Assembly (NCBI RefSeq): GCF_965201105.1
Contig: NZ_OZ241741.1
Location: 2,577,605 to 2,641,604 of the forward strand
From: Terriglobus sp.
Lineage (GTDB): Bacteria; Acidobacteriota; Terriglobia; Terriglobales; Acidobacteriaceae
Reading direction: 5' to 3'
DNA: 64,000 nucleotides
Shown here: one piece after another, positions 1 through 64,000 of the stretch
How the letters are laid out: the number at the start of each line of letters is the position of its first letter
Numbering within the stretch: position 1 is the first letter of the stretch
Translations under genes and position numbers: made by a program
The notes under the pieces: model-generated
Seen by the model: only the letters and a program-made list of their open reading frames with translations
Databases searched by the model: none
What the model was told of the DNA's origin: nothing

Positions 1-611
1 TTTTTCCAGCAATGGAAGCGACAGGTGAAACATGTCTTGAAGCATGGCAGCAGACTAAAAGCAGAACGCTACGTCTGTATCAAGTGACGATCAGGCCAGA
101 ACGGCTCAGCGACTCACAATCACCGCGAGCGGTGACAACAAATCGCAACTCGGCCGCAGTTTTGGTGTTAAAGATGCATGCAGCTGCTAAGACAAAGTTT
201 CTCAAAACCCGCTCGAAGACACACAGTGTCGTAGTTGGCCGAGCATGGCCGAAAGTGTCCAAAGCTGCAAGGAAACAAAATACGCGCACATCGAAAACGA
301 TTCTTTTTGTTGGAAGCGCGGAATACTTTTCCAGGAACCTCGTCTTAGAGGGAAATAATGTGCGATCTGACCTCGCTGGCACAAAAGTTGCAGGCACATT
401 TTTCCAAACCGGGTTCTGATGCGCCTTATGATACGAGGCATCAAACCGAAACAGTGTTCCAGTTCAGAACATGCAATTGCTGCTCACTGATTGGAATGTG
501 TAAGCCCCAGATGCGGGCCTAAGAAATTCCATCATCCCCCAAGGGTATGGATCGCCTGTTCGACCGGAACACAAACGACTTCTAGGCCTTTGCCGAGGAA
601 CCAACGCGCGT

Positions 612-1772
612 ATGATCACTGAAACTCCCCGTTCACCCCAGCCGACCCGCCGTCCTCCTGTGACCCAGCGTCCTTCTGTGGTGCAGCGTATCCCCACCGC
701 CCCATCGGATCCGACACTGCGGACGCAGCGTGATCTCGCTTTTAAAGATTTCGGCGTGGTGGAAACGGGTAAGCGTGACAAGCGGTCCCTGCCCGTCGCG
801 CTGCTTATCTTTGGCTCCGCGCTGACTGCCGGGCTCATGATCAAGACCACGGTCAAAAAGCAGATCGAGGCGCAGAAGGTTATTACCTTCAACGCGGTCA
901 AGCCGTTGCCGCCGGAGCCGCCCAGGCCGAAGCCGATCGTGAAGCTGCCGCCGCCACCCAAGCTCAAGCCGATCGAGACGATAAAGCCGCCCATCGTTGT
1001 CGAGACGCCGGAACCGCCGAAGATTCAGCCGCCCGTAATCAAGCCGGCGCCGGTAGCCGTAAACACGCCGCCCGCGCCCAAGGTCGTTACACCTCCGCCC
1101 GCACCCAAGCCGGTGGCGATTCAGATTGCGCAGGCAGCTTCCGTGCCCAACAACAGCGCGCATCCCAGCCCCGTTCGTCTTGGCAGCATGACAAACCCGA
1201 TCAACAACACGTCGGGACCTGCAGTGTCGCCTGTCAACCTGGGTCGCTCCGGCGCACCGGGCATGAATGCGGCGAACTCGGGCCTTGGTAACCCGAGCCG
1301 CATCGCCATCTCAGGTTCCGGCAGTCCCAACGGCACCAACATGGCCGGACGCGACAGTGCTGCTGTGCCCATCCGTGGCCTGAGCAACGGCCTAGCCGGC
1401 AGTACCGGCAGCGGTCCAGCCCGCACGGGCGCCATTCAGATTGCGATGAACAATAAACCGCAACCGGTCGCAACCCAGATCGCGCAAACCGTCTCTGCTC
1501 CCAGAACAGCTCCAAAGGTCCTGTTCAAGCCGCGTCCGGAATACACGGAAGATGCGAAGGCAGCCCACATCGAGGGTAGTGTCGCCGTGCGCATCCACGT
1601 CACCTCCAATGGTGCCGTCCAGGTCATCGGCGTCTCCAACGGACTTGGCCACGGCTTGAACGAGGCCGCGGTTCGTGCCGCTCAGGCCATGCGCTTCCAA
1701 CCCGCCACCCAGGACGGTAAACCTACCGATTGGGACGGTGTCGTCAACATCAGCTTCCAGCTTGCGAGCTAA
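612..1772 (+). CDS. TonB family energy transducer
   Basis: 386-aa ORF with a hydrophobic anchor (LPVALLIFGSALTAGLMI) and a long Pro/Lys-rich spacer (PPEPPRPKPIVKLPPPPKLKP...). The C-terminal block PRPEYTEDAKAAHIEGSVAVRIHV...RFQPATQDGKP is typical of the TonB C-terminal domain. Confidence 0.85.
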   Translation: MITETPRSPQPTRRPPVTQRPSVVQRIPTAPSDPTLRTQRDLAFKDFGVVETGKRDKRSLPVALLIFGSALTAGLMIKTTVKKQIEAQKVITFNAVKPLPPEPPRPKPIVKLPPPPKLKPIETIKPPIVVETPEPPKIQPPVIKPAPVAVNTPPAPKVVTPPPAPKPVAIQIAQAASVPNNSAHPSPVRLGSMTNPINNTSGPAVSPVNLGRSGAPGMNAANSGLGNPSRIAISGSGSPNGTNMAGRDSAAVPIRGLSNGLAGSTGSGPARTGAIQIAMNNKPQPVATQIAQTVSAPRTAPKVLFKPRPEYTEDAKAAHIEGSVAVRIHVTSNGAVQVIGVSNGLGHGLNEAAVRAAQAMRFQPATQDGKPTDWDGVVNISFQLAS

Positions 1773-1867
1773 CAGCCGGAACCGGCTGCTGGCGCAAATG
1801 CGGCATAATACGCCAAGCGGCAACAAAATAGATCGGCTTTGAGCCACGCTCCAGGAGTATCGAACCC

Positions 1868-3874
1868 ATGATTAACCTACGAAAGCCGTGCATCGCGGGT
1901 CTCCTCGCAGGCATGCTTGCCGTCAGCGCCACGCAGGCGCACGCGGCAATCCCCCTGCTCGGAAAGAAAAAGCCAAAGGACGACCTCCCCGCACACAAGC
2001 TCACCGCCGCGCAGAATGCCTTGATCGATAAGGCAATTGCTCGCGAGGCCCAGGTCGTGAAGGTGGTCAAGGATCGGGCTCCCCTGGTGGAAACCTATAT
2101 CCAGAACATGAAGCCTGATCCAGCGCTGCTGCAGGTTCCTGTGTCTGACCAGCACTTTCTGGGCCGTGTCGATTTCGGCAAGGTAATCGGGGACAATGCC
2201 TATCAACGCAGCACGGTCAAACACAGCGGAACCAATGGCGAGAAGAGGGGTTTCGCGAGCAAGCTCAACATTTTCAAAGGCTCCGGAAGCTACATCAGCG
2301 GCCTGAACCATTCCCTGCACCTAGAGTTCAGCGAAGCCGGTTTCGTGCAGATGCTGCTCATCGATTCCAAGGACTTTAACCGGACGGAGTACAAATTCGG
2401 CTTTGTCCGCAACGACTTTGTCGGATCCGTGCGGACCGCGGTGTTCGACGTGGAACCCGCAACCAACCGGACCCGCGGACGCTTTTTCGGTCGCGTCTGG
2501 ATTGAAACTCAGGGCGGCAACATCGTTCGTTTCAACGGCTCCTTCGCCGGGACTGAGAAAGATATCCGGGAGTATTACCACTTTGATTCCTGGCGCACCA
2601 ACGTGCAGCCTGGCCTCTGGCTGCCAACCAGCTTCTACGTGGAAGAGAGCGATCCGAAGAGCGAAGAGAACACCGTCAAGTTCAAGGCGGTCAATCACAT
2701 CTGGGGATACGTGCTGAAAGTACCCCAGGCGACCGCGGACAACGTGGACGTGGAAGTAGCGGGCGCTACAGACGTTTCGAACGACGCGCAGGACGTTTCA
2801 CCACTCGGGGCGCAGCGCGCCTGGGTGCAGCAGGCCGAGGACAACGTGATCGAGCGGCTGTTCCAGGCCGGCCTGCTCGACGCTCCGTCTGACTTCGACA
2901 AGATCCTGGAGCAGATCGCCGGGAACATCCTGGCCTACAACAACATCCAGACGGCACGGCCGGTTCGGGTTCGCACCTTGTTGACGGAGCCGCTCGAGTC
3001 GCTCGCAATCGGCAACACGATCGTGATTTCCAAGAGCCTGATCGACACCACGGCTGTCCCCGGCGACAAGAACGAGCAAGTCAACAACCTGTACGCGGTG
3101 ATCGCGTTCCAGCTGGCCCACATCATCCAGGGTCACCGGCTGGATACGAAGTACGCGTTCAACGACCGCCTGCTCTTTCCTGATACAGCCGCCTTCGCCA
3201 AAATTCCGATGCATCACACGGATCGCGACAATGAAGAGGCCGCGAAGAAGACCATCGAATTACTGCAACCGAAGGAGCTACAGGACGCGGGCAGCCAGTT
3301 CGGACTGTACCTGGCGCAACTTCAGCAGCGGTCCAAATCGCTCACAGCTCTGAACGAGCCCATGTTGGGCGATTCGCTCATCAAGGATCCGAAGACTGGC
3401 ACCTTCTGGCTGCAGGGTCTGGTCGCCAAAGGCCAGAAGCTGAACATGAACGACCTGAAGCAAAACGCGGCGATGCCGTTGGGTTCGTTCCTTCGCTTCG
3501 ACCCCTGGACAGACCAGGTTGTGCAGATGCATTCCGCCTATGAACCCCTGCTCTCCTCCCGCGACAAAATGCCATTTGAAGTAACGCCGGTGTACCTGAA
3601 GCTGGCCTACTACAAGGCACCCACGACCGCAGTGGATCAGGCAGCCGCCAATGCGGCGGCGCAGAACGCAACCGGCAGCACCGCTGCCGATGTTGCAGCC
3701 CAGTCTGCAACGGGGCAAACAACCGCTCCGGCGAATGGTGCGCCTTCCAACGGAGCGGCTGCACCTGTAGCACAGCCGGCTACCGGAACCGCCCCAGCGA
3801 ACGGAACCATCGTGGATCAGCCAACGCAGCCCGCCGTACCGGCAACCGGTACGAGCAACCCACCGCAGAAGTAA
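1868..3874 (+). CDS. Secreted hypothetical protein (668 aa) with Ala/Thr/Pro-rich C-terminal tail
   Basis: Long ORF with a signal peptide (LLAGMLAVSATQAHA) and coding-like composition. No catalytic motif I can name: AHIIQGH is not a canonical HExxH. The low-complexity tail is AAANAAAQNATGSTAADVAAQSATG... Confidence 0.65.
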   Translation: MINLRKPCIAGLLAGMLAVSATQAHAAIPLLGKKKPKDDLPAHKLTAAQNALIDKAIAREAQVVKVVKDRAPLVETYIQNMKPDPALLQVPVSDQHFLGRVDFGKVIGDNAYQRSTVKHSGTNGEKRGFASKLNIFKGSGSYISGLNHSLHLEFSEAGFVQMLLIDSKDFNRTEYKFGFVRNDFVGSVRTAVFDVEPATNRTRGRFFGRVWIETQGGNIVRFNGSFAGTEKDIREYYHFDSWRTNVQPGLWLPTSFYVEESDPKSEENTVKFKAVNHIWGYVLKVPQATADNVDVEVAGATDVSNDAQDVSPLGAQRAWVQQAEDNVIERLFQAGLLDAPSDFDKILEQIAGNILAYNNIQTARPVRVRTLLTEPLESLAIGNTIVISKSLIDTTAVPGDKNEQVNNLYAVIAFQLAHIIQGHRLDTKYAFNDRLLFPDTAAFAKIPMHHTDRDNEEAAKKTIELLQPKELQDAGSQFGLYLAQLQQRSKSLTALNEPMLGDSLIKDPKTGTFWLQGLVAKGQKLNMNDLKQNAAMPLGSFLRFDPWTDQVVQMHSAYEPLLSSRDKMPFEVTPVYLKLAYYKAPTTAVDQAAANAAAQNATGSTAADVAAQSATGQTTAPANGAPSNGAAAPVAQPATGTAPANGTIVDQPTQPAVPATGTSNPPQK

Positions 3875-4039
3875 TGGAGCGGGAGCGTGTTCGCGTTGCG
3901 AGCCCGCTCCCGTTACCTGTAAGCGCTTTTCTACCTGCAAGGAGTCGTTTTGCTGACCACGGACGCCCATCCCATCCAAAGCGGACCCCCCGGCTTCGCC
4001 CCGCTACAGCCTTTAGCGAGCGCAGCCGATACATACTTT

Positions 4040-4624
4040 GTGCAACGAAATGTTCATGACATCGCTCGGGCCTTTGTGGCATCGGCGGTGTTCGTGCTTT
4101 CGCTCGCCTGCGCAACGACAGCACAAGGGCAGGCCAAGCCGACTGCGGCACGCTCCGGCGATCTGCAGGCAGGCGGCGGCTTCGTTCTGGCCTCTCCGGA
4201 CTACACCGAAAACACCTTCAAGGGGTACATGGGGTACGCCACATTCGATTTCAAAGAACACTACGGCATTGAATTCAACATCCACCAGGTAAACGCACCC
4301 AGCCCAAGCAAGCTATACGAACGTACCTACGAACTCGGTGGACGGTACGTCCGGCACTACGGCATCGCCCACCCGTATGCCAAGCTGATGTACGGTCGCG
4401 GTGTCTTCAATTACGAACGCAGCGTCGCCAATCTCGCCTACAACATCGGCGCGATCGGTGCCGGCGTTGACGTCAACGTGCACAGGCATGTGAACGTGCG
4501 CGCCGACTACGAGTACCAGAAGTGGTTCAGCTTCCGCGGCTTCGTCGACCAGGGTTTCGTCACTGCAACTTCCTCCTCTCTCACGCCTCAGCTCTTCACT
4601 GTGGGTGCGGCGTACCACTTCTAA
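4040..4624 (+). CDS. Outer-membrane beta-barrel protein (OmpA-like barrel/porin family)
   Basis: In-frame GTG at 4040 gives the signal peptide VASAVFVLSLACATTAQGQA. Alternating aromatic/hydrophobic strands; C-terminal ...VGAAYHF ends in Phe as in OMP barrels. The start is uncertain (the ORF is open from 3950). Confidence 0.7.
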   Translation: MQRNVHDIARAFVASAVFVLSLACATTAQGQAKPTAARSGDLQAGGGFVLASPDYTENTFKGYMGYATFDFKEHYGIEFNIHQVNAPSPSKLYERTYELGGRYVRHYGIAHPYAKLMYGRGVFNYERSVANLAYNIGAIGAGVDVNVHRHVNVRADYEYQKWFSFRGFVDQGFVTATSSSLTPQLFTVGAAYHF

Positions 4625-4644
4625 TTGCGTCGTCTTCATAAAGC

Positions 4645-4674
4645 AGAAAGGCCCCGGATGTCCGGGGTCTTTCT
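4645..4674. terminator. Bidirectional hairpin terminator between convergent OMP genes
   Basis: AGAAAGGCCCCGGA-TG-TCCGGGGTCTTTCT is a near-perfect GC-rich stem with T/A-rich flanks, lying between the stops at 4624 (+) and 4693 (-). Confidence 0.7.
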
Positions 4675-4692
4675 CTTGAACGGAAAAGCTGA

Positions 4693-5328
4693 TTAGAAGT
4701 GGTACGCAATGCCGATTGCCGGCGTCGAGATCACCTCATACCGCCCGGTGTTGTAATCCGATCCCGCGGAGGTCGAATTGGACACCTTGAAGCTGGGCGC
4801 CTTCACCACGACTCCGTGATATCCCACCCGCAGGTCAAAGCTGGGACTCAGCTCATACGCAACGCCGCCGCCAAACATGCCGCCGAGCGAAGTCTGCCGC
4901 GCGGCATCCAGCGTCGTGGTCTCGTAATCCTTGAGCGGCGAAAAGAACACGCCCGCGACACCGCCCTCCAGAAACGGGCTGAAGTTGTGGTACGTCCGGC
5001 TGTACACATACCCCAGCGAGAATTCCTGCTGACGCGTATGGATCTGATACGTCGCGCGCGAGTTCTGGAGCGTGTCGCGGTACTGGGTAAAGCCGTAGTT
5101 CGCTTCAAGTGCTGACCGCGGCGTAAGCATAAAGCGATAGCTGGCCAGCGCTCCCAGATAACCGTGCGTGTTCAGCTGCGCCGCATTGCCGTTCACCTGT
5201 GGAGCAAACAAGTACGTTGCGCTCAGGCTCACGTCCTGCCGGCTTTCCTGCGCGAGTGCTGCCTTCGGTGCCACAGCAGCCGCCACGGTACTCACAAGCA
5301 CCGCGCACATCCACATCGTTTTTTTCAT
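4693..5328 (-). CDS. Outer-membrane beta-barrel protein
   Basis: Internal ATG at 5328 gives MKKTMWMCAVLVSTVAAAVAPKAALAQ (signal peptide). C-terminal ...AIGIAYHF. Paralogous in style to the convergent 4040-4624 gene. Confidence 0.75.
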   Translation of the reverse strand: MKKTMWMCAVLVSTVAAAVAPKAALAQESRQDVSLSATYLFAPQVNGNAAQLNTHGYLGALASYRFMLTPRSALEANYGFTQYRDTLQNSRATYQIHTRQQEFSLGYVYSRTYHNFSPFLEGGVAGVFFSPLKDYETTTLDAARQTSLGGMFGGGVAYELSPSFDLRVGYHGVVVKAPSFKVSNSTSAGSDYNTGRYEVISTPAIGIAYHF

Positions 5329-5469
5329 GCGAAAAGTTACCAACCTCAAATCAGGGCGTCTCTGCACGCGAAGGCGCAGCGGAGAAGCGTAGCCCAAAGC
5401 TTTCCAGGACCATCCGTTCCATCCGTTATTGTACCTGTACGACTCGTCAGAGCCGCTTCGGTGAGCGGA

Positions 5470-6450
5470 TCAGCGCAGCTTTCCCGGCTTTTCCACTTCA
5501 TAACAATAGGTATTGTCAGAGCCGGCGGCGTAGCTTTCCACCTGCTGCAGAAAGCTCATCGCCGCGTGCGACAGCGCAGCGTTCTTGCGGTAAACCAGAC
5601 GCAGCTTGCGTTCCATCCGCAGCTCCCGCACCGGCACCCGCACCAACGCCCCTGACGCCAATTCCCGCTCTACCGTCAGCGCCGGCACCAGTGCCACACC
5701 ATTCCCCTGCTCTACAAAGCGCCGCACCGCTTCCAGCGATGGCAATTCCACATCAATACGCAGATTCGTTTTGTGCCGCTGAAACGCCTCCAACACCTTC
5801 GCCCGTTGCGGTGACGCTACGTTGTGCGCAACAAAATGCTCCCCATCCAACTGGCGGATCGACACAGATTCCGCAGATGCCAGCGAATGCTGCGGGTTCA
5901 CCACAAACGCCAGTTCATCCCGAAAGATCACGATCGATTCCAGCGCCGGGTCGTCCGGCCGAAAGCTGATGATCCCCAACTCCACGCCGTGCGCCAGCAG
6001 TTCATCCGGGATCCGGCTCGCCAGCGAACGCTGCACCGCGACCTTGATGAGCGGGTGGGCGCGGCAGAATCGATCAAGCACCGGCAGCAGCGACAGGCAG
6101 GTGTACTCATTCGCGGCCAGGTTCAGCCGGCCCCGGTGTAGCGAACGCAGGTCGCCCAGGGCGTCGGCCGCTTCTTGACGCAAATTCAGCAGCTTGTGCG
6201 CGTAATCGCGCAGGACCTCGCCGGCGTCGGTCAGCGATCCATCGCGGGCGGACCGCTCAAACAGGGATTCGCCCAGCTCCGCTTCCAGCTTGGCAATAGT
6301 TTGGCTCACGGCCGGCTGCGTCCGCCGCAGCCGAAGCGCAGCCCGTGAAAAGCTGCGCTCCTGGGCGACCGCGACGAAGGTTTCCAAGGCAAATAGGTCC
6401 ACGAGCCGCACCTGGGTATTAGCAGATTGAATGATGCTATCACCCGGCAT
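5470..6450 (-). CDS. LysR family transcriptional regulator
   Basis: N-terminal wHTH FVAVAQERSFSRAALRLRRTQPAVSQTIAKLEAELGESLFERS followed by a LysR substrate-binding region. Divergent from leuA with a 26-nt gap. Confidence 0.9.
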   Translation of the reverse strand: MPGDSIIQSANTQVRLVDLFALETFVAVAQERSFSRAALRLRRTQPAVSQTIAKLEAELGESLFERSARDGSLTDAGEVLRDYAHKLLNLRQEAADALGDLRSLHRGRLNLAANEYTCLSLLPVLDRFCRAHPLIKVAVQRSLASRIPDELLAHGVELGIISFRPDDPALESIVIFRDELAFVVNPQHSLASAESVSIRQLDGEHFVAHNVASPQRAKVLEAFQRHKTNLRIDVELPSLEAVRRFVEQGNGVALVPALTVERELASGALVRVPVRELRMERKLRLVYRKNAALSHAAMSFLQQVESYAAGSDNTYCYEVEKPGKLR

Positions 6451-6476
6451 AACCCGCCCTTATCTCTATACTGGCC

Positions 6477-7655
6477 ATGGCAGGAAAAGAGTCAATGACC
6501 ACGGCAAACAATCAGGTTCTCTTTTTTGACACCACGTTACGCGACGGCGAGCAATCGCCCGGCTGCACCATGCACCACGCGGAAAAGCTGCGCTTCGCGC
6601 ATCAGCTCGCCGCGCTGAACGTGGACATCATCGAAGCCGGTTTTCCCATTGCGTCAGACGGTGACTTCGAATCCGTCCACGCCATCGCCACAGAGGTGCG
6701 CGGCACCCGCATCGCCGCGCTCGCCCGCTGCAAGCAGGGGGATATCGAGCGCGCCGCTGCTGCCGTTGAAGCCGCGCCGATCAACCGCATTCACACGTTT
6801 CTTGCATCCTCAGATCTGCACCTGGAAGCCAAGCTGCGCATTACGCGGCAGCAGGCGCTCGATCAGACCGGCGAGTGTGTCCGCCTGGCCCGCAGGTACG
6901 CCGAGGACGTTGAATTTTCTGCAGAAGACGCAACCCGCTCCGATCTCGACTTCCTCGTCGAGATGATTACCGTCGCTATCCAGTCCGGCGCCACGACCAT
7001 AAACCTGCCCGATACCGTGGGCTATTCCACGCCTGCCGAGTACCAGCAGATGTTTCAAACAGTGCGTGCGCGCGTGCCTGCGGGTCAGAACGTCACCTTC
7101 TCCACACATTGTCACGACGACCTGGGTCTTGCCACCATCAACACCCTATCGGGTGTCTGCGGCGGCGCGCGACAGGTGGAAGTCTCCATTCATGGCATCG
7201 GGGAACGGGCCGGAAATGCCGCGCTGGAAGAGGTCGCCGCGATCCTGAATATCCGCAACGATGCATACCCGTTCACAAACGGCTTGAAACTGGACCAGAT
7301 CGGCGCGACCAGCCGCATGCTCGACGAAATCATCTCCTTCACGCCGTCGCCAAACAAAGCCATCGTCGGCAAGAACGCATTCGCCCACGCCAGCGGCATA
7401 CACCAGCATGGCATGCTCGCCAACCCGCTCACCTACGAGATCATGTCGGCCTCGCGCTTCGGTGTCGCGGCAAACACCATCGTGCTGGGCAAACACAGCG
7501 GACGCCGCGCGCTGGAGCATCGCCTGAAGGAACTCGGCTTCGAACTGACGCGCGAAGATCTCGATCAGACCTACACCCGCTTCACGGCACTGGCTGATCG
7601 CAAGAAATCCATCTACGACCAGGACATCATCGCGCTCGTACCCCAGCCGGTGTAG
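6477..7655 (+). CDS. leuA: 2-isopropylmalate synthase-like (short form, no C-terminal regulatory domain)
   Basis: FFDTTLRDGEQSPG..., HCHDDLGLATINTL and HASGIHQHG are DRE-TIM/HMGL-like motifs of the LeuA/CimA/NifV family. At 392 aa it is too short to hold the LeuA_dimer allosteric domain. Heads a leu/ilv cluster. Confidence 0.8.
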   Translation: MAGKESMTTANNQVLFFDTTLRDGEQSPGCTMHHAEKLRFAHQLAALNVDIIEAGFPIASDGDFESVHAIATEVRGTRIAALARCKQGDIERAAAAVEAAPINRIHTFLASSDLHLEAKLRITRQQALDQTGECVRLARRYAEDVEFSAEDATRSDLDFLVEMITVAIQSGATTINLPDTVGYSTPAEYQQMFQTVRARVPAGQNVTFSTHCHDDLGLATINTLSGVCGGARQVEVSIHGIGERAGNAALEEVAAILNIRNDAYPFTNGLKLDQIGATSRMLDEIISFTPSPNKAIVGKNAFAHASGIHQHGMLANPLTYEIMSASRFGVAANTIVLGKHSGRRALEHRLKELGFELTREDLDQTYTRFTALADRKKSIYDQDIIALVPQPV

Positions 7656-7732
7656 CAGAATCAGTGCGCAGGTCAGCCCATTGCGGCTCCGGGGACGCCC
7701 CGGCACTGTCGCCTGAGCGCAACCACAACAGT

Positions 7733-7764
7733 GTCATCCTGAGCGTAGCGAAGAATCTGCTTCC
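7733..7764 (+). repeat. Interspersed repeat family A copy (GTCATCCTGAGCGnAGCGAAGnATCTGCTT)
   Basis: GTCATCCTGAGCGTAGCGAAGAATCTGCTTCC in the leuA-leuB gap. Related copies at 10453, 21246, 47381(rc), 62735(rc) and 62782. Confidence 0.8.
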
Positions 7765-7794
7765 AGCGCGGCACGAACTCAAAAGGAACCGCAC

Positions 7795-8913
7795 TTGCAC
7801 CTGAAGATTGCAATCCTCGCCGGCGACGGCATCGGTCCCGAAGTCACGAATGAGGCCGTCAATGTGCTCACCACCGTCGCAAACGCGCGCGGCGATGTCT
7901 TTGAGTACGTGCCACTGCTCATCGGCGGCGTGGCAATCACGGAGCACGGCACCCCCCTGCCACCCGAAACGCTGCAGCAGACCCTCAGCTGCGATGCTGC
8001 CCTGCTCGGCGCCGTGGGCGACAACAAATTCAACCACCTGCCGCCCAGCGAGCGCCCGGAAGCCGGCCTGTTGCAAATCCGTGCCGCGCTCGGCGGCTTT
8101 GCAAATTTACGCCCCGCAATTGCCTACACCGCCCTTGCCGACAACAGTCCGCTGCGGCCGGAGATCACTGCCAGTGCCGACATCCTCTTCGTGCGCGAAC
8201 TGCTCGGCGGCCTCTACTTCGGGGAGCCACGCGCGTGGGACAAGGCCGCCAATCGCGCGCACAACACCATGGCTTACACCCGCGACGAGGTCGAGCGCGT
8301 AGCCCGCATCGCCTTTGACCTGGCTACCAAACGCCGCAATAAACTGACCAGTGTCGACAAGGCCAACGTGCTCGAAACCTCGCAGTTGTGGCGTGCCGTC
8401 GTCAACGAAGTCGCGCGCGACTATCCGTCCGTCACCGTAGAACATCAATACGTCGACGCCATGGCGATCCACCTGATGACGCGCCCGCGCGACTTCGACG
8501 TGGTGCTCACCGAGAATCTTTTCGGCGACATTCTCTCGGACGAATCGGGCGTGATCACCGGTTCACTCGGCATGCTGCCCTCGGCCACTTTGGGTGGCAA
8601 AGTAAACCTGTACGAGCCCGTGCACGGCTCCGCGCCCGACATTGCCGGCACCGGCAAGGCAAATCCCATCGGCGCCATCCTGACCGCGGCCATGCTGCTG
8701 CGCCATTCCGCGAATATGGAAGCCGCAGCCAGGCTGATCGACGACGCTGTCACCGAGGCACTGAACCAGGGCTACCGCACCACCGACATCGCACACGGCA
8801 ACATTGCCGGTCAGACCACACTCAGCACGACCGAGATGGGCGCGCTGATTCTCAGCAAGTTGGAAGCAGCTCTGGAGACGACCTCGATAAACGACCAAGG
8901 AGCAGCGCAGTGA
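7795..8913 (+). CDS. leuB: 3-isopropylmalate dehydrogenase
   Basis: MHLKIAILAGDGIGPEV..., ...NLFGDILSDE... and a 372-aa length match the isocitrate/isopropylmalate dehydrogenase family. Sits in leu context. Confidence 0.95.
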   Translation: MHLKIAILAGDGIGPEVTNEAVNVLTTVANARGDVFEYVPLLIGGVAITEHGTPLPPETLQQTLSCDAALLGAVGDNKFNHLPPSERPEAGLLQIRAALGGFANLRPAIAYTALADNSPLRPEITASADILFVRELLGGLYFGEPRAWDKAANRAHNTMAYTRDEVERVARIAFDLATKRRNKLTSVDKANVLETSQLWRAVVNEVARDYPSVTVEHQYVDAMAIHLMTRPRDFDVVLTENLFGDILSDESGVITGSLGMLPSATLGGKVNLYEPVHGSAPDIAGTGKANPIGAILTAAMLLRHSANMEAAARLIDDAVTEALNQGYRTTDIAHGNIAGQTTLSTTEMGALILSKLEAALETTSINDQGAAQ

Positions 8914-9629
8914 AATCGCTTCCTACCTTGGCCACGGCGCTTCTGCTGCTCAACGGCATGGCGGGCTGTAAGTGGCACGCATCGCAGACGCACAGCAGCG
9001 CCGAGGCATCACATACGCAGGCCGCAGAGTCCGCAGCAGCCTCGGTGCCACCAGCGCATGTTGCCGAACCTGCACCCTGGCTGCTCTCCTATGCAGGCAA
9101 GGCGTCGAACGACCTCGAAGCCGATAAACGCTTCCCCGCGTTCCTGCGCAGTCACATTTCCAGCAAGCCCGTGAACTACTGGGTGGAAGGACCCAGCGTG
9201 CCATCAAAAGATGTGCGCGACTTCTTGGGGGGCCTTGGCGACGACGTGCAGACAATGGAGAATCGCTACGTAGTCGCTTCTGGCTGCCCGCTTCACGACT
9301 GCACCGAAAATGCCATGTTGTGGGCGGATACGGTGACCGGAGCGACCGTGTATGCCGCTTCCTTGGAGGCGCATACCACCTCGGAGCACGGCCATGGAAA
9401 CCACCTTTGGATCTTCTCGAATTTTCCGCTCAGCGCAGGAACGCTGCCAACAGCTCTGTTGACCGCGATTGGCAGTTGGACACAGCAGGGCAGCGATCCC
9501 GACTACCAAACGATCATTTCGGACGCAACGATTGTGGAGCCGAGCGGCGCGCAGATCGAGCTCACACCGGCGGACGTGCACGCCTGGCAACCCGGCATGC
9601 CTACCCGAAGCAACGAACAGAAAGGCTGA
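8910..9629 (+). CDS. Hypothetical lipoprotein
   Basis: GTG at 8910 overlaps the leuB stop (GTGA). The N-terminus [20 protein letters not shown] has a lipobox-like MAGC. The upstream part of the 8388-9629 ORF overlaps leuB and is rejected. Confidence 0.6.
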
Positions 9630-9634
9630 TCCCT

Positions 9635-11247
<1,613 letters not shown>

Positions 11248-11251
<4 letters not shown>

Positions 11252-11727
11252 TCGACACTCCCGTCCAAATGGGCATTGCGGCGCAGCAGACAGCCGCGAT
11301 CCATCTACACATACCTGTAGCCTCGATGCGTGACGAGTTTCCTAAAGCAATCGCAGAGTTGTTTGACGCGCTGCGTCAGCAAAGTCTCACCGCTGCCGGT
11401 CCAGTCTTCGCACATCACTTCCGCCGCCCTACCGACAGCTTTGACTTCAATCTTTGCGTTCCGGTCGAGCATCCCGTTCAGGCGGTTGGCCGTGTGGAAC
11501 CGGTCGCAATGCCTTCCCTTCCCGTTCTCCGCACCACGTACCACGGGGACTATGCAGGCCTGCCTCACGCGTGGGGCGAGTTCATCGCGAGCATTCCGGC
11601 AGAGGCGCCGGCGCTGCGCGGCGACTTCATCGAGGCTTACGTCGTCGGGCCACACGACGGCGTTTCACCAGCGGAGTGGCGCACCGATCTGAGCGTCATC
11701 CTCACCACAGACGAAAGGCAGGCGTAA
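11248..11727 (+). CDS. GyrI-like / effector-binding-domain-like small protein
   Basis: ATG at 11248 overlaps the leuC stop (ATGA), and its own stop abuts the leuD GTG. The 159-aa product has the layout of GyrI-like (SbmC/AraC effector-binding) proteins (...AGPVFAHHF...[19 protein letters not shown]...EAYV). Assigned by resemblance only. Confidence 0.55.
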
Positions 11728-12372
11728 GTGGAGCCCATCAACATCCTCACCAGCAAAGCCGTGCCGCTGCCGCTGCCCAACATCGACACCGACCAGATCA
11801 TCCCCAAGCAATTCCTCAAGCGCATCGAGCGCACGGGCTATGGCGACTTCCTCTTCTTCGACTGGCGCTACGACCTGGGCACCGGTTCCGGTCTCAGTGA
11901 ACAACTCATGCCGAAGCGTGACTTCGTGCTGAACCAGCCGGAGTACAAGGGCGCAAAAATCCTGATCGCCGAAAAGAATTTCGCCTGCGGCTCCTCCCGC
12001 GAGCACGCCGCTTGGGCCATTCAGCAGTACGGCTTCCGCTGCGTCATCGCTCCCACCTTCGCCGACATCTTCTACTCCAACGCGGGCAAGAACGGCATCA
12101 TCCTCGTGCGCCTCGACGACGACAAGGTCGAGACACTCCTGCAGCGCTCGACCGAGAACCCCGATCACCAAATCACCATCAATCTCGAACACCAGACCGT
12201 CGTCGACGATCAGGGCTTCCACGCCCGCTTCGAGATCGACCCCTTCCGCAAATATTGCCTGCTCCACGGCCTCGATGACATCGGCCTCACCCTGCGCCAC
12301 ACCGACGCACTCGACGCCTTCGAAACGAAGCACAACGCAGAGTTCTGGTCCGCACCGAAAGCCAGCGCATGA
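11728..12372 (+). CDS. leuD: 3-isopropylmalate dehydratase small subunit
   Basis: LPLPNIDTDQIIPKQFLKRIERTGYG..., GKNFACGSSREHAAWAI... and a 214-aa length match the aconitase swivel domain. Confidence 0.93.
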   Translation: MEPINILTSKAVPLPLPNIDTDQIIPKQFLKRIERTGYGDFLFFDWRYDLGTGSGLSEQLMPKRDFVLNQPEYKGAKILIAEKNFACGSSREHAAWAIQQYGFRCVIAPTFADIFYSNAGKNGIILVRLDDDKVETLLQRSTENPDHQITINLEHQTVVDDQGFHARFEIDPFRKYCLLHGLDDIGLTLRHTDALDAFETKHNAEFWSAPKASA

Positions 12373-12902
12373 AGACGTTTGTCACAGCGTCGCTTGCCTG
12401 CGCCTTGTTCAGCCTATGGACCTTTTATGTGGGAGCGCAGGCGACAACGCCTGCGCTCCCACCCGCGCCACTACCAGCAATGCTCAGCCACGCGCAAAGC
12501 GTCTTCATCGGTAACGCCGGCGATCAGGAAAACGCGGACTGCCTTCGCGCCTACAACGGCTTTTTTGCGGGCGTCGATGCGCTACATCAGTTCAAGCTCG
12601 TCGCCGATCCATTGGACGCAGACCTCGTTGTTGAGCTGCATTACGAGATCAGCCTCGCAGGCTCACGAGTGAGCGGCGAAGATTCGTCTCGCCAATTTCG
12701 CGCCGTGCTGATCGATCGCAAAACACACATCGTGGTCTGGTCGCTCACGGAACAGAGCAACTACGCTCACTTTCAAAAAAATCGCGACAAAAACTTAGAC
12801 ACCGTAGTTGCTGCGCTCGTCCACGACTTCGCGGCACTCGTTTCCTCACAACCCGCGCCACCCGACAACAAATCGAAAGCGCACCGCGGCATTGGTCGGT
12901 AG
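12369..12902 (+). CDS. Secreted hypothetical protein
   Basis: ATG overlaps the leuD stop (ATGA). Signal peptide MKTFVTASLACALFSLWTFYVGAQA. 177 aa; no recognisable domain. Confidence 0.6.
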   Translation: MKTFVTASLACALFSLWTFYVGAQATTPALPPAPLPAMLSHAQSVFIGNAGDQENADCLRAYNGFFAGVDALHQFKLVADPLDADLVVELHYEISLAGSRVSGEDSSRQFRAVLIDRKTHIVVWSLTEQSNYAHFQKNRDKNLDTVVAALVHDFAALVSSQPAPPDNKSKAHRGIGR

Positions 12903-12934
12903 ACAGGCCGACCGGAACACAAGTAGAGAAAACA

Positions 12935-14632
12935 TTGGCAAACGAACTCGATCCCGGCAAACGCAACAGCACCGTCCTCACCGAAGGTCCATCCCGCGCG
13001 GCCGCGCGTTCCTACCTGCGCGGCGTCGGCTTCAGCAAGGAAGACCTGCACAAACCCATCATCGGCATCGCCAACACGTGGACGGAGATCGGCCCCTGCA
13101 ACTTCCATTTGCGCCAGGTCGCCGACGCCGTGAAGCAAGGCATCCGCGAAGCTGGCGGCACACCCATGGAATTCAACACCGTCACCATCTCCGACGGCAT
13201 CACCATGGGCACCGAGGGCATGAAGGCCTCGCTCATCTCGCGCGAGGTCATCGCCGATTCCATCGAGCTCGTCACGCGCGGCAACAGCTTCGACGGCCTG
13301 GTCTGCATCGCGGGCTGCGACAAAAACATGCCCGCCTCCGTCATGGCGCTCGCGCGGCTCGACATCCCCGGCCTCATGCTCTACGGCGGCAGCATCGCGC
13401 CGGGCCAACTGCGCCAGCCCGACGGCACCAGCAAAGAGATCACCATCCTGAACGTCTTTGAGGGCATGGGGTCGCACGCCGCGGGCAAGATCGACGACGA
13501 CGAACTCGAGGCACTCGAAGCCGCCGCCTGCCCCGGCCCCGGCGCCTGCGGCGGTCAGTTCACCGCCAACACCATGGCCATGGCCGGCGAGTTCCTCGGC
13601 ATCAGTCCCATGGAGATCACGGGCGTTCCCGCCATGTCGCCGGAAAAGGCGAACGCCTCGCGCGAGGCCGGCCGCCTCGTCATGGACCTGGTCCGCAAAA
13701 ACATCAAGCCCTCACAGATCCTCACGCGCGAGTCTCTGGAAAACGCCATCACCGCCGTCTGCGCCTCGGGTGGTTCCACCAACGCCGTGCTGCACCTGAT
13801 CGCCATCGCGCACGAGCTCCAGATCCCGCTCACCATGGAGGACTTCGACCACATCTCCGAGTGCACCCCGTTCATCTGCGACCTGTCACCCGGCGGCAAG
13901 TACAACGCAACCGACTACCAGAAGGCAGGCGGCTCGCGCGTCCTCGCGCAACGCCTCATCGAGCGTAACCAGCTGCACGACAACATTACGGTCAGCGGCA
14001 GGACCCTGCGCGAAGAAGCCAGCACCGCGCACGAAACACCGGGCCAACCCGTCATTCGCACCTGGGACAACCCGCTCAAGCCCACCGGCGGACTCGTCAT
14101 CTTGCGCGGCAACCTCGCGCCCGAAGGCTGCGTGGTCAAGGTCGCCGGCCACGAGCGCATCCACCACACCGGCCCCGCGCGCGTCTTCGACTCCGAGGAC
14201 CTCTGCTTCGCCGCCGTCGAGCGTGGCGACATCAAGCCGAACGACGTCTGCGTGATCCGTTACGAAGGTCCGCGCGGCGGCCCCGGCATGCGCGAGATGC
14301 TCGCCGTCACCGCCGCCATCAAGGGCATCCCCGAGCTCTCCGAAACCGTGGCCCTGCTCACCGACGGCCGCTTCTCCGGTGCCACGCGCGGCCTCATGGC
14401 CGGCCACGTCGCCCCCGAAGCCCAACTCGGCGGCCCCATCGCCGCCGTCCGCGAAGGCGACCAGATTACCTTCGACATCCCCAACCGCACCCTCAACGTA
14501 AACATCAGCGACTACGAACTCGCCACCCGGCTCCAGGATTTCCAAGCACCCGAGCCCCGCTACAAACGCGGCGTCTTCGCCAAATACACCGCCACCGTAG
14601 GCAGTGCCAGCCAAGGCGCGGTGACCTCGTGA
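12935..14632 (+). CDS. ilvD: Dihydroxy-acid dehydratase
   Basis: TTG start. ...IGIANTWTEIGPCNFHL..., CDKNMP..., GACGGQFTANTM..., LLTDGRFSGATRG and a 565-aa length match the IlvD/Edd family. Confidence 0.95.
   Translation: MANELDPGKRNSTVLTEGPSRAAARSYLRGVGFSKEDLHKPIIGIANTWTEIGPCNFHLRQVADAVKQGIREAGGTPMEFNTVTISDGITMGTEGMKASLISREVIADSIELVTRGNSFDGLVCIAGCDKNMPASVMALARLDIPGLMLYGGSIAPGQLRQPDGTSKEITILNVFEGMGSHAAGKIDDDELEALEAAACPGPGACGGQFTANTMAMAGEFLGISPMEITGVPAMSPEKANASREAGRLVMDLVRKNIKPSQILTRESLENAITAVCASGGSTNAVLHLIAIAHELQIPLTMEDFDHISECTPFICDLSPGGKYNATDYQKAGGSRVLAQRLIERNQLHDNITVSGRTLREEASTAHETPGQPVIRTWDNPLKPTGGLVILRGNLAPEGCVVKVAGHERIHHTGPARVFDSEDLCFAAVERGDIKPNDVCVIRYEGPRGGPGMREMLAVTAAIKGIPELSETVALLTDGRFSGATRGLMAGHVAPEAQLGGPIAAVREGDQITFDIPNRTLNVNISDYELATRLQDFQAPEPRYKRGVFAKYTATVGSASQGAVTS
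14618..14632 (+). repeat. Left copy of 15-bp direct repeat GCGGTGACCTCGTGA
   Basis: Identical 15-mer at 15538-15552. Covers the last codons and stop of ilvD and the GTG start of the inserted ORF. Confidence 0.9.
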
Positions 14633-15552
14633 CTTTGAACGAAGTGGCATCAAGCAGCGCCAAACTTCTTCTCAAGTCCGAGTACGGACCGATTTCGTCT
14701 TATTGGCCCGTGGTCGCCTTCAGTCAGGCTAGCTTTGAAACGCAGATACGACGTAACTATCAGACCGGAAGAGACTTCGTCGTTTATTTGGGCACGAAAG
14801 ATGAAAAAACAATCAAGCGTGAAGATCGAGGTGCGCTGCTGTCCGTCGTCGAGATCGACACTACTCGCACTTACGACACCTACAACCACATCTCGCCGGA
14901 TGCAAAAGCTTGGGCTTCAAAAGACTACCCTGGCCAGTGGTTGAGGTGCTTTCGGGCTCTTCGCGCATTTGACCTTCCTTCTCGTCCTATTGCCGATCAA
15001 CTTCTGCCCAATACGAATCGCAATATGTGGCACGTTCCTTTTCGCGAGGTCATTGACCAAGACCGAATGGCTCTATTAGCCCTGCCCGTCTTACCTGTTC
15101 CGAATATCGATGTTTTTGCCAGATCTCATAAACCTATCGACGTAACAGACTTGTTGCGTTCTGAGAACAAGCTTGCCAGCCAAGAAGCTGTTCGGCTGGC
15201 TGATCTTGTCATGAACCGCGTAATGACATCTGGCGAACTGGTCCAACATCGCGCTCCTCTACGGACAGCGCCGACTGACCTTCAGATCCAAATACTTTCT
15301 CTGCTCTTGCGGAAGCCCCTGCTCTGCTCACTCTGCAATGGGGAGATGCCACTCTCAACGGAAAACAAGCTCTTAAGAATCTCTGGAGATCGAAAGGACA
15401 GTTCACTTGGCGATTACGGACCCGACAACTACCAACTTGTTCATCTAGGCTGCAATTTCGCAAAAAACAACGCTACCGAGGAACAATTTCGGAATTGGCT
15501 AGAGATCGCGAGCATTCACCTGCAAAGAACGGTCGTGGCGGTGACCTCGTGA
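14629..15552 (+). CDS. Low-GC hypothetical protein with C-terminal degenerate HNH/His-Me-finger-like motif
   Basis: 307-aa ORF at about 50% G+C (hand counts) against mid/high 60s in the flanks. C-terminus CSLCNGEM...SGDRKDSSLGDYGPDNYQLVHLGCNFAKNN. Start and stop both lie in GTGA overlaps. The nuclease assignment is tentative. Confidence 0.7.
   Translation: MTLNEVASSSAKLLLKSEYGPISSYWPVVAFSQASFETQIRRNYQTGRDFVVYLGTKDEKTIKREDRGALLSVVEIDTTRTYDTYNHISPDAKAWASKDYPGQWLRCFRALRAFDLPSRPIADQLLPNTNRNMWHVPFREVIDQDRMALLALPVLPVPNIDVFARSHKPIDVTDLLRSENKLASQEAVRLADLVMNRVMTSGELVQHRAPLRTAPTDLQIQILSLLLRKPLLCSLCNGEMPLSTENKLLRISGDRKDSSLGDYGPDNYQLVHLGCNFAKNNATEEQFRNWLEIASIHLQRTVVAVTS
15538..15552 (+). repeat. Right copy of 15-bp direct repeat GCGGTGACCTCGTGA
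   Basis: Identical to 14618-14632. Covers the last codons and stop of the inserted ORF and the GTG start of the TPR-like gene. Confidence 0.9.
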
Positions 15553-16121
15553 TCGAGCAACTCAAATCGCTTCTGCACAACGCCGCGCACCTCCGCAAAT
15601 CCGGCGAGGCCGCTGAGGCCGAGCGCCTCTACAAAGAAGCCGCTGCGCAGGCCGAGGCTGACCAGGCCGTCGAGCGTGCCGAGGCCCTCGCTGGCCTCGC
15701 ACAGACCCGCCGCGACGCCGGCGACCGCACCGGTGCTGCCATCTACTACGCCGAGGCCATCACCCTCGCGCGCGCGGCGAATGACGATCGCATGCTGGCC
15801 TACGCTCTGCGTCACGCTGCCGACGTTCGCAGCGAATTGCATGAGTATGCCGTAGCCTTCTCGCACATCGACGAGGCCATTCGCCTGTACCGCGCCCTGC
15901 TCACCACAGAGCAGCCGCCGACCCTCGATCTCGCGAACGCACTTCGCGTCTCCGCCCTCAACAATGAGCGCGCCGCGTGCGCCGCATGGCACGAGACTCG
16001 CACTCTGTACGCTGCCGTAGCTTCGGGCGACACAGCCGACGATGCGGGCGTGCGGGAATCGGCGGCGCACCTCCATAATCTTTCAGAACATCACGCTGCA
16101 CATTGTGAGGCCAAATCATGA
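15549..16121 (+). CDS. TPR-like helical repeat protein
   Basis: GTG at 15549 (GTGA overlap), GC-rich, 190 aa. Repeated Ala-rich helical hairpins (AERLYKEAAAQAE..., AIYYAEAITLARAAND..., IDEAIRLYRAL). Its stop overlaps the ilvB ATG (ATGA). Confidence 0.55.
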   Translation: MIEQLKSLLHNAAHLRKSGEAAEAERLYKEAAAQAEADQAVERAEALAGLAQTRRDAGDRTGAAIYYAEAITLARAANDDRMLAYALRHAADVRSELHEYAVAFSHIDEAIRLYRALLTTEQPPTLDLANALRVSALNNERAACAAWHETRTLYAAVASGDTADDAGVRESAAHLHNLSEHHAAHCEAKS

Positions 16122-17923
16122 CGGACACACACACAGCATCCGCGAACTCCGCACCCACACTTACCGGCGCCGAAATCCTCTGGGCCACGCTCGCCGGCGA
16201 GGGCGTGACCACCGTCTTCGGCTACCCCGGCGGCGCGATCCTTCCCGCCTACGACGCCTTGCGCAAGTTCCCCACCATCCACCATGTGCTTGTGCGGCAT
16301 GAGCAAGGCGCGGCGCACATGGCCGACGGCTATGCACGCGCCTCGGGTCGCGTTGGCGTGTGCGTCGCCACCAGCGGCCCGGGCGCGACGAACCTGGTCA
16401 CCGGCCTCGCCACCGCGATGCTCGATTCCATCCCGGTCGTCGCGATTACTGGCCAGGTCGCCAGCAGAGTGCTCGGAACCGATGCCTTCCAGGAAATCGA
16501 CATCACCGGCATCACGCTGCCGATCACCAAGCACAACTTCGTCGCCACCCGCGCGGAAGAGATCGCGCCCATGCTGCGCCAGGCCTTTCAAATCGCGCAG
16601 TCCGGCCGCCCCGGCCCTGTTCTGGTCGACATCACCAAGGATGCGCAGCAGGGCACCACGCTCTTCGACTTTGATCACGCCGCGCCGAAACCTTACCGCC
16701 CGCACCCTATGCTGCGTTCCGAGTCCACCGAAATGCAGCGCGCGATCGAACTCATGCGCGCCTCCACGCGGCCCGTCATCCTCGCGGGCCACGGCATCAT
16801 TCAGTCCGAAGCCGAAGCCGAGGTCATCGCCTTTGCCGAACGCCACAACATCCCCGTCGCCACCACGCTGCTTGGCCTGGGCGCCTTCCCTGCATCGCAC
16901 CCGCTCGCGCTCGGCATGATGGGCATGCACGGCGAGTCGTGGGTGAACCATGCGATCCAGCAAGCCGATCTGCTGCTCGCCTTTGGCATGCGCTTCGACG
17001 ACCGCGTGACCGGCAACCTCCTCCACTACGCACCCAACGCGAAGAAGATCCACATCGAAATCGATCCCAGCGAGATCAACAAGAACGTCAAGGTCGATGT
17101 CGCGCTCATCGGCGACTTGAAGCAGGTGCTGCGGACCATCGCACCGCTCATGGACCAGACTTCAGGTGCTCCACGTTCGGCGCAGCCTAACGTGGGATCG
17201 GATGACCCAACCGGCCCATGGCGTGAAGAGATCCGCGCGATGAAGGGTGACGCCAGCGTTCGCGATATCCTCGCCTTGCCCGACAACGGCCACCTCTACG
17301 CCGCGCACGTCATCCACGACATCTGGCAGGAGGCCTCTGCCGCAGGCCGCCTGAACGAAACGATCATCGCGACCGACGTGGGCCAGCACCAGATGTGGGA
17401 GGCGCAGTACTTTCGCCACGAAGTCACGCGCACGCTCATCACCTCCGGCGGCCTGGGCACCATGGGCTTCGCCCTGCCCGCGGCCATCGGCGCAAAGATG
17501 GCCTCTCCCGAAAAAGATGTCTGGGTCATCGCCGGTGATGGCGGCTTCCAAATGACCGCGGCCGAGCTTTCCACCATCCAGCAGGAGGGCCTGCACATCA
17601 ACATCGCCGTCATCAACAACGGTTTCCTCGGCATGGTGCGCCAGTGGCAGGAGGCGTTCTACGACAAGAACTACTCGTGCTCGCCCATCCTCTCGCCCGA
17701 CTTCGTCAAGCTCGCCGACGCTCATGGCATCCCCGGCGCACACGTGACCGAACGCAGCGAAGTCAAGCCCACCGTCACGCGCGCCCGCACCGGCTCGGGC
17801 TCGTTTCTGATCAACTTCGCCGTCGAAAAAGAAGACGGCGTCTACCCCATGATCGCGCCCGGCTCCGCCCTGCACGAAATGGTCCGCCGCCCCAACCCGC
17901 TGATCGAAACGAGCGAGGACTAA
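16118..17923 (+). CDS. ilvB: Acetolactate synthase large subunit (biosynthetic type)
   Basis: GAEILWATLAGEGVTTVFGYPGGAILPAYDAL..., GPGATNLVTGLATA..., GGLGTMGFALPAAIGAK..., GDGGFQM and a 601-aa length match ThDP-dependent AHAS. Confidence 0.95.
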   Translation: MTDTHTASANSAPTLTGAEILWATLAGEGVTTVFGYPGGAILPAYDALRKFPTIHHVLVRHEQGAAHMADGYARASGRVGVCVATSGPGATNLVTGLATAMLDSIPVVAITGQVASRVLGTDAFQEIDITGITLPITKHNFVATRAEEIAPMLRQAFQIAQSGRPGPVLVDITKDAQQGTTLFDFDHAAPKPYRPHPMLRSESTEMQRAIELMRASTRPVILAGHGIIQSEAEAEVIAFAERHNIPVATTLLGLGAFPASHPLALGMMGMHGESWVNHAIQQADLLLAFGMRFDDRVTGNLLHYAPNAKKIHIEIDPSEINKNVKVDVALIGDLKQVLRTIAPLMDQTSGAPRSAQPNVGSDDPTGPWREEIRAMKGDASVRDILALPDNGHLYAAHVIHDIWQEASAAGRLNETIIATDVGQHQMWEAQYFRHEVTRTLITSGGLGTMGFALPAAIGAKMASPEKDVWVIAGDGGFQMTAAELSTIQQEGLHINIAVINNGFLGMVRQWQEAFYDKNYSCSPILSPDFVKLADAHGIPGAHVTERSEVKPTVTRARTGSGSFLINFAVEKEDGVYPMIAPGSALHEMVRRPNPLIETSED

Positions 17924-17926
17924 AGC

Positions 17927-18454
17927 ATGCGCAAGCTCATCACGATGGTCACCCTGCTTGGATATCCGCTCATGACGCACGCGCAAGCGGCACTGCAGGC
18001 TGGAACCGCGGATGCCACGACGCAGCAGCCGGAGATGCAGCAACGCAAGCCCTTCGGTGCCGAGGACACCACCACCATCCACATTCGCCTGCTGAATGGC
18101 AAGACCGGTCAGCCCATCGTGGACAAGGAGATCTTTCTCGAACGCAACAAGACGCACCTGATGTCGCATGCCGAAGAGCGCGACATCAAGACGGACGATG
18201 CCGGCCTTGCCGAAGCAACCGTCGCGAAGACCGGCGACATCCTGAACCCGATCGTGGTCGACTACAAATCCTGCACACCACGCACAAAGCACGGCAACGA
18301 CACCGAAAAATCCGAGCGCTTTCCCATCGCGCAGATACTTACCAATGGCGTCGTCGCACAGAACACCTGCGGCAAAACAACGCGATCACCCCAACCCGGC
18401 GAACTCACGCTGTACTACCGCACCATGAACGTCTTTGAACGCATCACCGACTGA
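17927..18454 (+). CDS. Secreted hypothetical protein
   Basis: Starts 4 nt after the ilvB stop. Signal peptide MRKLITMVTLLGYPLMTHAQA. 175 aa; no nameable domain. Confidence 0.55.
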   Translation: MRKLITMVTLLGYPLMTHAQAALQAGTADATTQQPEMQQRKPFGAEDTTTIHIRLLNGKTGQPIVDKEIFLERNKTHLMSHAEERDIKTDDAGLAEATVAKTGDILNPIVVDYKSCTPRTKHGNDTEKSERFPIAQILTNGVVAQNTCGKTTRSPQPGELTLYYRTMNVFERITD

Positions 18455-18476
18455 TAGAGCACAGCGAAGCGGCCGA

Positions 18477-18508
18477 CTTGCTGACTCGCTGACTCGCTGA
18501 CTCGCTGG
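18477..18508 (-). repeat. Repeat family C: tandem octamer CTGACTCG x3 (rc GTCAGCGAGTCAGC...)
   Basis: CTTGCTGACTCGCTGACTCGCTGACTCGCTGG in the gap before ilvN. Related to 33125-33155 and 33814-33843. Confidence 0.8.
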
Positions 18509-18514
18509 AGCCCC

Positions 18515-19141
18515 ATGCTGCACACCTTTATCGCACTCGTTGACAACAAGCCCGGCGTGCTCACGCGCGTCGCTTCGCTCTTCCGCCGGCTCAATATCAA
18601 CATCGCCTCGCTCACCGTGGGCGAGACCGAAAGCGAAGACGTTTCGCGCATGACGATCGTCTGCGAGGCGGCGGAGAACGCCGCGCACCGCATCCGCGCC
18701 TCACTCTACAAGCTTGAGATCACGCGCGAGGTCGACGAGGTCGGCCGCGCCGAGGCCGTCGTGCGCGAACTCTGCCTGATCAAGGTCGCCGCCGGCCCGC
18801 AATCGCCGCACGGCATCCAGTCGCGCACACAGATTTTCGAGCTCAGCAACGTCTTCCGCGCCCGCGTCGTCGATCTCGCACCCGACAGCATCATGCTCGA
18901 AATGACCGGCTCCTCCTCCAAAATCGAGGGTCTCATCCAGGTCCTGCGCGAGTCTAGTTACGAAATCCTCGAAGTCAGCCGCACCGGTCGCATGGCCATG
19001 CGTCGCGGCGCACACTCGACCCGCGTCATGCGCGCCCTCGGCAGCAAAAATCATCAGCAAACCTTCGACGACACGGCCGACCCCGACGCGCTCGACCCCA
19101 TGAACACGCTTCCCAATCAGTTCGCAGACCACGAGGCGTAA
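18515..19141 (+). CDS. ilvN: Acetolactate synthase small (regulatory) subunit
   Basis: MLHTFIALVDNKPGVLTRVASLFRRLNINIASLTVGETE...SRMTIV is the ACT domain of IlvH/IlvN. The 208-aa product has a C-terminal extension. Confidence 0.9.
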   Translation: MLHTFIALVDNKPGVLTRVASLFRRLNINIASLTVGETESEDVSRMTIVCEAAENAAHRIRASLYKLEITREVDEVGRAEAVVRELCLIKVAAGPQSPHGIQSRTQIFELSNVFRARVVDLAPDSIMLEMTGSSSKIEGLIQVLRESSYEILEVSRTGRMAMRRGAHSTRVMRALGSKNHQQTFDDTADPDALDPMNTLPNQFADHEA

Positions 19142-19146
19142 AGCTA

Positions 19147-21212
<2,066 letters not shown>

Positions 21213-21245
21213 CCTTCACACCTGTTTACGGGCGTAAGCTTTGTT

Positions 21246-21280
21246 GTCATCCCGTAGCGTAGCGAAGGGATCTGCTTTCT
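21246..21280 (+). repeat. Repeat family A copy
   Basis: GTCATCCCGTAGCGTAGCGAAGGGATCTGCTTTCT just after ilvC. The stem ATCCC/GGGAT differs from ATCCT/AGGAT of other copies but still pairs. Confidence 0.8.
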
Positions 21281-21342
21281 CCCGCAGCGGCAACACCGCA
21301 CACGGCAGAAGCAGGTCCTTTCCCTGTCCGCATCCAATCAAC

Positions 21343-22380
21343 ATGCTCGCAAAATCCCTGCAGCTCACCAGCGACTTCTCGATCGACGCTCTCGAATACC
21401 GCGAAACCAACATCCCTGAACCACAAGCAGACGAAGTCCTTGTCCGCATCCGCGCCGTTTCCCTGAACTACCGCGACTTGATGGTCGTGCGCGGACACTA
21501 CAACCCGCGCGTGCAAAAGCCGCTCACGCTCTGCTCCGACGCCGCAGGCGAAATCGCCGCCATCGGCAGCAACGTAACCGGCCTCAAGGAAGGCGACCGC
21601 GTCGTGACTAGCTTCTTCCTCGACTGGAACGACGGCCCGATCCAAAGCAACAATCCATGGCCTTCCGCGCTTGGCGAAGCACAGCAGGGCGTGCTCACCG
21701 ACTATCGCGTGCTACCCTCCCACTCCCTCGTCAAAATCCCAGACAGCCTCAGCTTCGCAGCGGCAAGCACGCTGCCCTGCGCTGGCGTCACCGCCTGGAA
21801 CGCGCTCACACGCTTTCAACCCATCACCGGAGACAGCACGGTCCTCTTGCAGGGCACCGGCGGCGTCAGCATCTTCGGCCTTCAGATCGCGTATGCGCTC
21901 GGTGCCCGCACCATCCTGACCAGTTCGTCCGACGAAAAGCTGGCCCGCGCCCGCACGCTCGGCGCCGACGAGACCATCAACTATCGCACCACGCCCGAGT
22001 GGGACCGCGCCGTGCGCTACCTTACCGGCAAACGCGGCGTCACGCACGTGCTGGAGGTCGGCGGCGCGGGCACCATGCCACTCTCCATTCGCGCGGCAGC
22101 ACCCGGCGGCCTCGTCGCCCTCATCGGTGTCCTGTCCGGCACGGAGCAACCGCTCAATCTTTTGCCGCTGCTCATGCACAGCCTTCAACTGCAGGGAATT
22201 CATGTCGGCTCAACTGTCATGCTGCGCGACCTCGTGCAGTTCTACACAGAACATCAGCTCAAGCCGGTGGTCGACAGGACCTTCCTATTCACAGAGGCAC
22301 AGCAGGCCCTGCGCGCTCTCGAAGGGGCCGGCCACTTCGGTAAGCTCGTCATCACGCTCGACGACAGCGCATCCAACTAG
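21343..22380 (+). CDS. Zinc-type alcohol dehydrogenase-like / NADPH:quinone oxidoreductase (MDR superfamily)
   Basis: ATG at 21343. ...EVLVRIRAVSLNYRDLMVVRGHY..., GDRV... and LLQGTGGVSIFGLQIA (Rossmann GxGxxG). 345 aa. Confidence 0.85.
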   Translation: MLAKSLQLTSDFSIDALEYRETNIPEPQADEVLVRIRAVSLNYRDLMVVRGHYNPRVQKPLTLCSDAAGEIAAIGSNVTGLKEGDRVVTSFFLDWNDGPIQSNNPWPSALGEAQQGVLTDYRVLPSHSLVKIPDSLSFAAASTLPCAGVTAWNALTRFQPITGDSTVLLQGTGGVSIFGLQIAYALGARTILTSSSDEKLARARTLGADETINYRTTPEWDRAVRYLTGKRGVTHVLEVGGAGTMPLSIRAAAPGGLVALIGVLSGTEQPLNLLPLLMHSLQLQGIHVGSTVMLRDLVQFYTEHQLKPVVDRTFLFTEAQQALRALEGAGHFGKLVITLDDSASN

Positions 22381-22383
22381 CCT

Positions 22384-22842
22384 ATGCGCCTCCGCACGGC
22401 TGCCCTGCTCATCGCGCTCGGTGCTCTAACCTCTTCCATGACCAGCTTCGCCCAGAATCGCGCCACCTTAAACGCACTGCGCGACACCGCGCGCCTGCTG
22501 CTCATCTTTGCCGGTGCGAACGACGCCCGTGCCCAGCAGCAGCTTTCCGATCTCGCCGCACATGCAGCCGAAGTCCGCGACCGCGACATGCGCGTGATTG
22601 TCATGAACATCGTGCCCTCCCACACTTCGAACGATTCCGCTCTTCCGCAATCCACCTTTGCACCAGAGGAAGAGGCCTACGCCCGCCAACGCTTCCATGT
22701 CGGGCTGAATGAGTTCGCCGTAGTCCTGGTCGGCAAGGACGGCGGTGAGAAGCTTCGCTCCTCCAACCCCATCCCATGGCAGAAGCTCGCCTCCACCATC
22801 GACGCCATGCCCATGCGGAAAGAGGAAGCAAAGCAGAGGTAA
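22384..22842 (+). CDS. Secreted DUF4174-like protein
   Basis: Signal peptide LLIALGALTSSMTSFAQ. RLLLIFAG..., FAVVLVGKDGGEKLR and IDAMPMR resemble DUF4174. Confidence 0.65.
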   Translation: MRLRTAALLIALGALTSSMTSFAQNRATLNALRDTARLLLIFAGANDARAQQQLSDLAAHAAEVRDRDMRVIVMNIVPSHTSNDSALPQSTFAPEEEAYARQRFHVGLNEFAVVLVGKDGGEKLRSSNPIPWQKLASTIDAMPMRKEEAKQR

Positions 22843-22904
22843 ATCGTACTCACAGGAAACAGTTCCCGCCCCGCGTTCGTTACATTGGAAGCAGGAGGTG
22901 CACG

Positions 22905-24401
22905 ATGGGCTCTGCCGAGGTCGAGTTGTACCCGGAGATGATCAACGCTGACGGCCACCCCGCCCAGGCGCCGCTGCCCCTTGCCATAGATCAGGTCATT
23001 GCGCGCCTCATCCACGTGCGTGGCCTTGAGGAGATCAGCGCGTCCGGCCTGCGCTGGCTCGCCAAAAATGGCACCCAGCGCTTCTACGACGACGGCGGAC
23101 TTGTCTTCTCGACCGGTCAGCCGGCACGCTCCATGTTCATCCTCATCGACGGCGACATCCACGTGCGCCGCCTGCCTTCCGGCCCGGTTTCTTACTTCGT
23201 CGGCCGCGCGGCCCAGCTCACCGGCAAACTTCCCTTCAGCCGCATGAAGACGTTCGGCGGTGAAGGTTTTGCCGTCGGCAAGGTGTGGGGACTCGAGTTC
23301 GACCAAGACATCTTCCCGGAGATGCTGCAGGCCGTGCCCGGCATCGCCCAGCTCAGCGTCTCCATCCTGCTGGACCGCGTGCGCGAAGTCACCCGCATCG
23401 AGCAGCAGTCCGAAAAGCTGAACGCCCTGGGCAAGCTCGCCGCCAATCTCTCCCACGAGCTAAACAATCCAGCGTCCGCTGCGCGCTCCGCCGCGAACAA
23501 TCTGTGGACGGAGCTGCGCACCTACGGCGACACCAAATACCGGCTGGGCGCCATGCATTTCACCCCGGAGGCAAAGCAGAAGTACTGGGAGTGGACCCAG
23601 ACGGTGCGGCCGCTTCTGGGCGCGAACGACAAAGCTCTGCTCTCTGACCCGGTGGTGCAGACCGACCGCGAAGACGCCATTGCCGCGTGGATGCGAAATC
23701 ACGGCATCGAAGAGCCGTGGCGGTTCGCGCCAACGTTGGCGGAAACGCAGATCGAAGCTCCACACCTGGACGGCCTCGCCGAGTCGCTTTCGGCCGAAGC
23801 TCTCCCTGTCGCACTCGCCTCTTTCAGCGCAGCGCTCAAGGCCGAGCGCATGACCGACACCATCATCGACGCCACGCGCCGCATCTTCGACCTGATCTCC
23901 GCCATCAAGGACTACTCCTACATGGACCAGGCGCCCATCCAGGAGATCGACGTGACGCAAACGCTCGACACAACCCTGGCAATGCTCGGCTCGCGCCTGG
24001 GTGCGGTCGAGGTCATCCGCGAGTATGCACCGGACACCCCGGTCATCAGTGCCTATGGCAGCGAGCTGAACCAGGTCTGGACGGCGCTGATCGAAAACGC
24101 GCTGGACAGCATGGACCAATGCGAACGCGATCCGAGTGTGCTTCGCCTCAGAACCTCCGCGAACGGCCCAAACGTGCTCGTTGAAGTGTGGGACAACGGC
24201 CCGGGAATCGACCCGGCGATCCTTTCCCGCATCTTCGAGCCGTTCTTCACGACCAAGCCGGTCGGCGCGGGCCTGGGTCTGGGCCTCGACGCTGCCAGCC
24301 GCATCGTCACCAAGCACCGCGGCGTCATCTCCGTTGAATCCAAACCAGGCGAAACCTGCTTCCAGGTGCGCCTGCCGATCGAGCAAACCGGCGCTTACTG
24401 A
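22905..24401 (+). CDS. Sensor histidine kinase with N-terminal cyclic-nucleotide-binding-like domain
   Basis: ATG at 22905. cNMP-like FYDDGGLVFSTGQPARSMFILIDGDIHV; H-box LAANLSHELNNPASA; N/G boxes ALIENALDS, VWDNGPGI and FFTTKPVGAGLGLGL. No adjacent response regulator. Confidence 0.85.
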   Translation: MGSAEVELYPEMINADGHPAQAPLPLAIDQVIARLIHVRGLEEISASGLRWLAKNGTQRFYDDGGLVFSTGQPARSMFILIDGDIHVRRLPSGPVSYFVGRAAQLTGKLPFSRMKTFGGEGFAVGKVWGLEFDQDIFPEMLQAVPGIAQLSVSILLDRVREVTRIEQQSEKLNALGKLAANLSHELNNPASAARSAANNLWTELRTYGDTKYRLGAMHFTPEAKQKYWEWTQTVRPLLGANDKALLSDPVVQTDREDAIAAWMRNHGIEEPWRFAPTLAETQIEAPHLDGLAESLSAEALPVALASFSAALKAERMTDTIIDATRRIFDLISAIKDYSYMDQAPIQEIDVTQTLDTTLAMLGSRLGAVEVIREYAPDTPVISAYGSELNQVWTALIENALDSMDQCERDPSVLRLRTSANGPNVLVEVWDNGPGIDPAILSRIFEPFFTTKPVGAGLGLGLDAASRIVTKHRGVISVESKPGETCFQVRLPIEQTGAY

Positions 24402-24430
24402 CGATTCGCAAAAAAACATAGAACGCTGGT

Positions 24431-25351
24431 GTGCCCCCGTGCGTATCAACGCATGTGCGCCCTTCCCGCAATTGCGTCCTTGCCGCTGCCCTTTGCCTCC
24501 CGTTCACGCTCGCCCGTACCCAGGCCATCGGCCAAAGCTCACCAGCCGCACCGGATGCTGTCGAAATCATGGCACACGTGGCTGCGAACCAGCAGATGGC
24601 TGAGGTCGAGCGATCGCGTTACACCTACGTTCAGCACGCGGACGCGGCCTCACATAAAGGCCACAAGGTAATCTGCCGCGAGACGACGGACACTCGCGTC
24701 ACACCCACGACGACCGGGTCGGGCCGGCAGCTGCTCACGCTGGACGGCAGTCTTTGGCTGAACGGCCGTTACACCCGCTACACCCATCCGCTCACTGCAG
24801 ACTTGAAGCCCGGCGAATCGCGGGAGATCACGCTCAAGAACGACGAGGACGTTGACGTGAACCTCGTCGAGCACATGCGCGACAACCTGACCAATACGCA
24901 AGCGAAGGACGGCTTCCATGCCGGCCTGTTTCCATTGACCGCCAAGGCCCAGACTGGTTACCAATACGCGATCGTTAAGCGGGAGCCGATGAACGGCCGT
25001 GACACCTGGCTCATTCACTTCAAACCCAAAGACAACAGCGAGTTCGATTGGGAGGGCGACGCCTGGATCGATACCGCCGCATACCAGCCGGTCTTCGTCC
25101 GCACCCACCTCTCACGCGGAGTTCCCTTTCTGGTCAAAACCATGCTTGGGACCAACGTGCCCGGCCTGGGTTTCGCCGTGACCTACGCGCCGCAGCCTGA
25201 CGGCGTCTGGTTTCCTGTCACCTTCGGGACCGAATTCAAAATTCACGTGCTGTTCTTTTTCAGCCGAGAGATCGCAATCGACGTACAGAACCGCGACTTC
25301 CAGAAGACGCATTCCGACGCACGCATCCTCGACAGCGCCACGACCGAGTAA
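24431..25351 (+). CDS. Secreted hypothetical protein (LolA-like / outer-membrane lipoprotein-sorting-like fold suspected)
   Basis: 306-aa ORF with the N-terminal hydrophobic region CVLAAALCLPFTLARTQA. The C-terminal half resembles LolA-like sorting proteins. Both the start and the family are uncertain. Confidence 0.5.
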   Translation: MPPCVSTHVRPSRNCVLAAALCLPFTLARTQAIGQSSPAAPDAVEIMAHVAANQQMAEVERSRYTYVQHADAASHKGHKVICRETTDTRVTPTTTGSGRQLLTLDGSLWLNGRYTRYTHPLTADLKPGESREITLKNDEDVDVNLVEHMRDNLTNTQAKDGFHAGLFPLTAKAQTGYQYAIVKREPMNGRDTWLIHFKPKDNSEFDWEGDAWIDTAAYQPVFVRTHLSRGVPFLVKTMLGTNVPGLGFAVTYAPQPDGVWFPVTFGTEFKIHVLFFFSREIAIDVQNRDFQKTHSDARILDSATTE

Positions 25352-25355
25352 ACGG

Positions 25356-25386
25356 CAAACGGGCACCGGAGTCCGGTGCCCGTTTG
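25356..25386. terminator. Bidirectional hairpin terminator
   Basis: CAAACGGGCACCGGA-G-TCCGGTGCCCGTTTG, a perfect 15-bp stem between convergent genes (stops at 25351 and 25406). Confidence 0.7.
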
Positions 25387-25405
25387 TAATCGCGAAGGTT
25401 AGCGC

Positions 25406-25690
25406 TTACTTGGTGACTTCTACGCCCCGCCAGAACGCCATGTGGTGTTTGACCGAGCGGGCCGCCGGCTTCGGGTCTGGGTAGTACCAGGCCGCGTCGG
25501 GGTTTTCCTGGCCATCGACCAGCAGCGTGAAATACCGCGCTTGCCCCTTCCATGGGCAGGAAGAGGTGGTGGAACTGGGGCGCAGGAATTCGCGCTTTAC
25601 CGACTCTTCCGGGAAATAAACATTACCCTCGATCGTCTCAAAGTTTTCGCTCTCGGCCACGGTGTGGCCGTTCCACATTGCTTTCGCCAT
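25406..25690 (-). CDS. DUF427 domain protein
   Basis: 94 aa. ...VYFPEESVKREFLRPSSTTSSCPWKGQARYFTL...DAAWYYPDP resembles the DUF427 signature. Confidence 0.75.
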   Translation of the reverse strand: MAKAMWNGHTVAESENFETIEGNVYFPEESVKREFLRPSSTTSSCPWKGQARYFTLLVDGQENPDAAWYYPDPKPAARSVKHHMAFWRGVEVTK

Positions 25691-25894
25691 TGGCGGGAAA
25701 TCTCCGTTCCTCTGTCAGGAATGCACAACTCCGGTTTCCGCGCGCCCGCAAATGCTGCCCATGCGGCGATCCTCACAGAAACCGTCCCATCCCTTGTAAC
25801 AGTATCTTCTACATTCGACAAAATCAGAGCCGGAAAGACTCAGGTCTTTTTCGACCCAATCCAAAACTGCAGGCTGCCAATCAAACGTTAGCGC

Positions 25895-28744
25895 TTACGC
25901 AACCGCAAGCGGCCGTGTCTGCTCGGGGTCCGGAACAACCAGCTTCGGCACCTCAATCAGTGCGGCCGGCTCCGGTTTGCGGTTCGTCCGGTTGTCATAG
26001 TCGCAGTGCACCGGATCCGTGACCGGTTCCTCCTTTGCGCCCTTCTTGGGACGGCGTTTCGGCAGGGCATCGTGGTTATGCGGGCACACCTCGTGCAGAA
26101 AGCCGTCCTGCTTGTTGAACACCTCAACCAGGTACGTGCTGTTGCCCTTGGGGCATGGCGTCGCGATCAGCTTCTGATTGCTCGTAAAATCGCACTTCGG
26201 GTAATTCGTGCAGCCATAGAACGTGTTGCCCATCTTGGACTTGCGTTCCGCCAGCGAGCCGCCACATTTGGGACACGCCACGTCCAGCAAGGTCTGCTTG
26301 ACGTACTTGCACTTGGGGTAGCCCGAGCAGGAAACGAACTCGCCGTAGCTACCCTGCCGCTTCACCAGTTCCATGCCGCACTCCGGGCAGGGCTCGCCGG
26401 TCGGCTCGGGTGGCTTGGATTGCACCTTCTGGTTCAGTCGGCGCACGGTCTTGCAGGGCGGGTCGGCGTTGTAGTCCGGGCAGCTCATGAACGGGCCGAA
26501 CGGGCCGTTCTTCAGCACCATCTGCTTGCCGCAGTTCTCGCAGAACTCCTCTTCCTCGGTGTCGCCCGCCTCCATTGCGGCCAAATCGGGCTTGCCGGCG
26601 AAGTTTTCCTTGGTGAAGTCGCAGCTCACCGGGTCAATCAGAATGCTCTTGCCGCGAGTCGCCGCGACCTTCAACGCCGCCAACAGGGCCTTGTCGTCGT
26701 GAACCTCTTCCGAGAACGCCTCGGCGTCATCGACCATCCCCTTCACTTCAAACGGGTACGTTAGCGCTTTCGTAATCCGCTGCACGGTCGCCTTCGGGTC
26801 TTTTTTATACGAAGCGACCGCGATCGTCTTTGGCTTGCTCTTGGTGTAGTTCGAGCAGGAATAGAACGATCCGAACTTGCCCCAGCGCAGCACCAGCGGC
26901 GAACCGCATTTTTCGCACAGCTCCTTCGTCGGCTTTTCCCAGCGCTTGATTTCCTCCATCGACTTCTCGGCGACCTTGATCTCGTCGGTCAGGTGGCCGT
27001 AGAAGCCGTTCAAGAGGTCCGTCCACTTCTCCTCACCATCCTCCACGCGGTCCAGCTCTTCCTCCAGCCGGCGCGTGTAATCCATATCGAAGATGTAGGG
27101 GAAGTTCTTGACCAGCAAGGCGGTGACGACCATGCCGATTTCTGTCGGCACGAACTTACGCGCGAGCTTCTTCACATACTCGCGGTCCTGGATGGTGTTG
27201 ATGATGCTGGCGTAAGTGGAGGGCCGGCCGATGCCGCGCTCCTCCAGTTCCTTGACCAGCGACGCCTCGTTAAACCGCGGCGGTGGCTCAGTGAACTTCT
27301 GCTCCGTCAGCACAGCCAGCAGGTCCAGCGCCTGCCCCTGCTTCAACACCGGCAGGGCAGCGTCATCTTCGTCTTCCTCGCTCACTTCTGCCTGCATCGC
27401 CTTCGCCTCGGCGGCGGCCTGCGCCTTCCCGAGACGCGCATCGGCAATCTTCAGGAAGCCATCGAACTTGAGCACGGAACCGCTCACGCGCAGACCGTAC
27501 GTGCGGGCCGAACGGCCCTCGATCTCGACCGTGGTCTGGTCGTAGACCGCTGCCGTCATCTGCGATGCGACGAACCGCCGCCAGATCAGGTCGTAGAGCC
27601 GGAACTGCTCGTCTGACAGATACTTGCGAATGCTATCCGGCGTGTACGCGACGTTCGTTGGACGAATCGCCTCATGTGCGTCCTGCGCGTCCTTTTTGCC
27701 GCGAAACTCGTTCGGCTTCGTGGGCAGGTAACGGTCGCCAAGACCGCCGATGTACTTGCGCGCGTCCTCAATTGCCACCGGGGCGACGCGAGTGGAATCG
27801 GTACGCATATAGGTGATCAGGCCGACGGTGCCATCGGAACCAATCTCCACACCTTCATACAGCCGCTGTGCGACGCCCATGGTGCGTTTTACGTTGAAGC
27901 CGAGGCGGTTCGACGCTTGTTGCTGCAATTGCGAGGTGGAGAAAGGTGCCGGCGGGTTGCGGCGGCGCTCCTTGGCCTCCACGCTGCGGACGGTGTACTT
28001 TGCCGACTCCATCTCGGCCTTTGCCTGGCCCGCGGCGTCGCCATCGGGCAGGGCGTTACCGCTAACGCTCTCCACTGTGAGGCGCGCGCCGTTGATGCTG
28101 TGCAGCTTGGCCGTGAACTCCTGCTTGCCAGCCTGCGGCTTCAGCCGGGCGTCGACCGGCCAATACTCGACCGGCACGAACGCCTTGATCTCGTTTTCGC
28201 GGTCCACGATCAGCCGCAGGGCGACCGTCTGCACGCGCCCGGCGGACAGTCCGCGACGCACCTTGTCCCACAGCAGCGGCGAGATTTCATACCCCACCAG
28301 CCGGTCCAGAACGCGCCGGGTCTGCTGTGCATCGACCAGGTTGCCGTTCACGTCGCGGGCACGCTTGAAGGCGTCGACGACGGCCTTCTTCGTGATCTCG
28401 TTGAACGTAACTCGCTGAATCGTCTGCTTGTTCTTCAGCCCCGGCTCAATCTGCAGCTTCAGGTGATACGCAATTGCCTCGCCCTCACGGTCCGGATCGG
28501 GCGCCAGGTATACGGCATCGGCCTTGGCGGCCAGCTTTTTCAGGCGCTCAACCAGCTTTTCCTTGCCCGGCGACACGATCAGGTTGGGTTCAAAGGTGCG
28601 GCGCTTCAGTTCCACGCCGATGTCATTCTTCGGCAAATCCATGATGTGGCCCAACGAGGCCTCCACCGTGTAATCACTGCCCAGATATTTATTGATCGTC
28701 TTCGCCTTGGCAGGCGATTCCACGATCACGAGATTTCTTGCCAT
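25895..28744 (-). CDS. topA: DNA topoisomerase I with multiple C-terminal zinc ribbons
   Basis: MARNLVIVESPAKAKTINKYLG (Toprim), active-site region GLITYMRTDS, and repeated CxxC...CxxC fingers (CEKCGSPL, CENCGKQM, CPECGMEL, CPKCGGSL). 949 aa. Confidence 0.95.
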   Translation of the reverse strand: MARNLVIVESPAKAKTINKYLGSDYTVEASLGHIMDLPKNDIGVELKRRTFEPNLIVSPGKEKLVERLKKLAAKADAVYLAPDPDREGEAIAYHLKLQIEPGLKNKQTIQRVTFNEITKKAVVDAFKRARDVNGNLVDAQQTRRVLDRLVGYEISPLLWDKVRRGLSAGRVQTVALRLIVDRENEIKAFVPVEYWPVDARLKPQAGKQEFTAKLHSINGARLTVESVSGNALPDGDAAGQAKAEMESAKYTVRSVEAKERRRNPPAPFSTSQLQQQASNRLGFNVKRTMGVAQRLYEGVEIGSDGTVGLITYMRTDSTRVAPVAIEDARKYIGGLGDRYLPTKPNEFRGKKDAQDAHEAIRPTNVAYTPDSIRKYLSDEQFRLYDLIWRRFVASQMTAAVYDQTTVEIEGRSARTYGLRVSGSVLKFDGFLKIADARLGKAQAAAEAKAMQAEVSEEDEDDAALPVLKQGQALDLLAVLTEQKFTEPPPRFNEASLVKELEERGIGRPSTYASIINTIQDREYVKKLARKFVPTEIGMVVTALLVKNFPYIFDMDYTRRLEEELDRVEDGEEKWTDLLNGFYGHLTDEIKVAEKSMEEIKRWEKPTKELCEKCGSPLVLRWGKFGSFYSCSNYTKSKPKTIAVASYKKDPKATVQRITKALTYPFEVKGMVDDAEAFSEEVHDDKALLAALKVAATRGKSILIDPVSCDFTKENFAGKPDLAAMEAGDTEEEEFCENCGKQMVLKNGPFGPFMSCPDYNADPPCKTVRRLNQKVQSKPPEPTGEPCPECGMELVKRQGSYGEFVSCSGYPKCKYVKQTLLDVACPKCGGSLAERKSKMGNTFYGCTNYPKCDFTSNQKLIATPCPKGNSTYLVEVFNKQDGFLHEVCPHNHDALPKRRPKKGAKEEPVTDPVHCDYDNRTNRKPEPAALIEVPKLVVPDPEQTRPLAVA

Positions 28745-29010
28745 ACTTCACTTCCGTTCCTGGCCGCCACCCGCCTGGCACCGGCCCCCGGGTCCTACCC
28801 GGCCGCCCCGGCCGTGCACGCCCGTTACTGGGCGGCAACACTCTGGGCGCTTAATCCTCTGTCTCGCTGAGACGCTAACACGATCCGTTCGTCGCGTCAC
28901 GTTAGCCGGTTTGACTCGTCCCGGCGTGGTTTCGATTCCAAGCGGTTTCCGCAACACGCTCCCTGGTGGTTCCAAAAAGGGACCGACCGCGCCTGCAATG
29001 TGCAACTTAG

Positions 29011-30219
29011 CTAGAAGGTGCGGACGTAATTCTTGCCCGGCATCTGGCGGATGCGACCGGCCAGCTCCAACTCAAACAAGGCTGTGAATATCTCGGCGGA
29101 CGGCAGTTCCCCTTCCAGCCGTTCGATCAGACCGTCCAGTTGAGTGGCTTCGTCGGCGCGGAGGTGCGAGTAGACCAGCCGCTCGGTCGGCGGCATCTCC
29201 TGCTCGGCAAATAAGGATGCGGCACCCCCGCCCAGCGATGCAGCCCCACCCGCGCCACTGCCGCCGGCGAGCATCGCCAACCGGTCCTCCAGCTCGATGC
29301 GTGCCTGGCTGGGCAGATCCTCCCACACGTCTTCCCAGGTCGCGGTCAGCTTGGCGCCCTGCTTGATGAGCGTGTTGGGTCCCCACGCATTCTTGTTGGT
29401 CACGTTGCCGGGCACGGCGTACACATCGCGGTTCTGCTCCATGGCGCAGCGCGCGGTGATACGGGTGCCGCTATGCTCCGCCGCCTCGATGACCAGCACG
29501 CCCACGCTCATGCCGCTCAGTACGCGATTGCGTAGCGGGAAGTTCTGCGGCGCGGGGAAGGTTCCGGTGGGAAACTCGCTCAGCAGGCATCCGCCGCCCG
29601 CCAGGATCTGCTCGGCAAGACGTTTGTTTTCCTTGGGATAGATCACGTCGATGCCTGTCCCCCACACGGCCACCGTCTTCCCCTTCGTCTCCAAGGCGCC
29701 TTTGTGCGCTTCCGTATCCACGCCGCGCGCCATGCCGCTCAGAATGACCACGCCGCGCGAGGCCAGGTCGCGCGAAAGCATCTGCGCCATGCCCGCGCCA
29801 TAGGGCGACGGGTGCCGCGTGCCCACCACCGCAATTCCAGCCAGGCCGAGCAACGCGGTCTCACCACGGAACCAGAGCACGGGCGGCGGGTCGTAAATCT
29901 CGCGAAGCCGCTGCGGATAGTCTTCGCAGTCGTGCGTCAGGATGCCGGCACCCTGTTCGACGACGCGCTGCATCTCAGCCTCGGCGGCGAGCAGAGCCTT
30001 GCCATCGTGCACGAACTGCGCCGCCGTCGCGGGCAGGCCCAGGGATTCCAGTTCGGTCAGCGGCATGCGCAACAGGTCGGCGGGCGTTTGGGTGCGTGAC
30101 ATGGCACGCAGCGTGCGTGTCGGACCCATGCCCGGCGTTAGCGCTAACGCAAGCCACGCAAGTCGGTCCTGCTCCGTAGTGGAGCGCGGACCGCTCACCT
30201 CTGCGAACGATGTTGCCAT
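29011..30219 (-). CDS. dprA: DNA-processing protein DprA (Smf)
   Basis: ATG at 30219. ...IAVVGTRHPSPYG..., VILSGMARGVDTEAH... and VIEAAEHSGTRITA. The dprA-topA adjacency is a common conserved pair. Confidence 0.9.
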   Translation of the reverse strand: MATSFAEVSGPRSTTEQDRLAWLALALTPGMGPTRTLRAMSRTQTPADLLRMPLTELESLGLPATAAQFVHDGKALLAAEAEMQRVVEQGAGILTHDCEDYPQRLREIYDPPPVLWFRGETALLGLAGIAVVGTRHPSPYGAGMAQMLSRDLASRGVVILSGMARGVDTEAHKGALETKGKTVAVWGTGIDVIYPKENKRLAEQILAGGGCLLSEFPTGTFPAPQNFPLRNRVLSGMSVGVLVIEAAEHSGTRITARCAMEQNRDVYAVPGNVTNKNAWGPNTLIKQGAKLTATWEDVWEDLPSQARIELEDRLAMLAGGSGAGGAASLGGGAASLFAEQEMPPTERLVYSHLRADEATQLDGLIERLEGELPSAEIFTALFELELAGRIRQMPGKNYVRTF

Positions 30220-30333
30220 GGTTCCGTAATCCTTGAAGCGTGTAGGCGATCGCCTGTTTATACAACAGCGAGAGCTTCGCACCTCTAACACTTAGTGGCC
30301 ATGCGTAAGCCCCGAACCTGCGTGCTTGTCTGG

Positions 30334-31239
30334 ATGCGTTGCGCCCGCGGGACGGCAGCTCTCATCCAACCAGGAGTGCCTGCCGCTGTATCAGCCCGCC
30401 TGCGCGTCGCCGCCATCGATTTCCTGAACCCTGCGCCTCTGCTCTACAACTTTGAGCACTCGCCCATGCAGGAGCGGCTGGCCCAGCGGTACGACGTGCG
30501 CTACACCTCGCCGGCACAGTGCGCGGAGCAGTTGCGTACCGGCGAGGCCGATCTTGGGCTGGTGCCGATCGGCGCGATGCCGTTTCTGCCCGGTGGTGCC
30601 GCGGTGCGGGGATGCACGATCGCCTCGGAGGCGCCGGTCCGGTCAATTCAACTGGTCTTGCGGCCGGGCTGCACACTGGGTTCCGTTCGCAGCCTGGCAG
30701 CCGACGCGGCCTCGCGATCCTCCCTGGCCTATGTGCAACTGCTGCTGCGTGCCTTTCACCGGAGCGACCCGGTGGTGGCCACTGCTCCGGCCGACCTGCC
30801 GGCGATGCTGGCAACGCACGAGGCCGCTCTACTGATCGGCGACCCGGCACTGCTTGCGCTGGAAGCGCGCGACCGCAGCGGCGTTTTCGCGGAGTGCACC
30901 TGGATCGACGTGGCTAGCTGGTGGCGCGAGTACACCGGCCTACCCTGGGTCGCCGCGGTGTGGGCGGTACGTACCGCAGCGCTTACGGAAACCGGCATGG
31001 ACGCCGGCGTGCTCGCGGCGGACCTGCTTGCGTCACGCGATGCGGGTGTGGCGCACGTGGAAGACCTTGTGCGCGAGTGGAAGCCACGCATCGCCCTGCC
31101 GGCCGGCACGATTCGCACCTACCTGACGCAGAACATCCAATATGTGCTGGACAGTAATTGCCTGCAAGCAATCGAGCGGTTTTACCAACTCGCCGAGGAC
31201 ACGGGTGTGTTGCCCCCGTACAACTTTCCACTGCTCTGA
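30334..31239 (+). CDS. mqnA: Chorismate dehydratase MqnA (futalosine menaquinone pathway)
   Basis: LRVAAIDFLNPAPLLYNF...CAEQLRTGEADLGLVPIGA resembles MqnA (periplasmic-binding-like fold). The start is uncertain (the ORF is open from 30295). Confidence 0.7.
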   Translation: MRCARGTAALIQPGVPAAVSARLRVAAIDFLNPAPLLYNFEHSPMQERLAQRYDVRYTSPAQCAEQLRTGEADLGLVPIGAMPFLPGGAAVRGCTIASEAPVRSIQLVLRPGCTLGSVRSLAADAASRSSLAYVQLLLRAFHRSDPVVATAPADLPAMLATHEAALLIGDPALLALEARDRSGVFAECTWIDVASWWREYTGLPWVAAVWAVRTAALTETGMDAGVLAADLLASRDAGVAHVEDLVREWKPRIALPAGTIRTYLTQNIQYVLDSNCLQAIERFYQLAEDTGVLPPYNFPLL

Positions 31240-31268
31240 CAACAGATCACGCAAGCGGCGCGACTTCA

Positions 31269-31970
31269 ATGCTTTGGGACGCGTCAGAACAGGTACACAT
31301 GCCATCACTGGTCGCCACCGTTGTGTTTGCCGCCGCCGGGAAGAAGCACGGGCTGCTGGGATACTTCATGCGGCTGGGACCATTGGGGCTGTTCCTGGTG
31401 TCCGCGATCGACAGCTCACCGATACCGCTGCCGATTCCGGGATCGTCGGACATCCTGGTGACGCTTTTCGCGGCGCAACGGCATGGCTGGGTGCTGGCGA
31501 CGCTGATCGCGACACTCGGATCCGTGGTGGGCGGCTTTGCGAGCTACCAGACGGGCAAGGTGGGCGGCGTGGCCTTGCTGGACCGTGTGGTGCCGAGCCG
31601 CTTTCGCGGTCGCATGACCCACTGGTCAGAGGAACATGCGCTCTTGTCTGTCGCGGTGCCGGCGATCCTGCCGCCGCCCGCGCCACTCATGCCATTTCTG
31701 ATTGCCGCGGGAGCGCTCTGCATGCCGCGCCGGAAGTATTACCCAAGCCTTCTGGTCAGCCGGTTTCTTCGTCACGCCTTTTTTGCGTGGCTCGGCGTGC
31801 ACTACGGACGGGCGATCTTGCCGATCTATAACCGGTTGGCTGAGCGGTATGGCTGGATCGTGTTGCTGGTGGTGTGGGGGTCGGTGGTGTTCGCCATCAT
31901 CTACGCGGTGGTGAAGCTGCGGCAGGTGCGCAGCGGACGCGAGGTGCCGAAGGGCGCGGCGCCGGCGTAG
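31269..31970 (+). CDS. YqaA/DedA-like (SNARE-associated) membrane protein
   Basis: ATG at 31269. LGLFLVSAIDSSPIPLPIPGSSDILV...LGSVVGGFASYQTGK with several TM helices. Confidence 0.65.
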   Translation: MLWDASEQVHMPSLVATVVFAAAGKKHGLLGYFMRLGPLGLFLVSAIDSSPIPLPIPGSSDILVTLFAAQRHGWVLATLIATLGSVVGGFASYQTGKVGGVALLDRVVPSRFRGRMTHWSEEHALLSVAVPAILPPPAPLMPFLIAAGALCMPRRKYYPSLLVSRFLRHAFFAWLGVHYGRAILPIYNRLAERYGWIVLLVVWGSVVFAIIYAVVKLRQVRSGREVPKGAAPA

Positions 31971-32039
31971 AGAGCGTAAGCGGCAAGCGCGACGGCTCTA
32001 GGAGTTTATGACGGAGCGTGTCGCTGCCGCGGAAGTTCC

Positions 32040-33044
32040 TTAAAACTCCCACCGCAGCAACGTGGCGCCCACGGTAAAGCCCGCGCCTACGCTGGCGAGC
32101 AGAACCAGGTCGCCGTTTTTGAGGCGGCCCTCTTCGATGGCGGTTCCCATGCCGAGCGGGATGGTCGCGCCGACCGTGTTGCCGTAGCGGTCGATGTTGA
32201 TCAGCACCTGCCCGGGCTGCATGCCGAGGCGTTCAGCAGTTGCCTCAATGATGCGCCGGTTGGCCTGGTGCGGGATCAGCAGCTTCAGGTCGCTGACTGT
32301 GATGCCATTGCGCTCCAGCATGCGCTCGGTCGCTTCCTGCATTTTGCGGACCGCGAATTTGTAAACCGTCGAGCCGTCCTGCTTGATGAAATGCATCTTG
32401 GACTGAACGGTCTGCACGCTGGCTGGATGCAGCGATCCACCCGCAGGCATGCAGAGACTGTCACCACCGGAGCCGTCGATCTCATGCCAGAAGTCGATTA
32501 ACCCGACCTCGCCCTCGCCGCAGGGTTCCAGCAGAACGCAACCGGCGGCATCGCCGAAGAGAATGCAGGTTGACCGGTCGGTGTAGTCGGTGATGGAGCT
32601 CATGGTGTCGGCGCCGATGACCAGCACCTTGTCGTGCGCGCCGGACTCAACCAGCTTCGCGCCCACCTGCAGCGAGTACGTGAACGCGGAGCAGGCCGCG
32701 GAAAGGTCGAAGCCCCAGGTATTTGCCGCGCCGAGGTTGTTCTGCACCAGGCAGGCAGTGGCGGGAAAGAGCATGTCGGGCGTGACGGTGCCGACGATAA
32801 TGCACCCGATTTCGCTAGCGTCGATGCCGCGGCGCTGAAGGCAGTCCTTTGCGGCTTCAGTGGCGAGCACGCTGGTGGGCGTGCCGGGCTCGGCCAGGTG
32901 ACGCTCACGAATGCCGGTGCGCTCCACGATCCACCTGTCGTTGGTGTCGACCATGCGCTCCAGGTCGGCGTTCGTGAGAATGTTGGGCGGAACGTAGGTT
33001 CCGACAGACGAGATCTTGGCGCGGCGTGCGACGCGAGGCTTCAA
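32040..33044 (-). CDS. fabH: Beta-ketoacyl-ACP synthase III
   Basis: [41 protein letters not shown]..., active-site Cys in LSAACSAF, ...IPHQANRRI... and GNTVGATIP. Start placed at TTG 33044; the ATG at 33098 would add an implausible 18 aa. Confidence 0.9.
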
Positions 33045-33124
33045 CTGCAGGCTCAAGTGGCTTTCCTCTCCAGCGCATGCCTTGTGGCACACGAACACAC
33101 CTGTTGAGAATACCGCCAGGAAAG

Positions 33125-33155
33125 CAAGTCAGCGAGTCAGCAGGTCAGCGAGTCG
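33125..33155 (+). repeat. Repeat family C copy (GTCAGCGAGTCAGCAGGTCAGCGAGTC)
   Basis: CAAGTCAGCGAGTCAGCAGGTCAGCGAGTCG between fabH and the SRP RNA. It is the reverse complement of the tandem octamers at 18477-18508. Confidence 0.8.
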
Positions 33156-33197
33156 ACGGCAGGAAGCACGGTGCCTGGGCGGGGGCGAACGCAAAAA

Positions 33198-33294
33198 GAA
33201 CCGGGTGACCCACTGCGCACTCAAGAGCTCACTACCGTTGCTCCCTTCCGGGCCTGGCGGGGTTCGTGAGAGTAAGTCGCGTGGGACCCGGCTC
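33198..33294 (-). ncRNA. ffs: Signal recognition particle RNA (small bacterial 4.5S type)
   Basis: The minus strand reads GAGCCGGGUCCCACGCG...CGCCAGGCCCGGAAGGGAGCAACGG...GCGCAGUGGGUCACCCGGUUC. The domain IV core GGCCC-GGAA-GGGAGCA matches the conserved SRP helix 8 with its GGAA tetraloop (compare E. coli GGUCCGGAAGGAAGCAGCC). The 5' GAGCCGGGU pairs with the 3' ACCCGGUUC, and a U-run follows. Confidence 0.82.
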
Positions 33295-33335
33295 AGGAGC
33301 AAGTTTACCATCGGTTTCGCGGTAAACTGGATGAT

Positions 33336-34967
33336 GTGCCGACCGATGAAATCCTCGCGCCAGAGCAGGCGACCGTTCCATCCGCGCTGACGGACATACC
33401 CGCACGTCCCCGTATCGGGTTTGTTTCACTCGGCTGCCCCAAGAACCTGGTCGACAGCGAAGTGATGATGGGATTGCTGCACCACGCGGGCGCGGAGCTG
33501 ACGCCGCGAGCGGAGGATGCGGACATCATTGTGGTTAACACCTGCTCGTTCATCGATTCGGCGAAGCAGGAAAGCGTAAACACCATCCTGGAGATGGCGA
33601 ACCACAAAACGGCGAACGGCGGCCGCGCGCAGAAGCTGATTGTGGCGGGCTGCCTGGTGGAGCGATACCGGGATGAAATTCGCAAGAACATTCCGGACGT
33701 GGATGCGGTGCTGGGCACGGGCGAGTTGGACGCCATTCTTGCGGCTGCCGGCATGCAGCCGGTGGGGACTGCTGGCACATCGCCGTTCACGATTCTAAGT
33801 GGGACTACAAACCAGCAGGTCAGCGAGCCGGCGAGTCAGCAGGATGCAGCGTTGATCGACCGTGCGTCCAGCGCGGTGCGCAAGCATTCACAGATAGAAG
33901 TGCCGGAGCAGACGTCGCGGCCCGAGGGCGATCTGCGCGAGAAACAGGGCCGGTTCAACCGTGAGGCATGGGATGGTGCGACGGCTGAGTTGCCGAGCTA
34001 TCTGTACTCGGACGAGACGCCACGCATCCTGACCACGCCGCGCGCGTCGGCGTACATCAAGATCGCCGAGGGTTGCGATCATCCCTGCGGCTTTTGCATC
34101 ATCCCGCAGCTGCGCGGCAAGTTCCGGTCGCGGCGCATCTCGTCCATCGTGAACGAGGCAGAGAACCTGTTGCGGCAGGGTGTGCGCGAGATCACGCTGA
34201 TCGGGCAGGACACGACTTGCTACGGCGAAGACCTTGGATTGAAGGACGGCCTGGCGATGCTGCTGGAGGCGCTCGCCACACTGGAGGTGCCGGGCGTGGG
34301 CCCCATTCACTGGCTGCGCTTCCTGTATGCGTATCCGAACAAGGTCACGACGCGGCTGCTGGACACGATCGCCGCGCACGACAACGTCGCGAAGTACCTG
34401 GACGTACCGCTGCAGCATGCGTCGGCGTTGACGCTGAAGCGCATGAAGCGCGGCGGCTCGGGCGCGATTTTTCTGCGCATGCTCGAGAAGGCTCGGGCGA
34501 TCGTGCCGGGCATCGCGATCCGCACCAGCTTTATTGTCGGGTTTCCGGGCGAAACGGACGAGGAGTTCGCTGCGCTGGAAGACTTCGTGAAAGCCGCGAA
34601 GATCGACTGGCTGGGCGTGTTCAGCTACTCGGACGAAGAGGGCGCGGCGGCGTTCGACCTGGGAGCGAAGGTGCCGAAGCGCACGATCGAGGCGCGCCGA
34701 CGACGCTTGATGCGCACGCAGATGAAGATCAGCGCCAAGGCACGTGCGGCGCAGGTGGGCCGCGTGATCGAGGTGCTGGTCGAAGGTCCGTCAGAAGAGA
34801 CGGAACTGCTTTGGCAGGGCCGCACGATGCAACAGGCACCGGAGATCGACGGTCACGTGCTGATCAACGATTTCGGTGATCACGAAGACTTGGTGCCTGG
34901 CACGTTTTACCGCGCGGAGATCACCGAAGCGCACGACTACGATGTGGTCGCGAGGATTGTGGACTGA
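33336..34967 (+). CDS. rimO: Ribosomal protein S12 methylthiotransferase RimO (with expanded inter-domain linker)
   Basis: GTG start. RIGFVSLGCPKNLVDSE (MTTase N), AYIKIAEGCDHPCGFCIIP (radical SAM CxxxCxxC) and a C-terminal TRAM (...YRAEITEAHDYDVVARIV). 543 aa versus about 440 typical. Confidence 0.9.
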   Translation: MPTDEILAPEQATVPSALTDIPARPRIGFVSLGCPKNLVDSEVMMGLLHHAGAELTPRAEDADIIVVNTCSFIDSAKQESVNTILEMANHKTANGGRAQKLIVAGCLVERYRDEIRKNIPDVDAVLGTGELDAILAAAGMQPVGTAGTSPFTILSGTTNQQVSEPASQQDAALIDRASSAVRKHSQIEVPEQTSRPEGDLREKQGRFNREAWDGATAELPSYLYSDETPRILTTPRASAYIKIAEGCDHPCGFCIIPQLRGKFRSRRISSIVNEAENLLRQGVREITLIGQDTTCYGEDLGLKDGLAMLLEALATLEVPGVGPIHWLRFLYAYPNKVTTRLLDTIAAHDNVAKYLDVPLQHASALTLKRMKRGGSGAIFLRMLEKARAIVPGIAIRTSFIVGFPGETDEEFAALEDFVKAAKIDWLGVFSYSDEEGAAAFDLGAKVPKRTIEARRRRLMRTQMKISAKARAAQVGRVIEVLVEGPSEETELLWQGRTMQQAPEIDGHVLINDFGDHEDLVPGTFYRAEITEAHDYDVVARIVD

Positions 34968-34970
34968 TCG

Positions 34971-35330
34971 ATGCCTACGCGACGGCTCACTTCGTCTGAA
35001 CTCGAGATTGCAAATCGCATGCTTGCCGTGCTGCGTACACAACTCGACGAGCATGCGAATGGTGACTCCGACCTCTTGTTCGCTTTGCGACGCAAGATTT
35101 ACAAAGAGCTCACCTACGACGAGCGAGGCAAGCCCATGCATCGGCGAGCATTAAAGCTAAAAAAGATCAAAGAGCAGGGCGGCCTTTGTTTTCTCTGCCA
35201 AGAACAACTTCCGGCCAGCTACACGGTGCTGGACAGGCTTGAGGCAATGCCAGGCTATACAGCAGCAAACACGAGGGTGCTCTGTCGAGATTGTGACACC
35301 CGCACCCAGATCGAACGACGGTATTCGTAA
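34971..35330 (+). CDS. Small low-GC protein with CxxC...DR...N...CxxC (HNH-like zinc ribbon) C-terminus
   Basis: 119-aa ORF starting 3 nt after the rimO stop, at about 52% G+C by hand count. C-terminus GGLCFLCQEQLPASYTVLDRLEAMPGYTAANTRVLCRDCD. Function tentative. Confidence 0.6.
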   Translation: MPTRRLTSSELEIANRMLAVLRTQLDEHANGDSDLLFALRRKIYKELTYDERGKPMHRRALKLKKIKEQGGLCFLCQEQLPASYTVLDRLEAMPGYTAANTRVLCRDCDTRTQIERRYS

Positions 35331-35339
35331 GGAGTAACA

Positions 35340-35777
35340 ATGGCAACCCCAGCCGATGCAGAACTGATATTGAAGCTGTACGAACTTCGCCGCGAGCCGG
35401 TTATGCGCGAAGCGCGCAAGTTCGTTGTGGCCGATTTCAATCCAACGAACGAAAGCGAGCTGCTTGCCGTGCAGCGCGGCATGGGAACGCCGCAGAACGC
35501 ACTTTGGCGGCAGGCGGTCACGTATTGGGAAATGGCCTCGACGCTATGCCTGCACGGCGCGCTGGACGCGGAGCTTTACTTCGACGCGAACATGGAAGTG
35601 ATCGCCGTCTACACCAAGTTTTTTGAGCTGTACAAGCAGGCCACGGGCGCGGACTTCATGCCGCAGACGGCGAAGCTGATTGCGAAGACCCCGTCCGCAC
35701 AGACGCGGGTGGAAAACCGCAAGAAGGCGATGGCGCGTGACACGGAACTGGCGGCTGCGACGGCGGAGAAAGGGTAA
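35340..35777 (+). CDS. Hypothetical protein (145 aa, helical)
   Basis: Good RBS (AAGGAG, 6 nt before the ATG). Tightly packed between the 119-aa ORF and yacG. No nameable domain. Confidence 0.6.
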   Translation: MATPADAELILKLYELRREPVMREARKFVVADFNPTNESELLAVQRGMGTPQNALWRQAVTYWEMASTLCLHGALDAELYFDANMEVIAVYTKFFELYKQATGADFMPQTAKLIAKTPSAQTRVENRKKAMARDTELAAATAEKG

Positions 35778-35780
35778 GGC

Positions 35781-36014
35781 ATGGAAGCGAACACAGCAGG
35801 AACATCCGCCGCAAGGAAAACGCTTTCCTGTCCCACCTGCCGCAAGCCGGTCGCCACGGGAAGCGAAGACTTCCCGTTTTGCAGCGACCGCTGCCGCCTG
35901 CTGGACCTGGGCAAGTGGGCAAGCGGCGAGTACCGCATCTCGTCGCCGGTGCTGGATCCGGACCTGCTTGAGGACATCGAGAGCGGCCAATTGCGCGGCG
36001 GTAACGAATCGTAG
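35781..36014 (+). CDS. yacG: DNA gyrase inhibitor YacG (zinc-binding)
   Basis: CPTCRKPV...[23 protein letters not shown] matches the YacG zinc ribbon and its C-terminal motif. Confidence 0.8.
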
Positions 36015-36088
36015 AACAGAGTCGGGTGGCGGGTCTTCGCGGGAATGTTGACAGCGTGCCGCGCCTCCCGTGCATCCGATAGCGGCAG

Positions 36089-36685
36089 ATGCCGAGACTG
36101 ATTCCACGCTGGAGCCGGCCGCGCGGCCCTGCAAGCCTTCCAGACGCGGCAAACGACCGGTTGGTGAACGATGCCGTATTCGCCGCGGGGCATTTGCCGG
36201 GCGTGAAGCGCACGCGGTGGGCCTGGATCGTCGGCACCTTCTTTGGCTTCGGCACGCTGCGACCGGGGCCGGGCACGTTTGGATCGATCGCGGCCACGCT
36301 GGTGTGGTTCCTGGTGATGCGGCGTATGCCGAGTGCGGCGATCCCGCTGGTGACGCTCGCGATGGCGGCGGCGGCAACGGCCATCGGCATTCCAGCGGCG
36401 ACCCGGGTAGCGCGCGAAAGCGGCCGCAAGGACCCGCAGATCGTCGTGATCGACGAGGTCGCCGGGCAATGGCTGGCGCTTGTCTTCAGCGCGCCCACGT
36501 TACCGCTGACGCTGCTGGCATTGCTGCTCTTTCGCGTCTTCGACATCACCAAACCGCCTCCGGTGCGCGCGCTGGAAAAGCTGCCGGAGGGTACAGGCAT
36601 CGTGGTGGATGACCTGGCCGCGGGCGGGTATGCGCTGGTGGTTGGCATGTTGCTGCAATTGGCGTGGTTCTTTCGCCACCACTAG
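36089..36685 (+). CDS. pgpA: Phosphatidylglycerophosphatase A
   Basis: FGFGTLRPGPGTFGSIAA..., VVIDEVAGQWLAL..., LLLFRVFDITKPPPV and GIVVDDLAAGGYA match the PgpA family. The true start may be GTG near 36164. Confidence 0.8.
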   Translation: MPRLIPRWSRPRGPASLPDAANDRLVNDAVFAAGHLPGVKRTRWAWIVGTFFGFGTLRPGPGTFGSIAATLVWFLVMRRMPSAAIPLVTLAMAAAATAIGIPAATRVARESGRKDPQIVVIDEVAGQWLALVFSAPTLPLTLLALLLFRVFDITKPPPVRALEKLPEGTGIVVDDLAAGGYALVVGMLLQLAWFFRHH

Positions 36686-36712
36686 CACGGGGCAGCGGTC
36701 ATCCTACCCGGC

Positions 36713-37150
36713 ATGAATGACGCACAGATGGAAGAGGCGACAGAGCAGTCCAGCACGCGTGCCGCGGCGCAGAAGCTGCTGGGAGCGATGCTGGTAGGCA
36801 GCGGAACAGGACACCTGACCGTTCTGCGCAAGCCGTTTTACGCGCAGGTGCCGCCGTGGGTGCCCCTGGACCCGGATACCGTGGTGGTGCTGTCGGGGCT
36901 GGCGGAGATCACGCTTGGCGCAACGCTGCTCTTGGCTAAGAAGCGGCGCCGTGCCGTGGGCTGGGCCGCCGCGGCGTTCTTTGTGGCAATTTTCCCAGGA
37001 AACATTGCGCAATGGCAGCACCATCGCAATGCCTTTGGCCTGGACACGGACGCGAAGCGCTTCGCCCGGCTCTTTGGCCAGCCGGTGCTCGTCGGCTGGG
37101 CGTTGTGGGCCACGAATGCGCTGCGGCAGAGGCGTGTTCGCGAAAGATGA
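36713..37150 (+). CDS. DoxX-like small membrane protein
   Basis: 145 aa with three or four hydrophobic helices (VVVLSGLAEITLGATLLLA, AAAFFVAIFPGNI, VLVGWALWA). Assigned by resemblance only. Confidence 0.5.
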   Translation: MNDAQMEEATEQSSTRAAAQKLLGAMLVGSGTGHLTVLRKPFYAQVPPWVPLDPDTVVVLSGLAEITLGATLLLAKKRRRAVGWAAAAFFVAIFPGNIAQWQHHRNAFGLDTDAKRFARLFGQPVLVGWALWATNALRQRRVRER

Positions 37151-37172
37151 CGCGGGATTTACCCTGAAAGAG

Positions 37173-38213
37173 ATGTCATTGCTGGATCAGTTTCGACAGG
37201 CGGACGCACTCGCGCCGCACATGGACGCGGTAGCGCCGCCGGCAGCGATGCCAGGCGGCATTCTGGATGTGCGCGGTTCGCGCCTGATAGCCGCGCTGCC
37301 GCTGGAAGCGCGCATCGGCGAAACGGCGCTGCCGTTCAGCTTTCTAGGCGGCAACCGGGTGTCGCTACGCGTGCCTGAGGGCACCATTCCCGGCGACTTG
37401 ACGCTGCGCTCGGGCGAGCATGTTTCGAACGCCATCGCGGTGCAGATCGCCGTGCCCGTGAGCGATAACCTGCACCCCATTACCAATCCCGCGGTCGACA
37501 CGGACGGGAACATATACGCCACCTTCAGCGGAACGCGCGGGCAGACGGTGCCGGTGTCAATCTTCCGGCTGGATCGTGATTTTCAGCAGCGGCCATTTGT
37601 ACGCGACCTCCCGAACGCGAGCGGCCTGGCGTTCGGCCCGGACGGCTTCCTGTACTGCTCGTCGCGCGCCGAGGGCACGGTGTATCGCATTGCGCCCAAC
37701 GGCACCATGACGCAGTGGGCCGAAGGCATGGGCGTTGCGACGGGGCTGGCGTTTGACGCGGAAGGCAACCTGTACGTGGGCGACCGCAGCGGCACGATCT
37801 TCAAGATCAACAGCGCGGGGAATGTGTTTGTTTTTGCCACGCTTGAGCCGTCGGTTTCGGCGTACCACCTTGTCTTCAACGACGCGGGCACGCTGTTTGT
37901 CACGGGGCCGACGACGAGCTCGAATGAAGTGATTCACGCCATCTCTCCCGAGGGCGAGGTGACGATCTGGTTCCGCGGACTGGGCCGGCCACAGGGCATG
38001 GCGGTTGACCGCGACGGCAACCTATACGTCGCTGCGTCATACCGTGGCGAACGAGGCATTCATCGCATTACGCCGCGCCGCGAACACTCGCTTTCGGTGA
38101 GCGGCAGCGGTCTGGTCGGTCTCGCATTTCTGGACGACGGCGCCGTCGTGCTGGCCACGACCAACTCGCTGTACCACGTGGACATGGGCGTGGGCGGCCG
38201 CCTGCTAGGTTAG
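37173..38213 (+). CDS. Beta-propeller repeat protein (NHL / SMP-30-gluconolactonase-LRE-like)
   Basis: ATG at 37173. Repeated blades: GLAFGPDGFLYCSS, GLAFDAEGNLYVGD and GMAVDRDGNLYVAA. Confidence 0.65.
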   Translation: MSLLDQFRQADALAPHMDAVAPPAAMPGGILDVRGSRLIAALPLEARIGETALPFSFLGGNRVSLRVPEGTIPGDLTLRSGEHVSNAIAVQIAVPVSDNLHPITNPAVDTDGNIYATFSGTRGQTVPVSIFRLDRDFQQRPFVRDLPNASGLAFGPDGFLYCSSRAEGTVYRIAPNGTMTQWAEGMGVATGLAFDAEGNLYVGDRSGTIFKINSAGNVFVFATLEPSVSAYHLVFNDAGTLFVTGPTTSSNEVIHAISPEGEVTIWFRGLGRPQGMAVDRDGNLYVAASYRGERGIHRITPRREHSLSVSGSGLVGLAFLDDGAVVLATTNSLYHVDMGVGGRLLG

Positions 38214-38217
38214 CGCG

Positions 38218-39471
38218 ATGAGAGGCATGGTTGCGGAGATCATCGCGGTCGGGTCAGAGATGTTGACGCCGTATCGCGTGGACACCAACTCGCTGGCGCT
38301 GACGTCAGAGTTGAACAAGCTGGGCGTTGCGGTCGCGTTCAAAACGATTCTGGGCGACGATCTTGGACAGTTGACCGAGGCGGCCCGCATCGCGCTTGGG
38401 CGGGCGGACATTGTCCTGTTCAGTGGCGGCCTGGGACCCACCGAGGACGACCTGACCCGCGAAGCTGTCGCCGCGGTGCTGGGCGTGAGCATGCAGCGCG
38501 ACACGTCGATTGTTGACGGTCTGCGCGATCGCTTTCGCAAGCGTGGCATCGAGCTTCGCGACAACAACATGAAGCAGGCGGACGTGATCGATGGCGCGGA
38601 GGTGCTGCCGAACGCGAACGGCACCGCTCCGGGCCAATGGATCGACACAGAGTTTGAGGGGAAGCGGCGGATCCTTGTCCTGCTGCCCGGACCGCCCAAG
38701 GAACTGACGGCGCTGTACACCGATCAGGTGGAGCGGCGGCTGCGCGGCGTGGTGCCTCAGGTTCACATCGCGACCGCGAGCCTGCGCATGGCCGTAGTGC
38801 CCGAAAGTGAAGTGGATGCACGCACCGCGCCGATTTACCAGGAGTACAGCGACGTGCAGACCACGATCCTGAGCACACAGGGTGAGATCCAGCTGCACTT
38901 TTTGGCGAGCAAGGGGACAGAGGCGGAGGCGGAGGCACGCGTCGCCGAGGTGCAGGGGCGATGCGCCGCGGAGATGGAGCCATTCGTCTTCAGCGCGGAG
39001 AACGAGACGCCGGAGCAGGTGGTGCTGTGGCTGCTTGGTGAGCGCGGACAGACGCTGGCCGTTGCGGAAAGCTGCACGGGTGGGCTGCTGGCGCAGCGCA
39101 TCACCGCGGTGCCGGGGTCGTCCAAGTCGTTTTTAGGTGGCGCGGTGGTCTACTCCAATGCGTTGAAAACGGCATTCGCGGATGTGCCGCCGGCGATGCT
39201 GGAGGAGCACGGCGCGGTGAGTGAGCCGGTGGCGCGGGCGTTGGCTGAGGGCATACGCGCGCGATGCGGCGCGGACCTGGGCGTGGGAATCACGGGCATC
39301 GCCGGGCCGGATGGCGGGACCGAAACGAAGCCAGTGGGCCTGGTCTACCTGGGCATCGCAGACGGCGCGGAAACGCGGGTGCTACGGCTGAACCTGGGTG
39401 GCGACCGCGAGCGCATCCGATGGTTCGCTTCGCAGCATGCGCTGATGGAGTTGCGGAAGCGGCTCCTGTGA
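38218..39471 (+). CDS. cinA: Competence/damage-inducible protein CinA (MoCF-like domain plus PncC NMN amidohydrolase domain)
   Basis: AEIIAVGSEML...DTNS..., GGLGPTEDDLT and a C-terminal AVAESCTGGLLA...ITGIAGPDGG. Confidence 0.9.
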   Translation: MRGMVAEIIAVGSEMLTPYRVDTNSLALTSELNKLGVAVAFKTILGDDLGQLTEAARIALGRADIVLFSGGLGPTEDDLTREAVAAVLGVSMQRDTSIVDGLRDRFRKRGIELRDNNMKQADVIDGAEVLPNANGTAPGQWIDTEFEGKRRILVLLPGPPKELTALYTDQVERRLRGVVPQVHIATASLRMAVVPESEVDARTAPIYQEYSDVQTTILSTQGEIQLHFLASKGTEAEAEARVAEVQGRCAAEMEPFVFSAENETPEQVVLWLLGERGQTLAVAESCTGGLLAQRITAVPGSSKSFLGGAVVYSNALKTAFADVPPAMLEEHGAVSEPVARALAEGIRARCGADLGVGITGIAGPDGGTETKPVGLVYLGIADGAETRVLRLNLGGDRERIRWFASQHALMELRKRLL

Positions 39472-39498
39472 TGCGGCGCTGCTAGACTCAGAGCCGTT

Positions 39499-40143
39499 AT
39501 GAACGACACAATCTTGATCGTGCTGAGCCTGGGGATCGCTTACCTGCTGGGATCGATTCCGTTCGGGTACATCCTGGTGCGCACGTTCCGGCACGAAGAT
39601 ATCCGCGCGACGGGCTCGGGCAACATCGGCGCGACGAACGTGGCGCGGTCGGGCGCGAAGGGGCTCGGCGTGGCGACGCTGGTGCTCGATACGCTGAAGG
39701 GCTGGCTGGCGGTGTACATCGCGCAGCGGCTCGCGCTGCACTATGGTGCGTTCCCGAAGGGCTATGACATCGCCGCGCTGGCCGGTTTGGTCGCCGTGCT
39801 GGGGCACATGTTCCCGGTGTGGCTGGGGTTTCGCGGCGGGAAAGGTGTGGCGACCGCGCTGGGCGTCTTCCTGGCGCTGATGCCGGGCGTAACGTTGGTC
39901 GCGGTGCTGGTCTTTGCGGTGGTGGTTGCGTTCACGAAGTACGTTTCGCTGGCTTCCATCGTCGGGGCCGCGGTATTGGCGATTCTGGCGGTGCTGTTCG
40001 ACGGGCGGCACCGGTTGATTGTGGACCTGGTGTACATCGCGATCGCGCTGCTGGTGATCTGGAAGCACAGCGGTAATATTGCCCGGCTGCGCGCGGGCAC
40101 GGAGCCGAAGTTCGGCCAGAAGAATGCGGCAACGCTGCCCTGA
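39499..40143 (+). CDS. plsY: Glycerol-3-phosphate acyltransferase PlsY
   Basis: YLLGSIPFGYILVR...DIRATGSGNIGATNVAR..., HMFPVWLGFRGGKGVAT and five or six TM segments. Confidence 0.92.
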   Translation: MNDTILIVLSLGIAYLLGSIPFGYILVRTFRHEDIRATGSGNIGATNVARSGAKGLGVATLVLDTLKGWLAVYIAQRLALHYGAFPKGYDIAALAGLVAVLGHMFPVWLGFRGGKGVATALGVFLALMPGVTLVAVLVFAVVVAFTKYVSLASIVGAAVLAILAVLFDGRHRLIVDLVYIAIALLVIWKHSGNIARLRAGTEPKFGQKNAATLP

Positions 40144-40161
40144 ACGGGTGCGGCATGCGGA

Positions 40162-40220
40162 GAATGCAGGTCTCTCCACTTCGCAGGACGGTGGAGCTGT
40201 CCTGCTCCGGTCGAGATGAC
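40162..40220 (+). repeat. Repeat family B copy (59-nt hairpin element)
   Basis: GAATGCAGGTCTCTCCACTTCGCAGGACGGTGGAGCTGTCCTGCTCCGGTCGAGATGAC in the plsY-gpsA gap. Confidence 0.85.
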
Positions 40221-40249
40221 ACCGCGTTGAAGCTGCAAGAAGGAGATTG

Positions 40250-41242
40250 ATGAGCCGCATTGCTGTAATTGGAGCCGGGGCCTGGGGTACGGCGCTGGCG
40301 TTGTCGCTGGCGCGGCAGGGCCGGCACGACGTGACGCTGTGGGCGCACTCCCCCGATCACGCGGCGGAGATGGAGCATGCGCGCGAGAACGCTCGATACC
40401 TGCCGTGCTTTGCATTGCAAAGTGAGCTGAGCATCACGAACGACCTGCTCTCGCTGCCGGGCCGCGCAGAAGTGCTGCTGAGCGTGACACCTTCGGTCAA
40501 CCTGCCGGAGACCATCGCCGCGTTAGCGCCGCTGCTGAGCGAACGGCACGTGTACGTGTCGGCGTCCAAGGGTATCGAGGACGGCACCCACCGCCGCATG
40601 AGCGAGGTGGTCGCGGCGGTCTCGCCGGTGCGGTTCGCCGTGCTGGGTGGGCCATCGTTTGCGAAGGAGGTGGCCGCGGCGCTGCCGACAACAGCCACGC
40701 TGGCCTGCGCCGACGCGGAAGTCGCACGAGCGTTGCAGGCAGACTTCAGCTCGGAGTCGTTGCGCGTGTACACCAACGACGATGTGACCGGTGTGGAGCT
40801 GGGCGGCGCGCTGAAGAACGTGATTGCGCTGGCGGCCGGCGTGGTCGCGGGGCTGGAGCTTGGCTCGAACGCAGCCGCGGCGCTGATCACACGCGGCATG
40901 GCGGAGATCACGCGACTGGCCGTCGCCTGCGGAGCGAAGCCCGAGACCCTGGCGGGTCTGGCCGGCTATGGCGATCTGGTGCTGACCTGTACCGGATCGC
41001 TTTCGCGAAACCGCACCGTGGGTGTAGAGCTGGGCCGCGGCCGCAAGCTCGACGAGATCATCGCTTCGCTGAACGGCAAGGTAGCCGAGGGTGTTCGCTG
41101 CACCGGCGCGGCGCGGGGCCTTGCGGCGCGCCACGGCGTGGAGATGCCCATTACGGAAGAGATGTACGCGATCCTGTATGAAAGCCGCAGCCCGCATGAG
41201 GCAATCCGTTCCCTTATGACGCGACCCGGACGCGGCGAGTAA
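40250..41242 (+). CDS. gpsA: NAD(P)H-dependent glycerol-3-phosphate dehydrogenase
   Basis: MSRIAVIGAGAWGTALA..., ...GPSFAKEV... and GALKNVIALAAG. Confidence 0.93.
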   Translation: MSRIAVIGAGAWGTALALSLARQGRHDVTLWAHSPDHAAEMEHARENARYLPCFALQSELSITNDLLSLPGRAEVLLSVTPSVNLPETIAALAPLLSERHVYVSASKGIEDGTHRRMSEVVAAVSPVRFAVLGGPSFAKEVAAALPTTATLACADAEVARALQADFSSESLRVYTNDDVTGVELGGALKNVIALAAGVVAGLELGSNAAAALITRGMAEITRLAVACGAKPETLAGLAGYGDLVLTCTGSLSRNRTVGVELGRGRKLDEIIASLNGKVAEGVRCTGAARGLAARHGVEMPITEEMYAILYESRSPHEAIRSLMTRPGRGE

Positions 41243-41270
41243 GGGCAAACGCGGTGCTGGCTTTCGCGAA

Positions 41271-41329
41271 GAATGCGGGTTTCTCCACTCCGCAGGACGG
41301 TGAAGCTGTCCTGCTCCGGTCGAAATGAC
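41271..41329 (+). repeat. Repeat family B copy
   Basis: GAATGCGGGTTTCTCCACTCCGCAGGACGGTGAAGCTGTCCTGCTCCGGTCGAAATGAC. 54 of 59 positions are identical to the 40162 copy, in the same orientation. Confidence 0.85.
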
Positions 41330-41389
41330 AAGGCCTTGCTCAAACGTGACCGGGAGAACAACGACCTGAACCGCCGTACACTAAGGTCG

Positions 41390-42793
41390 ATGCCGATATC
41401 CCTGTTTGGCCGCGACGAAGAGCGAACGAAAAAGCCGAGTTTCTTTCAGCGCGTAAAGCAGGCGGTCACCGGCGTGGCGCCGCCCGCGCCTGAACCGCAG
41501 GCCGAAAATCCGCAGCCCGCAGCAACGCCAGCAGCGCCTGAGAAGTATCCGGCGCCGATGCCGCTTGGCGCGACGCCCGAGGACGCATTTGCCGCTCCGG
41601 AGACTGCGGCGGAGCTCGCCGAGGTCGAAGGTCTGGAGACGCCCGGGGTCGACGCGTTTGCGGTTGCGCAGACCGCGGCCGAGCCCGAAACGTTTGAAGC
41701 GGTAGAGGCCGCTCTGCCCGTGCACGACGCGCGCGCGCCAGAGCAGCCGATGGTGCGCGTCTCCGTACCGCCGCCTGTGGCCGCCGCACCCGCCACGTCG
41801 ACGGTGCAGGTAAATGAGTTCGGCTTAAGGCCGATGACCACGAACTTCTCCTTCGGCGGGTACGCATCCGCCGAAGAGGAAGACGCCAGCTTCCTGGACC
41901 GCATGCGCACGGCGGCGTCGCGCACGCGTGAGTCGTTGTCGTCCTCGCTCGACTCGGTTCTGTCGCTGGGCCGCGCGGTCGATGAGGAGACGCTTGAGGA
42001 GCTGGAAGCCGTGCTCTTGACCGCCGACCTGGGCGTGACGACCACGAACGAGGTCATCGGCAACCTACGCGCCCGCGCGCTCCGCGAAAAGGCGACCGGC
42101 GCCGAGTTGAAGGGCATGCTGCGCGAAGAACTGCGGCGCATTCTGGACGCGGTCGACCAGCCGACGAATCACCCCGCGCACGCGCCGGAGGTCATCATGA
42201 TGGTCGGCGTAAACGGCACCGGCAAGACGACCACCAGCGGCAAGCTGGCCACGCTGTACGGCACGCACGGCCGACGCGCTCTGCTGTGCGCCGCCGACAC
42301 ATTTCGCGCCGCGGCCATCGAGCAGTTGGAGGTTTGGGCGAAGCGGTCCAGCGTGGACATCATCAAGACGCGGCAGGGTGGCGACCCCAGTGCCGCGCTG
42401 TACGACGCGCTGACCGCGGGCAAGGCGCGCGGCGTGGACATTGTGATCGTGGATACGGCGGGCCGCCTGCACAACAAGGCCGGCCTGATGGCCGAGTTGG
42501 AAAAGATGCGGCGCACGGCAGAGAAGCTGGTTCCCGGCGCGCCGCACCAGACGTTCCTGGTCATGGACGCGACCACCGGCCAGAACGGTCTGCAGCAGGC
42601 GCGATTGTTCCTGGAGTCGGCGCGCGTGTCCGGCATTGTGCTGACCAAGCTGGACGGCACCGCAAAGGGCGGCGTGGTGCTTGCCATTGCGCGCGAGCTG
42701 AAGCTGCCCGTGGTCTTTGTTGGCGTGGGTGAAAAGATGGAGGATATCCTGCCGTTCAACGGCGATGATTTCCTTACATCGCTGCTGGGCTGA
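41390..42793 (+). CDS. ftsY: Signal recognition particle receptor FtsY
   Basis: ATG at 41390. Acidic/Ala-Pro-rich A domain, then the NG domain: MMVGVNGTGKTTTSGKLA, CAADTFRAAAIEQL, DTAGRL and LTKLDGTAKGG. Confidence 0.9.
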   Translation: MPISLFGRDEERTKKPSFFQRVKQAVTGVAPPAPEPQAENPQPAATPAAPEKYPAPMPLGATPEDAFAAPETAAELAEVEGLETPGVDAFAVAQTAAEPETFEAVEAALPVHDARAPEQPMVRVSVPPPVAAAPATSTVQVNEFGLRPMTTNFSFGGYASAEEEDASFLDRMRTAASRTRESLSSSLDSVLSLGRAVDEETLEELEAVLLTADLGVTTTNEVIGNLRARALREKATGAELKGMLREELRRILDAVDQPTNHPAHAPEVIMMVGVNGTGKTTTSGKLATLYGTHGRRALLCAADTFRAAAIEQLEVWAKRSSVDIIKTRQGGDPSAALYDALTAGKARGVDIVIVDTAGRLHNKAGLMAELEKMRRTAEKLVPGAPHQTFLVMDATTGQNGLQQARLFLESARVSGIVLTKLDGTAKGGVVLAIARELKLPVVFVGVGEKMEDILPFNGDDFLTSLLG

Positions 42794-42822
42794 TCCCGCG
42801 CAAGCGTTCGTACAGAAGGACT

Positions 42823-43362
42823 ATGGAAGCCAGCGAAATCCAGGAGTTTGTCGAGCAGCAGGAGAAGGCATCGGAGACGCACATGTATGCGGTCTCGTTC
42901 TCCATCAGCGTACTTGCCGTGCTGGTCGCGCTTGTCACGGTGCTCAGCCATCGCGCCCACACGGCGGCGGTGTTGAACCAGGCGCGCGCGTCTGACGAGT
43001 GGGGTCTGTACCAGGCGAAAAAGATTCGGCAGTCCAGCATCAACACGACCGTGGATCTGCTGAACGTGCTGAAGCCTGGTGATGCGGCGGCGAAGGCGCG
43101 CATCGCCGAGTACAAGCAGCACACCGCAAAGTGGGACGCGGACCTGCTCGCATCGGAGCACAGGGCGCGCGAACTCGAAGAGCAGGTGGAGACGGAAGAG
43201 CATCACGCCAGCCGCTACGACGCGGGTGAGGCTCTTCTGCAGATCGCGGTTGTCCTGGCTTCCATCACTCTGCTCACGCACCAGCGCATCTACTGGTTCG
43301 TCGCGCTGTCGATCGGCGGCGTGGGGGTGATCTTCGCAGCGCTCGGCTTTTTCGCGCACTAA
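42823..43362 (+). CDS. DUF4337-like membrane protein
   Basis: 179 aa with one N-proximal and one C-terminal TM, plus SDEWGLYQAKKIRQ... Assigned by resemblance only. Confidence 0.6.
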   Translation: MEASEIQEFVEQQEKASETHMYAVSFSISVLAVLVALVTVLSHRAHTAAVLNQARASDEWGLYQAKKIRQSSINTTVDLLNVLKPGDAAAKARIAEYKQHTAKWDADLLASEHRARELEEQVETEEHHASRYDAGEALLQIAVVLASITLLTHQRIYWFVALSIGGVGVIFAALGFFAH

Positions 43363-43452
43363 GTTGGCGAGGTTGACGACCACGCCAAATCCCGACATCA
43401 CGCAACGGCTCGCCGCTTCCCGTCCTCTCACGTGCCGGTATGGAGGTTGAGT

Positions 43453-43878
43453 ATGGGTTTGATGGACATGGTTTCCTCGATGGTCGGCCAGGCCGGTGGG
43501 CAGCAGAACGACAATGCTACGGTTACGGGCGGCTTGATGGATGAGCTGCAGAGCCAGGGCGGTGGTGTCGGTGGCGTGATGCAGTCCTTTCAGCAGAACG
43601 GTTTGGGAGGCCTGATTCAAAAGTGGTCGGGTGGACAGACCACGCCTGCAGCGCCGTCAGAAGTGGAGCAGGGCCTGGGCGGCACCGGCATGATCGACAA
43701 CATCGCGCAGCGCACGGGCATGTCGCCCACCGTAGTCAAGATGGGCCTTGCGGTCGCTGTCCCGATGCTGATTCACCACTACTTTTCGAACGGACACGTG
43801 GACCAGCAGGGACAGCAGACCGGACCACAGCCAGAGCCGGGCGGCGTTCTGCAGTCGATCCTGGGCCGCATTATCTAG
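43453..43878 (+). CDS. YidB/DUF937-like protein
   Basis: ATG at 43453 behind a GGAGG RBS. GGLMDELQSQGG...FQQNGLGGLIQKWSGGQ...AQRTGMSP is typical of DUF937. Confidence 0.6.
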   Translation: MGLMDMVSSMVGQAGGQQNDNATVTGGLMDELQSQGGGVGGVMQSFQQNGLGGLIQKWSGGQTTPAAPSEVEQGLGGTGMIDNIAQRTGMSPTVVKMGLAVAVPMLIHHYFSNGHVDQQGQQTGPQPEPGGVLQSILGRII

Positions 43879-43922
43879 CGCCGGAAGCGGATGGCATCGC
43901 TGTCGCATCCAACGGGGCAACG

Positions 43923-45167
43923 ATGCCGTTCTCCGCCACCGACACCGCACACATGCAGCGCGCGCTGGAGCTTGCGAAGGCGACGCTCGGCCTGGCATCG
44001 CCGAATCCCCAGGTGGGCTGCGTGCTGGCGCATGACAATGTGCTTGTGGGTGAAGGTGCCCACCGCTACGATCTGCGCGATCATGCCGAGGTGGTTGCGC
44101 TGAAGCAGGCCGGGGAGCAGGCTCGTGGTGCCACGGCCTACGTGACGCTTGAGCCGTGTTCGCATTTTGGACGAACCGGACCCTGCGCGAACGCGCTGAT
44201 CGAGGCCGGGGTTGCGCGCGTGATCGCGGCGACCCTGGACCCGAACCCGCTGGTGGCGGGCCAGGGCATGTCACGCATCGCGAATGCGGGGATCATTGCG
44301 GAGGACGGCCTGCTGCAGACCGAGGCCCGCGTGATGAACGACGCCTATGCGCGGCACATCCTGACCGGCATGCCTTTGGTCACGCTCAAATCCGCGCTAA
44401 GCGTGGACGGCCGTCTGGCACCGCTGCCGGTGCAGCGCGCAGCAAACGCTCCCTTCTGGCTTACGGGCACGGCTGCGCGTGAAGAAGTGCATCGCTTTCG
44501 CCATGCGAACGATGCAATTCTGACCGGCGTGGGTACGGTGCTGGCGGATGATCCCATTCTGTCGGATCGCAGCAACCTGCAGCGTCGCCGCAGACTGATG
44601 CGCGTGGTGCTGGATACGCAGTGCCGCATGCCTCTGAATTCGCGCCTGGTCGAAAGCGCGAATGACGACCTGCTGATTTTTTGCGCACCAACCGCTGCGT
44701 TTGACCGGCAGCGCGCGTTGCGTGCGCGGGGCGTGCGCGTGGAACCCATGCCGCTGCTGACCCCAGAAGAGCGGGCGAGCAGCACGACACCGGCGTCTCC
44801 GCAACGGGCGCAAGGCCGTAAGCCGGAGCTGGATTTGCGCGCGATCCTGAAGCGTTTGGGTGAGATGGACATGCTCTCCGTTCTGCTGGAAGCAGGTCCC
44901 GGGCTGAATGCTTCTCTCCTGAACGCGGGCCTGGTGGACAAAGTCGTGCTCTTCTTTGCGGAGGTGGAACTGGGCGCGGGCTCCATTCCATTCGCCGACG
45001 ATGCGAACAACCCGTTCGCGTTGATTGAGCAGTTGCAGAACATCGACCGCTGCGACTTTGTGCACGATGCGACCGGCGGCGCGCGTGGCATGGACGCCTG
45101 CGTGCGCGGCACACTGCATGATCCGTGGGCGGAAAACTTCACACTGACGCCGCTGCCGGTTGCGTGA
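43923..45167 (+). CDS. ribD: Bifunctional riboflavin biosynthesis protein RibD (deaminase/reductase)
   Basis: ATG at 43923. NPQVGCVL..., HAEVVAL and TLEPCSHFGRTGPC (CMP/dCMP deaminase zinc site), then the RibD_C reductase region. Confidence 0.9.
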   Translation: MPFSATDTAHMQRALELAKATLGLASPNPQVGCVLAHDNVLVGEGAHRYDLRDHAEVVALKQAGEQARGATAYVTLEPCSHFGRTGPCANALIEAGVARVIAATLDPNPLVAGQGMSRIANAGIIAEDGLLQTEARVMNDAYARHILTGMPLVTLKSALSVDGRLAPLPVQRAANAPFWLTGTAAREEVHRFRHANDAILTGVGTVLADDPILSDRSNLQRRRRLMRVVLDTQCRMPLNSRLVESANDDLLIFCAPTAAFDRQRALRARGVRVEPMPLLTPEERASSTTPASPQRAQGRKPELDLRAILKRLGEMDMLSVLLEAGPGLNASLLNAGLVDKVVLFFAEVELGAGSIPFADDANNPFALIEQLQNIDRCDFVHDATGGARGMDACVRGTLHDPWAENFTLTPLPVA

Positions 45168-45191
45168 CTTCACGCGGCTTACGATAGAAGC

Positions 45192-45866
45192 ATGTTTACC
45201 GGACTAATCGCGGAGCTTGGCCGCGTGGAGTGGGTTGAGGAGCGGACGGGCGCAACGCGCATTCGCGTGGCCGCGCCGACGCTGGCGGCAAAGCTGGCCG
45301 AGGGCGACTCCATCGCCGTTTCCGGCGTGTGCCTGACCGCGCTGGCGATCACGCCCGAGCGGTTTGAGGCGGACCTGGCGAAGGAAACCATCGCGCGCAC
45401 TTCCCTGTCGCGGCTGCAACCTGGCACGGTCGTCAACCTGGAGCTGCCCACGCCCGCAGGCACCCCGCTGGGCGGTCACGTGGTGCAGGGTCATGTGGAC
45501 GGCGTGGGCCACGTGCGCGCGCTGAAGGCCGTCGCCGAAGCAGCTGCTGGCGAGAGCGACTGGCTGTTGGAATTTACTGCGCCGGCAGAGGTGGCCCGCT
45601 ACGTGGTCGCGAAGGGCTCCATTACGGTGGAAGGCATTTCACTGACCGTTGCCGCTGTGACGCATCAGCCGGGCGGTGAGGCATCGGTGACCATTGCGGT
45701 CATTCCGCACACGTATGCGGTCACGAATCTGCACACGCTGGGACCCGGCAGCGAGCTGAACCTGGAAGCCGATGTGCTGGCGAAGTATTCCGAGCAGCGC
45801 GCACGCCTGGAGCGGCACGAAGCTTCAAATCTGTCTGAAGAAATGCTGATCGCGGCGGGTTTCTAG
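45192..45866 (+). CDS. ribE: Riboflavin synthase
   Basis: MFTGLIAELGRV..., GDSIAVSGVCLT and a second lumazine-binding repeat GSITVEGISLTV. Confidence 0.92.
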   Translation: MFTGLIAELGRVEWVEERTGATRIRVAAPTLAAKLAEGDSIAVSGVCLTALAITPERFEADLAKETIARTSLSRLQPGTVVNLELPTPAGTPLGGHVVQGHVDGVGHVRALKAVAEAAAGESDWLLEFTAPAEVARYVVAKGSITVEGISLTVAAVTHQPGGEASVTIAVIPHTYAVTNLHTLGPGSELNLEADVLAKYSEQRARLERHEASNLSEEMLIAAGF

Positions 45867-45870
45867 CCGT

Positions 45871-46269
45871 TCAGTTGCCGCTGGGGTCGTCGTCGTGGAC
45901 GCCGCCGAGTTCCTTCTGTTGCCCATCGGGCCAGTCGGTCCACAATAGATGGCCGGCCTGTGTATGGAAGTGCCAGACCGCCCCGTTGTACCGGATGGTT
46001 CCGTCAACCCAGCACGGAAACCAAAGATAGAAATCGTGCTCTTCGCGCGGCACCAGACGATGATAGGTCGCGAATCGGGTGCGGACCTGTGCGGCGGTCA
46101 GGCGAAATCTGCTGCACATCGCGGCGTCGGCCTGCTTGGCATCATGACCGGGCTTCAGGTCTGTGATGCGAGCGCTAGCGGGCAAAGACCATCGGCCGTG
46201 CTTCGCCGGGACAGCCGGCGCTGCGAAACCGAGCAGTAGCAGCGGAAATATCGCGCGGACCGGAAACAT
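45871..46269 (-). CDS. Secreted hypothetical protein
   Basis: ATG at 46269 gives MFPVRAIFPLLLLGFAAPAVPA (signal peptide). 132 aa; no domain recognised. Confidence 0.5.
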   Translation of the reverse strand: MFPVRAIFPLLLLGFAAPAVPAKHGRWSLPASARITDLKPGHDAKQADAAMCSRFRLTAAQVRTRFATYHRLVPREEHDFYLWFPCWVDGTIRYNGAVWHFHTQAGHLLWTDWPDGQQKELGGVHDDDPSGN

Positions 46270-46276
46270 GGACGGG

Positions 46277-46648
46277 TTAGATGTCGCGTTTGCGCGCTGG
46301 CTGTCTCTTGCGTGCTTTTCCCGCTGCCGCGCCATTCTTTTGAAGGCGTAAGCGATACGCGGTCTGCAGGGCACCGGAGACGGTGGCTTCGCGTGCCGCC
46401 AGCAGCCGAATATGCGTGGCGCCCATCCGTCCCCAGCCGCCGTGTACGGGCAGGAAGAGCTCGGGTGCCTCGGCGATGAACTGCGCCTGCAACTCCGGCG
46501 TAAGCATCAGGTTGCCATAGCCCTGTGCCACGCTGGCGAGTGTTGCAAAGATGCGGCCGCCGACGCGGAAGTCCACCACGCCCATGTGGCTGCCCTGCTC
46601 AGCGCCGGGCAGAGCGAGTGCGAGGCGGCGGAATTCGTCGGCAGTCAC
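46277..46648 (-). CDS. MmcQ/YjbR family protein
   Basis: LALALPGAEQGSHMGVVDFRVGGRIFATL... resembles the YjbR family. The GTG start overlaps the tdk stop. Confidence 0.65.
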   Translation of the reverse strand: MTADEFRRLALALPGAEQGSHMGVVDFRVGGRIFATLASVAQGYGNLMLTPELQAQFIAEAPELFLPVHGGWGRMGATHIRLLAAREATVSGALQTAYRLRLQKNGAAAGKARKRQPARKRDI

Positions 46649-47295
46649 GCGCTGGTCAGCACGGCACTGGGCAGTTCCAGCTGCTCGGCCGCGGGCTCTT
46701 CCACATAGGGTTGAAAGTGGGCACGGCAGCGTGCCTCGTACATGCCAGCGGCACCGACAACGACCAGTTCCTGGCTGTGGCCGAGGCGCTGGGTGTGGAT
46801 GGCGGGCTGGCCACAGACCATGCAGACCGCGTTCAGCTTGGTCACTTTGTCCGCGAGTGCCATGAGCGCCGGCACCGGCCCGAAGGGTTCGTTGGCGAAG
46901 GTGGTATCGAGGCCGGCCAGAATGACGCGTTTGCCCATGGCGACCAGTTCCAGCGCGAGCGGCTGAATGCCGCTGTCGAAGAACTGCGCTTCATCCAGCC
47001 CGACCACATCCGCCTCGTAGACCTGCCCTTCGGCGAAGAGCGCCTCGCGCAGGTGGGCGCTGTCGGGTGTGACGACGGCTGCCTCCATGGTCTGCTCGGA
47101 GTGCGAGGCGATGGCGGTGCGGTGGTAGCGGAGGTCGATGTCGGGCTTGTAGCAGCTGACACGCTGCCGGGCGATCCTGGCCCGCTTGAGGCGGCGGATC
47201 AGTTCCTCGCTCTTGCCGGAGAACATGGGCCCGACGATGACTTCAAGCACGCCGGGCGCGGGCTGCTGATCGCACGGGGTTGGTGGAACTGCCAT
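46645..47295 (-). CDS. tdk: Thymidine kinase
   Basis: ATG at 47295. VIVGPMFSGKSEELIRR (P-loop), GLDEAQFF and the C-terminal zinc site CMVCG...ARCRAHF. Confidence 0.9.
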   Translation of the reverse strand: MAVPPTPCDQQPAPGVLEVIVGPMFSGKSEELIRRLKRARIARQRVSCYKPDIDLRYHRTAIASHSEQTMEAAVVTPDSAHLREALFAEGQVYEADVVGLDEAQFFDSGIQPLALELVAMGKRVILAGLDTTFANEPFGPVPALMALADKVTKLNAVCMVCGQPAIHTQRLGHSQELVVVGAAGMYEARCRAHFQPYVEEPAAEQLELPSAVLTSA

Positions 47296-47380
47296 TTCCG
47301 TATGGTACGAGACAGGAAGGTGGCGTCTTGTGGAAGAGGCGTCTGCGCCTGTTTGCATGCTGACGCGGTAATGGTGCGCC

Positions 47381-47424
47381 AAAAGCAGATCCCTTCCCTT
47401 CGGCAAGCTCAGGGTCAGGATGAT
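47381..47424 (-). repeat. Repeat family A copy (divergent, reverse orientation)
   Basis: The reverse complement reads ATCATCCTGACCCTGAGCTTGCCGAAGGGAAGGGATCTGCTTTT. Confidence 0.65.
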
Positions 47425-47489
47425 ACTGCCGGGGCGGGGTGTGGTGCGGTATAGTTTATTGGCTTGGCGTCCCGAACGGGTCGCCAAGC

Positions 47490-47882
47490 TCAGGCGTGGG
47501 TCTTTGCGGGGGCGGGTTGCCAGAGTTCGAAGCGGTTGCCCTCGGGGTCGGTGGCCCAGGCGAATTTGCCAAAGGACTCGTCCATGCGCTTGGGGTCGAT
47601 GGTCGCGCCTGCAGTCTTCAAATTGAAAAGAATGCCTTCCATATCGTCCACGCGATAGTTGATCATGACCTGCTGTGTGTGCTGGCCAAAGTAGTCGGTG
47701 TTCTCGGGGAAGGTCGACCAAGCAGTCGAACCTGTTCCCGCAGGCACCTCATCGGACCACTTCAGCTTGGCACCGCCGTAGACTTCCAGATGGATACCGA
47801 GGTGGTCGGCGTACCACTGGCGAAGCGTCTTGGGATCCTTTGCACGTAGAAACACACCACCGATGCCTGTGACTCGCGCCAT
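47490..47882 (-). CDS. VOC (glyoxalase/bleomycin-resistance) family protein
   Basis: 130 aa. ...GIGGVFLRAKDP...FAWATDPEGNRFELWQP. Confidence 0.8.
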   Translation of the reverse strand: MARVTGIGGVFLRAKDPKTLRQWYADHLGIHLEVYGGAKLKWSDEVPAGTGSTAWSTFPENTDYFGQHTQQVMINYRVDDMEGILFNLKTAGATIDPKRMDESFGKFAWATDPEGNRFELWQPAPAKTHA

Positions 47883-47902
47883 TGCGTTGCTCCAATTGAG
47901 GT

Positions 47903-48238
47903 TTACAAGCTTTCTACCACCACGGCGGTGCCGTAGGCCAGAACTTCCGTGACGCCCTGCATGATTTCATTCGCGTCGTAGCGGAAGCTGATCACGGCGT
48001 TGGCGCCGATGTGTGCGGCGTGCTCGCTCATGCGGCTATAGGCATCGGCGCGGGTCTTCTCGCACAGGTCGGTGTAGATCGTGATGTCGCCGCCGACGAG
48101 AGTCTGAAAACTGGCGCCGATCGAGCCGAAGACGGAGCGGGAGCGGACGACGATGCCGCGCACGATGCCCAGATTCCGCACAATGCGGAACCCGGGCAGA
48201 TCGAGCGCGGTGGTAACGAGGGCGGGGTTGACGGGCAT
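47903..48238 (-). CDS. YbjQ (UPF0145) family protein
   Basis: 111 aa. ...LGIVRGIVVRSRS...GANAVISFRYD.... Confidence 0.85.
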   Translation of the reverse strand: MPVNPALVTTALDLPGFRIVRNLGIVRGIVVRSRSVFGSIGASFQTLVGGDITIYTDLCEKTRADAYSRMSEHAAHIGANAVISFRYDANEIMQGVTEVLAYGTAVVVESL

Positions 48239-48312
48239 ATGTCTTGCTCCGATGTTGGGCGCAGTCAGGTGGTTTGGAACCTATCGTTGTTGCTGGATTG
48301 CCACTCCTAACG

Positions 48313-48371
48313 AAATGCAGGTTTCCCCATTACGCAGGACGATGAAGCTGTCCTGCTCCGGTCGAAATGAC
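48313..48371 (+). repeat. Repeat family B copy
   Basis: AAATGCAGGTTTCCCCATTACGCAGGACGATGAAGCTGTCCTGCTCCGGTCGAAATGAC between ybjQ-like and pgi. Confidence 0.85.
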
Positions 48372-48403
48372 TCTCTGTTGCGGGGTTCCGAATCGTTCGG
48401 TCG

Positions 48404-50038
48404 TCAGGCCTTCTTCTGGCGATAGAGCTCGATGAGGTGGTTGGTCGAGGTGTCGTGCTTCAGCTCGGGCGTGCCGGTGTTTTCGAGCTCGCCGAGAATG
48501 CGCGTGGCGAGCACCTTGCCGAGTTCGACGCCCCACTGGTCGAAGCTGTTGATGTTCCAGATCACGCCCTGGGTGAAGACGTTGTGCTCGTAGAGTGCAA
48601 CCAGCTTGCCGAGCACGGCGGGCGTGAGCTCGTCGGCCAGGATGGTGTTGGACGGGCGGTTGCCCTCAAAGACGCGGTGCGGGATCAGGTCTTCCTTCGT
48701 ACCCTCGGCGCGAACCTCTTCGGCGGTCTTGCCGAAGGCGAGCGCCTCGGTTTGCGCGAAGACGTTGGCAATGAGCATGTCATGATGACGGCCAAGCGGA
48801 TTTAAGGACTTGAAAAAGCCGATAAAGTCGCACGGGATTAGCCGTGTGCCCTGGTGGATGAGCTGGTAGAAAGAGTGCTGGCCGTTGGTGCCGGGCTCGC
48901 CCCAGTAGATGGGGCCGGTTTGCGTGTCGACATGCTTGCCCTCAAGCGTCACGTGCTTGCCGTTGGACTCCATGGTGAGCTGCTGCAGGTATGCCGGGAA
49001 GCGCTTCAGGTATTGCTCGTACGGCAGGATGGCGACCGTCTGCGCGTCGAAATAGTCGGTGTACCAGATGGTGAGCAGCGCCAGCAGCACGGGCAGGTTT
49101 TGCTCCAGCGGCGCGGTACGGAAGTGCACGTCCATGCTGTGGAAGCCGGCAAGCATCTCACGAAAGTTATCGGGGCCAATCGCGATCATCGTTGACAGGC
49201 CAATCGCCGAGTCCATGGAGTAGCGGCCACCAACCCAGTCCGAAAACTCGAACATGTTCTCGGTATCGATACCGAACTTTGCGACTTCTTTGGCGTTGGT
49301 GCTCATGGCAACGAAGTGCTTCGCGATGCCTTCTTCCGTGCCGCCGTTTTTCAGGAACCAGTCGCGCGCGGAGTGCGCATTGGTCATCGTTTCAAGCGTC
49401 GTGAACGTCTTCGACGCGACCAGGAAAAGCGTCTCGTCCGCCTGCAGGTCGTGTACGGCCTCAACAAAGTCGGTGCCGTCCACGTTTGAGACGAAACGGA
49501 AGGTTAGGTCGCGCTGGGAGTAGTGGCGCAGCGCCTCGTATGCCATCACGGGGCCCAGATCCGAGCCGCCGATGCCGATGTTGATGACATTGCGAATGCG
49601 CTTGCCGGTCACACCTTTCCATTCACCGCTGCGCACCTTGTCACTGAACGCGGCCATCTTGTCGAGTACCTGGTGGACGCCAGGAACGACGTCTTGGCCG
49701 TCGACGACGATCTTCTCGTCTTTGGGTGCGCGCAGGGCGACGTGCAACACGGCACGGTTCTCCGTGGTGTTGATCTTCTGCCCGGTGAACATCGCTTCCG
49801 TCGCCTGTTTCAGTCCGGCGGTCTCGGCGAGCGCGAACAGCAGCTTCAGGGTTTCGTCGTTGATGCGGTTCTTGGAGTAGTCGAGCAGGATGCCTTCGGC
49901 GCTGGCGTTGTAGCGGGTGCCTCGCGAGGGATCGTCGGCGAACATCTGCTTCAGTTCAACGTTGCCGATCTCCGCATAATGCTTCTCAAGCGCGAGCCAT
50001 GCTTCGTGCCGCTGTGGTGCCGTTCCCGGTGCTGCCAT
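48404..50038 (-). CDS. pgi: Glucose-6-phosphate isomerase
   Basis: ATG at 50038. ...[11 protein letters not shown]..., SKTFTTLET and [18 protein letters not shown]. 544 aa. Confidence 0.93.
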
Positions 50039-50123
50039 CGTTCTGCTCCCTCGCTGTTGGTGACGCTGAAAATATGAGTGCCGGTCATAGGATGCGCGCG
50101 GCGCTGTCGGCATCCCACGAAAG

Positions 50124-51248
50124 ATGGACCGCAACGAAGCAGGCGCGATCTTCACTCGCTTTTTGCAAACGCTGCCGCAGGGCACCGCGACCGACATTCA
50201 CATTCTGACCGATGCCGACGCCGACGGCCTGCCTGCCGGCGCGCTGCTGCTGCGTGCCTTGCACGCTGCAGGCTACACCCGCGTGACCGCGGAAACGCGC
50301 AAAAAGTTTGAGAACGCATGGCTGCCGGAGGTGCATGCGCGGCTTAAGGTGCGGGACCCGAAGGCGCTGCTGCTGGTCGACCTGGGCGCGCGGCCCGACG
50401 AACTGCTGCCCGGTGTTCCGACGTTGCTGGTGGACCACCACGCACCATTTGGGACACCGCTGGGAGCGGTGCTGCTGACCAGCTACGGCACGGAGCCGAC
50501 CGCCACCAGCGGGCTGCTGGCATTGTGGTGTGCGCAGGCGATTGCACCCGCGCTGGCGGATGAGCTGCAGTGGATGGCGGGCATCTCGCTGCTGTCCGAC
50601 CTGGGCGACAAGGCTCCGTTTGACGAGCTTGCAGAGAGTAAGGCGCGCTTCGGTGCGACCGCGTTGAAGGACCTGACCGGTCTGCTTAATGCTCCACGCC
50701 GGACCGCGGCGGGTGACGCGACCGAGGCGCTGGAATTGCTGCTGCGCGGTGCTTCGCCAAAGCAGATTCTGAAGGGTGATGACCCGGCACTCGCGGCGCT
50801 GAAGGTTGCAAAGGCCGAGGTGAACGAGGCGCTCGCGGTGGCGCGCAAGGCACCGCCGAAGTTCTCAACCAAATGGACGGACGAATTGGGCGCGGACATG
50901 ATTATGGTGCGCGTGGACACGCCGTGCCAGGTGCATCCGCTGGTGGCGCAGATCTGGCGCCCGCGCTTTCCGAAGGCGGTCATCTTTGGCGTGAACGTTG
51001 GCTTTCGACCGGGCTTCGTACACTTCGCCGGGCGCGCGCCCCGGGGTGTGAACTTGGTGCAATTCCTGCGCAACCACACGCCTGCGGGTGCGGACGGCAC
51101 GTTCGGCGGCGGCCACGACCAGGCCAGCGGCGGTGCGCTGCCGGTGGCGCTATGGAATCCGTTTGTTGCGATGCTCGGCTTTGGGCCAGAGCTGCAGGTG
51201 CACGAGGACGCGCATGCAGGGCTGTTTGCAGAACCCGTTTCCCACTAG
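50124..51248 (+). CDS. DHH-family phosphoesterase-like protein
   Basis: TDADADG and LLVDHHAP match DHH motifs I and III. 374 aa. The specific function is unknown. Confidence 0.55.
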
Positions 51249-51371
51249 GGTGCAGGATCCATTTCCCACTAGGGTGTATCGACATATTCATTCTTAGCAG
51301 CTGGGAGGGAGCTTTGGGCTTCAGCGAATCCAGCGGGCTACAAAGTATCTGATGAATCCCGTTACGAACTT

Positions 51372-51430
51372 GTCCTTTCGACCGGAGCACGCGCGCTCTT
51401 TGCGCGTGCGCAGTGGAGAAACCTGCATTT
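51372..51430 (-). repeat. Repeat family B copy (reverse orientation, different stem sequence)
   Basis: GTCCTTTCGACCGGAGCACGCGCGCTCTTTGCGCGTGCGCAGTGGAGAAACCTGCATTT. The flanks match family B. The central stem CACGCGC/GCGCGTG replaces CAGGAC/GTCCTG. Confidence 0.8.
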
Positions 51431-51576
51431 TTCGGCACCCGCAATGCATTGTGTGCGTAAGAGACTTCGTCAAATACGACAGAAAGCCCGCTGCTCCCTC
51501 CCAAGTGAGCGGCTCTCCGCTGCAAAACAGAAACGGACGCGTTCGACGCGTCCGTTCTGCTTTGTAACGGGTACAT

Positions 51577-53058
51577 TTAGCTGCTGCGGCGACGCCCACG
51601 TCCGCTGCGACCACCGTTGCCGCTGCGGCTGCGGCGCGGTGCGTTGCCGGTCGGCTCGTGCCCGGTGCCGGCTTCGTTGGTCTTCCAGGAGCGTGATTCG
51701 AGCTGCGTCAGGTCACCCACCTTGTTCAGGTCGACGGGCGAGTTGCGCTCTTCCTTGGCGAGCTCGCCTTGGATAACACGCCAATCGAAGCTGATCTTCA
51801 GCTCACGTTCCATCTTGCGGGCGTCCGACTTTTCCTGCGGCATGACGAAGGTCGTGGCGATGCCGGTCTTTTCCGCGCGGCCGGTGCGGCCGATGCGGTG
51901 CACGAAATCGTCGCTGGCACCCGGCAGGTCGTAGTTGACGACGTGCGCGATGTGCGAGATGTCGATGCCGCGAGCGGCCACGTCCGTGGCGACCAGGATG
52001 CGGCTCTTGCCGGTGGCGAAAGCCTTCAGAGCGGCGGTGCGCTGCCCCTGCGAACGGTCGCCGTGAATGGTGGCAACCTGGTGACCGAGCTTTTCGAGCT
52101 TGCGGCTGATACGGTCGGCGCCATGCTTGGTGCGGCTGAAGACAAGATAGGTTCCCTCTTCTTCGCCGAGCATCTTGTCGAGCAGCGACAGCTTCTGGTC
52201 TTGCATGACGGTATAGGCGCGGAGTTCGACCCGTTCATTCGGCTTGGAGGTGTTGCCGATTTCAACGCGGATCGGTTTGTAGACGTACTCGCGCACGACC
52301 TCGCCGATGTTGGCGTCAAGCGTGGCGGAGTAGCACATGGTCTGGCGATCGCGCGGAAGGGCGGCAACGATGCGGCGGATCGATGGCAAGAAGCCCATGT
52401 CGAGCATGCGGTCGACCTCGTCAAGGACGAGCATTTCCACGTCGCGCAGATCGATCTCGCCGCGCTTCAGGTAGTCCTCGAGGCGTCCCGGTGTAGCGAC
52501 GACAAGACGGGGTCCGCGGCGGATCTGCTCGATCTGCGCGTGCTCGGAAAGGCCGCCGCAGACCAGAACGGAGTCGTTCTTGGCGCTGGAGACGATCTTG
52601 CTGTACTGCTCAAGCACCTGCATGGCGAGCTCGCGCGTGGGCAGCAGGATAAGCGCACGAACGGGCGAACCGGAGCGGCGCTTGCCCTTCTGGTTCTGCG
52701 CGGGAGGCGCGACCAGAGGCGTGGAATCCATGATGTCGATGAGCGGAACCAGAAAGCTGAGGGTCTTGCCGGTGCCGGTGGCGGCGGTGGCCAGGACGTC
52801 GTACCCCTCAAGCGCCGGCTGGATCGCCTTGGCCTGGACCGGGGTTGGCGTAATGAAGCCGGCGTTTTTCAGGCGCTGCTTCAGCTTGTCGGAAATGTCG
52901 AACGAGTCGAACGTGAGGCCGTCGGGGACGGTGTTGCCGGGCTTGGGCAGAGCGACGTTCTCAATGCGCTCTTCGAATGTGGTGTCAAGGGTGTTGTCGA
53001 GTGTTGCGGAAACGGAAGTGGTCAAGAATCGCTTTCTTTGTGTATGCGGAGCGCTCAA
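51577..53058 (-). CDS. DEAD-box ATP-dependent RNA helicase
   Basis: Q motif F..F...TPVQ, ATGTGKT, PTRELA, DEVD, SAT and HRIGRTGR, with an Arg/Ser/Gly-rich C-terminal tail. Confidence 0.92.
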   Translation of the reverse strand: MSAPHTQRKRFLTTSVSATLDNTLDTTFEERIENVALPKPGNTVPDGLTFDSFDISDKLKQRLKNAGFITPTPVQAKAIQPALEGYDVLATAATGTGKTLSFLVPLIDIMDSTPLVAPPAQNQKGKRRSGSPVRALILLPTRELAMQVLEQYSKIVSSAKNDSVLVCGGLSEHAQIEQIRRGPRLVVATPGRLEDYLKRGEIDLRDVEMLVLDEVDRMLDMGFLPSIRRIVAALPRDRQTMCYSATLDANIGEVVREYVYKPIRVEIGNTSKPNERVELRAYTVMQDQKLSLLDKMLGEEEGTYLVFSRTKHGADRISRKLEKLGHQVATIHGDRSQGQRTAALKAFATGKSRILVATDVAARGIDISHIAHVVNYDLPGASDDFVHRIGRTGRAEKTGIATTFVMPQEKSDARKMERELKISFDWRVIQGELAKEERNSPVDLNKVGDLTQLESRSWKTNEAGTGHEPTGNAPRRSRSGNGGRSGRGRRRSS

Positions 53059-53508
53059 GCCAGAAGGCGGCGCTCACGGCCAATCGGTACAGGGATGCAG
53101 CGGTGCTGATTCGCCCATTTGGCTGGGGCGCGGCACCATGGATATCCAAGAATCTGGGTTCAGCTTACCCGCGATGTCTGCGAGATCGGCTGCTGCACGG
53201 CGAGGTCTCACGTTGAGACCGGTCAAGCCAGAGCAACCAACGCTTCCTTTGTCACAGCAAGGATGGCATCAGCGAAGGGGTACATGCATTGCGGTCTCTG
53301 GCCAACCCCAATCCACTTCAGGGTCGTTCCCGGCAACGCAGAGTGGCACTCAGTCCACTTCTGCAATAGTAGCAGGCGTGTCAAGACCTGGTGGGCCGGA
53401 AGCGATGATGACCGAGAGACTTCCAGAACAGACGGCGGGATGTGGGCTTGCGCTGCGCGCTTCGTCTTAAGTACGGGTTTGCTTTCGACCAGCACAGTGC
53501 CACAGTTC

Positions 53509-53982
53509 TCAAGCTTGAGATGACCCGTTCGGCTTTGACAGGTAGCGGTCCAGGTTGCTGTAGACCTCGCCCCACAAACCGCTCGCGGTGAAGCCAAAAC
53601 CCAGCCAGATGGGCAGCAGCACCGGCCACCAAAGCTGCCAGAAAGCGTTTGCAACCGCGGTGTCAGCGGGTGCGGCGGGATCGTACAGCACCGGGATGGG
53701 GGTGCCGACGCGGCGGGAGCCCATACCGTTCTGGTTATAGCGAATGATCTTGCCGGTTAAGTCGGTGAACTCAATGTCGGGGTGGGCACCCGAATCGGTG
53801 GCGGCCGGGTCACCCGCGCGTGCGACTGCGTGACCCGTGGTACGGATCGCGTGGCGCAACAGATGGGTCAATCGAACAGACTGCCAGACGCCGATGCCGA
53901 GCGCAACGACACCAACGAGCAGGAAAACTGCGCGAATGAACGGGCGATCGCGCTTGCGCTGCCATGTCATGGGTGACTCCAT
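53509..53982 (-). CDS. DUF3592-like membrane protein
   Basis: 157 aa with an N-terminal TM (AVFLLVGVVALGIGVW), a central beta-rich segment and a C-terminal TM pair. Confidence 0.55.
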   Translation of the reverse strand: MESPMTWQRKRDRPFIRAVFLLVGVVALGIGVWQSVRLTHLLRHAIRTTGHAVARAGDPAATDSGAHPDIEFTDLTGKIIRYNQNGMGSRRVGTPIPVLYDPAAPADTAVANAFWQLWWPVLLPIWLGFGFTASGLWGEVYSNLDRYLSKPNGSSQA

Positions 53983-54096
53983 GCTCAGCTTAGCCGCAAG
54001 ACATGGAACAAGTCATTGCGGCGGCGTGCCGTCGTGGTTTGCAAACCGTCAGGGGCGCGCACTGCAAACACGGGGTTTGCCGGCACTGACGAGAGA

Positions 54097-55650
54097 CTAC
54101 TGCGCGAGGTATCGATCTGCTGTTCGCAACGAAAGCGCCATAATGGTGAGCGCCGGGTTGGCGGCGAGCGAGGTTGGGAAGACGGAGTTGTCGGCGATCC
54201 AGAGATTGGGAACGTCCCAGCTCTTGCCGTAGGGGTCAACCACAGATTCCGCCGCGAGTGCGCCCATGCGGCAGGTGCCGACGGTATGCGCGGTGCGCTT
54301 GGACGACCACAGGTCTTTGCCACCGGCGGCCATCAGGATGCGCCGCATGTTGTTTTCAGCGTGATCGCTCATCTTGTTCTCGTTTTCGCCGAGTGAGAAG
54401 GTGATGAGCGGCTTGGCGAGGCCGTGCCCGTCCTTTTCGTCGCTCAGCGTCAGGCGGTTGTCCGGGTTGGGCAGCGTGTCGCCATTCATGCCGATGCCGG
54501 CGGCGTTGTTGTACTGCAGAAGGTAATCGGTGAGCGCCTGACCGACCAGGTTGCGGCCCGCGGCGACCTGTTCGGCCCAGGCAACAGGCAGGATGCCGTA
54601 GCTCTGCAGCAGGTACCCACCTGCGTAGCTCGCGTCCTTTGCCCGCATGAAGTCTTCGGTGATGAGCGAAGCCGGAAAGCCCTTGTAGGGCCGCGTGTCC
54701 GCCCGCATGGTCGCCCACACCTGGGTCGAGATGTGCGCCATGAAGTTGCGGCCAACCTGGCCGGAGGAGTTGCCAATGCCCCAGTGCAGCAGCTGACGAG
54801 GAGACTCAACACCCCCGGCGCATAGAAAGACGGCCCGGCAACGCTGCCGCTGTTCGTGGCCTTCGGCATCGGTGTAAACCACTGCGGTGATCGCGCCGGC
54901 GGAATCACGCTTCACGCCGTGTACGTAGGATTCGGCGCGGATCTCTGCACCGGCTGCAAGCGCCGCTGGCAGAAATGTCACGTCCATGGTCGCCTTGGCG
55001 CCGTTGCGGCAACCCTGGTGGCAATAGCCCCGGTTCACGCACGCGTTGCGCGTTCCGTATTCAGGACGCGTGTAGCTCTGCGAAACGGCGGCGATGGGCG
55101 CGTGCGCAACGCGGATGCCGAGGCCCTCGCAACCCACGGCCATGTAAATGGCGGAGCTGTTCAAGGGCAGCGGCGGCAAAGGATACTTGCGATCGGCGTC
55201 CCAGGGGTATTTGGCGGGGCCGGACACGCCCAGAAAGGCCTCAAGCCATTCGTAGTAGGGCTTCAGGTCGGCAAGCGTCAGCGGCCAGTCAATCGCAACG
55301 CCGTCGTTGGACTGCAGCTTCAGATCACGCTCATCCGGACGCGGCGCATAAGCACCCCAATGGATCATGCCGCCGCCCACGCCCTTGCCGCTGTTGTTCG
55401 CGCCAAAGCTGGTGGGGTCCGCGCCCGCGCTCAGGCGCTCGTCCTTCCAGTACATCGGGGCTTCCAATTCGTCGGACGGAAACTCGTTCTCGGGATCCTG
55501 AAACCACTGCCCCGCTTCCAGCGCGACCACGCTGCGGCCTGCGCTTGCGAGCTTCCACAGCAGCGGTGCTCCACCAGCGCCGGTGCCGATGATCACGGCG
55601 TCTACTACGTCATTCGTGGCGAACTGCTTCATGCCGGCAGGCTTCTTCAT
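54097..55650 (-). CDS. GMC family FAD-dependent oxidoreductase (gluconate 2-dehydrogenase flavoprotein-like)
   Basis: VDAVIIGTGAGGAPLL (FAD GxGxxG) and C-terminal ...HTVGTCRMG...NLWIADNSVFPTS. Confidence 0.88.
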   Translation of the reverse strand: MKKPAGMKQFATNDVVDAVIIGTGAGGAPLLWKLASAGRSVVALEAGQWFQDPENEFPSDELEAPMYWKDERLSAGADPTSFGANNSGKGVGGGMIHWGAYAPRPDERDLKLQSNDGVAIDWPLTLADLKPYYEWLEAFLGVSGPAKYPWDADRKYPLPPLPLNSSAIYMAVGCEGLGIRVAHAPIAAVSQSYTRPEYGTRNACVNRGYCHQGCRNGAKATMDVTFLPAALAAGAEIRAESYVHGVKRDSAGAITAVVYTDAEGHEQRQRCRAVFLCAGGVESPRQLLHWGIGNSSGQVGRNFMAHISTQVWATMRADTRPYKGFPASLITEDFMRAKDASYAGGYLLQSYGILPVAWAEQVAAGRNLVGQALTDYLLQYNNAAGIGMNGDTLPNPDNRLTLSDEKDGHGLAKPLITFSLGENENKMSDHAENNMRRILMAAGGKDLWSSKRTAHTVGTCRMGALAAESVVDPYGKSWDVPNLWIADNSVFPTSLAANPALTIMALSLRTADRYLAQ

Positions 55651-56276
55651 CGCGCGCCACCCTGGGTCTGCGTGGAACCATCACTTTCACCCGGGCCCTG
55701 ATACTCGAACAGCGCGGCGGAGTTGGGGCCGATGGAGCGCCAGCCCTCGTTCCCGGTGGCGCCGTCGGCAAAGCCGAAGTAGCCTACGGCACGCATCGCG
55801 TCGGGGTGGGCCATCCAGAAGCGCACCACATCGGTCCGCAGCAGCCGAATGAAGGTAGAAAGCGGGAACTGCGCCGGTCCGTCGACATCGCCGTTGCAAA
55901 CACAACGGATGTAGCCTTCGCGCGCGGGCGGGGGCATGCGGTCGAACCTCTTCATGGACGTTTGCTCGAGCATCTTGTGAAAGATCGCCAGACCCTGGCG
56001 GTAGGCTTCGCCGTCGGGTGGCAGCACCGCATAGCGGAAGCCAGCGTTTTCGCCCGCGGCAAGACGGCGGTCAATGGCCTCTGCGATGTCGACGTGTGTG
56101 CCGGCCGCATCTTGCGGCAGGATGGTTTCCACCAGCGAGCGCAGCATGACCATATGCTCCGCGCTGAGGAATGGTGAGTAAGGCGCAGGCGCGGCACGCT
56201 CCTGAAGCACGCGGCGCGTTGCGGTGGAGGTGCGCGCGGCGACCTCTGGATTTTCAAGAATGGGTAGCAAGCTCAT
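55647..56276 (-). CDS. Gluconate 2-dehydrogenase subunit 3-like small subunit
   Basis: ATG at 56276. Its stop overlaps the GMC gene start. ...LVETILPQDAAG... is typical of this family. An RR-containing N-terminus (ATRRVLQ) may be a Tat signal. Confidence 0.65.
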   Translation of the reverse strand: MSLLPILENPEVAARTSTATRRVLQERAAPAPYSPFLSAEHMVMLRSLVETILPQDAAGTHVDIAEAIDRRLAAGENAGFRYAVLPPDGEAYRQGLAIFHKMLEQTSMKRFDRMPPPAREGYIRCVCNGDVDGPAQFPLSTFIRLLRTDVVRFWMAHPDAMRAVGYFGFADGATGNEGWRSIGPNSAALFEYQGPGESDGSTQTQGGAR

Positions 56277-56445
56277 CGTGGAAAATAGACGCGCGATTCT
56301 GCCGAGTGGCTTCTTTACATGCCTTGATGCGAGCGCGGATGCGGGCAGTTGTGACCGCAGTGTGGCCCTGGTCTGAAATCTTTGGCGGTGCGAACACAGC
56401 CGCCGTTGCAAGCGGTCGCCCGCGGCCGCACGGCATCACTGTTGC

Positions 56446-57225
56446 ATGCTGCCGTTTCGTGAGTATGGATTGCAGACAGCAGACTCGCCGCAGAAGGGGT
56501 CGCCTGTATTTCTGCTGCTCCACTTCTTTGGTGGTTCGCATCGCGAGTGGGACGGTGTGATCTCGCTTTTAGAGGAGCGGCACCGGTTGATCGCGGCAGA
56601 CATGGCCGGCTTTGGTGAAGCTGCGGCGCTGGTGGGATACAGCGTCTCTGAAATGGCCGCGCGCATCTGCGAATTGGTGCAGTACCTGGCGCCCGCGCAG
56701 GTCATTCTGGCCGCTCATTCCATGAGCGGAAAAGCGGCAATGGTCGTGGCTGCGGAGCCGCCGGCGAACCTGGCTGGCGTGGCCCTGGTGGCACCATCGC
56801 CTTTGAGCGGCGAACCGATAAGCGATGCCGCGCGTGCGGAAATGCGCGTGGCCAACACGTCGCGTGAGCGCGCCGAGAAGTTCACGCGGGCAGGCTTTGC
56901 CCACGCGCCTTCCGATGAACTGCTTGAGATTGCCGTAGCAGATGTGCTGCGCTCGAGCGATGATGCGTTCCACGCCTGGGCGGATCAAGGCACGCGTGAG
57001 AACTGGTCCGGGCGCGTGACGGAATTCCGTGTGAAGACGGTGCTGATCGTGGGCGAGAAGGATGCGGCGATCGATCCGGAGTTGCAGAAGCGCGAAACGC
57101 TGCCGCTGGTGGAGGCGAGCGGCGGGCGCATGTACTTGCTGCCCGATTGCGCGCACCTGGTGCCCTATGAAGCGCCTGTTCAGCTTTCCAGCATCCTGGA
57201 GGGTTTCGCTGCAGAGCTGATCTGA
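56446..57225 (+). CDS. Alpha/beta hydrolase
   Basis: VFLLLHFFGGSHREW (HG-like oxyanion region), nucleophile elbow AAHSMSG and C-terminal ...DCAHLVPYE. Confidence 0.8.
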   Translation: MLPFREYGLQTADSPQKGSPVFLLLHFFGGSHREWDGVISLLEERHRLIAADMAGFGEAAALVGYSVSEMAARICELVQYLAPAQVILAAHSMSGKAAMVVAAEPPANLAGVALVAPSPLSGEPISDAARAEMRVANTSRERAEKFTRAGFAHAPSDELLEIAVADVLRSSDDAFHAWADQGTRENWSGRVTEFRVKTVLIVGEKDAAIDPELQKRETLPLVEASGGRMYLLPDCAHLVPYEAPVQLSSILEGFAAELI

Positions 57226-57271
57226 CTGCGATGGGTGGGGCGCCGCATGCAGTAAGCTTGACCTACTCGCG

Positions 57272-58930
57272 ATGATGGCTTCGATCCCGCGCACTGCGCC
57301 AGGCTCCCGCTCCGTGTGGGCGACGGTAAGCGTAAGCGCCCTGATCACCTATGTGTTGGGTGCACTGTATCTGCTGGCGCGCATTCTGCGGGTGACGCAC
57401 GGACATTTCACCTATACGCTGGACGATCCTTACATTCACCTGGCCTTATCCGAGCGCATTCGCCATGGCCTGTACGGTCTGAATGCGGGCGAGCCGGCGA
57501 GTCCATCTTCCAGCGTGCTGTGGCCTTTTCTGTTCGTCCCGTTTGCGGGAACGCGGCTGATGGTGTTTCTACCACTGATCCTGAATCTGGTCTTCGGATG
57601 CGTTGCCGCGTGGTGCCTGGGCGCACTGGTGGATCGCTATGTACACGGAGAGCCGATGGAGCGGCGACAGCGATGGCTGGCGCACCTGCTTGGCGTCCTG
57701 CTGGTATTCGCGACAAACCTGCTGGGGCTGACCTTTTTGGGTCTGGAGCAGTTGCTGGAAACGCTGCTGTGCATCGGTTGCGCTTTCCTGCTGATCGCGG
57801 CAGCGGAGGAAACTTCCTTGCCGCGGTGGTCGGTCGGCGCGGCGATTCTGCTGCCAATGGTGCGGTATGAGGGCCTGCTCGTCACGTTCGCCGTCGTATT
57901 CGCACTGGCATCGCTTCGACGTTGGAGGATAGCTGCTGTTGTGCTGGTGGCATCGTGCCTTCCGGTCCTGCTGTTCAGCGTGTTCCTGCACCACCTGGGG
58001 CTTCCAATTCTACCCATGTCCGTGCTGGTGAAACGCGTGATGATTTCGGGCGAAGGCAGCGGTTTGCGGCACCTGGCGTCAGTCGTGAGCGGCGCACTGC
58101 AGGCGGCGAAAAACGACTCCGAACATTACACGGTCGTGATGCTGGTGGCGGTCTCCATAGCGACACTGCTGTATGTGTGGCGTAGCCGGCGGTTCATGCC
58201 GGTGCTGCTGGCGGTGAGCGGGGTGGCGGTGATTCAACTGCTGTTTGGGCCGTTCGCGTGGTTCTACCGGTATGAGATGTATTGCGTCAGCTTTGTTTTG
58301 CCGGTGTTGCTGGCCTGCAGTTTGGGAGGCTGGGGCGCAGAGCGGGACGGCTCCACTGTGGCGGGCGGCAGGCGCACGACGCAGCCGGCGCTGGGCCTGC
58401 TGTGCGTGGCTACCGGGGCCATCGTGCTGCACTACCTTCAGGCGTTTACGGGGACACCGAATGCGGCACAATCTGTTTTGCGGGAGCAGGGGCAGTTGGC
58501 GCGGCTGACGACCGAGTTCTACCCTGGGCCGGTTGCCGTAAACGATCTGGGCCTGGTGTCGTACCAGCGAACTGCGCAGCAGTATGTGTTGGACCTGGGC
58601 GCGTTGGGTTCGCCGGAGGTCTTTCACACACCGTCATCGGAACGGACGCCTGCATGGCTTGACTCCGTTGTGGCAGAGCACCACATCGGCTTGGTCGCCA
58701 TTTACCCGGAGTGGTTCAAGGCGTTGCCAAAGGATTGGCAGCCTGTCGCAAAGCTGTGCGCGGAAGAGGCGTATTACGGACCTGCTACGCCACGCGTGAT
58801 GCTGTACGGGACGCCGGATGCGAACGGAGCAGACCTGATGCGCTCCCTGACGCAGTTCAAGGCAACCTTGTCGCCCGGCACCCTGCTGGAACTGCATCCG
58901 CAAAACGCGTCGCAAACCTGCAGGCCGTGA
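57272..58930 (+). CDS. Polytopic membrane protein (possible GT-C-fold glycosyltransferase)
   Basis: 552 aa with ten or more hydrophobic helices. An acidic motif TLDDPYIH follows the first TM, and there is a soluble C-terminal domain. Function speculative. Confidence 0.55.
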   Translation: MMASIPRTAPGSRSVWATVSVSALITYVLGALYLLARILRVTHGHFTYTLDDPYIHLALSERIRHGLYGLNAGEPASPSSSVLWPFLFVPFAGTRLMVFLPLILNLVFGCVAAWCLGALVDRYVHGEPMERRQRWLAHLLGVLLVFATNLLGLTFLGLEQLLETLLCIGCAFLLIAAAEETSLPRWSVGAAILLPMVRYEGLLVTFAVVFALASLRRWRIAAVVLVASCLPVLLFSVFLHHLGLPILPMSVLVKRVMISGEGSGLRHLASVVSGALQAAKNDSEHYTVVMLVAVSIATLLYVWRSRRFMPVLLAVSGVAVIQLLFGPFAWFYRYEMYCVSFVLPVLLACSLGGWGAERDGSTVAGGRRTTQPALGLLCVATGAIVLHYLQAFTGTPNAAQSVLREQGQLARLTTEFYPGPVAVNDLGLVSYQRTAQQYVLDLGALGSPEVFHTPSSERTPAWLDSVVAEHHIGLVAIYPEWFKALPKDWQPVAKLCAEEAYYGPATPRVMLYGTPDANGADLMRSLTQFKATLSPGTLLELHPQNASQTCRP

Positions 58931-58941
58931 CGAAGACACGC

Positions 58942-58978
58942 ACAGAAAAGCCCCGGGGTTACACCGGGGCTTTTCTGT
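58942..58978. terminator. Bidirectional rho-independent terminator
   Basis: ACAGAAAAGCCCCGG-GGTTACA-CCGGGGCTTTTCTGT between convergent genes (stops at 58930 and 59016). Confidence 0.75.
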
Positions 58979-59015
58979 CTGTACACCTGCGGCGATACTG
59001 ATCCGCGCGGCACCA

Positions 59016-60221
59016 TCAATTCTTGGACGGATCGAATTCATTCGCGCCGGCCATCGCAACACCGACCGGCGTGAACGTGTGCAGCACGCGAACGGTGCTG
59101 CCCTGCTCCGCGATTACCTCGGGCAATCGCTTGTAGCAGTGCGGCGACTCGTCCAAACCGCCGCCGCGCAGCACCACGTTCGCCTCGCGCAACCAACTTT
59201 GCATCATCTGCGGCTTCACCAGGCCCTCGCGTTTGCACACACCGGTCTTGCGATCAAAGACACCCGCCGCCTGCTTGCGGGCCATGACCCGGCCTGCGCC
59301 GTGTACGGTGGAGAACATGGCCGCGCGCTGTGCTTCGCGTGTGACATCGTCCACAGTTTCGGGCTTAACGCCCTCCAGGATGACCGACACCTCACCCATG
59401 GTGCCGCCGACAAACCCACGCTGCCCGGGAAAGGCCGGCGTGGCACCCTTGCGGCAGACCCAGAGCAGCTTGCCGTCGTGCTCTTCCTGCCAGGCGAAGT
59501 TGTGGTGGTTGTGCACCTGCTCAACCACGGGTGCGCCGAGCAGACGCGCGACACGGTCACAGACCCAGTCGCGCCCGGCGTACGCGTATGCGCCGCCCAG
59601 TTGCATGGCGGTGATGTACTGCGCGCCAAGGTCGCTGGAAACATCGAGCCAGACCGGATCGACCATCATACAGTCCTTCGCCTCAGCGGCCTTCAGGAAC
59701 CATGTGGCAATGCCATGACCCAGACCGCGCGAACCGAAGTGAACACCAACCCACACGCGATCCTGCTCGTCGGTGAAGAGGTCGACGTAGTGGTTGCCGC
59801 TACCGATGGTTCCAAGCTGCGCTTCGGCCTTGCGCTTCAGCGGAGCCGCTGCTTCCGTGTTCCAGCCGGCGTGACCGTCGCGCTCGAAAAGCGGGTGCGC
59901 ATTCTCCTCATTGTTCTTGCGGCCAACGCCAAACGACAACGTATTCCAGATGTCGTCCATGATGCGGTGGATGTTGGCGCGCAGTTCCGTGCCGGGCATA
60001 TCGAGACGCACCGCCTTGTTCCCACAGGCGATGTCGAAGCCGACCGCCGTCGGCGAAATGCGATCCTGCGCCGCGATCACCCCGCCGATGGGTACGCCAT
60101 AGCCAAGATGGCCATCGGCCATCAGCGCGAAGCGATCCGCACTGCGGGCGCAGACCTTTGCCTGCTCCAGCGTGTTGTCCTCGTGCGTGCCCCAAACGGG
60201 AATGTTGTCGATGTATTGCAT
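59016..60221 (-). CDS. rtcB: RtcB family RNA 3'-phosphate ligase
   Basis: ...ALMADGHLGYGVPIGGV..., DIACG, GSGNHYVDLF and HNHH match the RtcB metal/GTP-site motifs. Confidence 0.9.
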   Translation of the reverse strand: MQYIDNIPVWGTHEDNTLEQAKVCARSADRFALMADGHLGYGVPIGGVIAAQDRISPTAVGFDIACGNKAVRLDMPGTELRANIHRIMDDIWNTLSFGVGRKNNEENAHPLFERDGHAGWNTEAAAPLKRKAEAQLGTIGSGNHYVDLFTDEQDRVWVGVHFGSRGLGHGIATWFLKAAEAKDCMMVDPVWLDVSSDLGAQYITAMQLGGAYAYAGRDWVCDRVARLLGAPVVEQVHNHHNFAWQEEHDGKLLWVCRKGATPAFPGQRGFVGGTMGEVSVILEGVKPETVDDVTREAQRAAMFSTVHGAGRVMARKQAAGVFDRKTGVCKREGLVKPQMMQSWLREANVVLRGGGLDESPHCYKRLPEVIAEQGSTVRVLHTFTPVGVAMAGANEFDPSKN

Positions 60222-60302
60222 TGCTCGTGTTCCTTTCTGGCCGCACGCATTTGCGCGTGCGTACCGGGTTGGGTTGGTCCGTCGGCGCTCATCGCGTCCG
60301 GA

Positions 60303-60338
60303 GCAAAAGAAAGAGCCCGGGCTGTAGCCCGGGCTCTT
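60303..60338 (-). terminator. Rho-independent terminator of tsf
   Basis: The minus strand reads AAGAGCCCGGGC-TACA-GCCCGGGCTCTT followed by TCTTTTG, 25 nt after the tsf stop. Confidence 0.75.
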
Positions 60339-60362
60339 GGATTGGTCGTTAGAGGACGAGGC

Positions 60363-61034
60363 TTATGCCTGGGCCTCCTCGGCCGGAGCTTCGGGGGTTT
60401 TGATCTGGGCGACGGTGGCGTTCGGGTCACCGATCTTGAACCGGGCGAAACGGCGAACAGAGATGTTCTCGCCGAGCTTGCCGACCTTGGTTGCAATGAC
60501 CTGGGCCACTGTCTGCGACTGTTCCTTGATGAACGGCTGGTCGAGCAGGCACACCTCTTCGAAGTACTTGCCCATCTTGCCTTCCAGCATCTTCTCGATG
60601 ATGTTAGCGGGCTTGCCGCTGGCGGCCGCCTGGGCGCGGTAGACTTCCTTTTCCTTGTCGATGTCGGCCTGCGTGACTTCCTCGCGGCTGACGTAGCGCG
60701 GATCGGCGGCGGCGATGTGCATCGAGATGTCGCGCAGAAGCTCCTGGAAGTCCTCGGTGCGGGCGACAAAGTCGGATTCGCAGTTCAGCTCGAGCAGGAC
60801 GCCGATCTTGCCGCCGGCGTGAATGTAGGTGCCAACCGCGCCTTCATTCGTGGAGCGCGACGCCTTCTTGGCAGCGGACGCCATGCCGCGCTTGCGGAGG
60901 ACAACGAAGGCTTCCTCCATGTTGCCCTTGGTTTCTTGCAGTGCTTTGAGGCAGTCGCCCATGGGCGCGCCACTCTTTTCACGCAGCTCCTTTACGAGCT
61001 TTGCGTCGATCTTGGTTGCTTCTGCTGTTGCCAT
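60363..61034 (-). CDS. tsf: Translation elongation factor Ts (short form)
   Basis: LVKELREKSGAPMGDCLKAL (UBA-like N-terminus), ...EGAVGTYIHAGGKIGVLLELNCESDFVART.... 223 aa. Confidence 0.92.
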   Translation of the reverse strand: MATAEATKIDAKLVKELREKSGAPMGDCLKALQETKGNMEEAFVVLRKRGMASAAKKASRSTNEGAVGTYIHAGGKIGVLLELNCESDFVARTEDFQELLRDISMHIAAADPRYVSREEVTQADIDKEKEVYRAQAAASGKPANIIEKMLEGKMGKYFEEVCLLDQPFIKEQSQTVAQVIATKVGKLGENISVRRFARFKIGDPNATVAQIKTPEAPAEEAQA

Positions 61035-61038
61035 GTCT

Positions 61039-61553
61039 TTACACCTTTCCGTTAATCACTAAGAGGCTCTCGATCCTCGCCTCTGAAATTTTCCACGCTG
61101 CCGGTATCTCTTCCAATTGCCCCGGAGCTGTTTTCGAGCGGCTTGTCCACTGGTGACGCACGTACAAAATGGAATCGCCTCTTCCTCCGGATGTCTGCCG
61201 TAGTCTCGCCGCAACTTCTAAAGGTGTGGCGAGATATATCCTCGGCACTACATCGTCCGGAGCGTCAGCGAACTGCACAAAACAGAACACTGTCTTAGAG
61301 CCGTGTCGCGAAAACCACGTATCAATCGCGCCGTGATAATCCGCTTTCCTTTCCTCAGAAAGCTTTGTGTTAGTCCCCAACTTCCATCTTGGCTTCCTTT
61401 GACAGTCCCTTTAAGAAGGAGATCTCCACGCGCGACGATCAGATCGTACTCAGGTTGATTGGCGCCATACTGCACTGACACGTCGAATCCTAGACGGGCA
61501 AACTGGGCAGCGGCAAAATCCTCAGCCGCTACGGCACAATTTCTAGAGTTCAT
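61039..61553 (-). pseudogene. Low-GC nuclease-like ORF split over two frames (frameshifted or recoded) between rpsB and tsf
   Basis: Frame A (61553-61248) starts MNSRNCAVAAEDFAAAQFARLGFDVSVQYGANQPEYDLIVARGDLLLKGTVKGS..., which resembles the core of a PD-(D/E)xK / Hjc-like fold. Frame B (open to 61039) has no ATG or GTG start and reads on ...ADYHGAIDTWFSRHGSKTVFCFVQF.... The frames switch near the run AGGAAAGGAAAG around 61340-61352. About 50% G+C. Confidence 0.5.
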
Positions 61554-61567
61554 TACTATTCCTACTA

Positions 61568-61608
61568 CACACAAAAGCGTGGTCGCCAAAGCAGAGGCGG
61601 CCACGCTG
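61568..61608 (-). terminator. Hairpin plus U-tract after rpsB (terminator/attenuator)
   Basis: The minus strand reads AGCGTGGCCGCC-TCTGCTTT-GGCGACCACGCT followed by TTTTGTGTGT, 22 nt after the rpsB stop. Confidence 0.6.
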
Positions 61609-61629
61609 GTGTAAACGTCTGCTGCCTGA

Positions 61630-62577
61630 CTAGGCGGTTGCTTCCGCCGTGGCAGCTTCGGGCTCGACCTCGGACTCAGCCACCGTGCCGGTCGAGGGCA
61701 CGATTGGCTTGATGCCGCCGCCGAGCGCCGCCTCGAGATCGACCGTCTCTTCCTCGGCCTGCTCCTGCTGCGTGGTCGCAAACGGGTTCGACTCCTGGAC
61801 CTCGCCGCCCTCTTCGTCTTCCAAACCGACGAAGTGTGACTCGGTTTGTATCGGGGTCACATCGGCATATTCGTTCGCGATCGACTTGTCGCCGATCATC
61901 TGAACACCCTCGAACGCCGAATCGGCGATTTTGGTGGTGAACAGGCGAATGGCGCGAAGCGCGTCGTCGTTGCCGGGAATCACGTAATCGACCACGGTCG
62001 GATCGCAATTCGTATCGACCACGGCGACGACCGGGATGCCGAGCTTCCGGGCCTCGGAAACGGCGATGGCTTCGTTGTTCGAGTCAACGACAAAGATCGC
62101 GTCCGGCAGGCGACGCATGTTCTTGATGCCGGCCAGGTTCGTGTTCAGGTGCTTGCGCTCGCGCTCAAGCTTGATCACTTCCTTCTTTGTCATCAGGTCA
62201 AAGCGACCGTCCACAGCCATCTCATCGAGCTCGGCCAAGCGCTTGACCGACTTCTGGCAGGTGACCCAATTGGTCAGCAAGCCGCCGAGCCAGCGGGAGT
62301 TGATGTACGGCATACCCGCGCGATTGGCCTCTTCGGCGACTGCGTCCTGCGCCTGACGCTTGGTGCCGACAAACAGTATGGTCTTGCCGGTGGAGGTCAG
62401 GTCCGTGACAAACTTCGACGCTTCCTTGAACATCTTCAGCGTCTTCTGCAGGTCGATGATGTAAATGCCGTTGCGCTCGCCGAAGATGTACTCCTTCATC
62501 TTCGGGTTCCAACGCTTGGTCTGGTGGCCGAAGTGAACGCCGGCTTCCAGCAACTCCTTCATTGTGATCGATGCCAT
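61630..62577 (-). CDS. rpsB: 30S ribosomal protein S2 (with acidic C-terminal extension)
   Basis: [27 protein letters not shown].... 315 aa, with an extra Glu/Ala/Thr-rich tail. Confidence 0.95.
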
Positions 62578-62734
62578 TGCGGCTCCTTTTGTGCGGCATC
62601 CTGACGGATCAGGTCAGGATTAGTCCCGTTCGTCTGGGAGATTGAACCCCTAGAGTTTGATACTGTGCAGCGGCTGTCATGCCGTCGAGCCCACCGCAAT
62701 GGTTTCGATCGCTTCTGAGCGCTCGTGCCGCACA

Positions 62735-62800
62735 GAAGCGGATCCTTCGTTTCGCTCAGGATGACACCCGTGTAAATGGATGAGCATCCTGAGCGGAGAG
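62735..62800. repeat. Inverted pair of family A repeat arms
   Basis: AGAAGCGGATCCTTCGTTTCGCTCAGGATGAC (rc of family A), then GAGCATCCTGAGCGGAGAG. CGCTCAGGATG and CATCCTGAGCG form an 11-bp inverted repeat about 20 nt apart. Confidence 0.7.
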
Positions 62801-62813
62801 ACACAGCAGGCGA

Positions 62814-63209
62814 CTAGCGCTTGGAGAACTGGAAGCGCTTACGGGCGCCCTTCTGACCGTACTTCTTACGCTCCTTGATGCGGGCGTCGCGGGTCAGCAG
62901 GCCGTCGGCTTTCAGGGTCTTGCGCAGCTCCGGGTTGAACTCGAGCAGGGCGCGGGCAATGCCCATCTTGACCGCGTCGGACTGGGCAGTGACGCCGCCG
63001 CCGCGCACGGTCGTGATTACGTCGAACTCACCGGTGACGCCAGCCGTCTCCAGGGTCTTGCGGGCGGCGGCGCGCTGCTGCTCCGTGACAAAATAAACGT
63101 TGAGTTCCTTGGTGTTGACGGTGAAATTGCCGCTGCCGGGGCGCAGAAACACGCGCGCGATTGCCGACTTGCGACGGCCCGTTCCGTAGTACTGAACCTG
63201 ATCTGCCAT
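62814..63209 (-). CDS. rpsI: 30S ribosomal protein S9
   Basis: ATG at 63209. [22 protein letters not shown]...[17 protein letters not shown]. Confidence 0.95.
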
Positions 63210-63306
63210 TCTTTTCCTCCGGGGCGAAAGCCCCGATTCTTGAGCCTGTGAGACGTCGGCTGAACCCACGCCTCTGGTGCGCGCCGCTTCGCAGCGCAAA
63301 TCCTGA

Positions 63307-63744
63307 CTACACGGCGTCAAACGCGAGCGCCTGCGGCTGCTGCGCGTCGTGCGGGTGCTTATCGCCCTTGTACACCTTTAGCTTGGTCGCCATCTGGCGG
63401 CCCAGGCGGCTCTTGGGCAGCATGCCCTTGATCGCCTCTTCCAGAATCGCTTCCGGCTTGCGCGCCAGCAGCTTGGTGAACTCTTCCTCGCGCAGGCCGC
63501 CCGGGAACCCGGTGTAGCGGCGGTACACCTTCTGCTGCGACTTCAGGCCGGTCAGATTGATCTTCTCGGCATTGACGATGACGACGTGGTCGCCAGTGTC
63601 AATGTACGGGGTGTACTGCGGGTTGTTCTTGCCCGTGAGCACGCGCGCGGCGTTGCTGGCCAGCCGCCCCAGGGTCTGGCCCGTGGCATCGACCACAAAC
63701 CACTTGCGATTCAGGTTCTTAGAACTCGGCACAAACGTCGACAT
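63307..63744 (-). CDS. rplM: 50S ribosomal protein L13
   Basis: ...[18 protein letters not shown]..., [11 protein letters not shown] and [10 protein letters not shown]. Confidence 0.95.
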
Positions 63745-64000
63745 CGCTCTACTCCACTTCCTGCTACTGCTCAGAATCCGTGCGCGTCACACAACCGTTG
63801 CCGGCCATGCCTCTTGGATGGAGACCTGTGCGATTTCCGTCTGTCCACCGTGCGAGCCGCAGCGTACGCCGCAAAGCTGCCCTGAAGGACCGTATCCCGG
63901 CGGCCCAACTCTGGCCCGCCCCGGTAATCCCGCATTTCAACCACACCGCCCATGCCACCACCCCAAGCGCGACACAGCACAGGGCAGCAGACACGGGTCT

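Follow-up and report, generated by a model that had tools for sequence, protein, structure and literature searches.

The region analysed here is a 64,000-nucleotide stretch of Terriglobus DNA (the window throughout), for which a GC scan in 400-nt windows gave a mean of 0.626 and an SD of 0.036. No more than four segments of this whole stretch lie over 2.5 SD under that mean. The three GC-poor patches claimed in an earlier, sequence-only reading are thus real, and the one further segment is non-coding and lies at the edge of the window:

1-700: GC-poor segment, non-coding, window edge
14601-15600: GC-poor segment with insert 1
35051-35450: GC-poor segment with insert 2
60901-61650: GC-poor segment with insert 3

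Each insert is a single ORF set in a housekeeping operon, and the co-directional, tight placement described earlier holds, with upstream and downstream gaps, as read from the sequence, of -4 and -4 nt (insert 1), +3 and +9 nt (insert 2), and +76 and +4 nt (insert 3). GC and GC3 are 0.505 and 0.53 for insert 1, 0.536 and 0.59 for insert 2, and 0.518 and 0.55 for insert 3, while the adjoining genes have GC3 values of 0.77-0.88. As previously claimed, integrases, transposases and tRNAs are absent, the recombinases from among the neighbours of the three inserts and tRNAs from the whole window, and the products are nuclease-like, with predicted HNH folds in inserts 1 and 2 and a predicted PD-(D/E)xK fold in insert 3. 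The window also encodes dprA and cinA.

Insert 1 lies in a leu/ilv operon, of which the relevant features are as follows:

11224-11727: guest gene of the leu/ilv operon, GyrI-like
12369-12902: guest gene of the leu/ilv operon, 177-aa ORF
12935..14632, plus strand: ilvD, dihydroxy-acid dehydratase, upstream host gene of insert 1 (Pfam ILVD_EDD_N and ILV_EDD_C, E 6.5e-124)
14618-14632, plus strand: left 15-mer copy, GCGGTGACCTCGTGA, the last ilvD codons plus TGA, giving insert 1 its GTG
14629..15552, plus strand: insert 1, 307 aa, WP_419804086.1, intact
15538-15552, plus strand: right copy of the same 15-mer, the last four insert 1 codons plus TGA, giving the TPR gene its GTG
15549..16121, plus strand: TPR-repeat gene with putative start at 15549, downstream neighbour of insert 1, of host composition (GC 0.66; Pfam TPR_12, 3.6e-6)
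16118..17923, plus strand: ilvB-like acetolactate synthase large subunit, with N-terminal motif PTLTGAEILW
17927-18454: guest gene of the leu/ilv operon, 175-aa ORF

Three stop/start overlaps follow one another here: the ilvD TGA with the GTG start of insert 1 (GTGA), the insert 1 TGA with the TPR gene GTG, and the TPR gene TGA with the ilvB ATG; what had earlier been called simply the next gene after insert 1 is thus the TPR gene, followed by ilvB. The border duplication noticed at ilvD is confirmed, in that both 15-mer copies are exact, bracket insert 1 and rebuild the GTGA stop/start overlap on both sides, with about 5e-6 exact pairs of this kind expected by chance. A tight junction is by itself not special here, because normal-GC guest genes occupy equally tight junctions in the same operon; the TPR gene also counts among these non-nuclease guests.

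Insert 1 is predicted to consist of an N-terminal YTH/PUA-like reader and a C-terminal PacI-type HNH nuclease (residues C233, C236, D254, R255, Y263, N267, H272, C275, N276 and K279). Foldseek ranks the McrB N-terminal domain (6n0s, E 4e-4) first and YTH domains next, and the protein matches the PacI motif as well as phrog_1035, 'endonuclease VII' (7.7e-7); no sequence match was detectable in Pfam, NCBIfam or PADLOC models. Among the 38 homologues of its family, those of L005 and L182 lie at the same ilvD junction and, as in the window, overlap the ilvD stop by 4 nt. The right junction is homologous between L005 and L182, and the downstream genes in both have the PTLTGAEILW N-terminus of the window ilvB-like gene, with TPP_enzyme_N/M/C domains in L004/L005. 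The three copies at this site stand at equal distances from one another (57-60%), as do their ilvD genes (79-81%), and have a GC3 of about 0.50-0.57 against 0.82-0.88 in their flanks; such equidistance in parallel with ilvD is compatible both with homing and with old vertical inheritance. Among the loci retrieved no ilvD junction is empty, and no methylase occurs in the window, L005 or L182.

Insert 2 follows rimO:

33336..34967, plus strand: rimO, upstream host gene of insert 2 (Pfam UPF0004, Radical_SAM, TRAM_2)
34971..35330, plus strand: insert 2, 119 aa, intact, annotated as the 103-aa WP_419804103.1
35340..35777, plus strand: DUF4760 gene, of host composition (GC3 0.77; Pfam PF15956, 1.4e-15)
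35781..36014, plus strand: yacG (Pfam YacG, 5.2e-17)

It starts 3 nt past the rimO stop and ends 9 nt ahead of the next start, which is that of the DUF4760 gene; thus, of the junctions claimed previously, those at ilvD and rpsB/tsf stand, and rimO/yacG does not. The DUF4760 gene is not regarded as part of insert 2, because it has host composition and is not found beside insert 2 homologues elsewhere. A three-helix N-terminus is predicted to precede a PacI/EndoVII-type HNH (C73, C76, D88, R89, Y96, N100, C105, C108, D109) in an AF2 model of pLDDT 89, for which Foldseek matches include Gme HNH, T4 EndoVII, Cas9 HNH and McrA. A separate comparison matches T4 EndoVII at E 0.07. The 237 homologues, at 55-63% identity, are spread across phyla, and the four contexts of relatives have no neighbour in common. 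Neither a relative at the rimO junction nor an empty site was found among the loci seen. Insert 2 may be a selfish nuclease or a solitary restriction enzyme.

Insert 3 separates rpsB from tsf on the minus strand:

61630..62577, minus strand: rpsB, upstream host gene of insert 3, from its translation and 97% identity to the L088 Ribosomal_S2 gene
61576..61607, minus strand: rpsB-tsf spacer hairpin (AGCGTGG...CCACGCT, then a T-run), from the sequence
61039..61553, minus strand: insert 3, pseudogene of a family of ~170-aa PD-(D/E)xK (YraN/PDDEXK_5-like) proteins
60363..61034, minus strand: tsf, downstream host gene of insert 3 (Pfam EF_TS, 2.2e-42)

It starts 76 nt past the rpsB stop, with the hairpin of the host spacer kept upstream, and ends 4 nt ahead of the tsf ATG; similar hairpins occur in the empty spacers of relatives L104, L107, L112 and L160, and also in L011. 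The earlier reading, in which the patch encodes a small nuclease-like protein, needs correction here: a 1-nt deletion at about 61349-61351 splits the gene into two reading frames, and invariant residues are also substituted (LKVSVKGS to LKGTVKGS). The L088/L089 copy bears an independent lesion, a CAG-to-TAA stop, different from the deletion of the window copy. The N-terminal ~55-90 residues of the family align with PF11645 (PDDEXK_5) and YraN/UPF0102 (3fov), including the E...D...xK core. Unlike PF11645, the family matches only the first 53 profile positions and scores at or below the Pfam cut-off (18-26.6 bits for intact relatives, cut-off 26.1), and its conserved C-terminal half of ~80 aa (GRGD-ILYE motif) has no known relative.

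Presence/absence polymorphism, suggested earlier as a check, is found for insert 3: 69 of the 72 related rpsB-tsf loci lack it (median empty spacer 135 nt), some relatives having other small ORFs in that spacer. The carriers form two Terriglobales lineages with empty lineages between them in a Tsf tree, and their insert proteins, 64% identical, rank only 91-110 of 198 and so are not nearest relatives. Between the window and L088, pS is 0.15 for the insert and 0.39 for the pooled flanks (binomial p = 1.5e-8), the low-divergence tract stopping within ~20-40 nt of the insert. With about a dozen acidobacterial copies, two gains at one spacer have a birthday estimate of 0.03, a rough figure. Insert 3 therefore behaves, as far as its sequence history can be read, like a homing gene, gained twice at one spot, younger than its flanks and decaying.

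The three inserts do not form the one lineage of elements first supposed. Between inserts 1 and 2 the resemblance is limited to a remote PacI/EndoVII-type HNH core (hhalign E 4e-4, 43 columns); both match phrog_1035, and insert 3 is unrelated to either. A reading as unrelated, conserved core genes had also been considered, of which the unrelatedness holds for insert 3 and the core status does not: with 38, 237 and about 2400 members, respectively, the families are scattered over many phyla, and all three are patchy and without a conserved partner gene, the PD-(D/E)xK family having none upstream. In other hosts as well, genes of these families usually have a lower GC than the sequence around them. 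Nor does junction targeting prove to be a family trait, tight embedding being found for 14% of the PD-(D/E)xK family and 11% of background genes (p = 0.5, 65 genomes), and relatives of inserts 1 and 2 being found also in mobile or defence-like surroundings or as neighbours of a C5 methylase. The upstream neighbour is co-directional for 79% of the PD-(D/E)xK family against 61% of background (p = 0.004). In reference genomes 79 of 80 members of this family, at 50-67% identity to the window copy and across phyla, are intact, with search patterns that favour intact genes. Viral contigs and PLSDB plasmids contain next to no members of the three families, none of which was found in PADLOC.

PacI (PDB 3ldy) is a rare-cutting Type II HNH restriction endonuclease, the local motif of which, DR-x5/6-G(D)Y-x3-N-x2-L-x-(C/H)-x2-C-(N/D) beside a CxxC zinc site, recurs in inserts 1 and 2; sequence matches to it reach only E about 1, the N-terminal parts differ, and PacI is not in the top 50 Foldseek matches of insert 2. 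In PacI itself the metal is bound by Asp and Asn, and the general base is a Tyr where a His is usual (PMC4081073). Because canonical residues are replaced in the insert families, by arginine for the HNH histidine in both HNH families and by serine for the acidic residue of (D/E)xK in that of insert 3 (unlike PF11645 and YraN), catalysis would rest on the analogy with PacI, with Tyr as general base, and on other conserved acids.

Although the earlier reading knew of no described element class with exactly these properties, two known kinds come close: homing endonuclease genes of the free-standing type, and solitary restriction genes with target duplication. The former are known from phages, as in the seg/mob genes of T4 and their 'intronless homing'. 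Like these, insert 3 is a single nuclease-fold ORF between conserved genes, without a recombinase, present or absent at a fixed site, with lateral spread into the same site and degeneration. Unlike these, the inserts occupy core operons of a bacterial chromosome (rpsB-tsf, ilv, rimO), their families hardly occur in viral contigs and are generally not at one site each, and the PD-(D/E)xK family is unusually conserved. Similarly, restriction genes of Types I-IV are reported to insert with target duplication and without mobility genes (Furuta, Abe and Kobayashi 2010, PMC2853133), and insert 1 has host sequence directly repeated on its two sides and neither an integrase nor a transposase; its repeat measures 15 bp against >30 bp in that survey and, unlike those units, falls exactly on the stop/start overlap and rebuilds both couplings. 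Type IV modification-dependent endonucleases combine a PUA-superfamily reader with HNH, as in the TspA15I/VcaM4I group and the SRA-HNH enzyme TagI (PMC6765204, PMC6212794), and insert 1 is similar in being a solitary gene with a modelled YTH/PUA-like N-terminus and a Zn-bound HNH-type C-terminus. It differs in having D-R for D-H in its HNH, as in PacI, in its location in an amino-acid biosynthesis operon rather than a defence island, and in its lack of database matches; one relative sits after a C5 methylase. The predicted reader-plus-HNH architecture suggests that insert 1 has been retained to act as a modification-dependent restriction enzyme of a Type IV-like kind.

The explanation preferred here, for which the chances are about even, is that the inserts are three separate horizontal acquisitions of single, promoter-less nuclease genes, each of a different mobile gene family, lodged between cistrons of conserved operons, spread in a homing-like manner and expressed by operon read-through. 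Foreign origin is indicated by low GC3, patchy families that are GC-poorer in other hosts, and the lack of fixed neighbours. The predicted nuclease folds, the history of insert 3, the shared left junction and bracketing 15-mer of insert 1, the precedent of PMC2853133 and the often co-directional upstream neighbour in the PD-(D/E)xK family also speak for this explanation. From the anatomy, transcripts would come by read-through from the host operon, with translation probably starting via the GTGA overlap at insert 1 and from a short spacer with a Shine-Dalgarno-like sequence at inserts 2 and 3. Arrival and spread would proceed through recombination within the conserved housekeeping genes on either side, a pattern seen for insert 3 only, most likely stimulated when the nuclease cuts the empty junction allele, by analogy with phage homing. 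Once fixed, an insert would decay unless it pays its way, and insert 3 has reached this decay stage. The common location would reflect not a shared junction-targeting machinery but what junctions between highly conserved genes may offer, namely free expression, long homology arms and tolerance of guest genes. Homing endonuclease genes are fast-decaying, and the mostly intact state of the PD-(D/E)xK family weakens the homing view; the absence of tight-junction enrichment in that family and the near absence of the families from viral contigs and PLSDB plasmids also count against it, as do the replaced canonical residues of all three families, the equidistance of the insert 1 copies without an empty ilvD junction among the loci retrieved, and the lack of both relatives and empty sites at the rimO junction among those seen.

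In a possible but less probable account, the inserts are defence nucleases without a role in their own mobility, admitted by rare illegitimate recombination, surviving only where harmless between cistrons of permissive operons, and moving among relatives by ordinary homologous recombination of core flanks, for instance after natural transformation. The unenriched PD-(D/E)xK family, the several non-nuclease guests of normal GC at equally tight leu/ilv junctions, the other small ORFs in the rpsB-tsf spacer of relatives, the presence of dprA and cinA, the likeness of insert 1 to modification-dependent restriction enzymes (PMC6765204), and the relatives of inserts 1 and 2 in defence-like islands or beside a C5 methylase all accord with it. 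Two independent gains at one spacer are nevertheless improbable by chance, the young insert 3 tract ends within tens of nucleotides where plain recombination import would reach into the flanks, an insert dead in two strains is not kept there as a defence gene, and PADLOC holds none of the families.

A single ancient acquisition with vertical inheritance and no ongoing mobility, low GC being held by selection (for example to keep a toxic nuclease weakly translated) or by an absence of GC-biased gene conversion, appears unlikely. It draws on insert 1, whose three copies diverge in step with ilvD and ilvB, share the type of left junction and, in L005 and L182, a homologous right junction, and all retain their low GC3; but it takes special pleading to explain a GC3 still so far from the host despite saturated synonymous sites, a discrete event in the window lineage is recorded by the 15-mer duplication, the distribution of the families is much too patchy for core genes of the lineage, and insert 3 is missing at nearly all loci, younger than its flanks and carried by lineages that are not sisters. 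That the GC-poor patches are assembly chimeras or contaminant reads is highly improbable: in principle a homopolymer error in sequencing might underlie the insert 3 frameshift, and nothing else was found in favour, whereas the same arrangements recur in independently assembled genomes of other samples (L004-L007 and L182 for insert 1; L011, L088 and L089 for insert 3), the junctions keep the frame of the host genes, and the window insert 3 is also substituted at invariant residues while a sister strain has a different lesion.

Taken together, the inserts are, as judged from their sequences, three small promoter-less nuclease-like passengers, horizontally acquired and of three different families, in Terriglobus housekeeping operons. 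A selfish gene of the homing-endonuclease type is uncommon for bacterial chromosomes, yet is a variant of known biology.

The window is part of a Terriglobus sp. chromosome (Acidobacteriota). Its mean GC content is 0.626 (SD 0.036, in 400-nt windows), and only four segments fall short of this value by more than 2.5 SD, namely 1-700, 14601-15600, 35051-35450 and 60901-61650. The last three hold one ORF each, and the GC3 of these ORFs is 0.53-0.59 compared with 0.77-0.88 in neighbouring genes. The three ORFs, here called inserts 1, 2 and 3, and the genes that follow the first two are arranged as follows.

14629-15552, plus strand: insert 1; its GTG overlaps the ilvD TGA (GTGA) and its TGA overlaps the GTG of the TPR gene
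15549-16121, plus strand: TPR gene; its own TGA overlaps the ilvB ATG
34971-35330, plus strand: insert 2; starts 3 nt past the rimO stop and ends 9 nt ahead of the DUF4760 gene
35340-35777, plus strand: DUF4760 gene of host composition, followed by yacG
61553-61039, minus strand: insert 3; starts 76 nt past the rpsB stop and ends 4 nt ahead of the tsf ATG

No tRNA genes were found within the window, and neither an integrase nor a transposase gene is present among the neighbours of the three inserts. In these respects the observation made in the sequence-only reading stands, namely that low-GC patches occupy tight junctions away from tRNA and mobility genes, while the identities of two neighbours required correction (the TPR gene before ilvB and the DUF4760 gene before yacG). 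The fourth low-GC patch (1-700; 0.48-0.49), which that reading did not list, is non-coding, lacks a convincing ORF, and lies at the window edge upstream of a proline-rich ORF (612-1772) that appears TonB-like from its translation. A cumulative GC skew minimum at ~30300-30900, where dprA/topA (minus strand) and menaquinone-biosynthesis genes (plus strand) diverge, may represent a replication origin or terminus, or a mere strand switch of genes.

Insert 3 is a broken copy of a gene from a ~170-aa PD-(D/E)xK family of ~2400 members. At least 259 of 185,579 species genomes contain the family; they range from archaea to Firmicutes, with 51-67% identity to the window copy, and this count is a floor, as the scan matched two conserved motifs only. 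Intact members score 18-26.6 bits against PF11645 (PDDEXK_5; threshold 26.1), mostly over profile positions 1-53 and over the N-terminal third only, and the window fragment scores 15.2 bits; there is also a weak resemblance to YraN (3fov, E 0.011), with sub-threshold NCBIfam YraN matches. In reference genomes 79 of 80 copies are intact, a proportion obtained with search patterns that favour intact copies, and the family is maintained under selection at some level. The window copy, by comparison, bears a 1-nt deletion near 61350 that converts AAAGGGAAAG to AAAGGAAAG, together with changes to invariant residues (LKVSVKGS to LKGTVKGS). Two related loci of the window lineage, L088 and L089, are free of the deletion but carry an independent lesion, a CAG-to-TAA stop at approximately codon 120. 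The gene is dying, by independent decay in the window and in L088/L089, and insert 3 thus displays the degeneration after fixation that characterizes homing genes.

The history of the rpsB|tsf site was reconstructed from metagenomes scanned with the Tsf protein of the window, a scan that yielded 80 Terriglobales-like loci with Tsf proteins 76-88% identical. Presence or absence of the insert across relatives, a check proposed in the sequence-only reading and run here for insert 3, revealed that 69 of the 72 loci spanning rpsB to tsf are without the insert 3 gene (median spacer 135 nt); its presence is thus polymorphic at one fixed position flanked by conserved genes. Several of the empty spacers inspected (L104, L107, L112 and L160) contain an AGCGTGG...CCACGCT hairpin, and a similar hairpin is kept upstream of insert 3 in the window. 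Carriers of the gene at rpsB|tsf are limited to the window lineage (the window, L088 and L089) and L011, a Terriglobales MAG recovered in the genome scan, whose copy is intact. In a Tsf tree the window pairs with the empty locus L104, and L011 with the empty loci L179, L177 and L165. The insert proteins of the window and L011 are 64% identical, and each is more similar to many family members from other places (rank 91-110 of 198). The distances to the flanking genes are unlike: the window copy stands 76 nt from rpsB and 4 nt from tsf, the L011 copy ~100 and ~30 nt. Together the tree, the non-nearest insert proteins and the differing flank distances point to two separate gains of this family at a single spacer, for which a rough birthday estimate gives a chance of 0.03.

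Comparison of the window with L088 bears on the age of the insertion. For rplM, rpsI, rpsB and tsf, pS is 0.30-0.41 (pooled 0.39), while for insert 3 it is 0.15 (binomial p = 1.5e-8 against the flanks) at a nucleotide identity of 94.5%, and the 76-nt spacer is 96% identical. This tract of low divergence is short, extending from ~18 nt ahead of the rpsB stop to ~15-40 nt into tsf, and insert 3 is therefore younger than the split of its hosts. Horizontal spread to one and the same position, with a history of the insert unlike that of its hosts, is borne out for insert 3 only. From what is known of the homing cycle, a selfish gene of the homing-endonuclease type would be expected to invade a site, to move laterally into that site in other lineages and to decay independently. 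As reconstructed from these comparisons, insert 3 matches that pattern.

The same spacer holds other small ORFs in relatives. Loci L146 and L166 encode a protein of 87-107 aa that is predicted to contain a transmembrane segment and a coiled coil (MTNIQLYFAIG...RLARLEERLAR), of which L137 has a truncated version only, and L178 and L127 contain other short membrane-like ORFs; small genes seem to have landed in the rpsB-tsf spacer repeatedly. The 5' end of tsf (MATAEATK..) and the 3' end of rpsB (..ATAEATA, then stop) share an imperfect 18-nt direct repeat (15/18; 61014-61031 and 61636-61653), which is also present in L088. As a border repeat of insert 3 it was rejected, since it does not abut the insert, and it is probably compositional because relatives have similar Ala/Thr/Glu-rich termini.

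Insert 1 encodes a 307-aa protein (100% identical to WP_419804086.1) that has no match in Pfam, NCBIfam or PADLOC. Only 38 relatives were found, mostly unnamed, and the few with names are acidobacterial (Terriglobus, Terracidiphilus, Granulicella). Approximately half of the family (P0014-P0038, including the Granulicella rosea and Terracidiphilus copies) is of a long form, 400-474 aa, with an extra ~140-aa N-terminal domain (..SLQxQGLxSLAxWAxxxGxPAITGLIV..). The AlphaFold (AF2) model of insert 1 has pLDDT ~90 over the N-terminal ~160 residues and low confidence in the C-terminal nuclease region. Foldseek places the N-terminal domain closest to 6n0s (E 4e-4, probability 1.0), which is the corresponding domain of S. 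marinus McrB, with many YTH domains ranking next; by its fold the domain belongs with the modified-base readers of the PUA superfamily (SRA/EVE/YTH/ASCH). Alignment of the C-terminus reveals an invariant motif, C233-x2-C236 ... D254-R255 ... Y263-G-P-x-N267 ... H272-x2-C275-N276-x2-K279-N280; the segment matches PHROG 1035 (phrog_1035, 'endonuclease VII') at 7.7e-7 and, weakly (E 1.4), PacI residues 91-119 (DRsDSfeGYsPqN..L.C..CN..K). This segment, with its CxxC...DR...Y...N...HxxCN..K arrangement, represents a fused nuclease domain of HNH type, as Type IV enzymes have. Modification-dependent restriction enzymes are built in this way, from a PUA-superfamily reader and a fused HNH nuclease (PMC6765204), and by this architecture insert 1 is a candidate modification-dependent (Type IV) restriction enzyme. 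A methylase gene is absent beside insert 1 in the window and beside its relatives in L005 and L182, yet the relative P0025 (L003) lies directly after a C5 DNA methylase gene; a further relative, in L001, is located beside ffh among DUF4145, GIY-YIG and integrase genes.

Two relatives, P0003 (L004-L007, GCA_027350105.1; 60% identity) and P0008 (L182; 58%), occupy the same ilvD junction as insert 1. Their starts overlap the ilvD stop by 4 nt (ATGA) and their stops lie within the first ilvB codons, at a homologous position in both. The three copies at this junction are equidistant (57-60%), and so are their ilvD genes (79-81%) and their ilvB genes (78-83%), a relationship that fits equally well with one old insertion followed by faster evolution and with site-specific reinvasion. 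Low GC3 in all three copies (0.50-0.57, against 0.82-0.88 in the flanks) is not easily explained by vertical descent. In P0008 (L182 4001-4861) the best-conserved N-terminal motif (FLKSEYGP..WPVVAF) is short of ~19 residues, and this copy may be degenerating.

The borders of insert 1 in the window are marked by an exact 15-mer, GCGGTGACCTCGTGA, at 14618-14632 and 15538-15552 (chance ~5e-6). The left copy supplies the GTG start of insert 1, and the right copy its last four codons and TGA together with the GTG of the TPR gene. Deletion of one copy and the intervening 905 nt produces a GTGA overlap of ilvD with the TPR gene, for which the predicted empty sequence reads ...GCGGTGACCTCGTGATCGAGC.... 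Among the three copies at the ilvD junction the border repeat is found in the window copy only, none being present in L005 or L182. Restriction genes devoid of mobility genes have been reported to insert with target duplication (PMC2853133); insert 1 contains no mobility genes, and its 15-mer looks like such a duplication. The search for border duplications suggested in the sequence-only reading was productive at insert 1 and revealed nothing convincing at inserts 2 and 3.

The family of insert 2 (119 aa) numbers 237 proteins. Nearly all of them measure 119-120 aa and share 55-63% identity with the window copy, and their hosts are Planctomycetota, Alphaproteobacteria, Acidimicrobiia, Marinobacter and Peregrinibacteria. 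In the public annotation (WP_419804103.1) the protein is 103 aa, from an internal Met, and the homologues support the 119-aa reading, which begins 3 nt past the rimO stop. In the model (pLDDT 89) an HNH (beta-beta-alpha-metal) unit comes after three helices, and Foldseek matches include Gme HNH, T4 endonuclease VII, Cas9 HNH, McrA and Cap5. In the family profile VLDR aligns opposite HLDH of T4 EndoVII, and insert 2 therefore also has D-R in the place of the D-H of HNH enzymes; G-Y and N are invariant alongside it. In PacI the metal is bound by Asp and Asn, and a tyrosine instead of a histidine serves as general base (PMC4081073), and by analogy the D-R-Y-N pattern would be compatible with catalytic activity. 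The PacI-type motif residues are invariant in the families of both insert 1 and insert 2, the matches to 3ldy being weak (E only 0.87-1.4). Among the contexts seen, no relative of insert 2 lies at a rimO junction; L093 has one in an Abi_C/HSDR_N_2 island, L092 and L095 in clusters of small unknown genes, and L096-L101 170 nt upstream of dnaX-ybaB-recR. That insert 2 is an insertion is suggested by composition (GC3 0.59 against 0.77-0.80) and phyletic distribution. The DUF4760 gene was rejected as part of insert 2, being of host composition and not found beside homologues of insert 2.

The proposal that the three inserts form one lineage does not survive these comparisons: they represent three different families, inserts 1 and 2 being related through the HNH core alone (hhalign E 4e-4, 43 columns), and insert 3 showing no relationship to either. 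Dedicated targeting of stop/start junctions, also proposed, is not supported as a family-wide property. In the comparison of the PD-(D/E)xK family with other genes of the same loci, for which gene calls were crude (longest ORFs), tight spacing on both sides was no more common in the family than in the background, and the idea that the family as a whole favours tight co-directional junctions was rejected.

Junction properties of the PD-(D/E)xK family and of background genes
Co-directional flanks on both sides: family 46%, background 41%, p 0.48
Tight (<=30 nt) on both sides: family 14%, background 11%, p 0.5
Co-directional upstream neighbour: family 79%, background 61%, p 0.004

Individual contexts of this family are diverse. 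Besides its two occurrences at rpsB|tsf, the gene lies 7 nt after gcvT in L090, between an NAD-dependent epimerase and a squalene-hopene cyclase gene in L066, a Chloroflexi MAG (gaps -4/3 nt), and, in three Clostridia of the Firmicutes (L056, L063 and L077), inside Type I restriction systems between the hsdR and hsdM genes (gaps -20/15, 3/-1 and 0/17 nt, respectively). Other neighbours include methylmalonyl-CoA mutase, thiolase, coaBC, Cas12b and H-NS genes. Upstream neighbours are heterogeneous across 63 genomes, and a conserved partner, be it a methylase, an antitoxin or a recombinase, was accordingly rejected. Guest genes that do not encode nucleases, with GC close to the host value and junctions just as tight, are also found in the leu/ilv supra-operon of the window; they are the TPR gene (15549-16121) and the following:

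11224-11727: GyrI-like gene, between leuC and leuD
12369-12902: 177-aa signal-peptide-like protein, between leuD and ilvD
17927-18454: 175-aa signal-peptide-like protein, between ilvB and ilvN

The related locus L005 has the ilvB-ilvN guest (a 179-aa ORF) and lacks the GyrI-like and TPR genes. Given these tight guests and the other small rpsB-tsf ORFs of relatives, operon junctions look permissive in general, and the three inserts stand out by composition and by nuclease fold.

Several known classes of element were considered as explanations for the inserts. An integron cassette would need room for attC, and none is available because insert 1 overlaps the next gene and only 9 and 4 nt separate inserts 2 and 3 from the genes after them; there is also no integrase. 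An insertion sequence or transposon is similarly rejected, as the ORFs are HNH or PD-(D/E)xK genes without transposase domains that take up the inserted segments nearly to the base, with scant room, if any, for terminal repeats. Membership of a known defence system was rejected for lack of any significant PADLOC match for the three families, the best being PtuB at E 1e-3 to 3e-2, through the HNH core, and PDC-S02 at 0.016. As to vehicles, viral contigs gave 3, 2 and 1 matches for the three families and PLSDB no match for the families of inserts 2 and 3, leaving phage and plasmid unsupported; dprA and cinA are present in the window and are compatible with DNA uptake and recombination at conserved flanks, although they prove nothing. 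Closest among known kinds are the free-standing homing endonuclease genes of phages, restriction genes that are solitary or of Type IV, and restriction genes inserted with target duplication. Folds that homing endonucleases use are seen in all three, HNH in inserts 1 and 2 and PD-(D/E)xK in the insert 3 family; the likeness is one of fold only, the His or acidic residue of the canonical catalytic site being replaced in the insert families.

The interpretation in the sequence-only reading is thus supported in part: the description of the inserts as gene-sized, nuclease-like by fold and recombinase-less has been borne out, and their anatomy suggests expression from the host operon. For one insert of the three, insert 3, the reconstructed life history is homing-like. 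A broader proposition, which we regard as possible though rather doubtful, is that bacterial chromosomes host recombinase-less single-gene nucleases that home into core-operon junctions, a counterpart of the 'intronless homing' of phages, in which the flanking genes would provide target and homology arms, and host transcription and coupling would provide expression; the rpsB|tsf gene would exemplify the invasion-decay cycle and the ilvD insert the duplication of a stop/start overlap.

The three families are themselves uncharacterized: a candidate modification-dependent restriction enzyme combining YTH-like and PacI-type HNH domains, a very small (119-aa) PacI/EndoVII-type HNH protein found across phyla, and a highly conserved 170-aa PD-(D/E)xK protein ranging from archaea to Firmicutes. 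New sequence- or modification-specific enzymes could come from each of the three. The 15-bp junction duplication would offer a route for inserting a gene at an overlapping stop/start pair with predicted translational coupling unbroken on both sides. Should the homing-like reading be true, selfish nuclease genes would colonize the most conserved operons of free-living bacteria with no need of a recombinase, which would account for odd 'hypothetical' low-GC ORFs within housekeeping operons and would provide a natural system for nuclease-driven gene conversion between bacterial chromosomes.

Follow-up and report, generated by a model that had tools for sequence, protein, structure and literature searches.

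What fills the spacer between rpsB and tsf in this Terriglobus genome? Within the window, by which we mean the whole 64,000-nucleotide stretch of DNA analysed, the two genes are 595 nt apart (61629–61035), compared with ~70–140 nt in the 68 relatives in which both flanking genes are present and the spacer is empty. The first-pass annotation had drawn attention to this unusual distance and to a patch of low G+C carrying an open reading frame (ORF) split over two frames, and both observations hold: in 200-nt windows, G+C is 0.505–0.54 over 61000–61600 (~0.51–0.54), against 0.58–0.67 (~0.62) in the flanks, and the spacer contains such a two-frame ORF. Its strand required correction, as rpsB, the nuclease ORF and tsf are all carried on the minus strand. 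From high to low coordinates, the features of the locus are as follows.

61630..62577, minus strand: rpsB (ribosomal protein S2, 315 aa), upstream flank of the slot, from the ORF listing
61567..61607, minus strand: native attenuator-like hairpin of the rpsB-tsf spacer plus UUUUGUGUGU, from the fold and from homologues in relatives
61348..61553, minus strand: 5' part of the nuclease pseudogene (frame A, codons 1–67 plus 2 nt), from the ORF, the sequence and homologue alignments
61341..61358, minus strand: frameshift site CTGAGGAAAGGAAAGCGG, where frames A and B meet, from DNA and protein alignments
61248..61250, minus strand: TAG, present end of the shifted frame A translation, ~213 nt upstream of the tsf ATG
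61039..61347, minus strand: 3' part of the nuclease pseudogene (frame B, codons 69–171 plus TAA), from the ORF, the sequence and alignments
61042..61050, minus strand: GGAAAGGTG, likely tsf ribosome-binding site (function inferred), inside the last codons of frame B
60363..61034, minus strand: tsf (EF-Ts, 223 aa), downstream flank of the slot, from the ORF listing

Frame A starts at ATG 61553 behind a putative ribosome-binding site of its own (AGGA, 61563–61560), reads MNSRNCAVAAEDFAAAQFARLGFDVSV...KGTVKGS, bears the core E11...D37...T50-V-K52, and continues past the frameshift to TAG at 61250–61248. Frame B reads ...ADYHGAIDTWFSRHG...IYLATPLEVAARL... and stops at TAA 61041–61039, 4 nt before the tsf ATG. 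No second copy of the gene is present within the window, and Rfam returned only two sub-threshold sRNA matches for the spacer, both outside the insert. The hairpin that follows rpsB (stem 61607–61576, 11 pairs with one mismatch, then UUUUGUGUGU; MFE −27.3 kcal/mol, z −1.8) is too U-poor to pass a simple terminator scan. It had been taken initially for a component of the insert, but a homologous hairpin (AGCGTGG...CCACGCT+TTTG) occurs in empty-site contigs L085 and L120 as well as in occupied contigs L006 and L171; it is native to the rpsB-tsf spacer, which rules it out as either part of the insert or its insertion target. Across the nuclease family, upstream secondary structure was not in excess of that of other genes at the same loci (median z −0.09 versus −0.19, p = 0.89).

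When the frame is repaired, the window gene encodes a protein of 171 aa that matches 2,435 protein clusters, with E-values down to 1e-83 over 96–100% of its length, and the two-frame ORF is therefore not a chance ORF. By sequence similarity, it is a member of a large unnamed family of ~170-aa proteins, the listed members of which are mostly 157–226 aa long; the best 120 of the 2,435 matches cover 84–100% of the query, except for a truncated sister copy (P0007, 70%). Curated resources have little to say of this family. None of six NCBI clusters examined bears a name, NCBIfam gave no match at E ≤ 10, a test of four members for a known defence model found no PADLOC-DB v2 family at E ≤ 1, and PHROGs yielded only phrog_5018 (function not known), at the N-terminus alone. 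Pfam PF11645 (PDDEXK_5) scored 15.7 bits for the repaired window protein and 16.9–24.7 for homologues, below the gathering threshold of 26.1, with similarity confined to model positions ~1–55 of 138. A YraN profile match was weak (E = 0.02), and homologues carry the JGI label 'Holliday junction resolvase-like predicted endonuclease'. In longer homologues, examined for domain fusions, the weak PF11645 signal was again the only one, apart from an additional PDDEXK_1 domain in a single protein.

An AlphaFold2 (AF2) model of the intact orthologue P0003 (pLDDT 91.7) comprises elements H3–20, E24–27, E38–42, E45–54, H74–84 and E89–95, the alpha-beta-beta-beta-alpha-beta core of PD-(D/E)xK enzymes, and its best Foldseek match in the PDB is I-Ssp6803I (2OST; E 7e-5, TM 0.53/0.59), followed by SPARDA nuclease domains and Hjc, the top matches all being PD-(D/E)xK nucleases. 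The family is thus confidently predicted to have the PD-(D/E)xK nuclease fold, in agreement with the nuclease-like character first proposed from the letters alone. Its motif is E11...D37...S50-x-K52, with E11, D37 and K52 invariant, and a 53-sequence alignment of the family contains 36 invariant residues. The annotation had also described a threonine replacing the acidic residue of the (D/E)xK motif; the acidic residue is indeed absent, but the family state at this position is serine, found in 118 of 118 homologues, and threonine is peculiar to the window. Invariant E11, D56, Q95 or E132/133 are candidates for residues that may compensate for the missing acidic position.

The window copy of this gene is damaged. 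Where sister contigs L001 and L002 read GGG, the window reads GG (61349–61348), and the lesion is therefore a 1-nt deletion. The window copy also has the replacements A12D, S50T and E132V, which fall where conservation among the 118 homologues is 98%, 100% and 99%, respectively, while the sister copy retains the consensus at codons 12, 50 and 132. The L001 sister copy, 95% identical to that of the window, has no frameshift but a TAA at codon 120 (CAG in the window), and this independent stop implies that selection on the nuclease gene is relaxed in the window/L001 clade. Changes on the window branch, at five nonsynonymous and five synonymous, are small counts; dN/dS between window and L001 is still low (0.12), and inactivation of the window copy must therefore be recent. 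Disabling lesion and lost constraint coincide in the window copy. Judged from reading frames and alignments, it is a dead pseudogene, and its sister died independently through a nonsense codon, so that the deletion, the three replacements at near-invariant sites and the sister's stop together uphold the earlier description of a decaying gene.

The other option raised at that stage, programmed frameshifting, fared badly. Expression by a programmed −1 ribosomal frameshift, with tRNA-Lys slipping on A_AAG (61347–61344), is scarcely credible: a −1 slip from AAG (61346–61344) to AAA (61347–61345) would recreate the family consensus junction of ...RKGK followed by ADYH..., and an AGGA/GAGG purine run lies just upstream of the proposed slip site, yet a canonical X_XXY_YYZ heptamer is absent at the frame junction and the product would retain all three invariant-site substitutions, including that of active-site Ser50. 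The frameshift is absent from same-slot orthologues, which have a single uninterrupted frame, and from all 118 homologues, nor is the site itself conserved in orthologues; because the 95%-identical sister, with its GGG, is unshifted but has its own TAA, we find programmed frameshifting unsupported. A gene that is intact and functional, its frameshift being an error made in sequencing or assembling a short run of Gs, is somewhat easier to imagine and still very improbable. One G missing from GGG is the whole lesion and the window–L001 dN/dS is low; against this, three replacements at 98–100% conserved sites sit on the same copy, the sister lineage has a separate stop codon, and a run of two or three Gs is no typical error-prone homopolymer.

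Comparison with relatives confirms the suspicion that the insert is foreign to the spacer. The nuclease gene was found in none of 80 relatives selected by tsf, including the 68 that contain both flanking genes, and their empty sites have clean boundaries and hold no relics of the gene. Intact orthologues occupy the same slot in at least seven other Terriglobales-like contigs. The gene lies directly upstream of tsf in L001, L002, L006, L163, L164, L167, L168, L169, L170 and L171, with rpsB upstream wherever the contig extends that far, the occupied loci being mostly short metagenome contigs; in L164 and L171, the orthologue is followed by an EF_TS gene, and the window rpsB shares 98.7% identity with the Ribosomal_S2 gene of L001. 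The orthologues keep a constant position, with the native rpsB hairpin on their upstream side and the tsf ribosome-binding site on their downstream side, and the cassette consists of a ribosome-binding site and ORF only, ending a few nucleotides before tsf. In other lineages, other small ORFs occupy the rpsB-tsf slot.

Occupancy of the slot does not follow host relationships. Insert-bearing hosts were monophyletic in 0 of 200 bootstraps of an EF-Ts tree (neighbour joining on a single protein alignment of ~207 columns), and presence and absence of the gene differ between close relatives, with occupied L164 and L171 and empty L084 and L135 sharing 97.6% EF-Ts identity. Between window and L001, dS is 0.17 for the insert versus 0.61 for rpsB, 0.60 for tsf and 0.38 for rplM (Fisher p 3e-7, insert versus rpsB), and the block of low divergence extends from ~61640 to ~60950, covering the insert and short flanks; in other pairs at similar tsf dS (0.55–0.62), nuclease dS is saturated. 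By these dS comparisons, the genealogies of element and host are decoupled. Nuclease gene G+C is, in addition, drawn to about 0.5 irrespective of host G+C. Given this scatter of insert hosts over the EF-Ts tree and the decoupling of insert from flank divergence, we conclude that the cassette moves horizontally into the slot.

Overall, the family is rare and patchy (286 matches in 185,579 species genomes), occurring in many phyla, on one archaeal contig and on one plasmid. At 77 of 80 genome loci carrying homologues 51–67% identical to the repaired window protein, the sites are unrelated to rpsB-tsf and have no common neighbour, and no homing site or target gene is shared among these close homologues. 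Clustering of 615 flanking ORFs from 82 loci (the 80 genome loci plus L001 and L002) revealed no conserved neighbourhood or operon partner except HsdR/HsdM in 5–7 Clostridia loci. Most neighbours are ordinary metabolic genes; HsdR accounts for 5 of 75 upstream and HsdM for 4 of 74 downstream neighbours, further neighbours include Cas12b, DNA methyltransferases, IS110 and H-NS, and ~12 of 75 loci adjoin HsdR, HsdM, DNA methyltransferase, Cas12b or GIY-YIG genes, a raw count without a background rate. A tblastn search of 50,697 phage and 72,556 plasmid records gave no hits and leaves a phage or plasmid origin unsupported.

How, then, has the gene come to occupy this slot in some lineages and not in others? 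A single ancient insertion in the Terriglobales ancestor, inherited vertically and then removed in numerous precise losses, without any horizontal transfer, is improbable. Slot-resident nuclease genes do cluster weakly (68% bootstrap for the core six, 59% after adding P0010), but nuclease dS ranges from 0.17 to saturated at an equal tsf dS of ~0.6, insert hosts are interspersed with empty-site hosts whose EF-Ts proteins are 96–98% identical, remnants are absent from empty sites, and placement of the L006 nuclease as sister to the others is unreliable (0.5% and 32% bootstrap). A stronger rival, though one we still consider unlikely, is that the locus is a free-standing homing endonuclease gene at a degenerate stage of the homing cycle. 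It is also unlikely, if conceivable, that the enzyme cuts the empty rpsB-tsf region or a conserved tsf or rpsB site of cassette-less relatives, and we would similarly doubt that repair of the break copies the cassette with short co-converted flanks into the slot, with decay after fixation in the window and L001. In its fullest and equally doubtful form, this reading would make the family one of free-standing PD-(D/E)xK homing endonucleases of the chromosome, with one sub-lineage homing into the Terriglobales rpsB-tsf spacer through invasion, fixation, decay and loss, the window and its sister representing two independently degenerated stages; if true, this would be the first such cycle documented within an essential bacterial translation operon.

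Much at the locus is consistent with homing: the nearest solved structure is the PD-(D/E)xK homing endonuclease I-Ssp6803I, the insertion is ORF-only between two highly conserved genes, occupancy differs among near-identical hosts, the insert is younger than its flanks, the low-divergence block (~61640 to ~60950) includes short stretches of those flanks, and there have been two independent inactivations, in the window and in L001. Free-standing homing endonuclease genes with co-conversion are, moreover, well known in T4-like phages (PMC2988022, PMC2790892). However, homologues of 50–67% identity with 36 invariant residues stand at >70 unrelated sites with no common neighbour, which is hard to reconcile with specificity for a long target sequence; empty sites show little conservation of the spacer near the point of insertion; the other small ORFs in the slot of other lineages point to a general hotspot; phage and plasmid homologues are absent from the records searched; and recombination mediated by the flanks accounts by itself for the mosaic pattern. 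Because such homologues occur in so many unrelated places, type I restriction-modification operons among them, we consider, on these sequence comparisons, that the gene is more likely to be accessory cargo of a defence type than to encode a site-specific homing enzyme. Any label of defence or mobile element we infer from context and patchiness only. In calling the locus a decaying selfish nuclease gene, the first-pass annotation was correct as to nuclease-like, foreign and decaying; selfish is only plausible and unproven.

In our preferred explanation, the spacer probably holds the pseudogene of a horizontally mobile single-ORF cassette encoding a ~170-aa PD-(D/E)xK-fold nuclease. Transcription of the intact gene would rely on read-through past the weak hairpin behind rpsB, and its translation on a ribosome-binding site of its own, with tsf retaining a putative ribosome-binding site inside or just after the 3' end of the nuclease ORF. 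The protein may act in trans as a Mg2+-dependent DNA endonuclease. The cassette would pass between lineages by homologous recombination within its flanks, rpsB and tsf, which are highly conserved, and would be lost or decay when unselected. The remnant in the window genome would then be without function and make the tsf leader ~520 nt longer. A scan of 60300–62900 found no sigma-70-like promoter for tsf inside the insert, and it is reasonable to suppose that tsf expression depends on read-through of the inserted segment.

For the window genome itself, the feature is a dead accessory gene, and annotation as a pseudogene suffices. Of broader interest is a compact, highly conserved nuclease family that has no curated model and travels between genomes as a bare ORF, and that has repeatedly occupied one precise slot of the rpsB-tsf operon in soil acidobacteria. 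With occupied, empty and decayed alleles all at hand, the slot offers a clean natural system for two questions: (i) whether small PD-(D/E)xK nucleases serve as chromosomal homing elements or as hotspot defence cargo; and (ii) how an essential operon copes with an extra 0.5 kb of DNA separating tsf from the attenuator. Homologues are carried by the cultured Janthinobacterium fluminis hw3, Desulfosporosinus lacus DSM 15449, Cupriavidus necator EM36 and Paraburkholderia sp. Tr-20389, making the family accessible to experiment.

Among known systems, the best structural match is I-Ssp6803I of cyanobacteria (2OST, PF11645), likewise a small protein, with weak N-terminal sequence similarity to the window family; in both cases, the coding DNA is invasive or patchy in its distribution (PMC3384342, PMC3424549). 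The I-Ssp6803I gene, however, lies inside a group I intron of a tRNA gene, whereas the window-family gene is free-standing in an intergenic spacer. Sequence identity between the two is 12–16%, the Pfam match is below the gathering score and spans 53 of 138 model positions, and the window family, unlike I-Ssp6803I, has an extra C-terminal beta-rich extension (residues ~126–170) and S-x-K in place of (D/E)-x-K. Hjc, RecU and YraN/UPF0102 have in common with the family a minimal PD-(D/E)xK core of alpha-beta-beta-beta-alpha-beta topology, in which helix 1 carries the Glu, strand 2 begins with the Asp and strand 3 bears the x-K, but TM reaches only 0.35–0.41 on the query, and these are vertically inherited housekeeping genes, whereas the window family is rare and patchy in variable contexts.

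In its pattern of presence, absence and flanks, the window cassette is similar to the seg and mob genes of T4-like phages, which are ORF-only, polymorphic and often defunct insertions between conserved genes with co-conversion of their flanks (PMC2988022, PMC2790892). Those enzymes, in contrast, are GIY-YIG or HNH nucleases in phage genomes, and the window family is a PD-(D/E)xK one in a bacterial chromosome, without phage homologues in the records searched and at many unrelated sites. Cfr10I and NgoMIV, although their sequence relationship to the family is undetectable, have the active-site variant PD...S-x-K, in which the strand-3 acidic residue is missing as in the family's S50-V-K52. In Cfr10I, the Glu has migrated to another element, giving a PD-XXK-E motif (PMC3424549), and S-x-K-type variants can therefore be active nucleases. 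PD-T4-1, PD-T7-1 and others of Vassallo 2022 are single-gene PD-(D/E)xK phage-defence proteins listed under PF11645 (PMC10952713). The window family differs from these in having no PADLOC match at E ≤ 1 and mostly metabolic genes as neighbours, but resembles them as stand-alone nuclease-domain proteins, horizontally mobile and found in variable hotspots, with some homologues residing in type I restriction-modification operons or beside Cas12b or DNA methyltransferases.

The split nuclease-like ORF (the insert, or cassette) lies in the rpsB-tsf spacer as the first-pass annotation described it; all factual elements of that description were correct, and the strand, which it left unstated, is minus.

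Features of the rpsB-tsf region (window positions)
62577-61630, minus strand: rpsB
61629-61035, minus strand: rpsB-tsf spacer, 595 nt
61607-61576, minus strand: hairpin stem directly past the rpsB stop, 11 pairs with one mismatch, then UUUUGUGUGU
61553 (ATG, behind AGGA) to 61250-61248 (TAG), minus strand: frame A, with the 5' part of the split ORF; protein begins MNSRNCAVAAEDFAAAQFARLGFDVSVQYGANQPEYDLIVARGDLLLKGTVKGS
61358-61341, minus strand: junction of frames A and B, CTGAGGAAAGGAAAGCGG
ending at 61041-61039 (TAA), minus strand: frame B, with the 3' part, carrying ADYHGAIDTWFSRHGSKTVFCFVQF...IYLATPLEVAARL
61034-60363, minus strand: tsf

G+C across 61000-61600 is 0.505-0.54, compared with 0.58-0.67 on both sides (200-nt windows), and the frame B TAA lies 4 nt ahead of the tsf ATG. 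The encoded EF-Ts is short (223 aa), and 3' of tsf a strong terminator-like hairpin (60338-60311, 12 pairs) is followed by rtcB (401 aa; stretch 59016-60338, minus strand), not by pyrH-frr, whose position after tsf is widely conserved.

Joining both frames gives a repaired protein of 171 aa that matches 2,435 protein clusters, with E-values down to 1e-83; family members are mostly 157-226 aa long, and query coverage is 84-100% among the matches listed, except for P0007, the truncated protein of a sister copy on metagenome contig L001. An alignment of 53 sequences contains 36 invariant positions, and no informative domain fusions were found among homologues. The sole Pfam match, PF11645 (PDDEXK_5) to the N-terminus, scored 15.7 bits, below the 26.1 cut-off; NCBIfam and PADLOC gave no match for the family, PHROGs returned phrog_5018 alone (function unknown, N-terminal match) and a profile search of PDB sequences returned YraN/UPF0102 alone (E = 0.02). 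For P0003, an intact orthologue, AlphaFold2 gave a confident model (pLDDT 91.7, pTM 0.88), whose best PDB match in Foldseek was I-Ssp6803I (2OST; E 7e-5, TM 0.53/0.59), a PD-(D/E)xK homing endonuclease, followed by nuclease domains of SPARDA, archaeal Hjc, RecU and YraN; viral structure matches were PD-(D/E)xK and resolvase-like proteins. A PD-(D/E)xK fold is thereby predicted for the repaired protein, and the 'E...D...xVK' spacing first read from the sequence was right: E11, D37 and K52 are invariant and, falling in the model on helix 1, at the beginning of strand 2 and on strand 3 respectively, take the canonical catalytic positions. Two positions ahead of the Lys, where an acidic residue is usual, 118 of 118 homologues carry Ser, and the Thr found there is peculiar to the window. 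Cfr10I, an S/x-x-K type variant with its Glu relocated elsewhere, likewise lacks the usual acidic residue before Lys (PMC3424549).

The window copy is a pseudogene; its family, which is undescribed, belongs to this well-known superfamily. Contig L001 has the same rplM-rpsI-rpsB-X-tsf order (L002 is identical across their overlap), and its insert is ~95% identical in nucleotides. There the frame runs on unbroken through AAAGGGAAAG; the corresponding window sequence, AAAGGAAAG, has lost one of three consecutive G (61349-61348). Codon 120 is TAA in L001 and CAG in the window, a disabling lesion independent of the window's deletion. With four outgroups to polarise the differences, nonsynonymous and synonymous changes number 5 each on the window branch; on the L001 branch they number 2 and 6, with the stop codon in addition. 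The window substitutions A12D, S50T and E132V fall at sites 98%, 100% and 99% conserved among 118 homologues, where L001 keeps the consensus; position 12 adjoins the catalytic Glu and position 50 is an active-site position.

The 1-nt deletion, these three substitutions and the sister copy's independent stop support the decaying nuclease gene that the first-pass annotation offered as one of two readings; the other, programmed frameshifting, is rejected. Were tRNA-Lys to slip by -1 on A_AAG (61347-61344), the family junction (...RKGK, then ADYH...) would be restored exactly, but no orthologue is frameshifted there, which argues that the slip is not programmed, and the slipped product would still bear three damaging substitutions. 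Because the frame is restored so exactly, low-level spontaneous frameshifting at this single-tRNA site (61344-61347, minus strand) could give a trace of full-length but mutated protein. Sequencing error is a possible source of the missing G, but would leave the three substitutions and the sister copy's stop unexplained.

All the closest homologues directly precede tsf, and they follow rpsB in every contig long enough to show it.

Occupied rpsB-tsf loci with an intact nuclease ORF (homologous protein, contig)
P0001 in L163
P0002 in L164
P0003 in L167
P0004 in L168
P0005 in L169 and L170
P0010 in L171
Terriglobales MAG locus L006

Comparison of the spacer among relatives found the gene in none of 80 metagenome loci chosen only by similar EF-Ts (76-88% identity), 68 of which include both rpsB and tsf. 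Empty spacers (~70-140 nt) comprise a hairpin and T-run, then a 45-60 nt tsf leader; the insert is approximately a ribosome-binding site plus ORF, placed 3' of the T-run and ahead of the tsf ribosome-binding site, with no flanking repeats at the insert and no remnant of the gene at empty sites. A different ORF of ~87 aa, with an N-terminal transmembrane helix and then a coiled coil (MTN(V/I)QLYFAIG...LARLEERLAR), occupies the nuclease-free spacers of L118 (~2090-2400), L127 (~400-680) and L147 (~2190-2450); it seems frame-split in L118, and its Pfam matches are all sub-threshold. REP-like palindromes GGGCACGGCTTTAGCCGTGCC (translation 'GHGFSRAV') recur, as well as the terminator-like hairpin, in many relatives' spacers (L084, L087, L092, L102, L111, L115, L163 at 121-165, and others). 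With another small ORF in three lineages and REP-like hairpins in many, the spacer behaves as a general hotspot, and small accessory genes seem to land there repeatedly in Terriglobales.

Insert-bearing hosts were monophyletic in 0 of 200 bootstraps of the EF-Ts tree; EF-Ts identity is 97.6% between occupied L164 and empty L084, and likewise between occupied L171 and empty L135, and merely 80-87% between occupied hosts. Between the window and L001, dS is 0.17 in the insert but 0.61 in rpsB (18/120 synonymous sites versus 86/205; Fisher p = 3e-7), with tsf at 0.60 and rplM at 0.38. The low-divergence block extends from ~61640 (hairpin included) to ~60950 (tsf 5' end), with 91-98% identity over the hairpin, insert and first ~90 nt of tsf, and 80-90% in most of rpsB and the remainder of tsf, a mosaic suggestive of a recombination tract with the cassette at its centre. 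Other occupied pairs whose tsf dS is the same (0.55-0.62) show synonymous saturation in the nuclease gene; cassette age is thus decoupled from flank age in both directions, which strict vertical descent does not predict. Slot-resident genes cluster weakly (68% bootstrap for a core six, 59% with P0010; L006 unplaced). The scanned species genomes include 286 with a family homologue (51-67% identical to the window protein); they span many phyla, with an archaeal contig and a plasmid contributing one each, and nuclease gene G+C regresses toward ~0.5 irrespective of host G+C. Cultured isolates of Janthinobacterium, Caballeronia, Cupriavidus and Paraburkholderia (L021, L038, L051, L055, L063) carry intact homologues and provide experimental handles; one Cupriavidus plasmid also carries an intact homologue.

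The rpsB-tsf hairpin of the window (MFE -27.3 kcal/mol, z -1.8) received no call in a simple terminator scan, its U-tract being too weak. It (AGCGTGGCC...ACCACGCTTTTGTGTGT) shares homology with its counterparts in L085 (AGAGCGTGG...CCACGCTCTTTGTGTGTG) and L120, both empty, and in occupied L006 and L171, which marks it as the native attenuator-like element of the spacer. As no sigma-70-like promoter was detected in the insert, tsf probably still depends on transcripts that start at the rpsB promoter and pass the hairpin, and would resemble in this the E. coli rpsB-tsf operon, where tsf is transcribed by read-through from the rpsB promoter (bioRxiv 10.1101/262964). Intact alleles end the nuclease ORF 4-30 nt ahead of tsf; in the window, translation now ends ~213 nt upstream, at the frame A stop, leaving an untranslated stretch before the likely tsf ribosome-binding site GGAAAGGTG.

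No conserved neighbour was found across family loci, and no homologues in phage and plasmid collections. The 75 upstream and 74 downstream neighbours are mostly unrelated metabolic genes. HsdR is matched by 5 upstream and HsdM by 4 downstream neighbours (pooled over all loci, not per locus), and in up to five loci the nuclease gene may be flanked by hsdR and hsdM within a type I restriction-modification operon. Other loci have Cas12b, DNA methyltransferase, GIY-YIG, IS110 or H-NS genes as neighbours; H-NS-like genes, typical of acquired islands, make up two upstream neighbours, all loci counted. The gene is best read as an accessory cassette encoding a stand-alone DNA endonuclease, with the conserved rpsB and tsf flanks permitting its exchange by homologous recombination; the 'selfish' character earlier ascribed to the gene is plausible. 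A true homing endonuclease, the more exciting alternative, would fit the structural neighbour I-Ssp6803I, the ORF-only insertion, the occupied/empty polymorphism, the mosaic low-divergence block and two independent decays (window, L001), but we regard it as unlikely because close homologues sit at dozens of unrelated sites and the insertion-point sequence is not conserved. The interest of the accessory cassette lies in the population-level pattern at the rpsB-tsf slot. Among Clostridia, type I restriction-modification genes accompany the nuclease gene in L050 (2641-3084), L057 (1847-2275), L065 (556-999), L071 (4058-4501) and L079 (3014-3442); three of these (L050, L057, L071) have a large ORF upstream of the gene and another ORF downstream, all on one strand and separated by intergenic gaps of ~20-70 nt. 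This arrangement is reminiscent of PrrC and other latent nucleases found inside type I systems.
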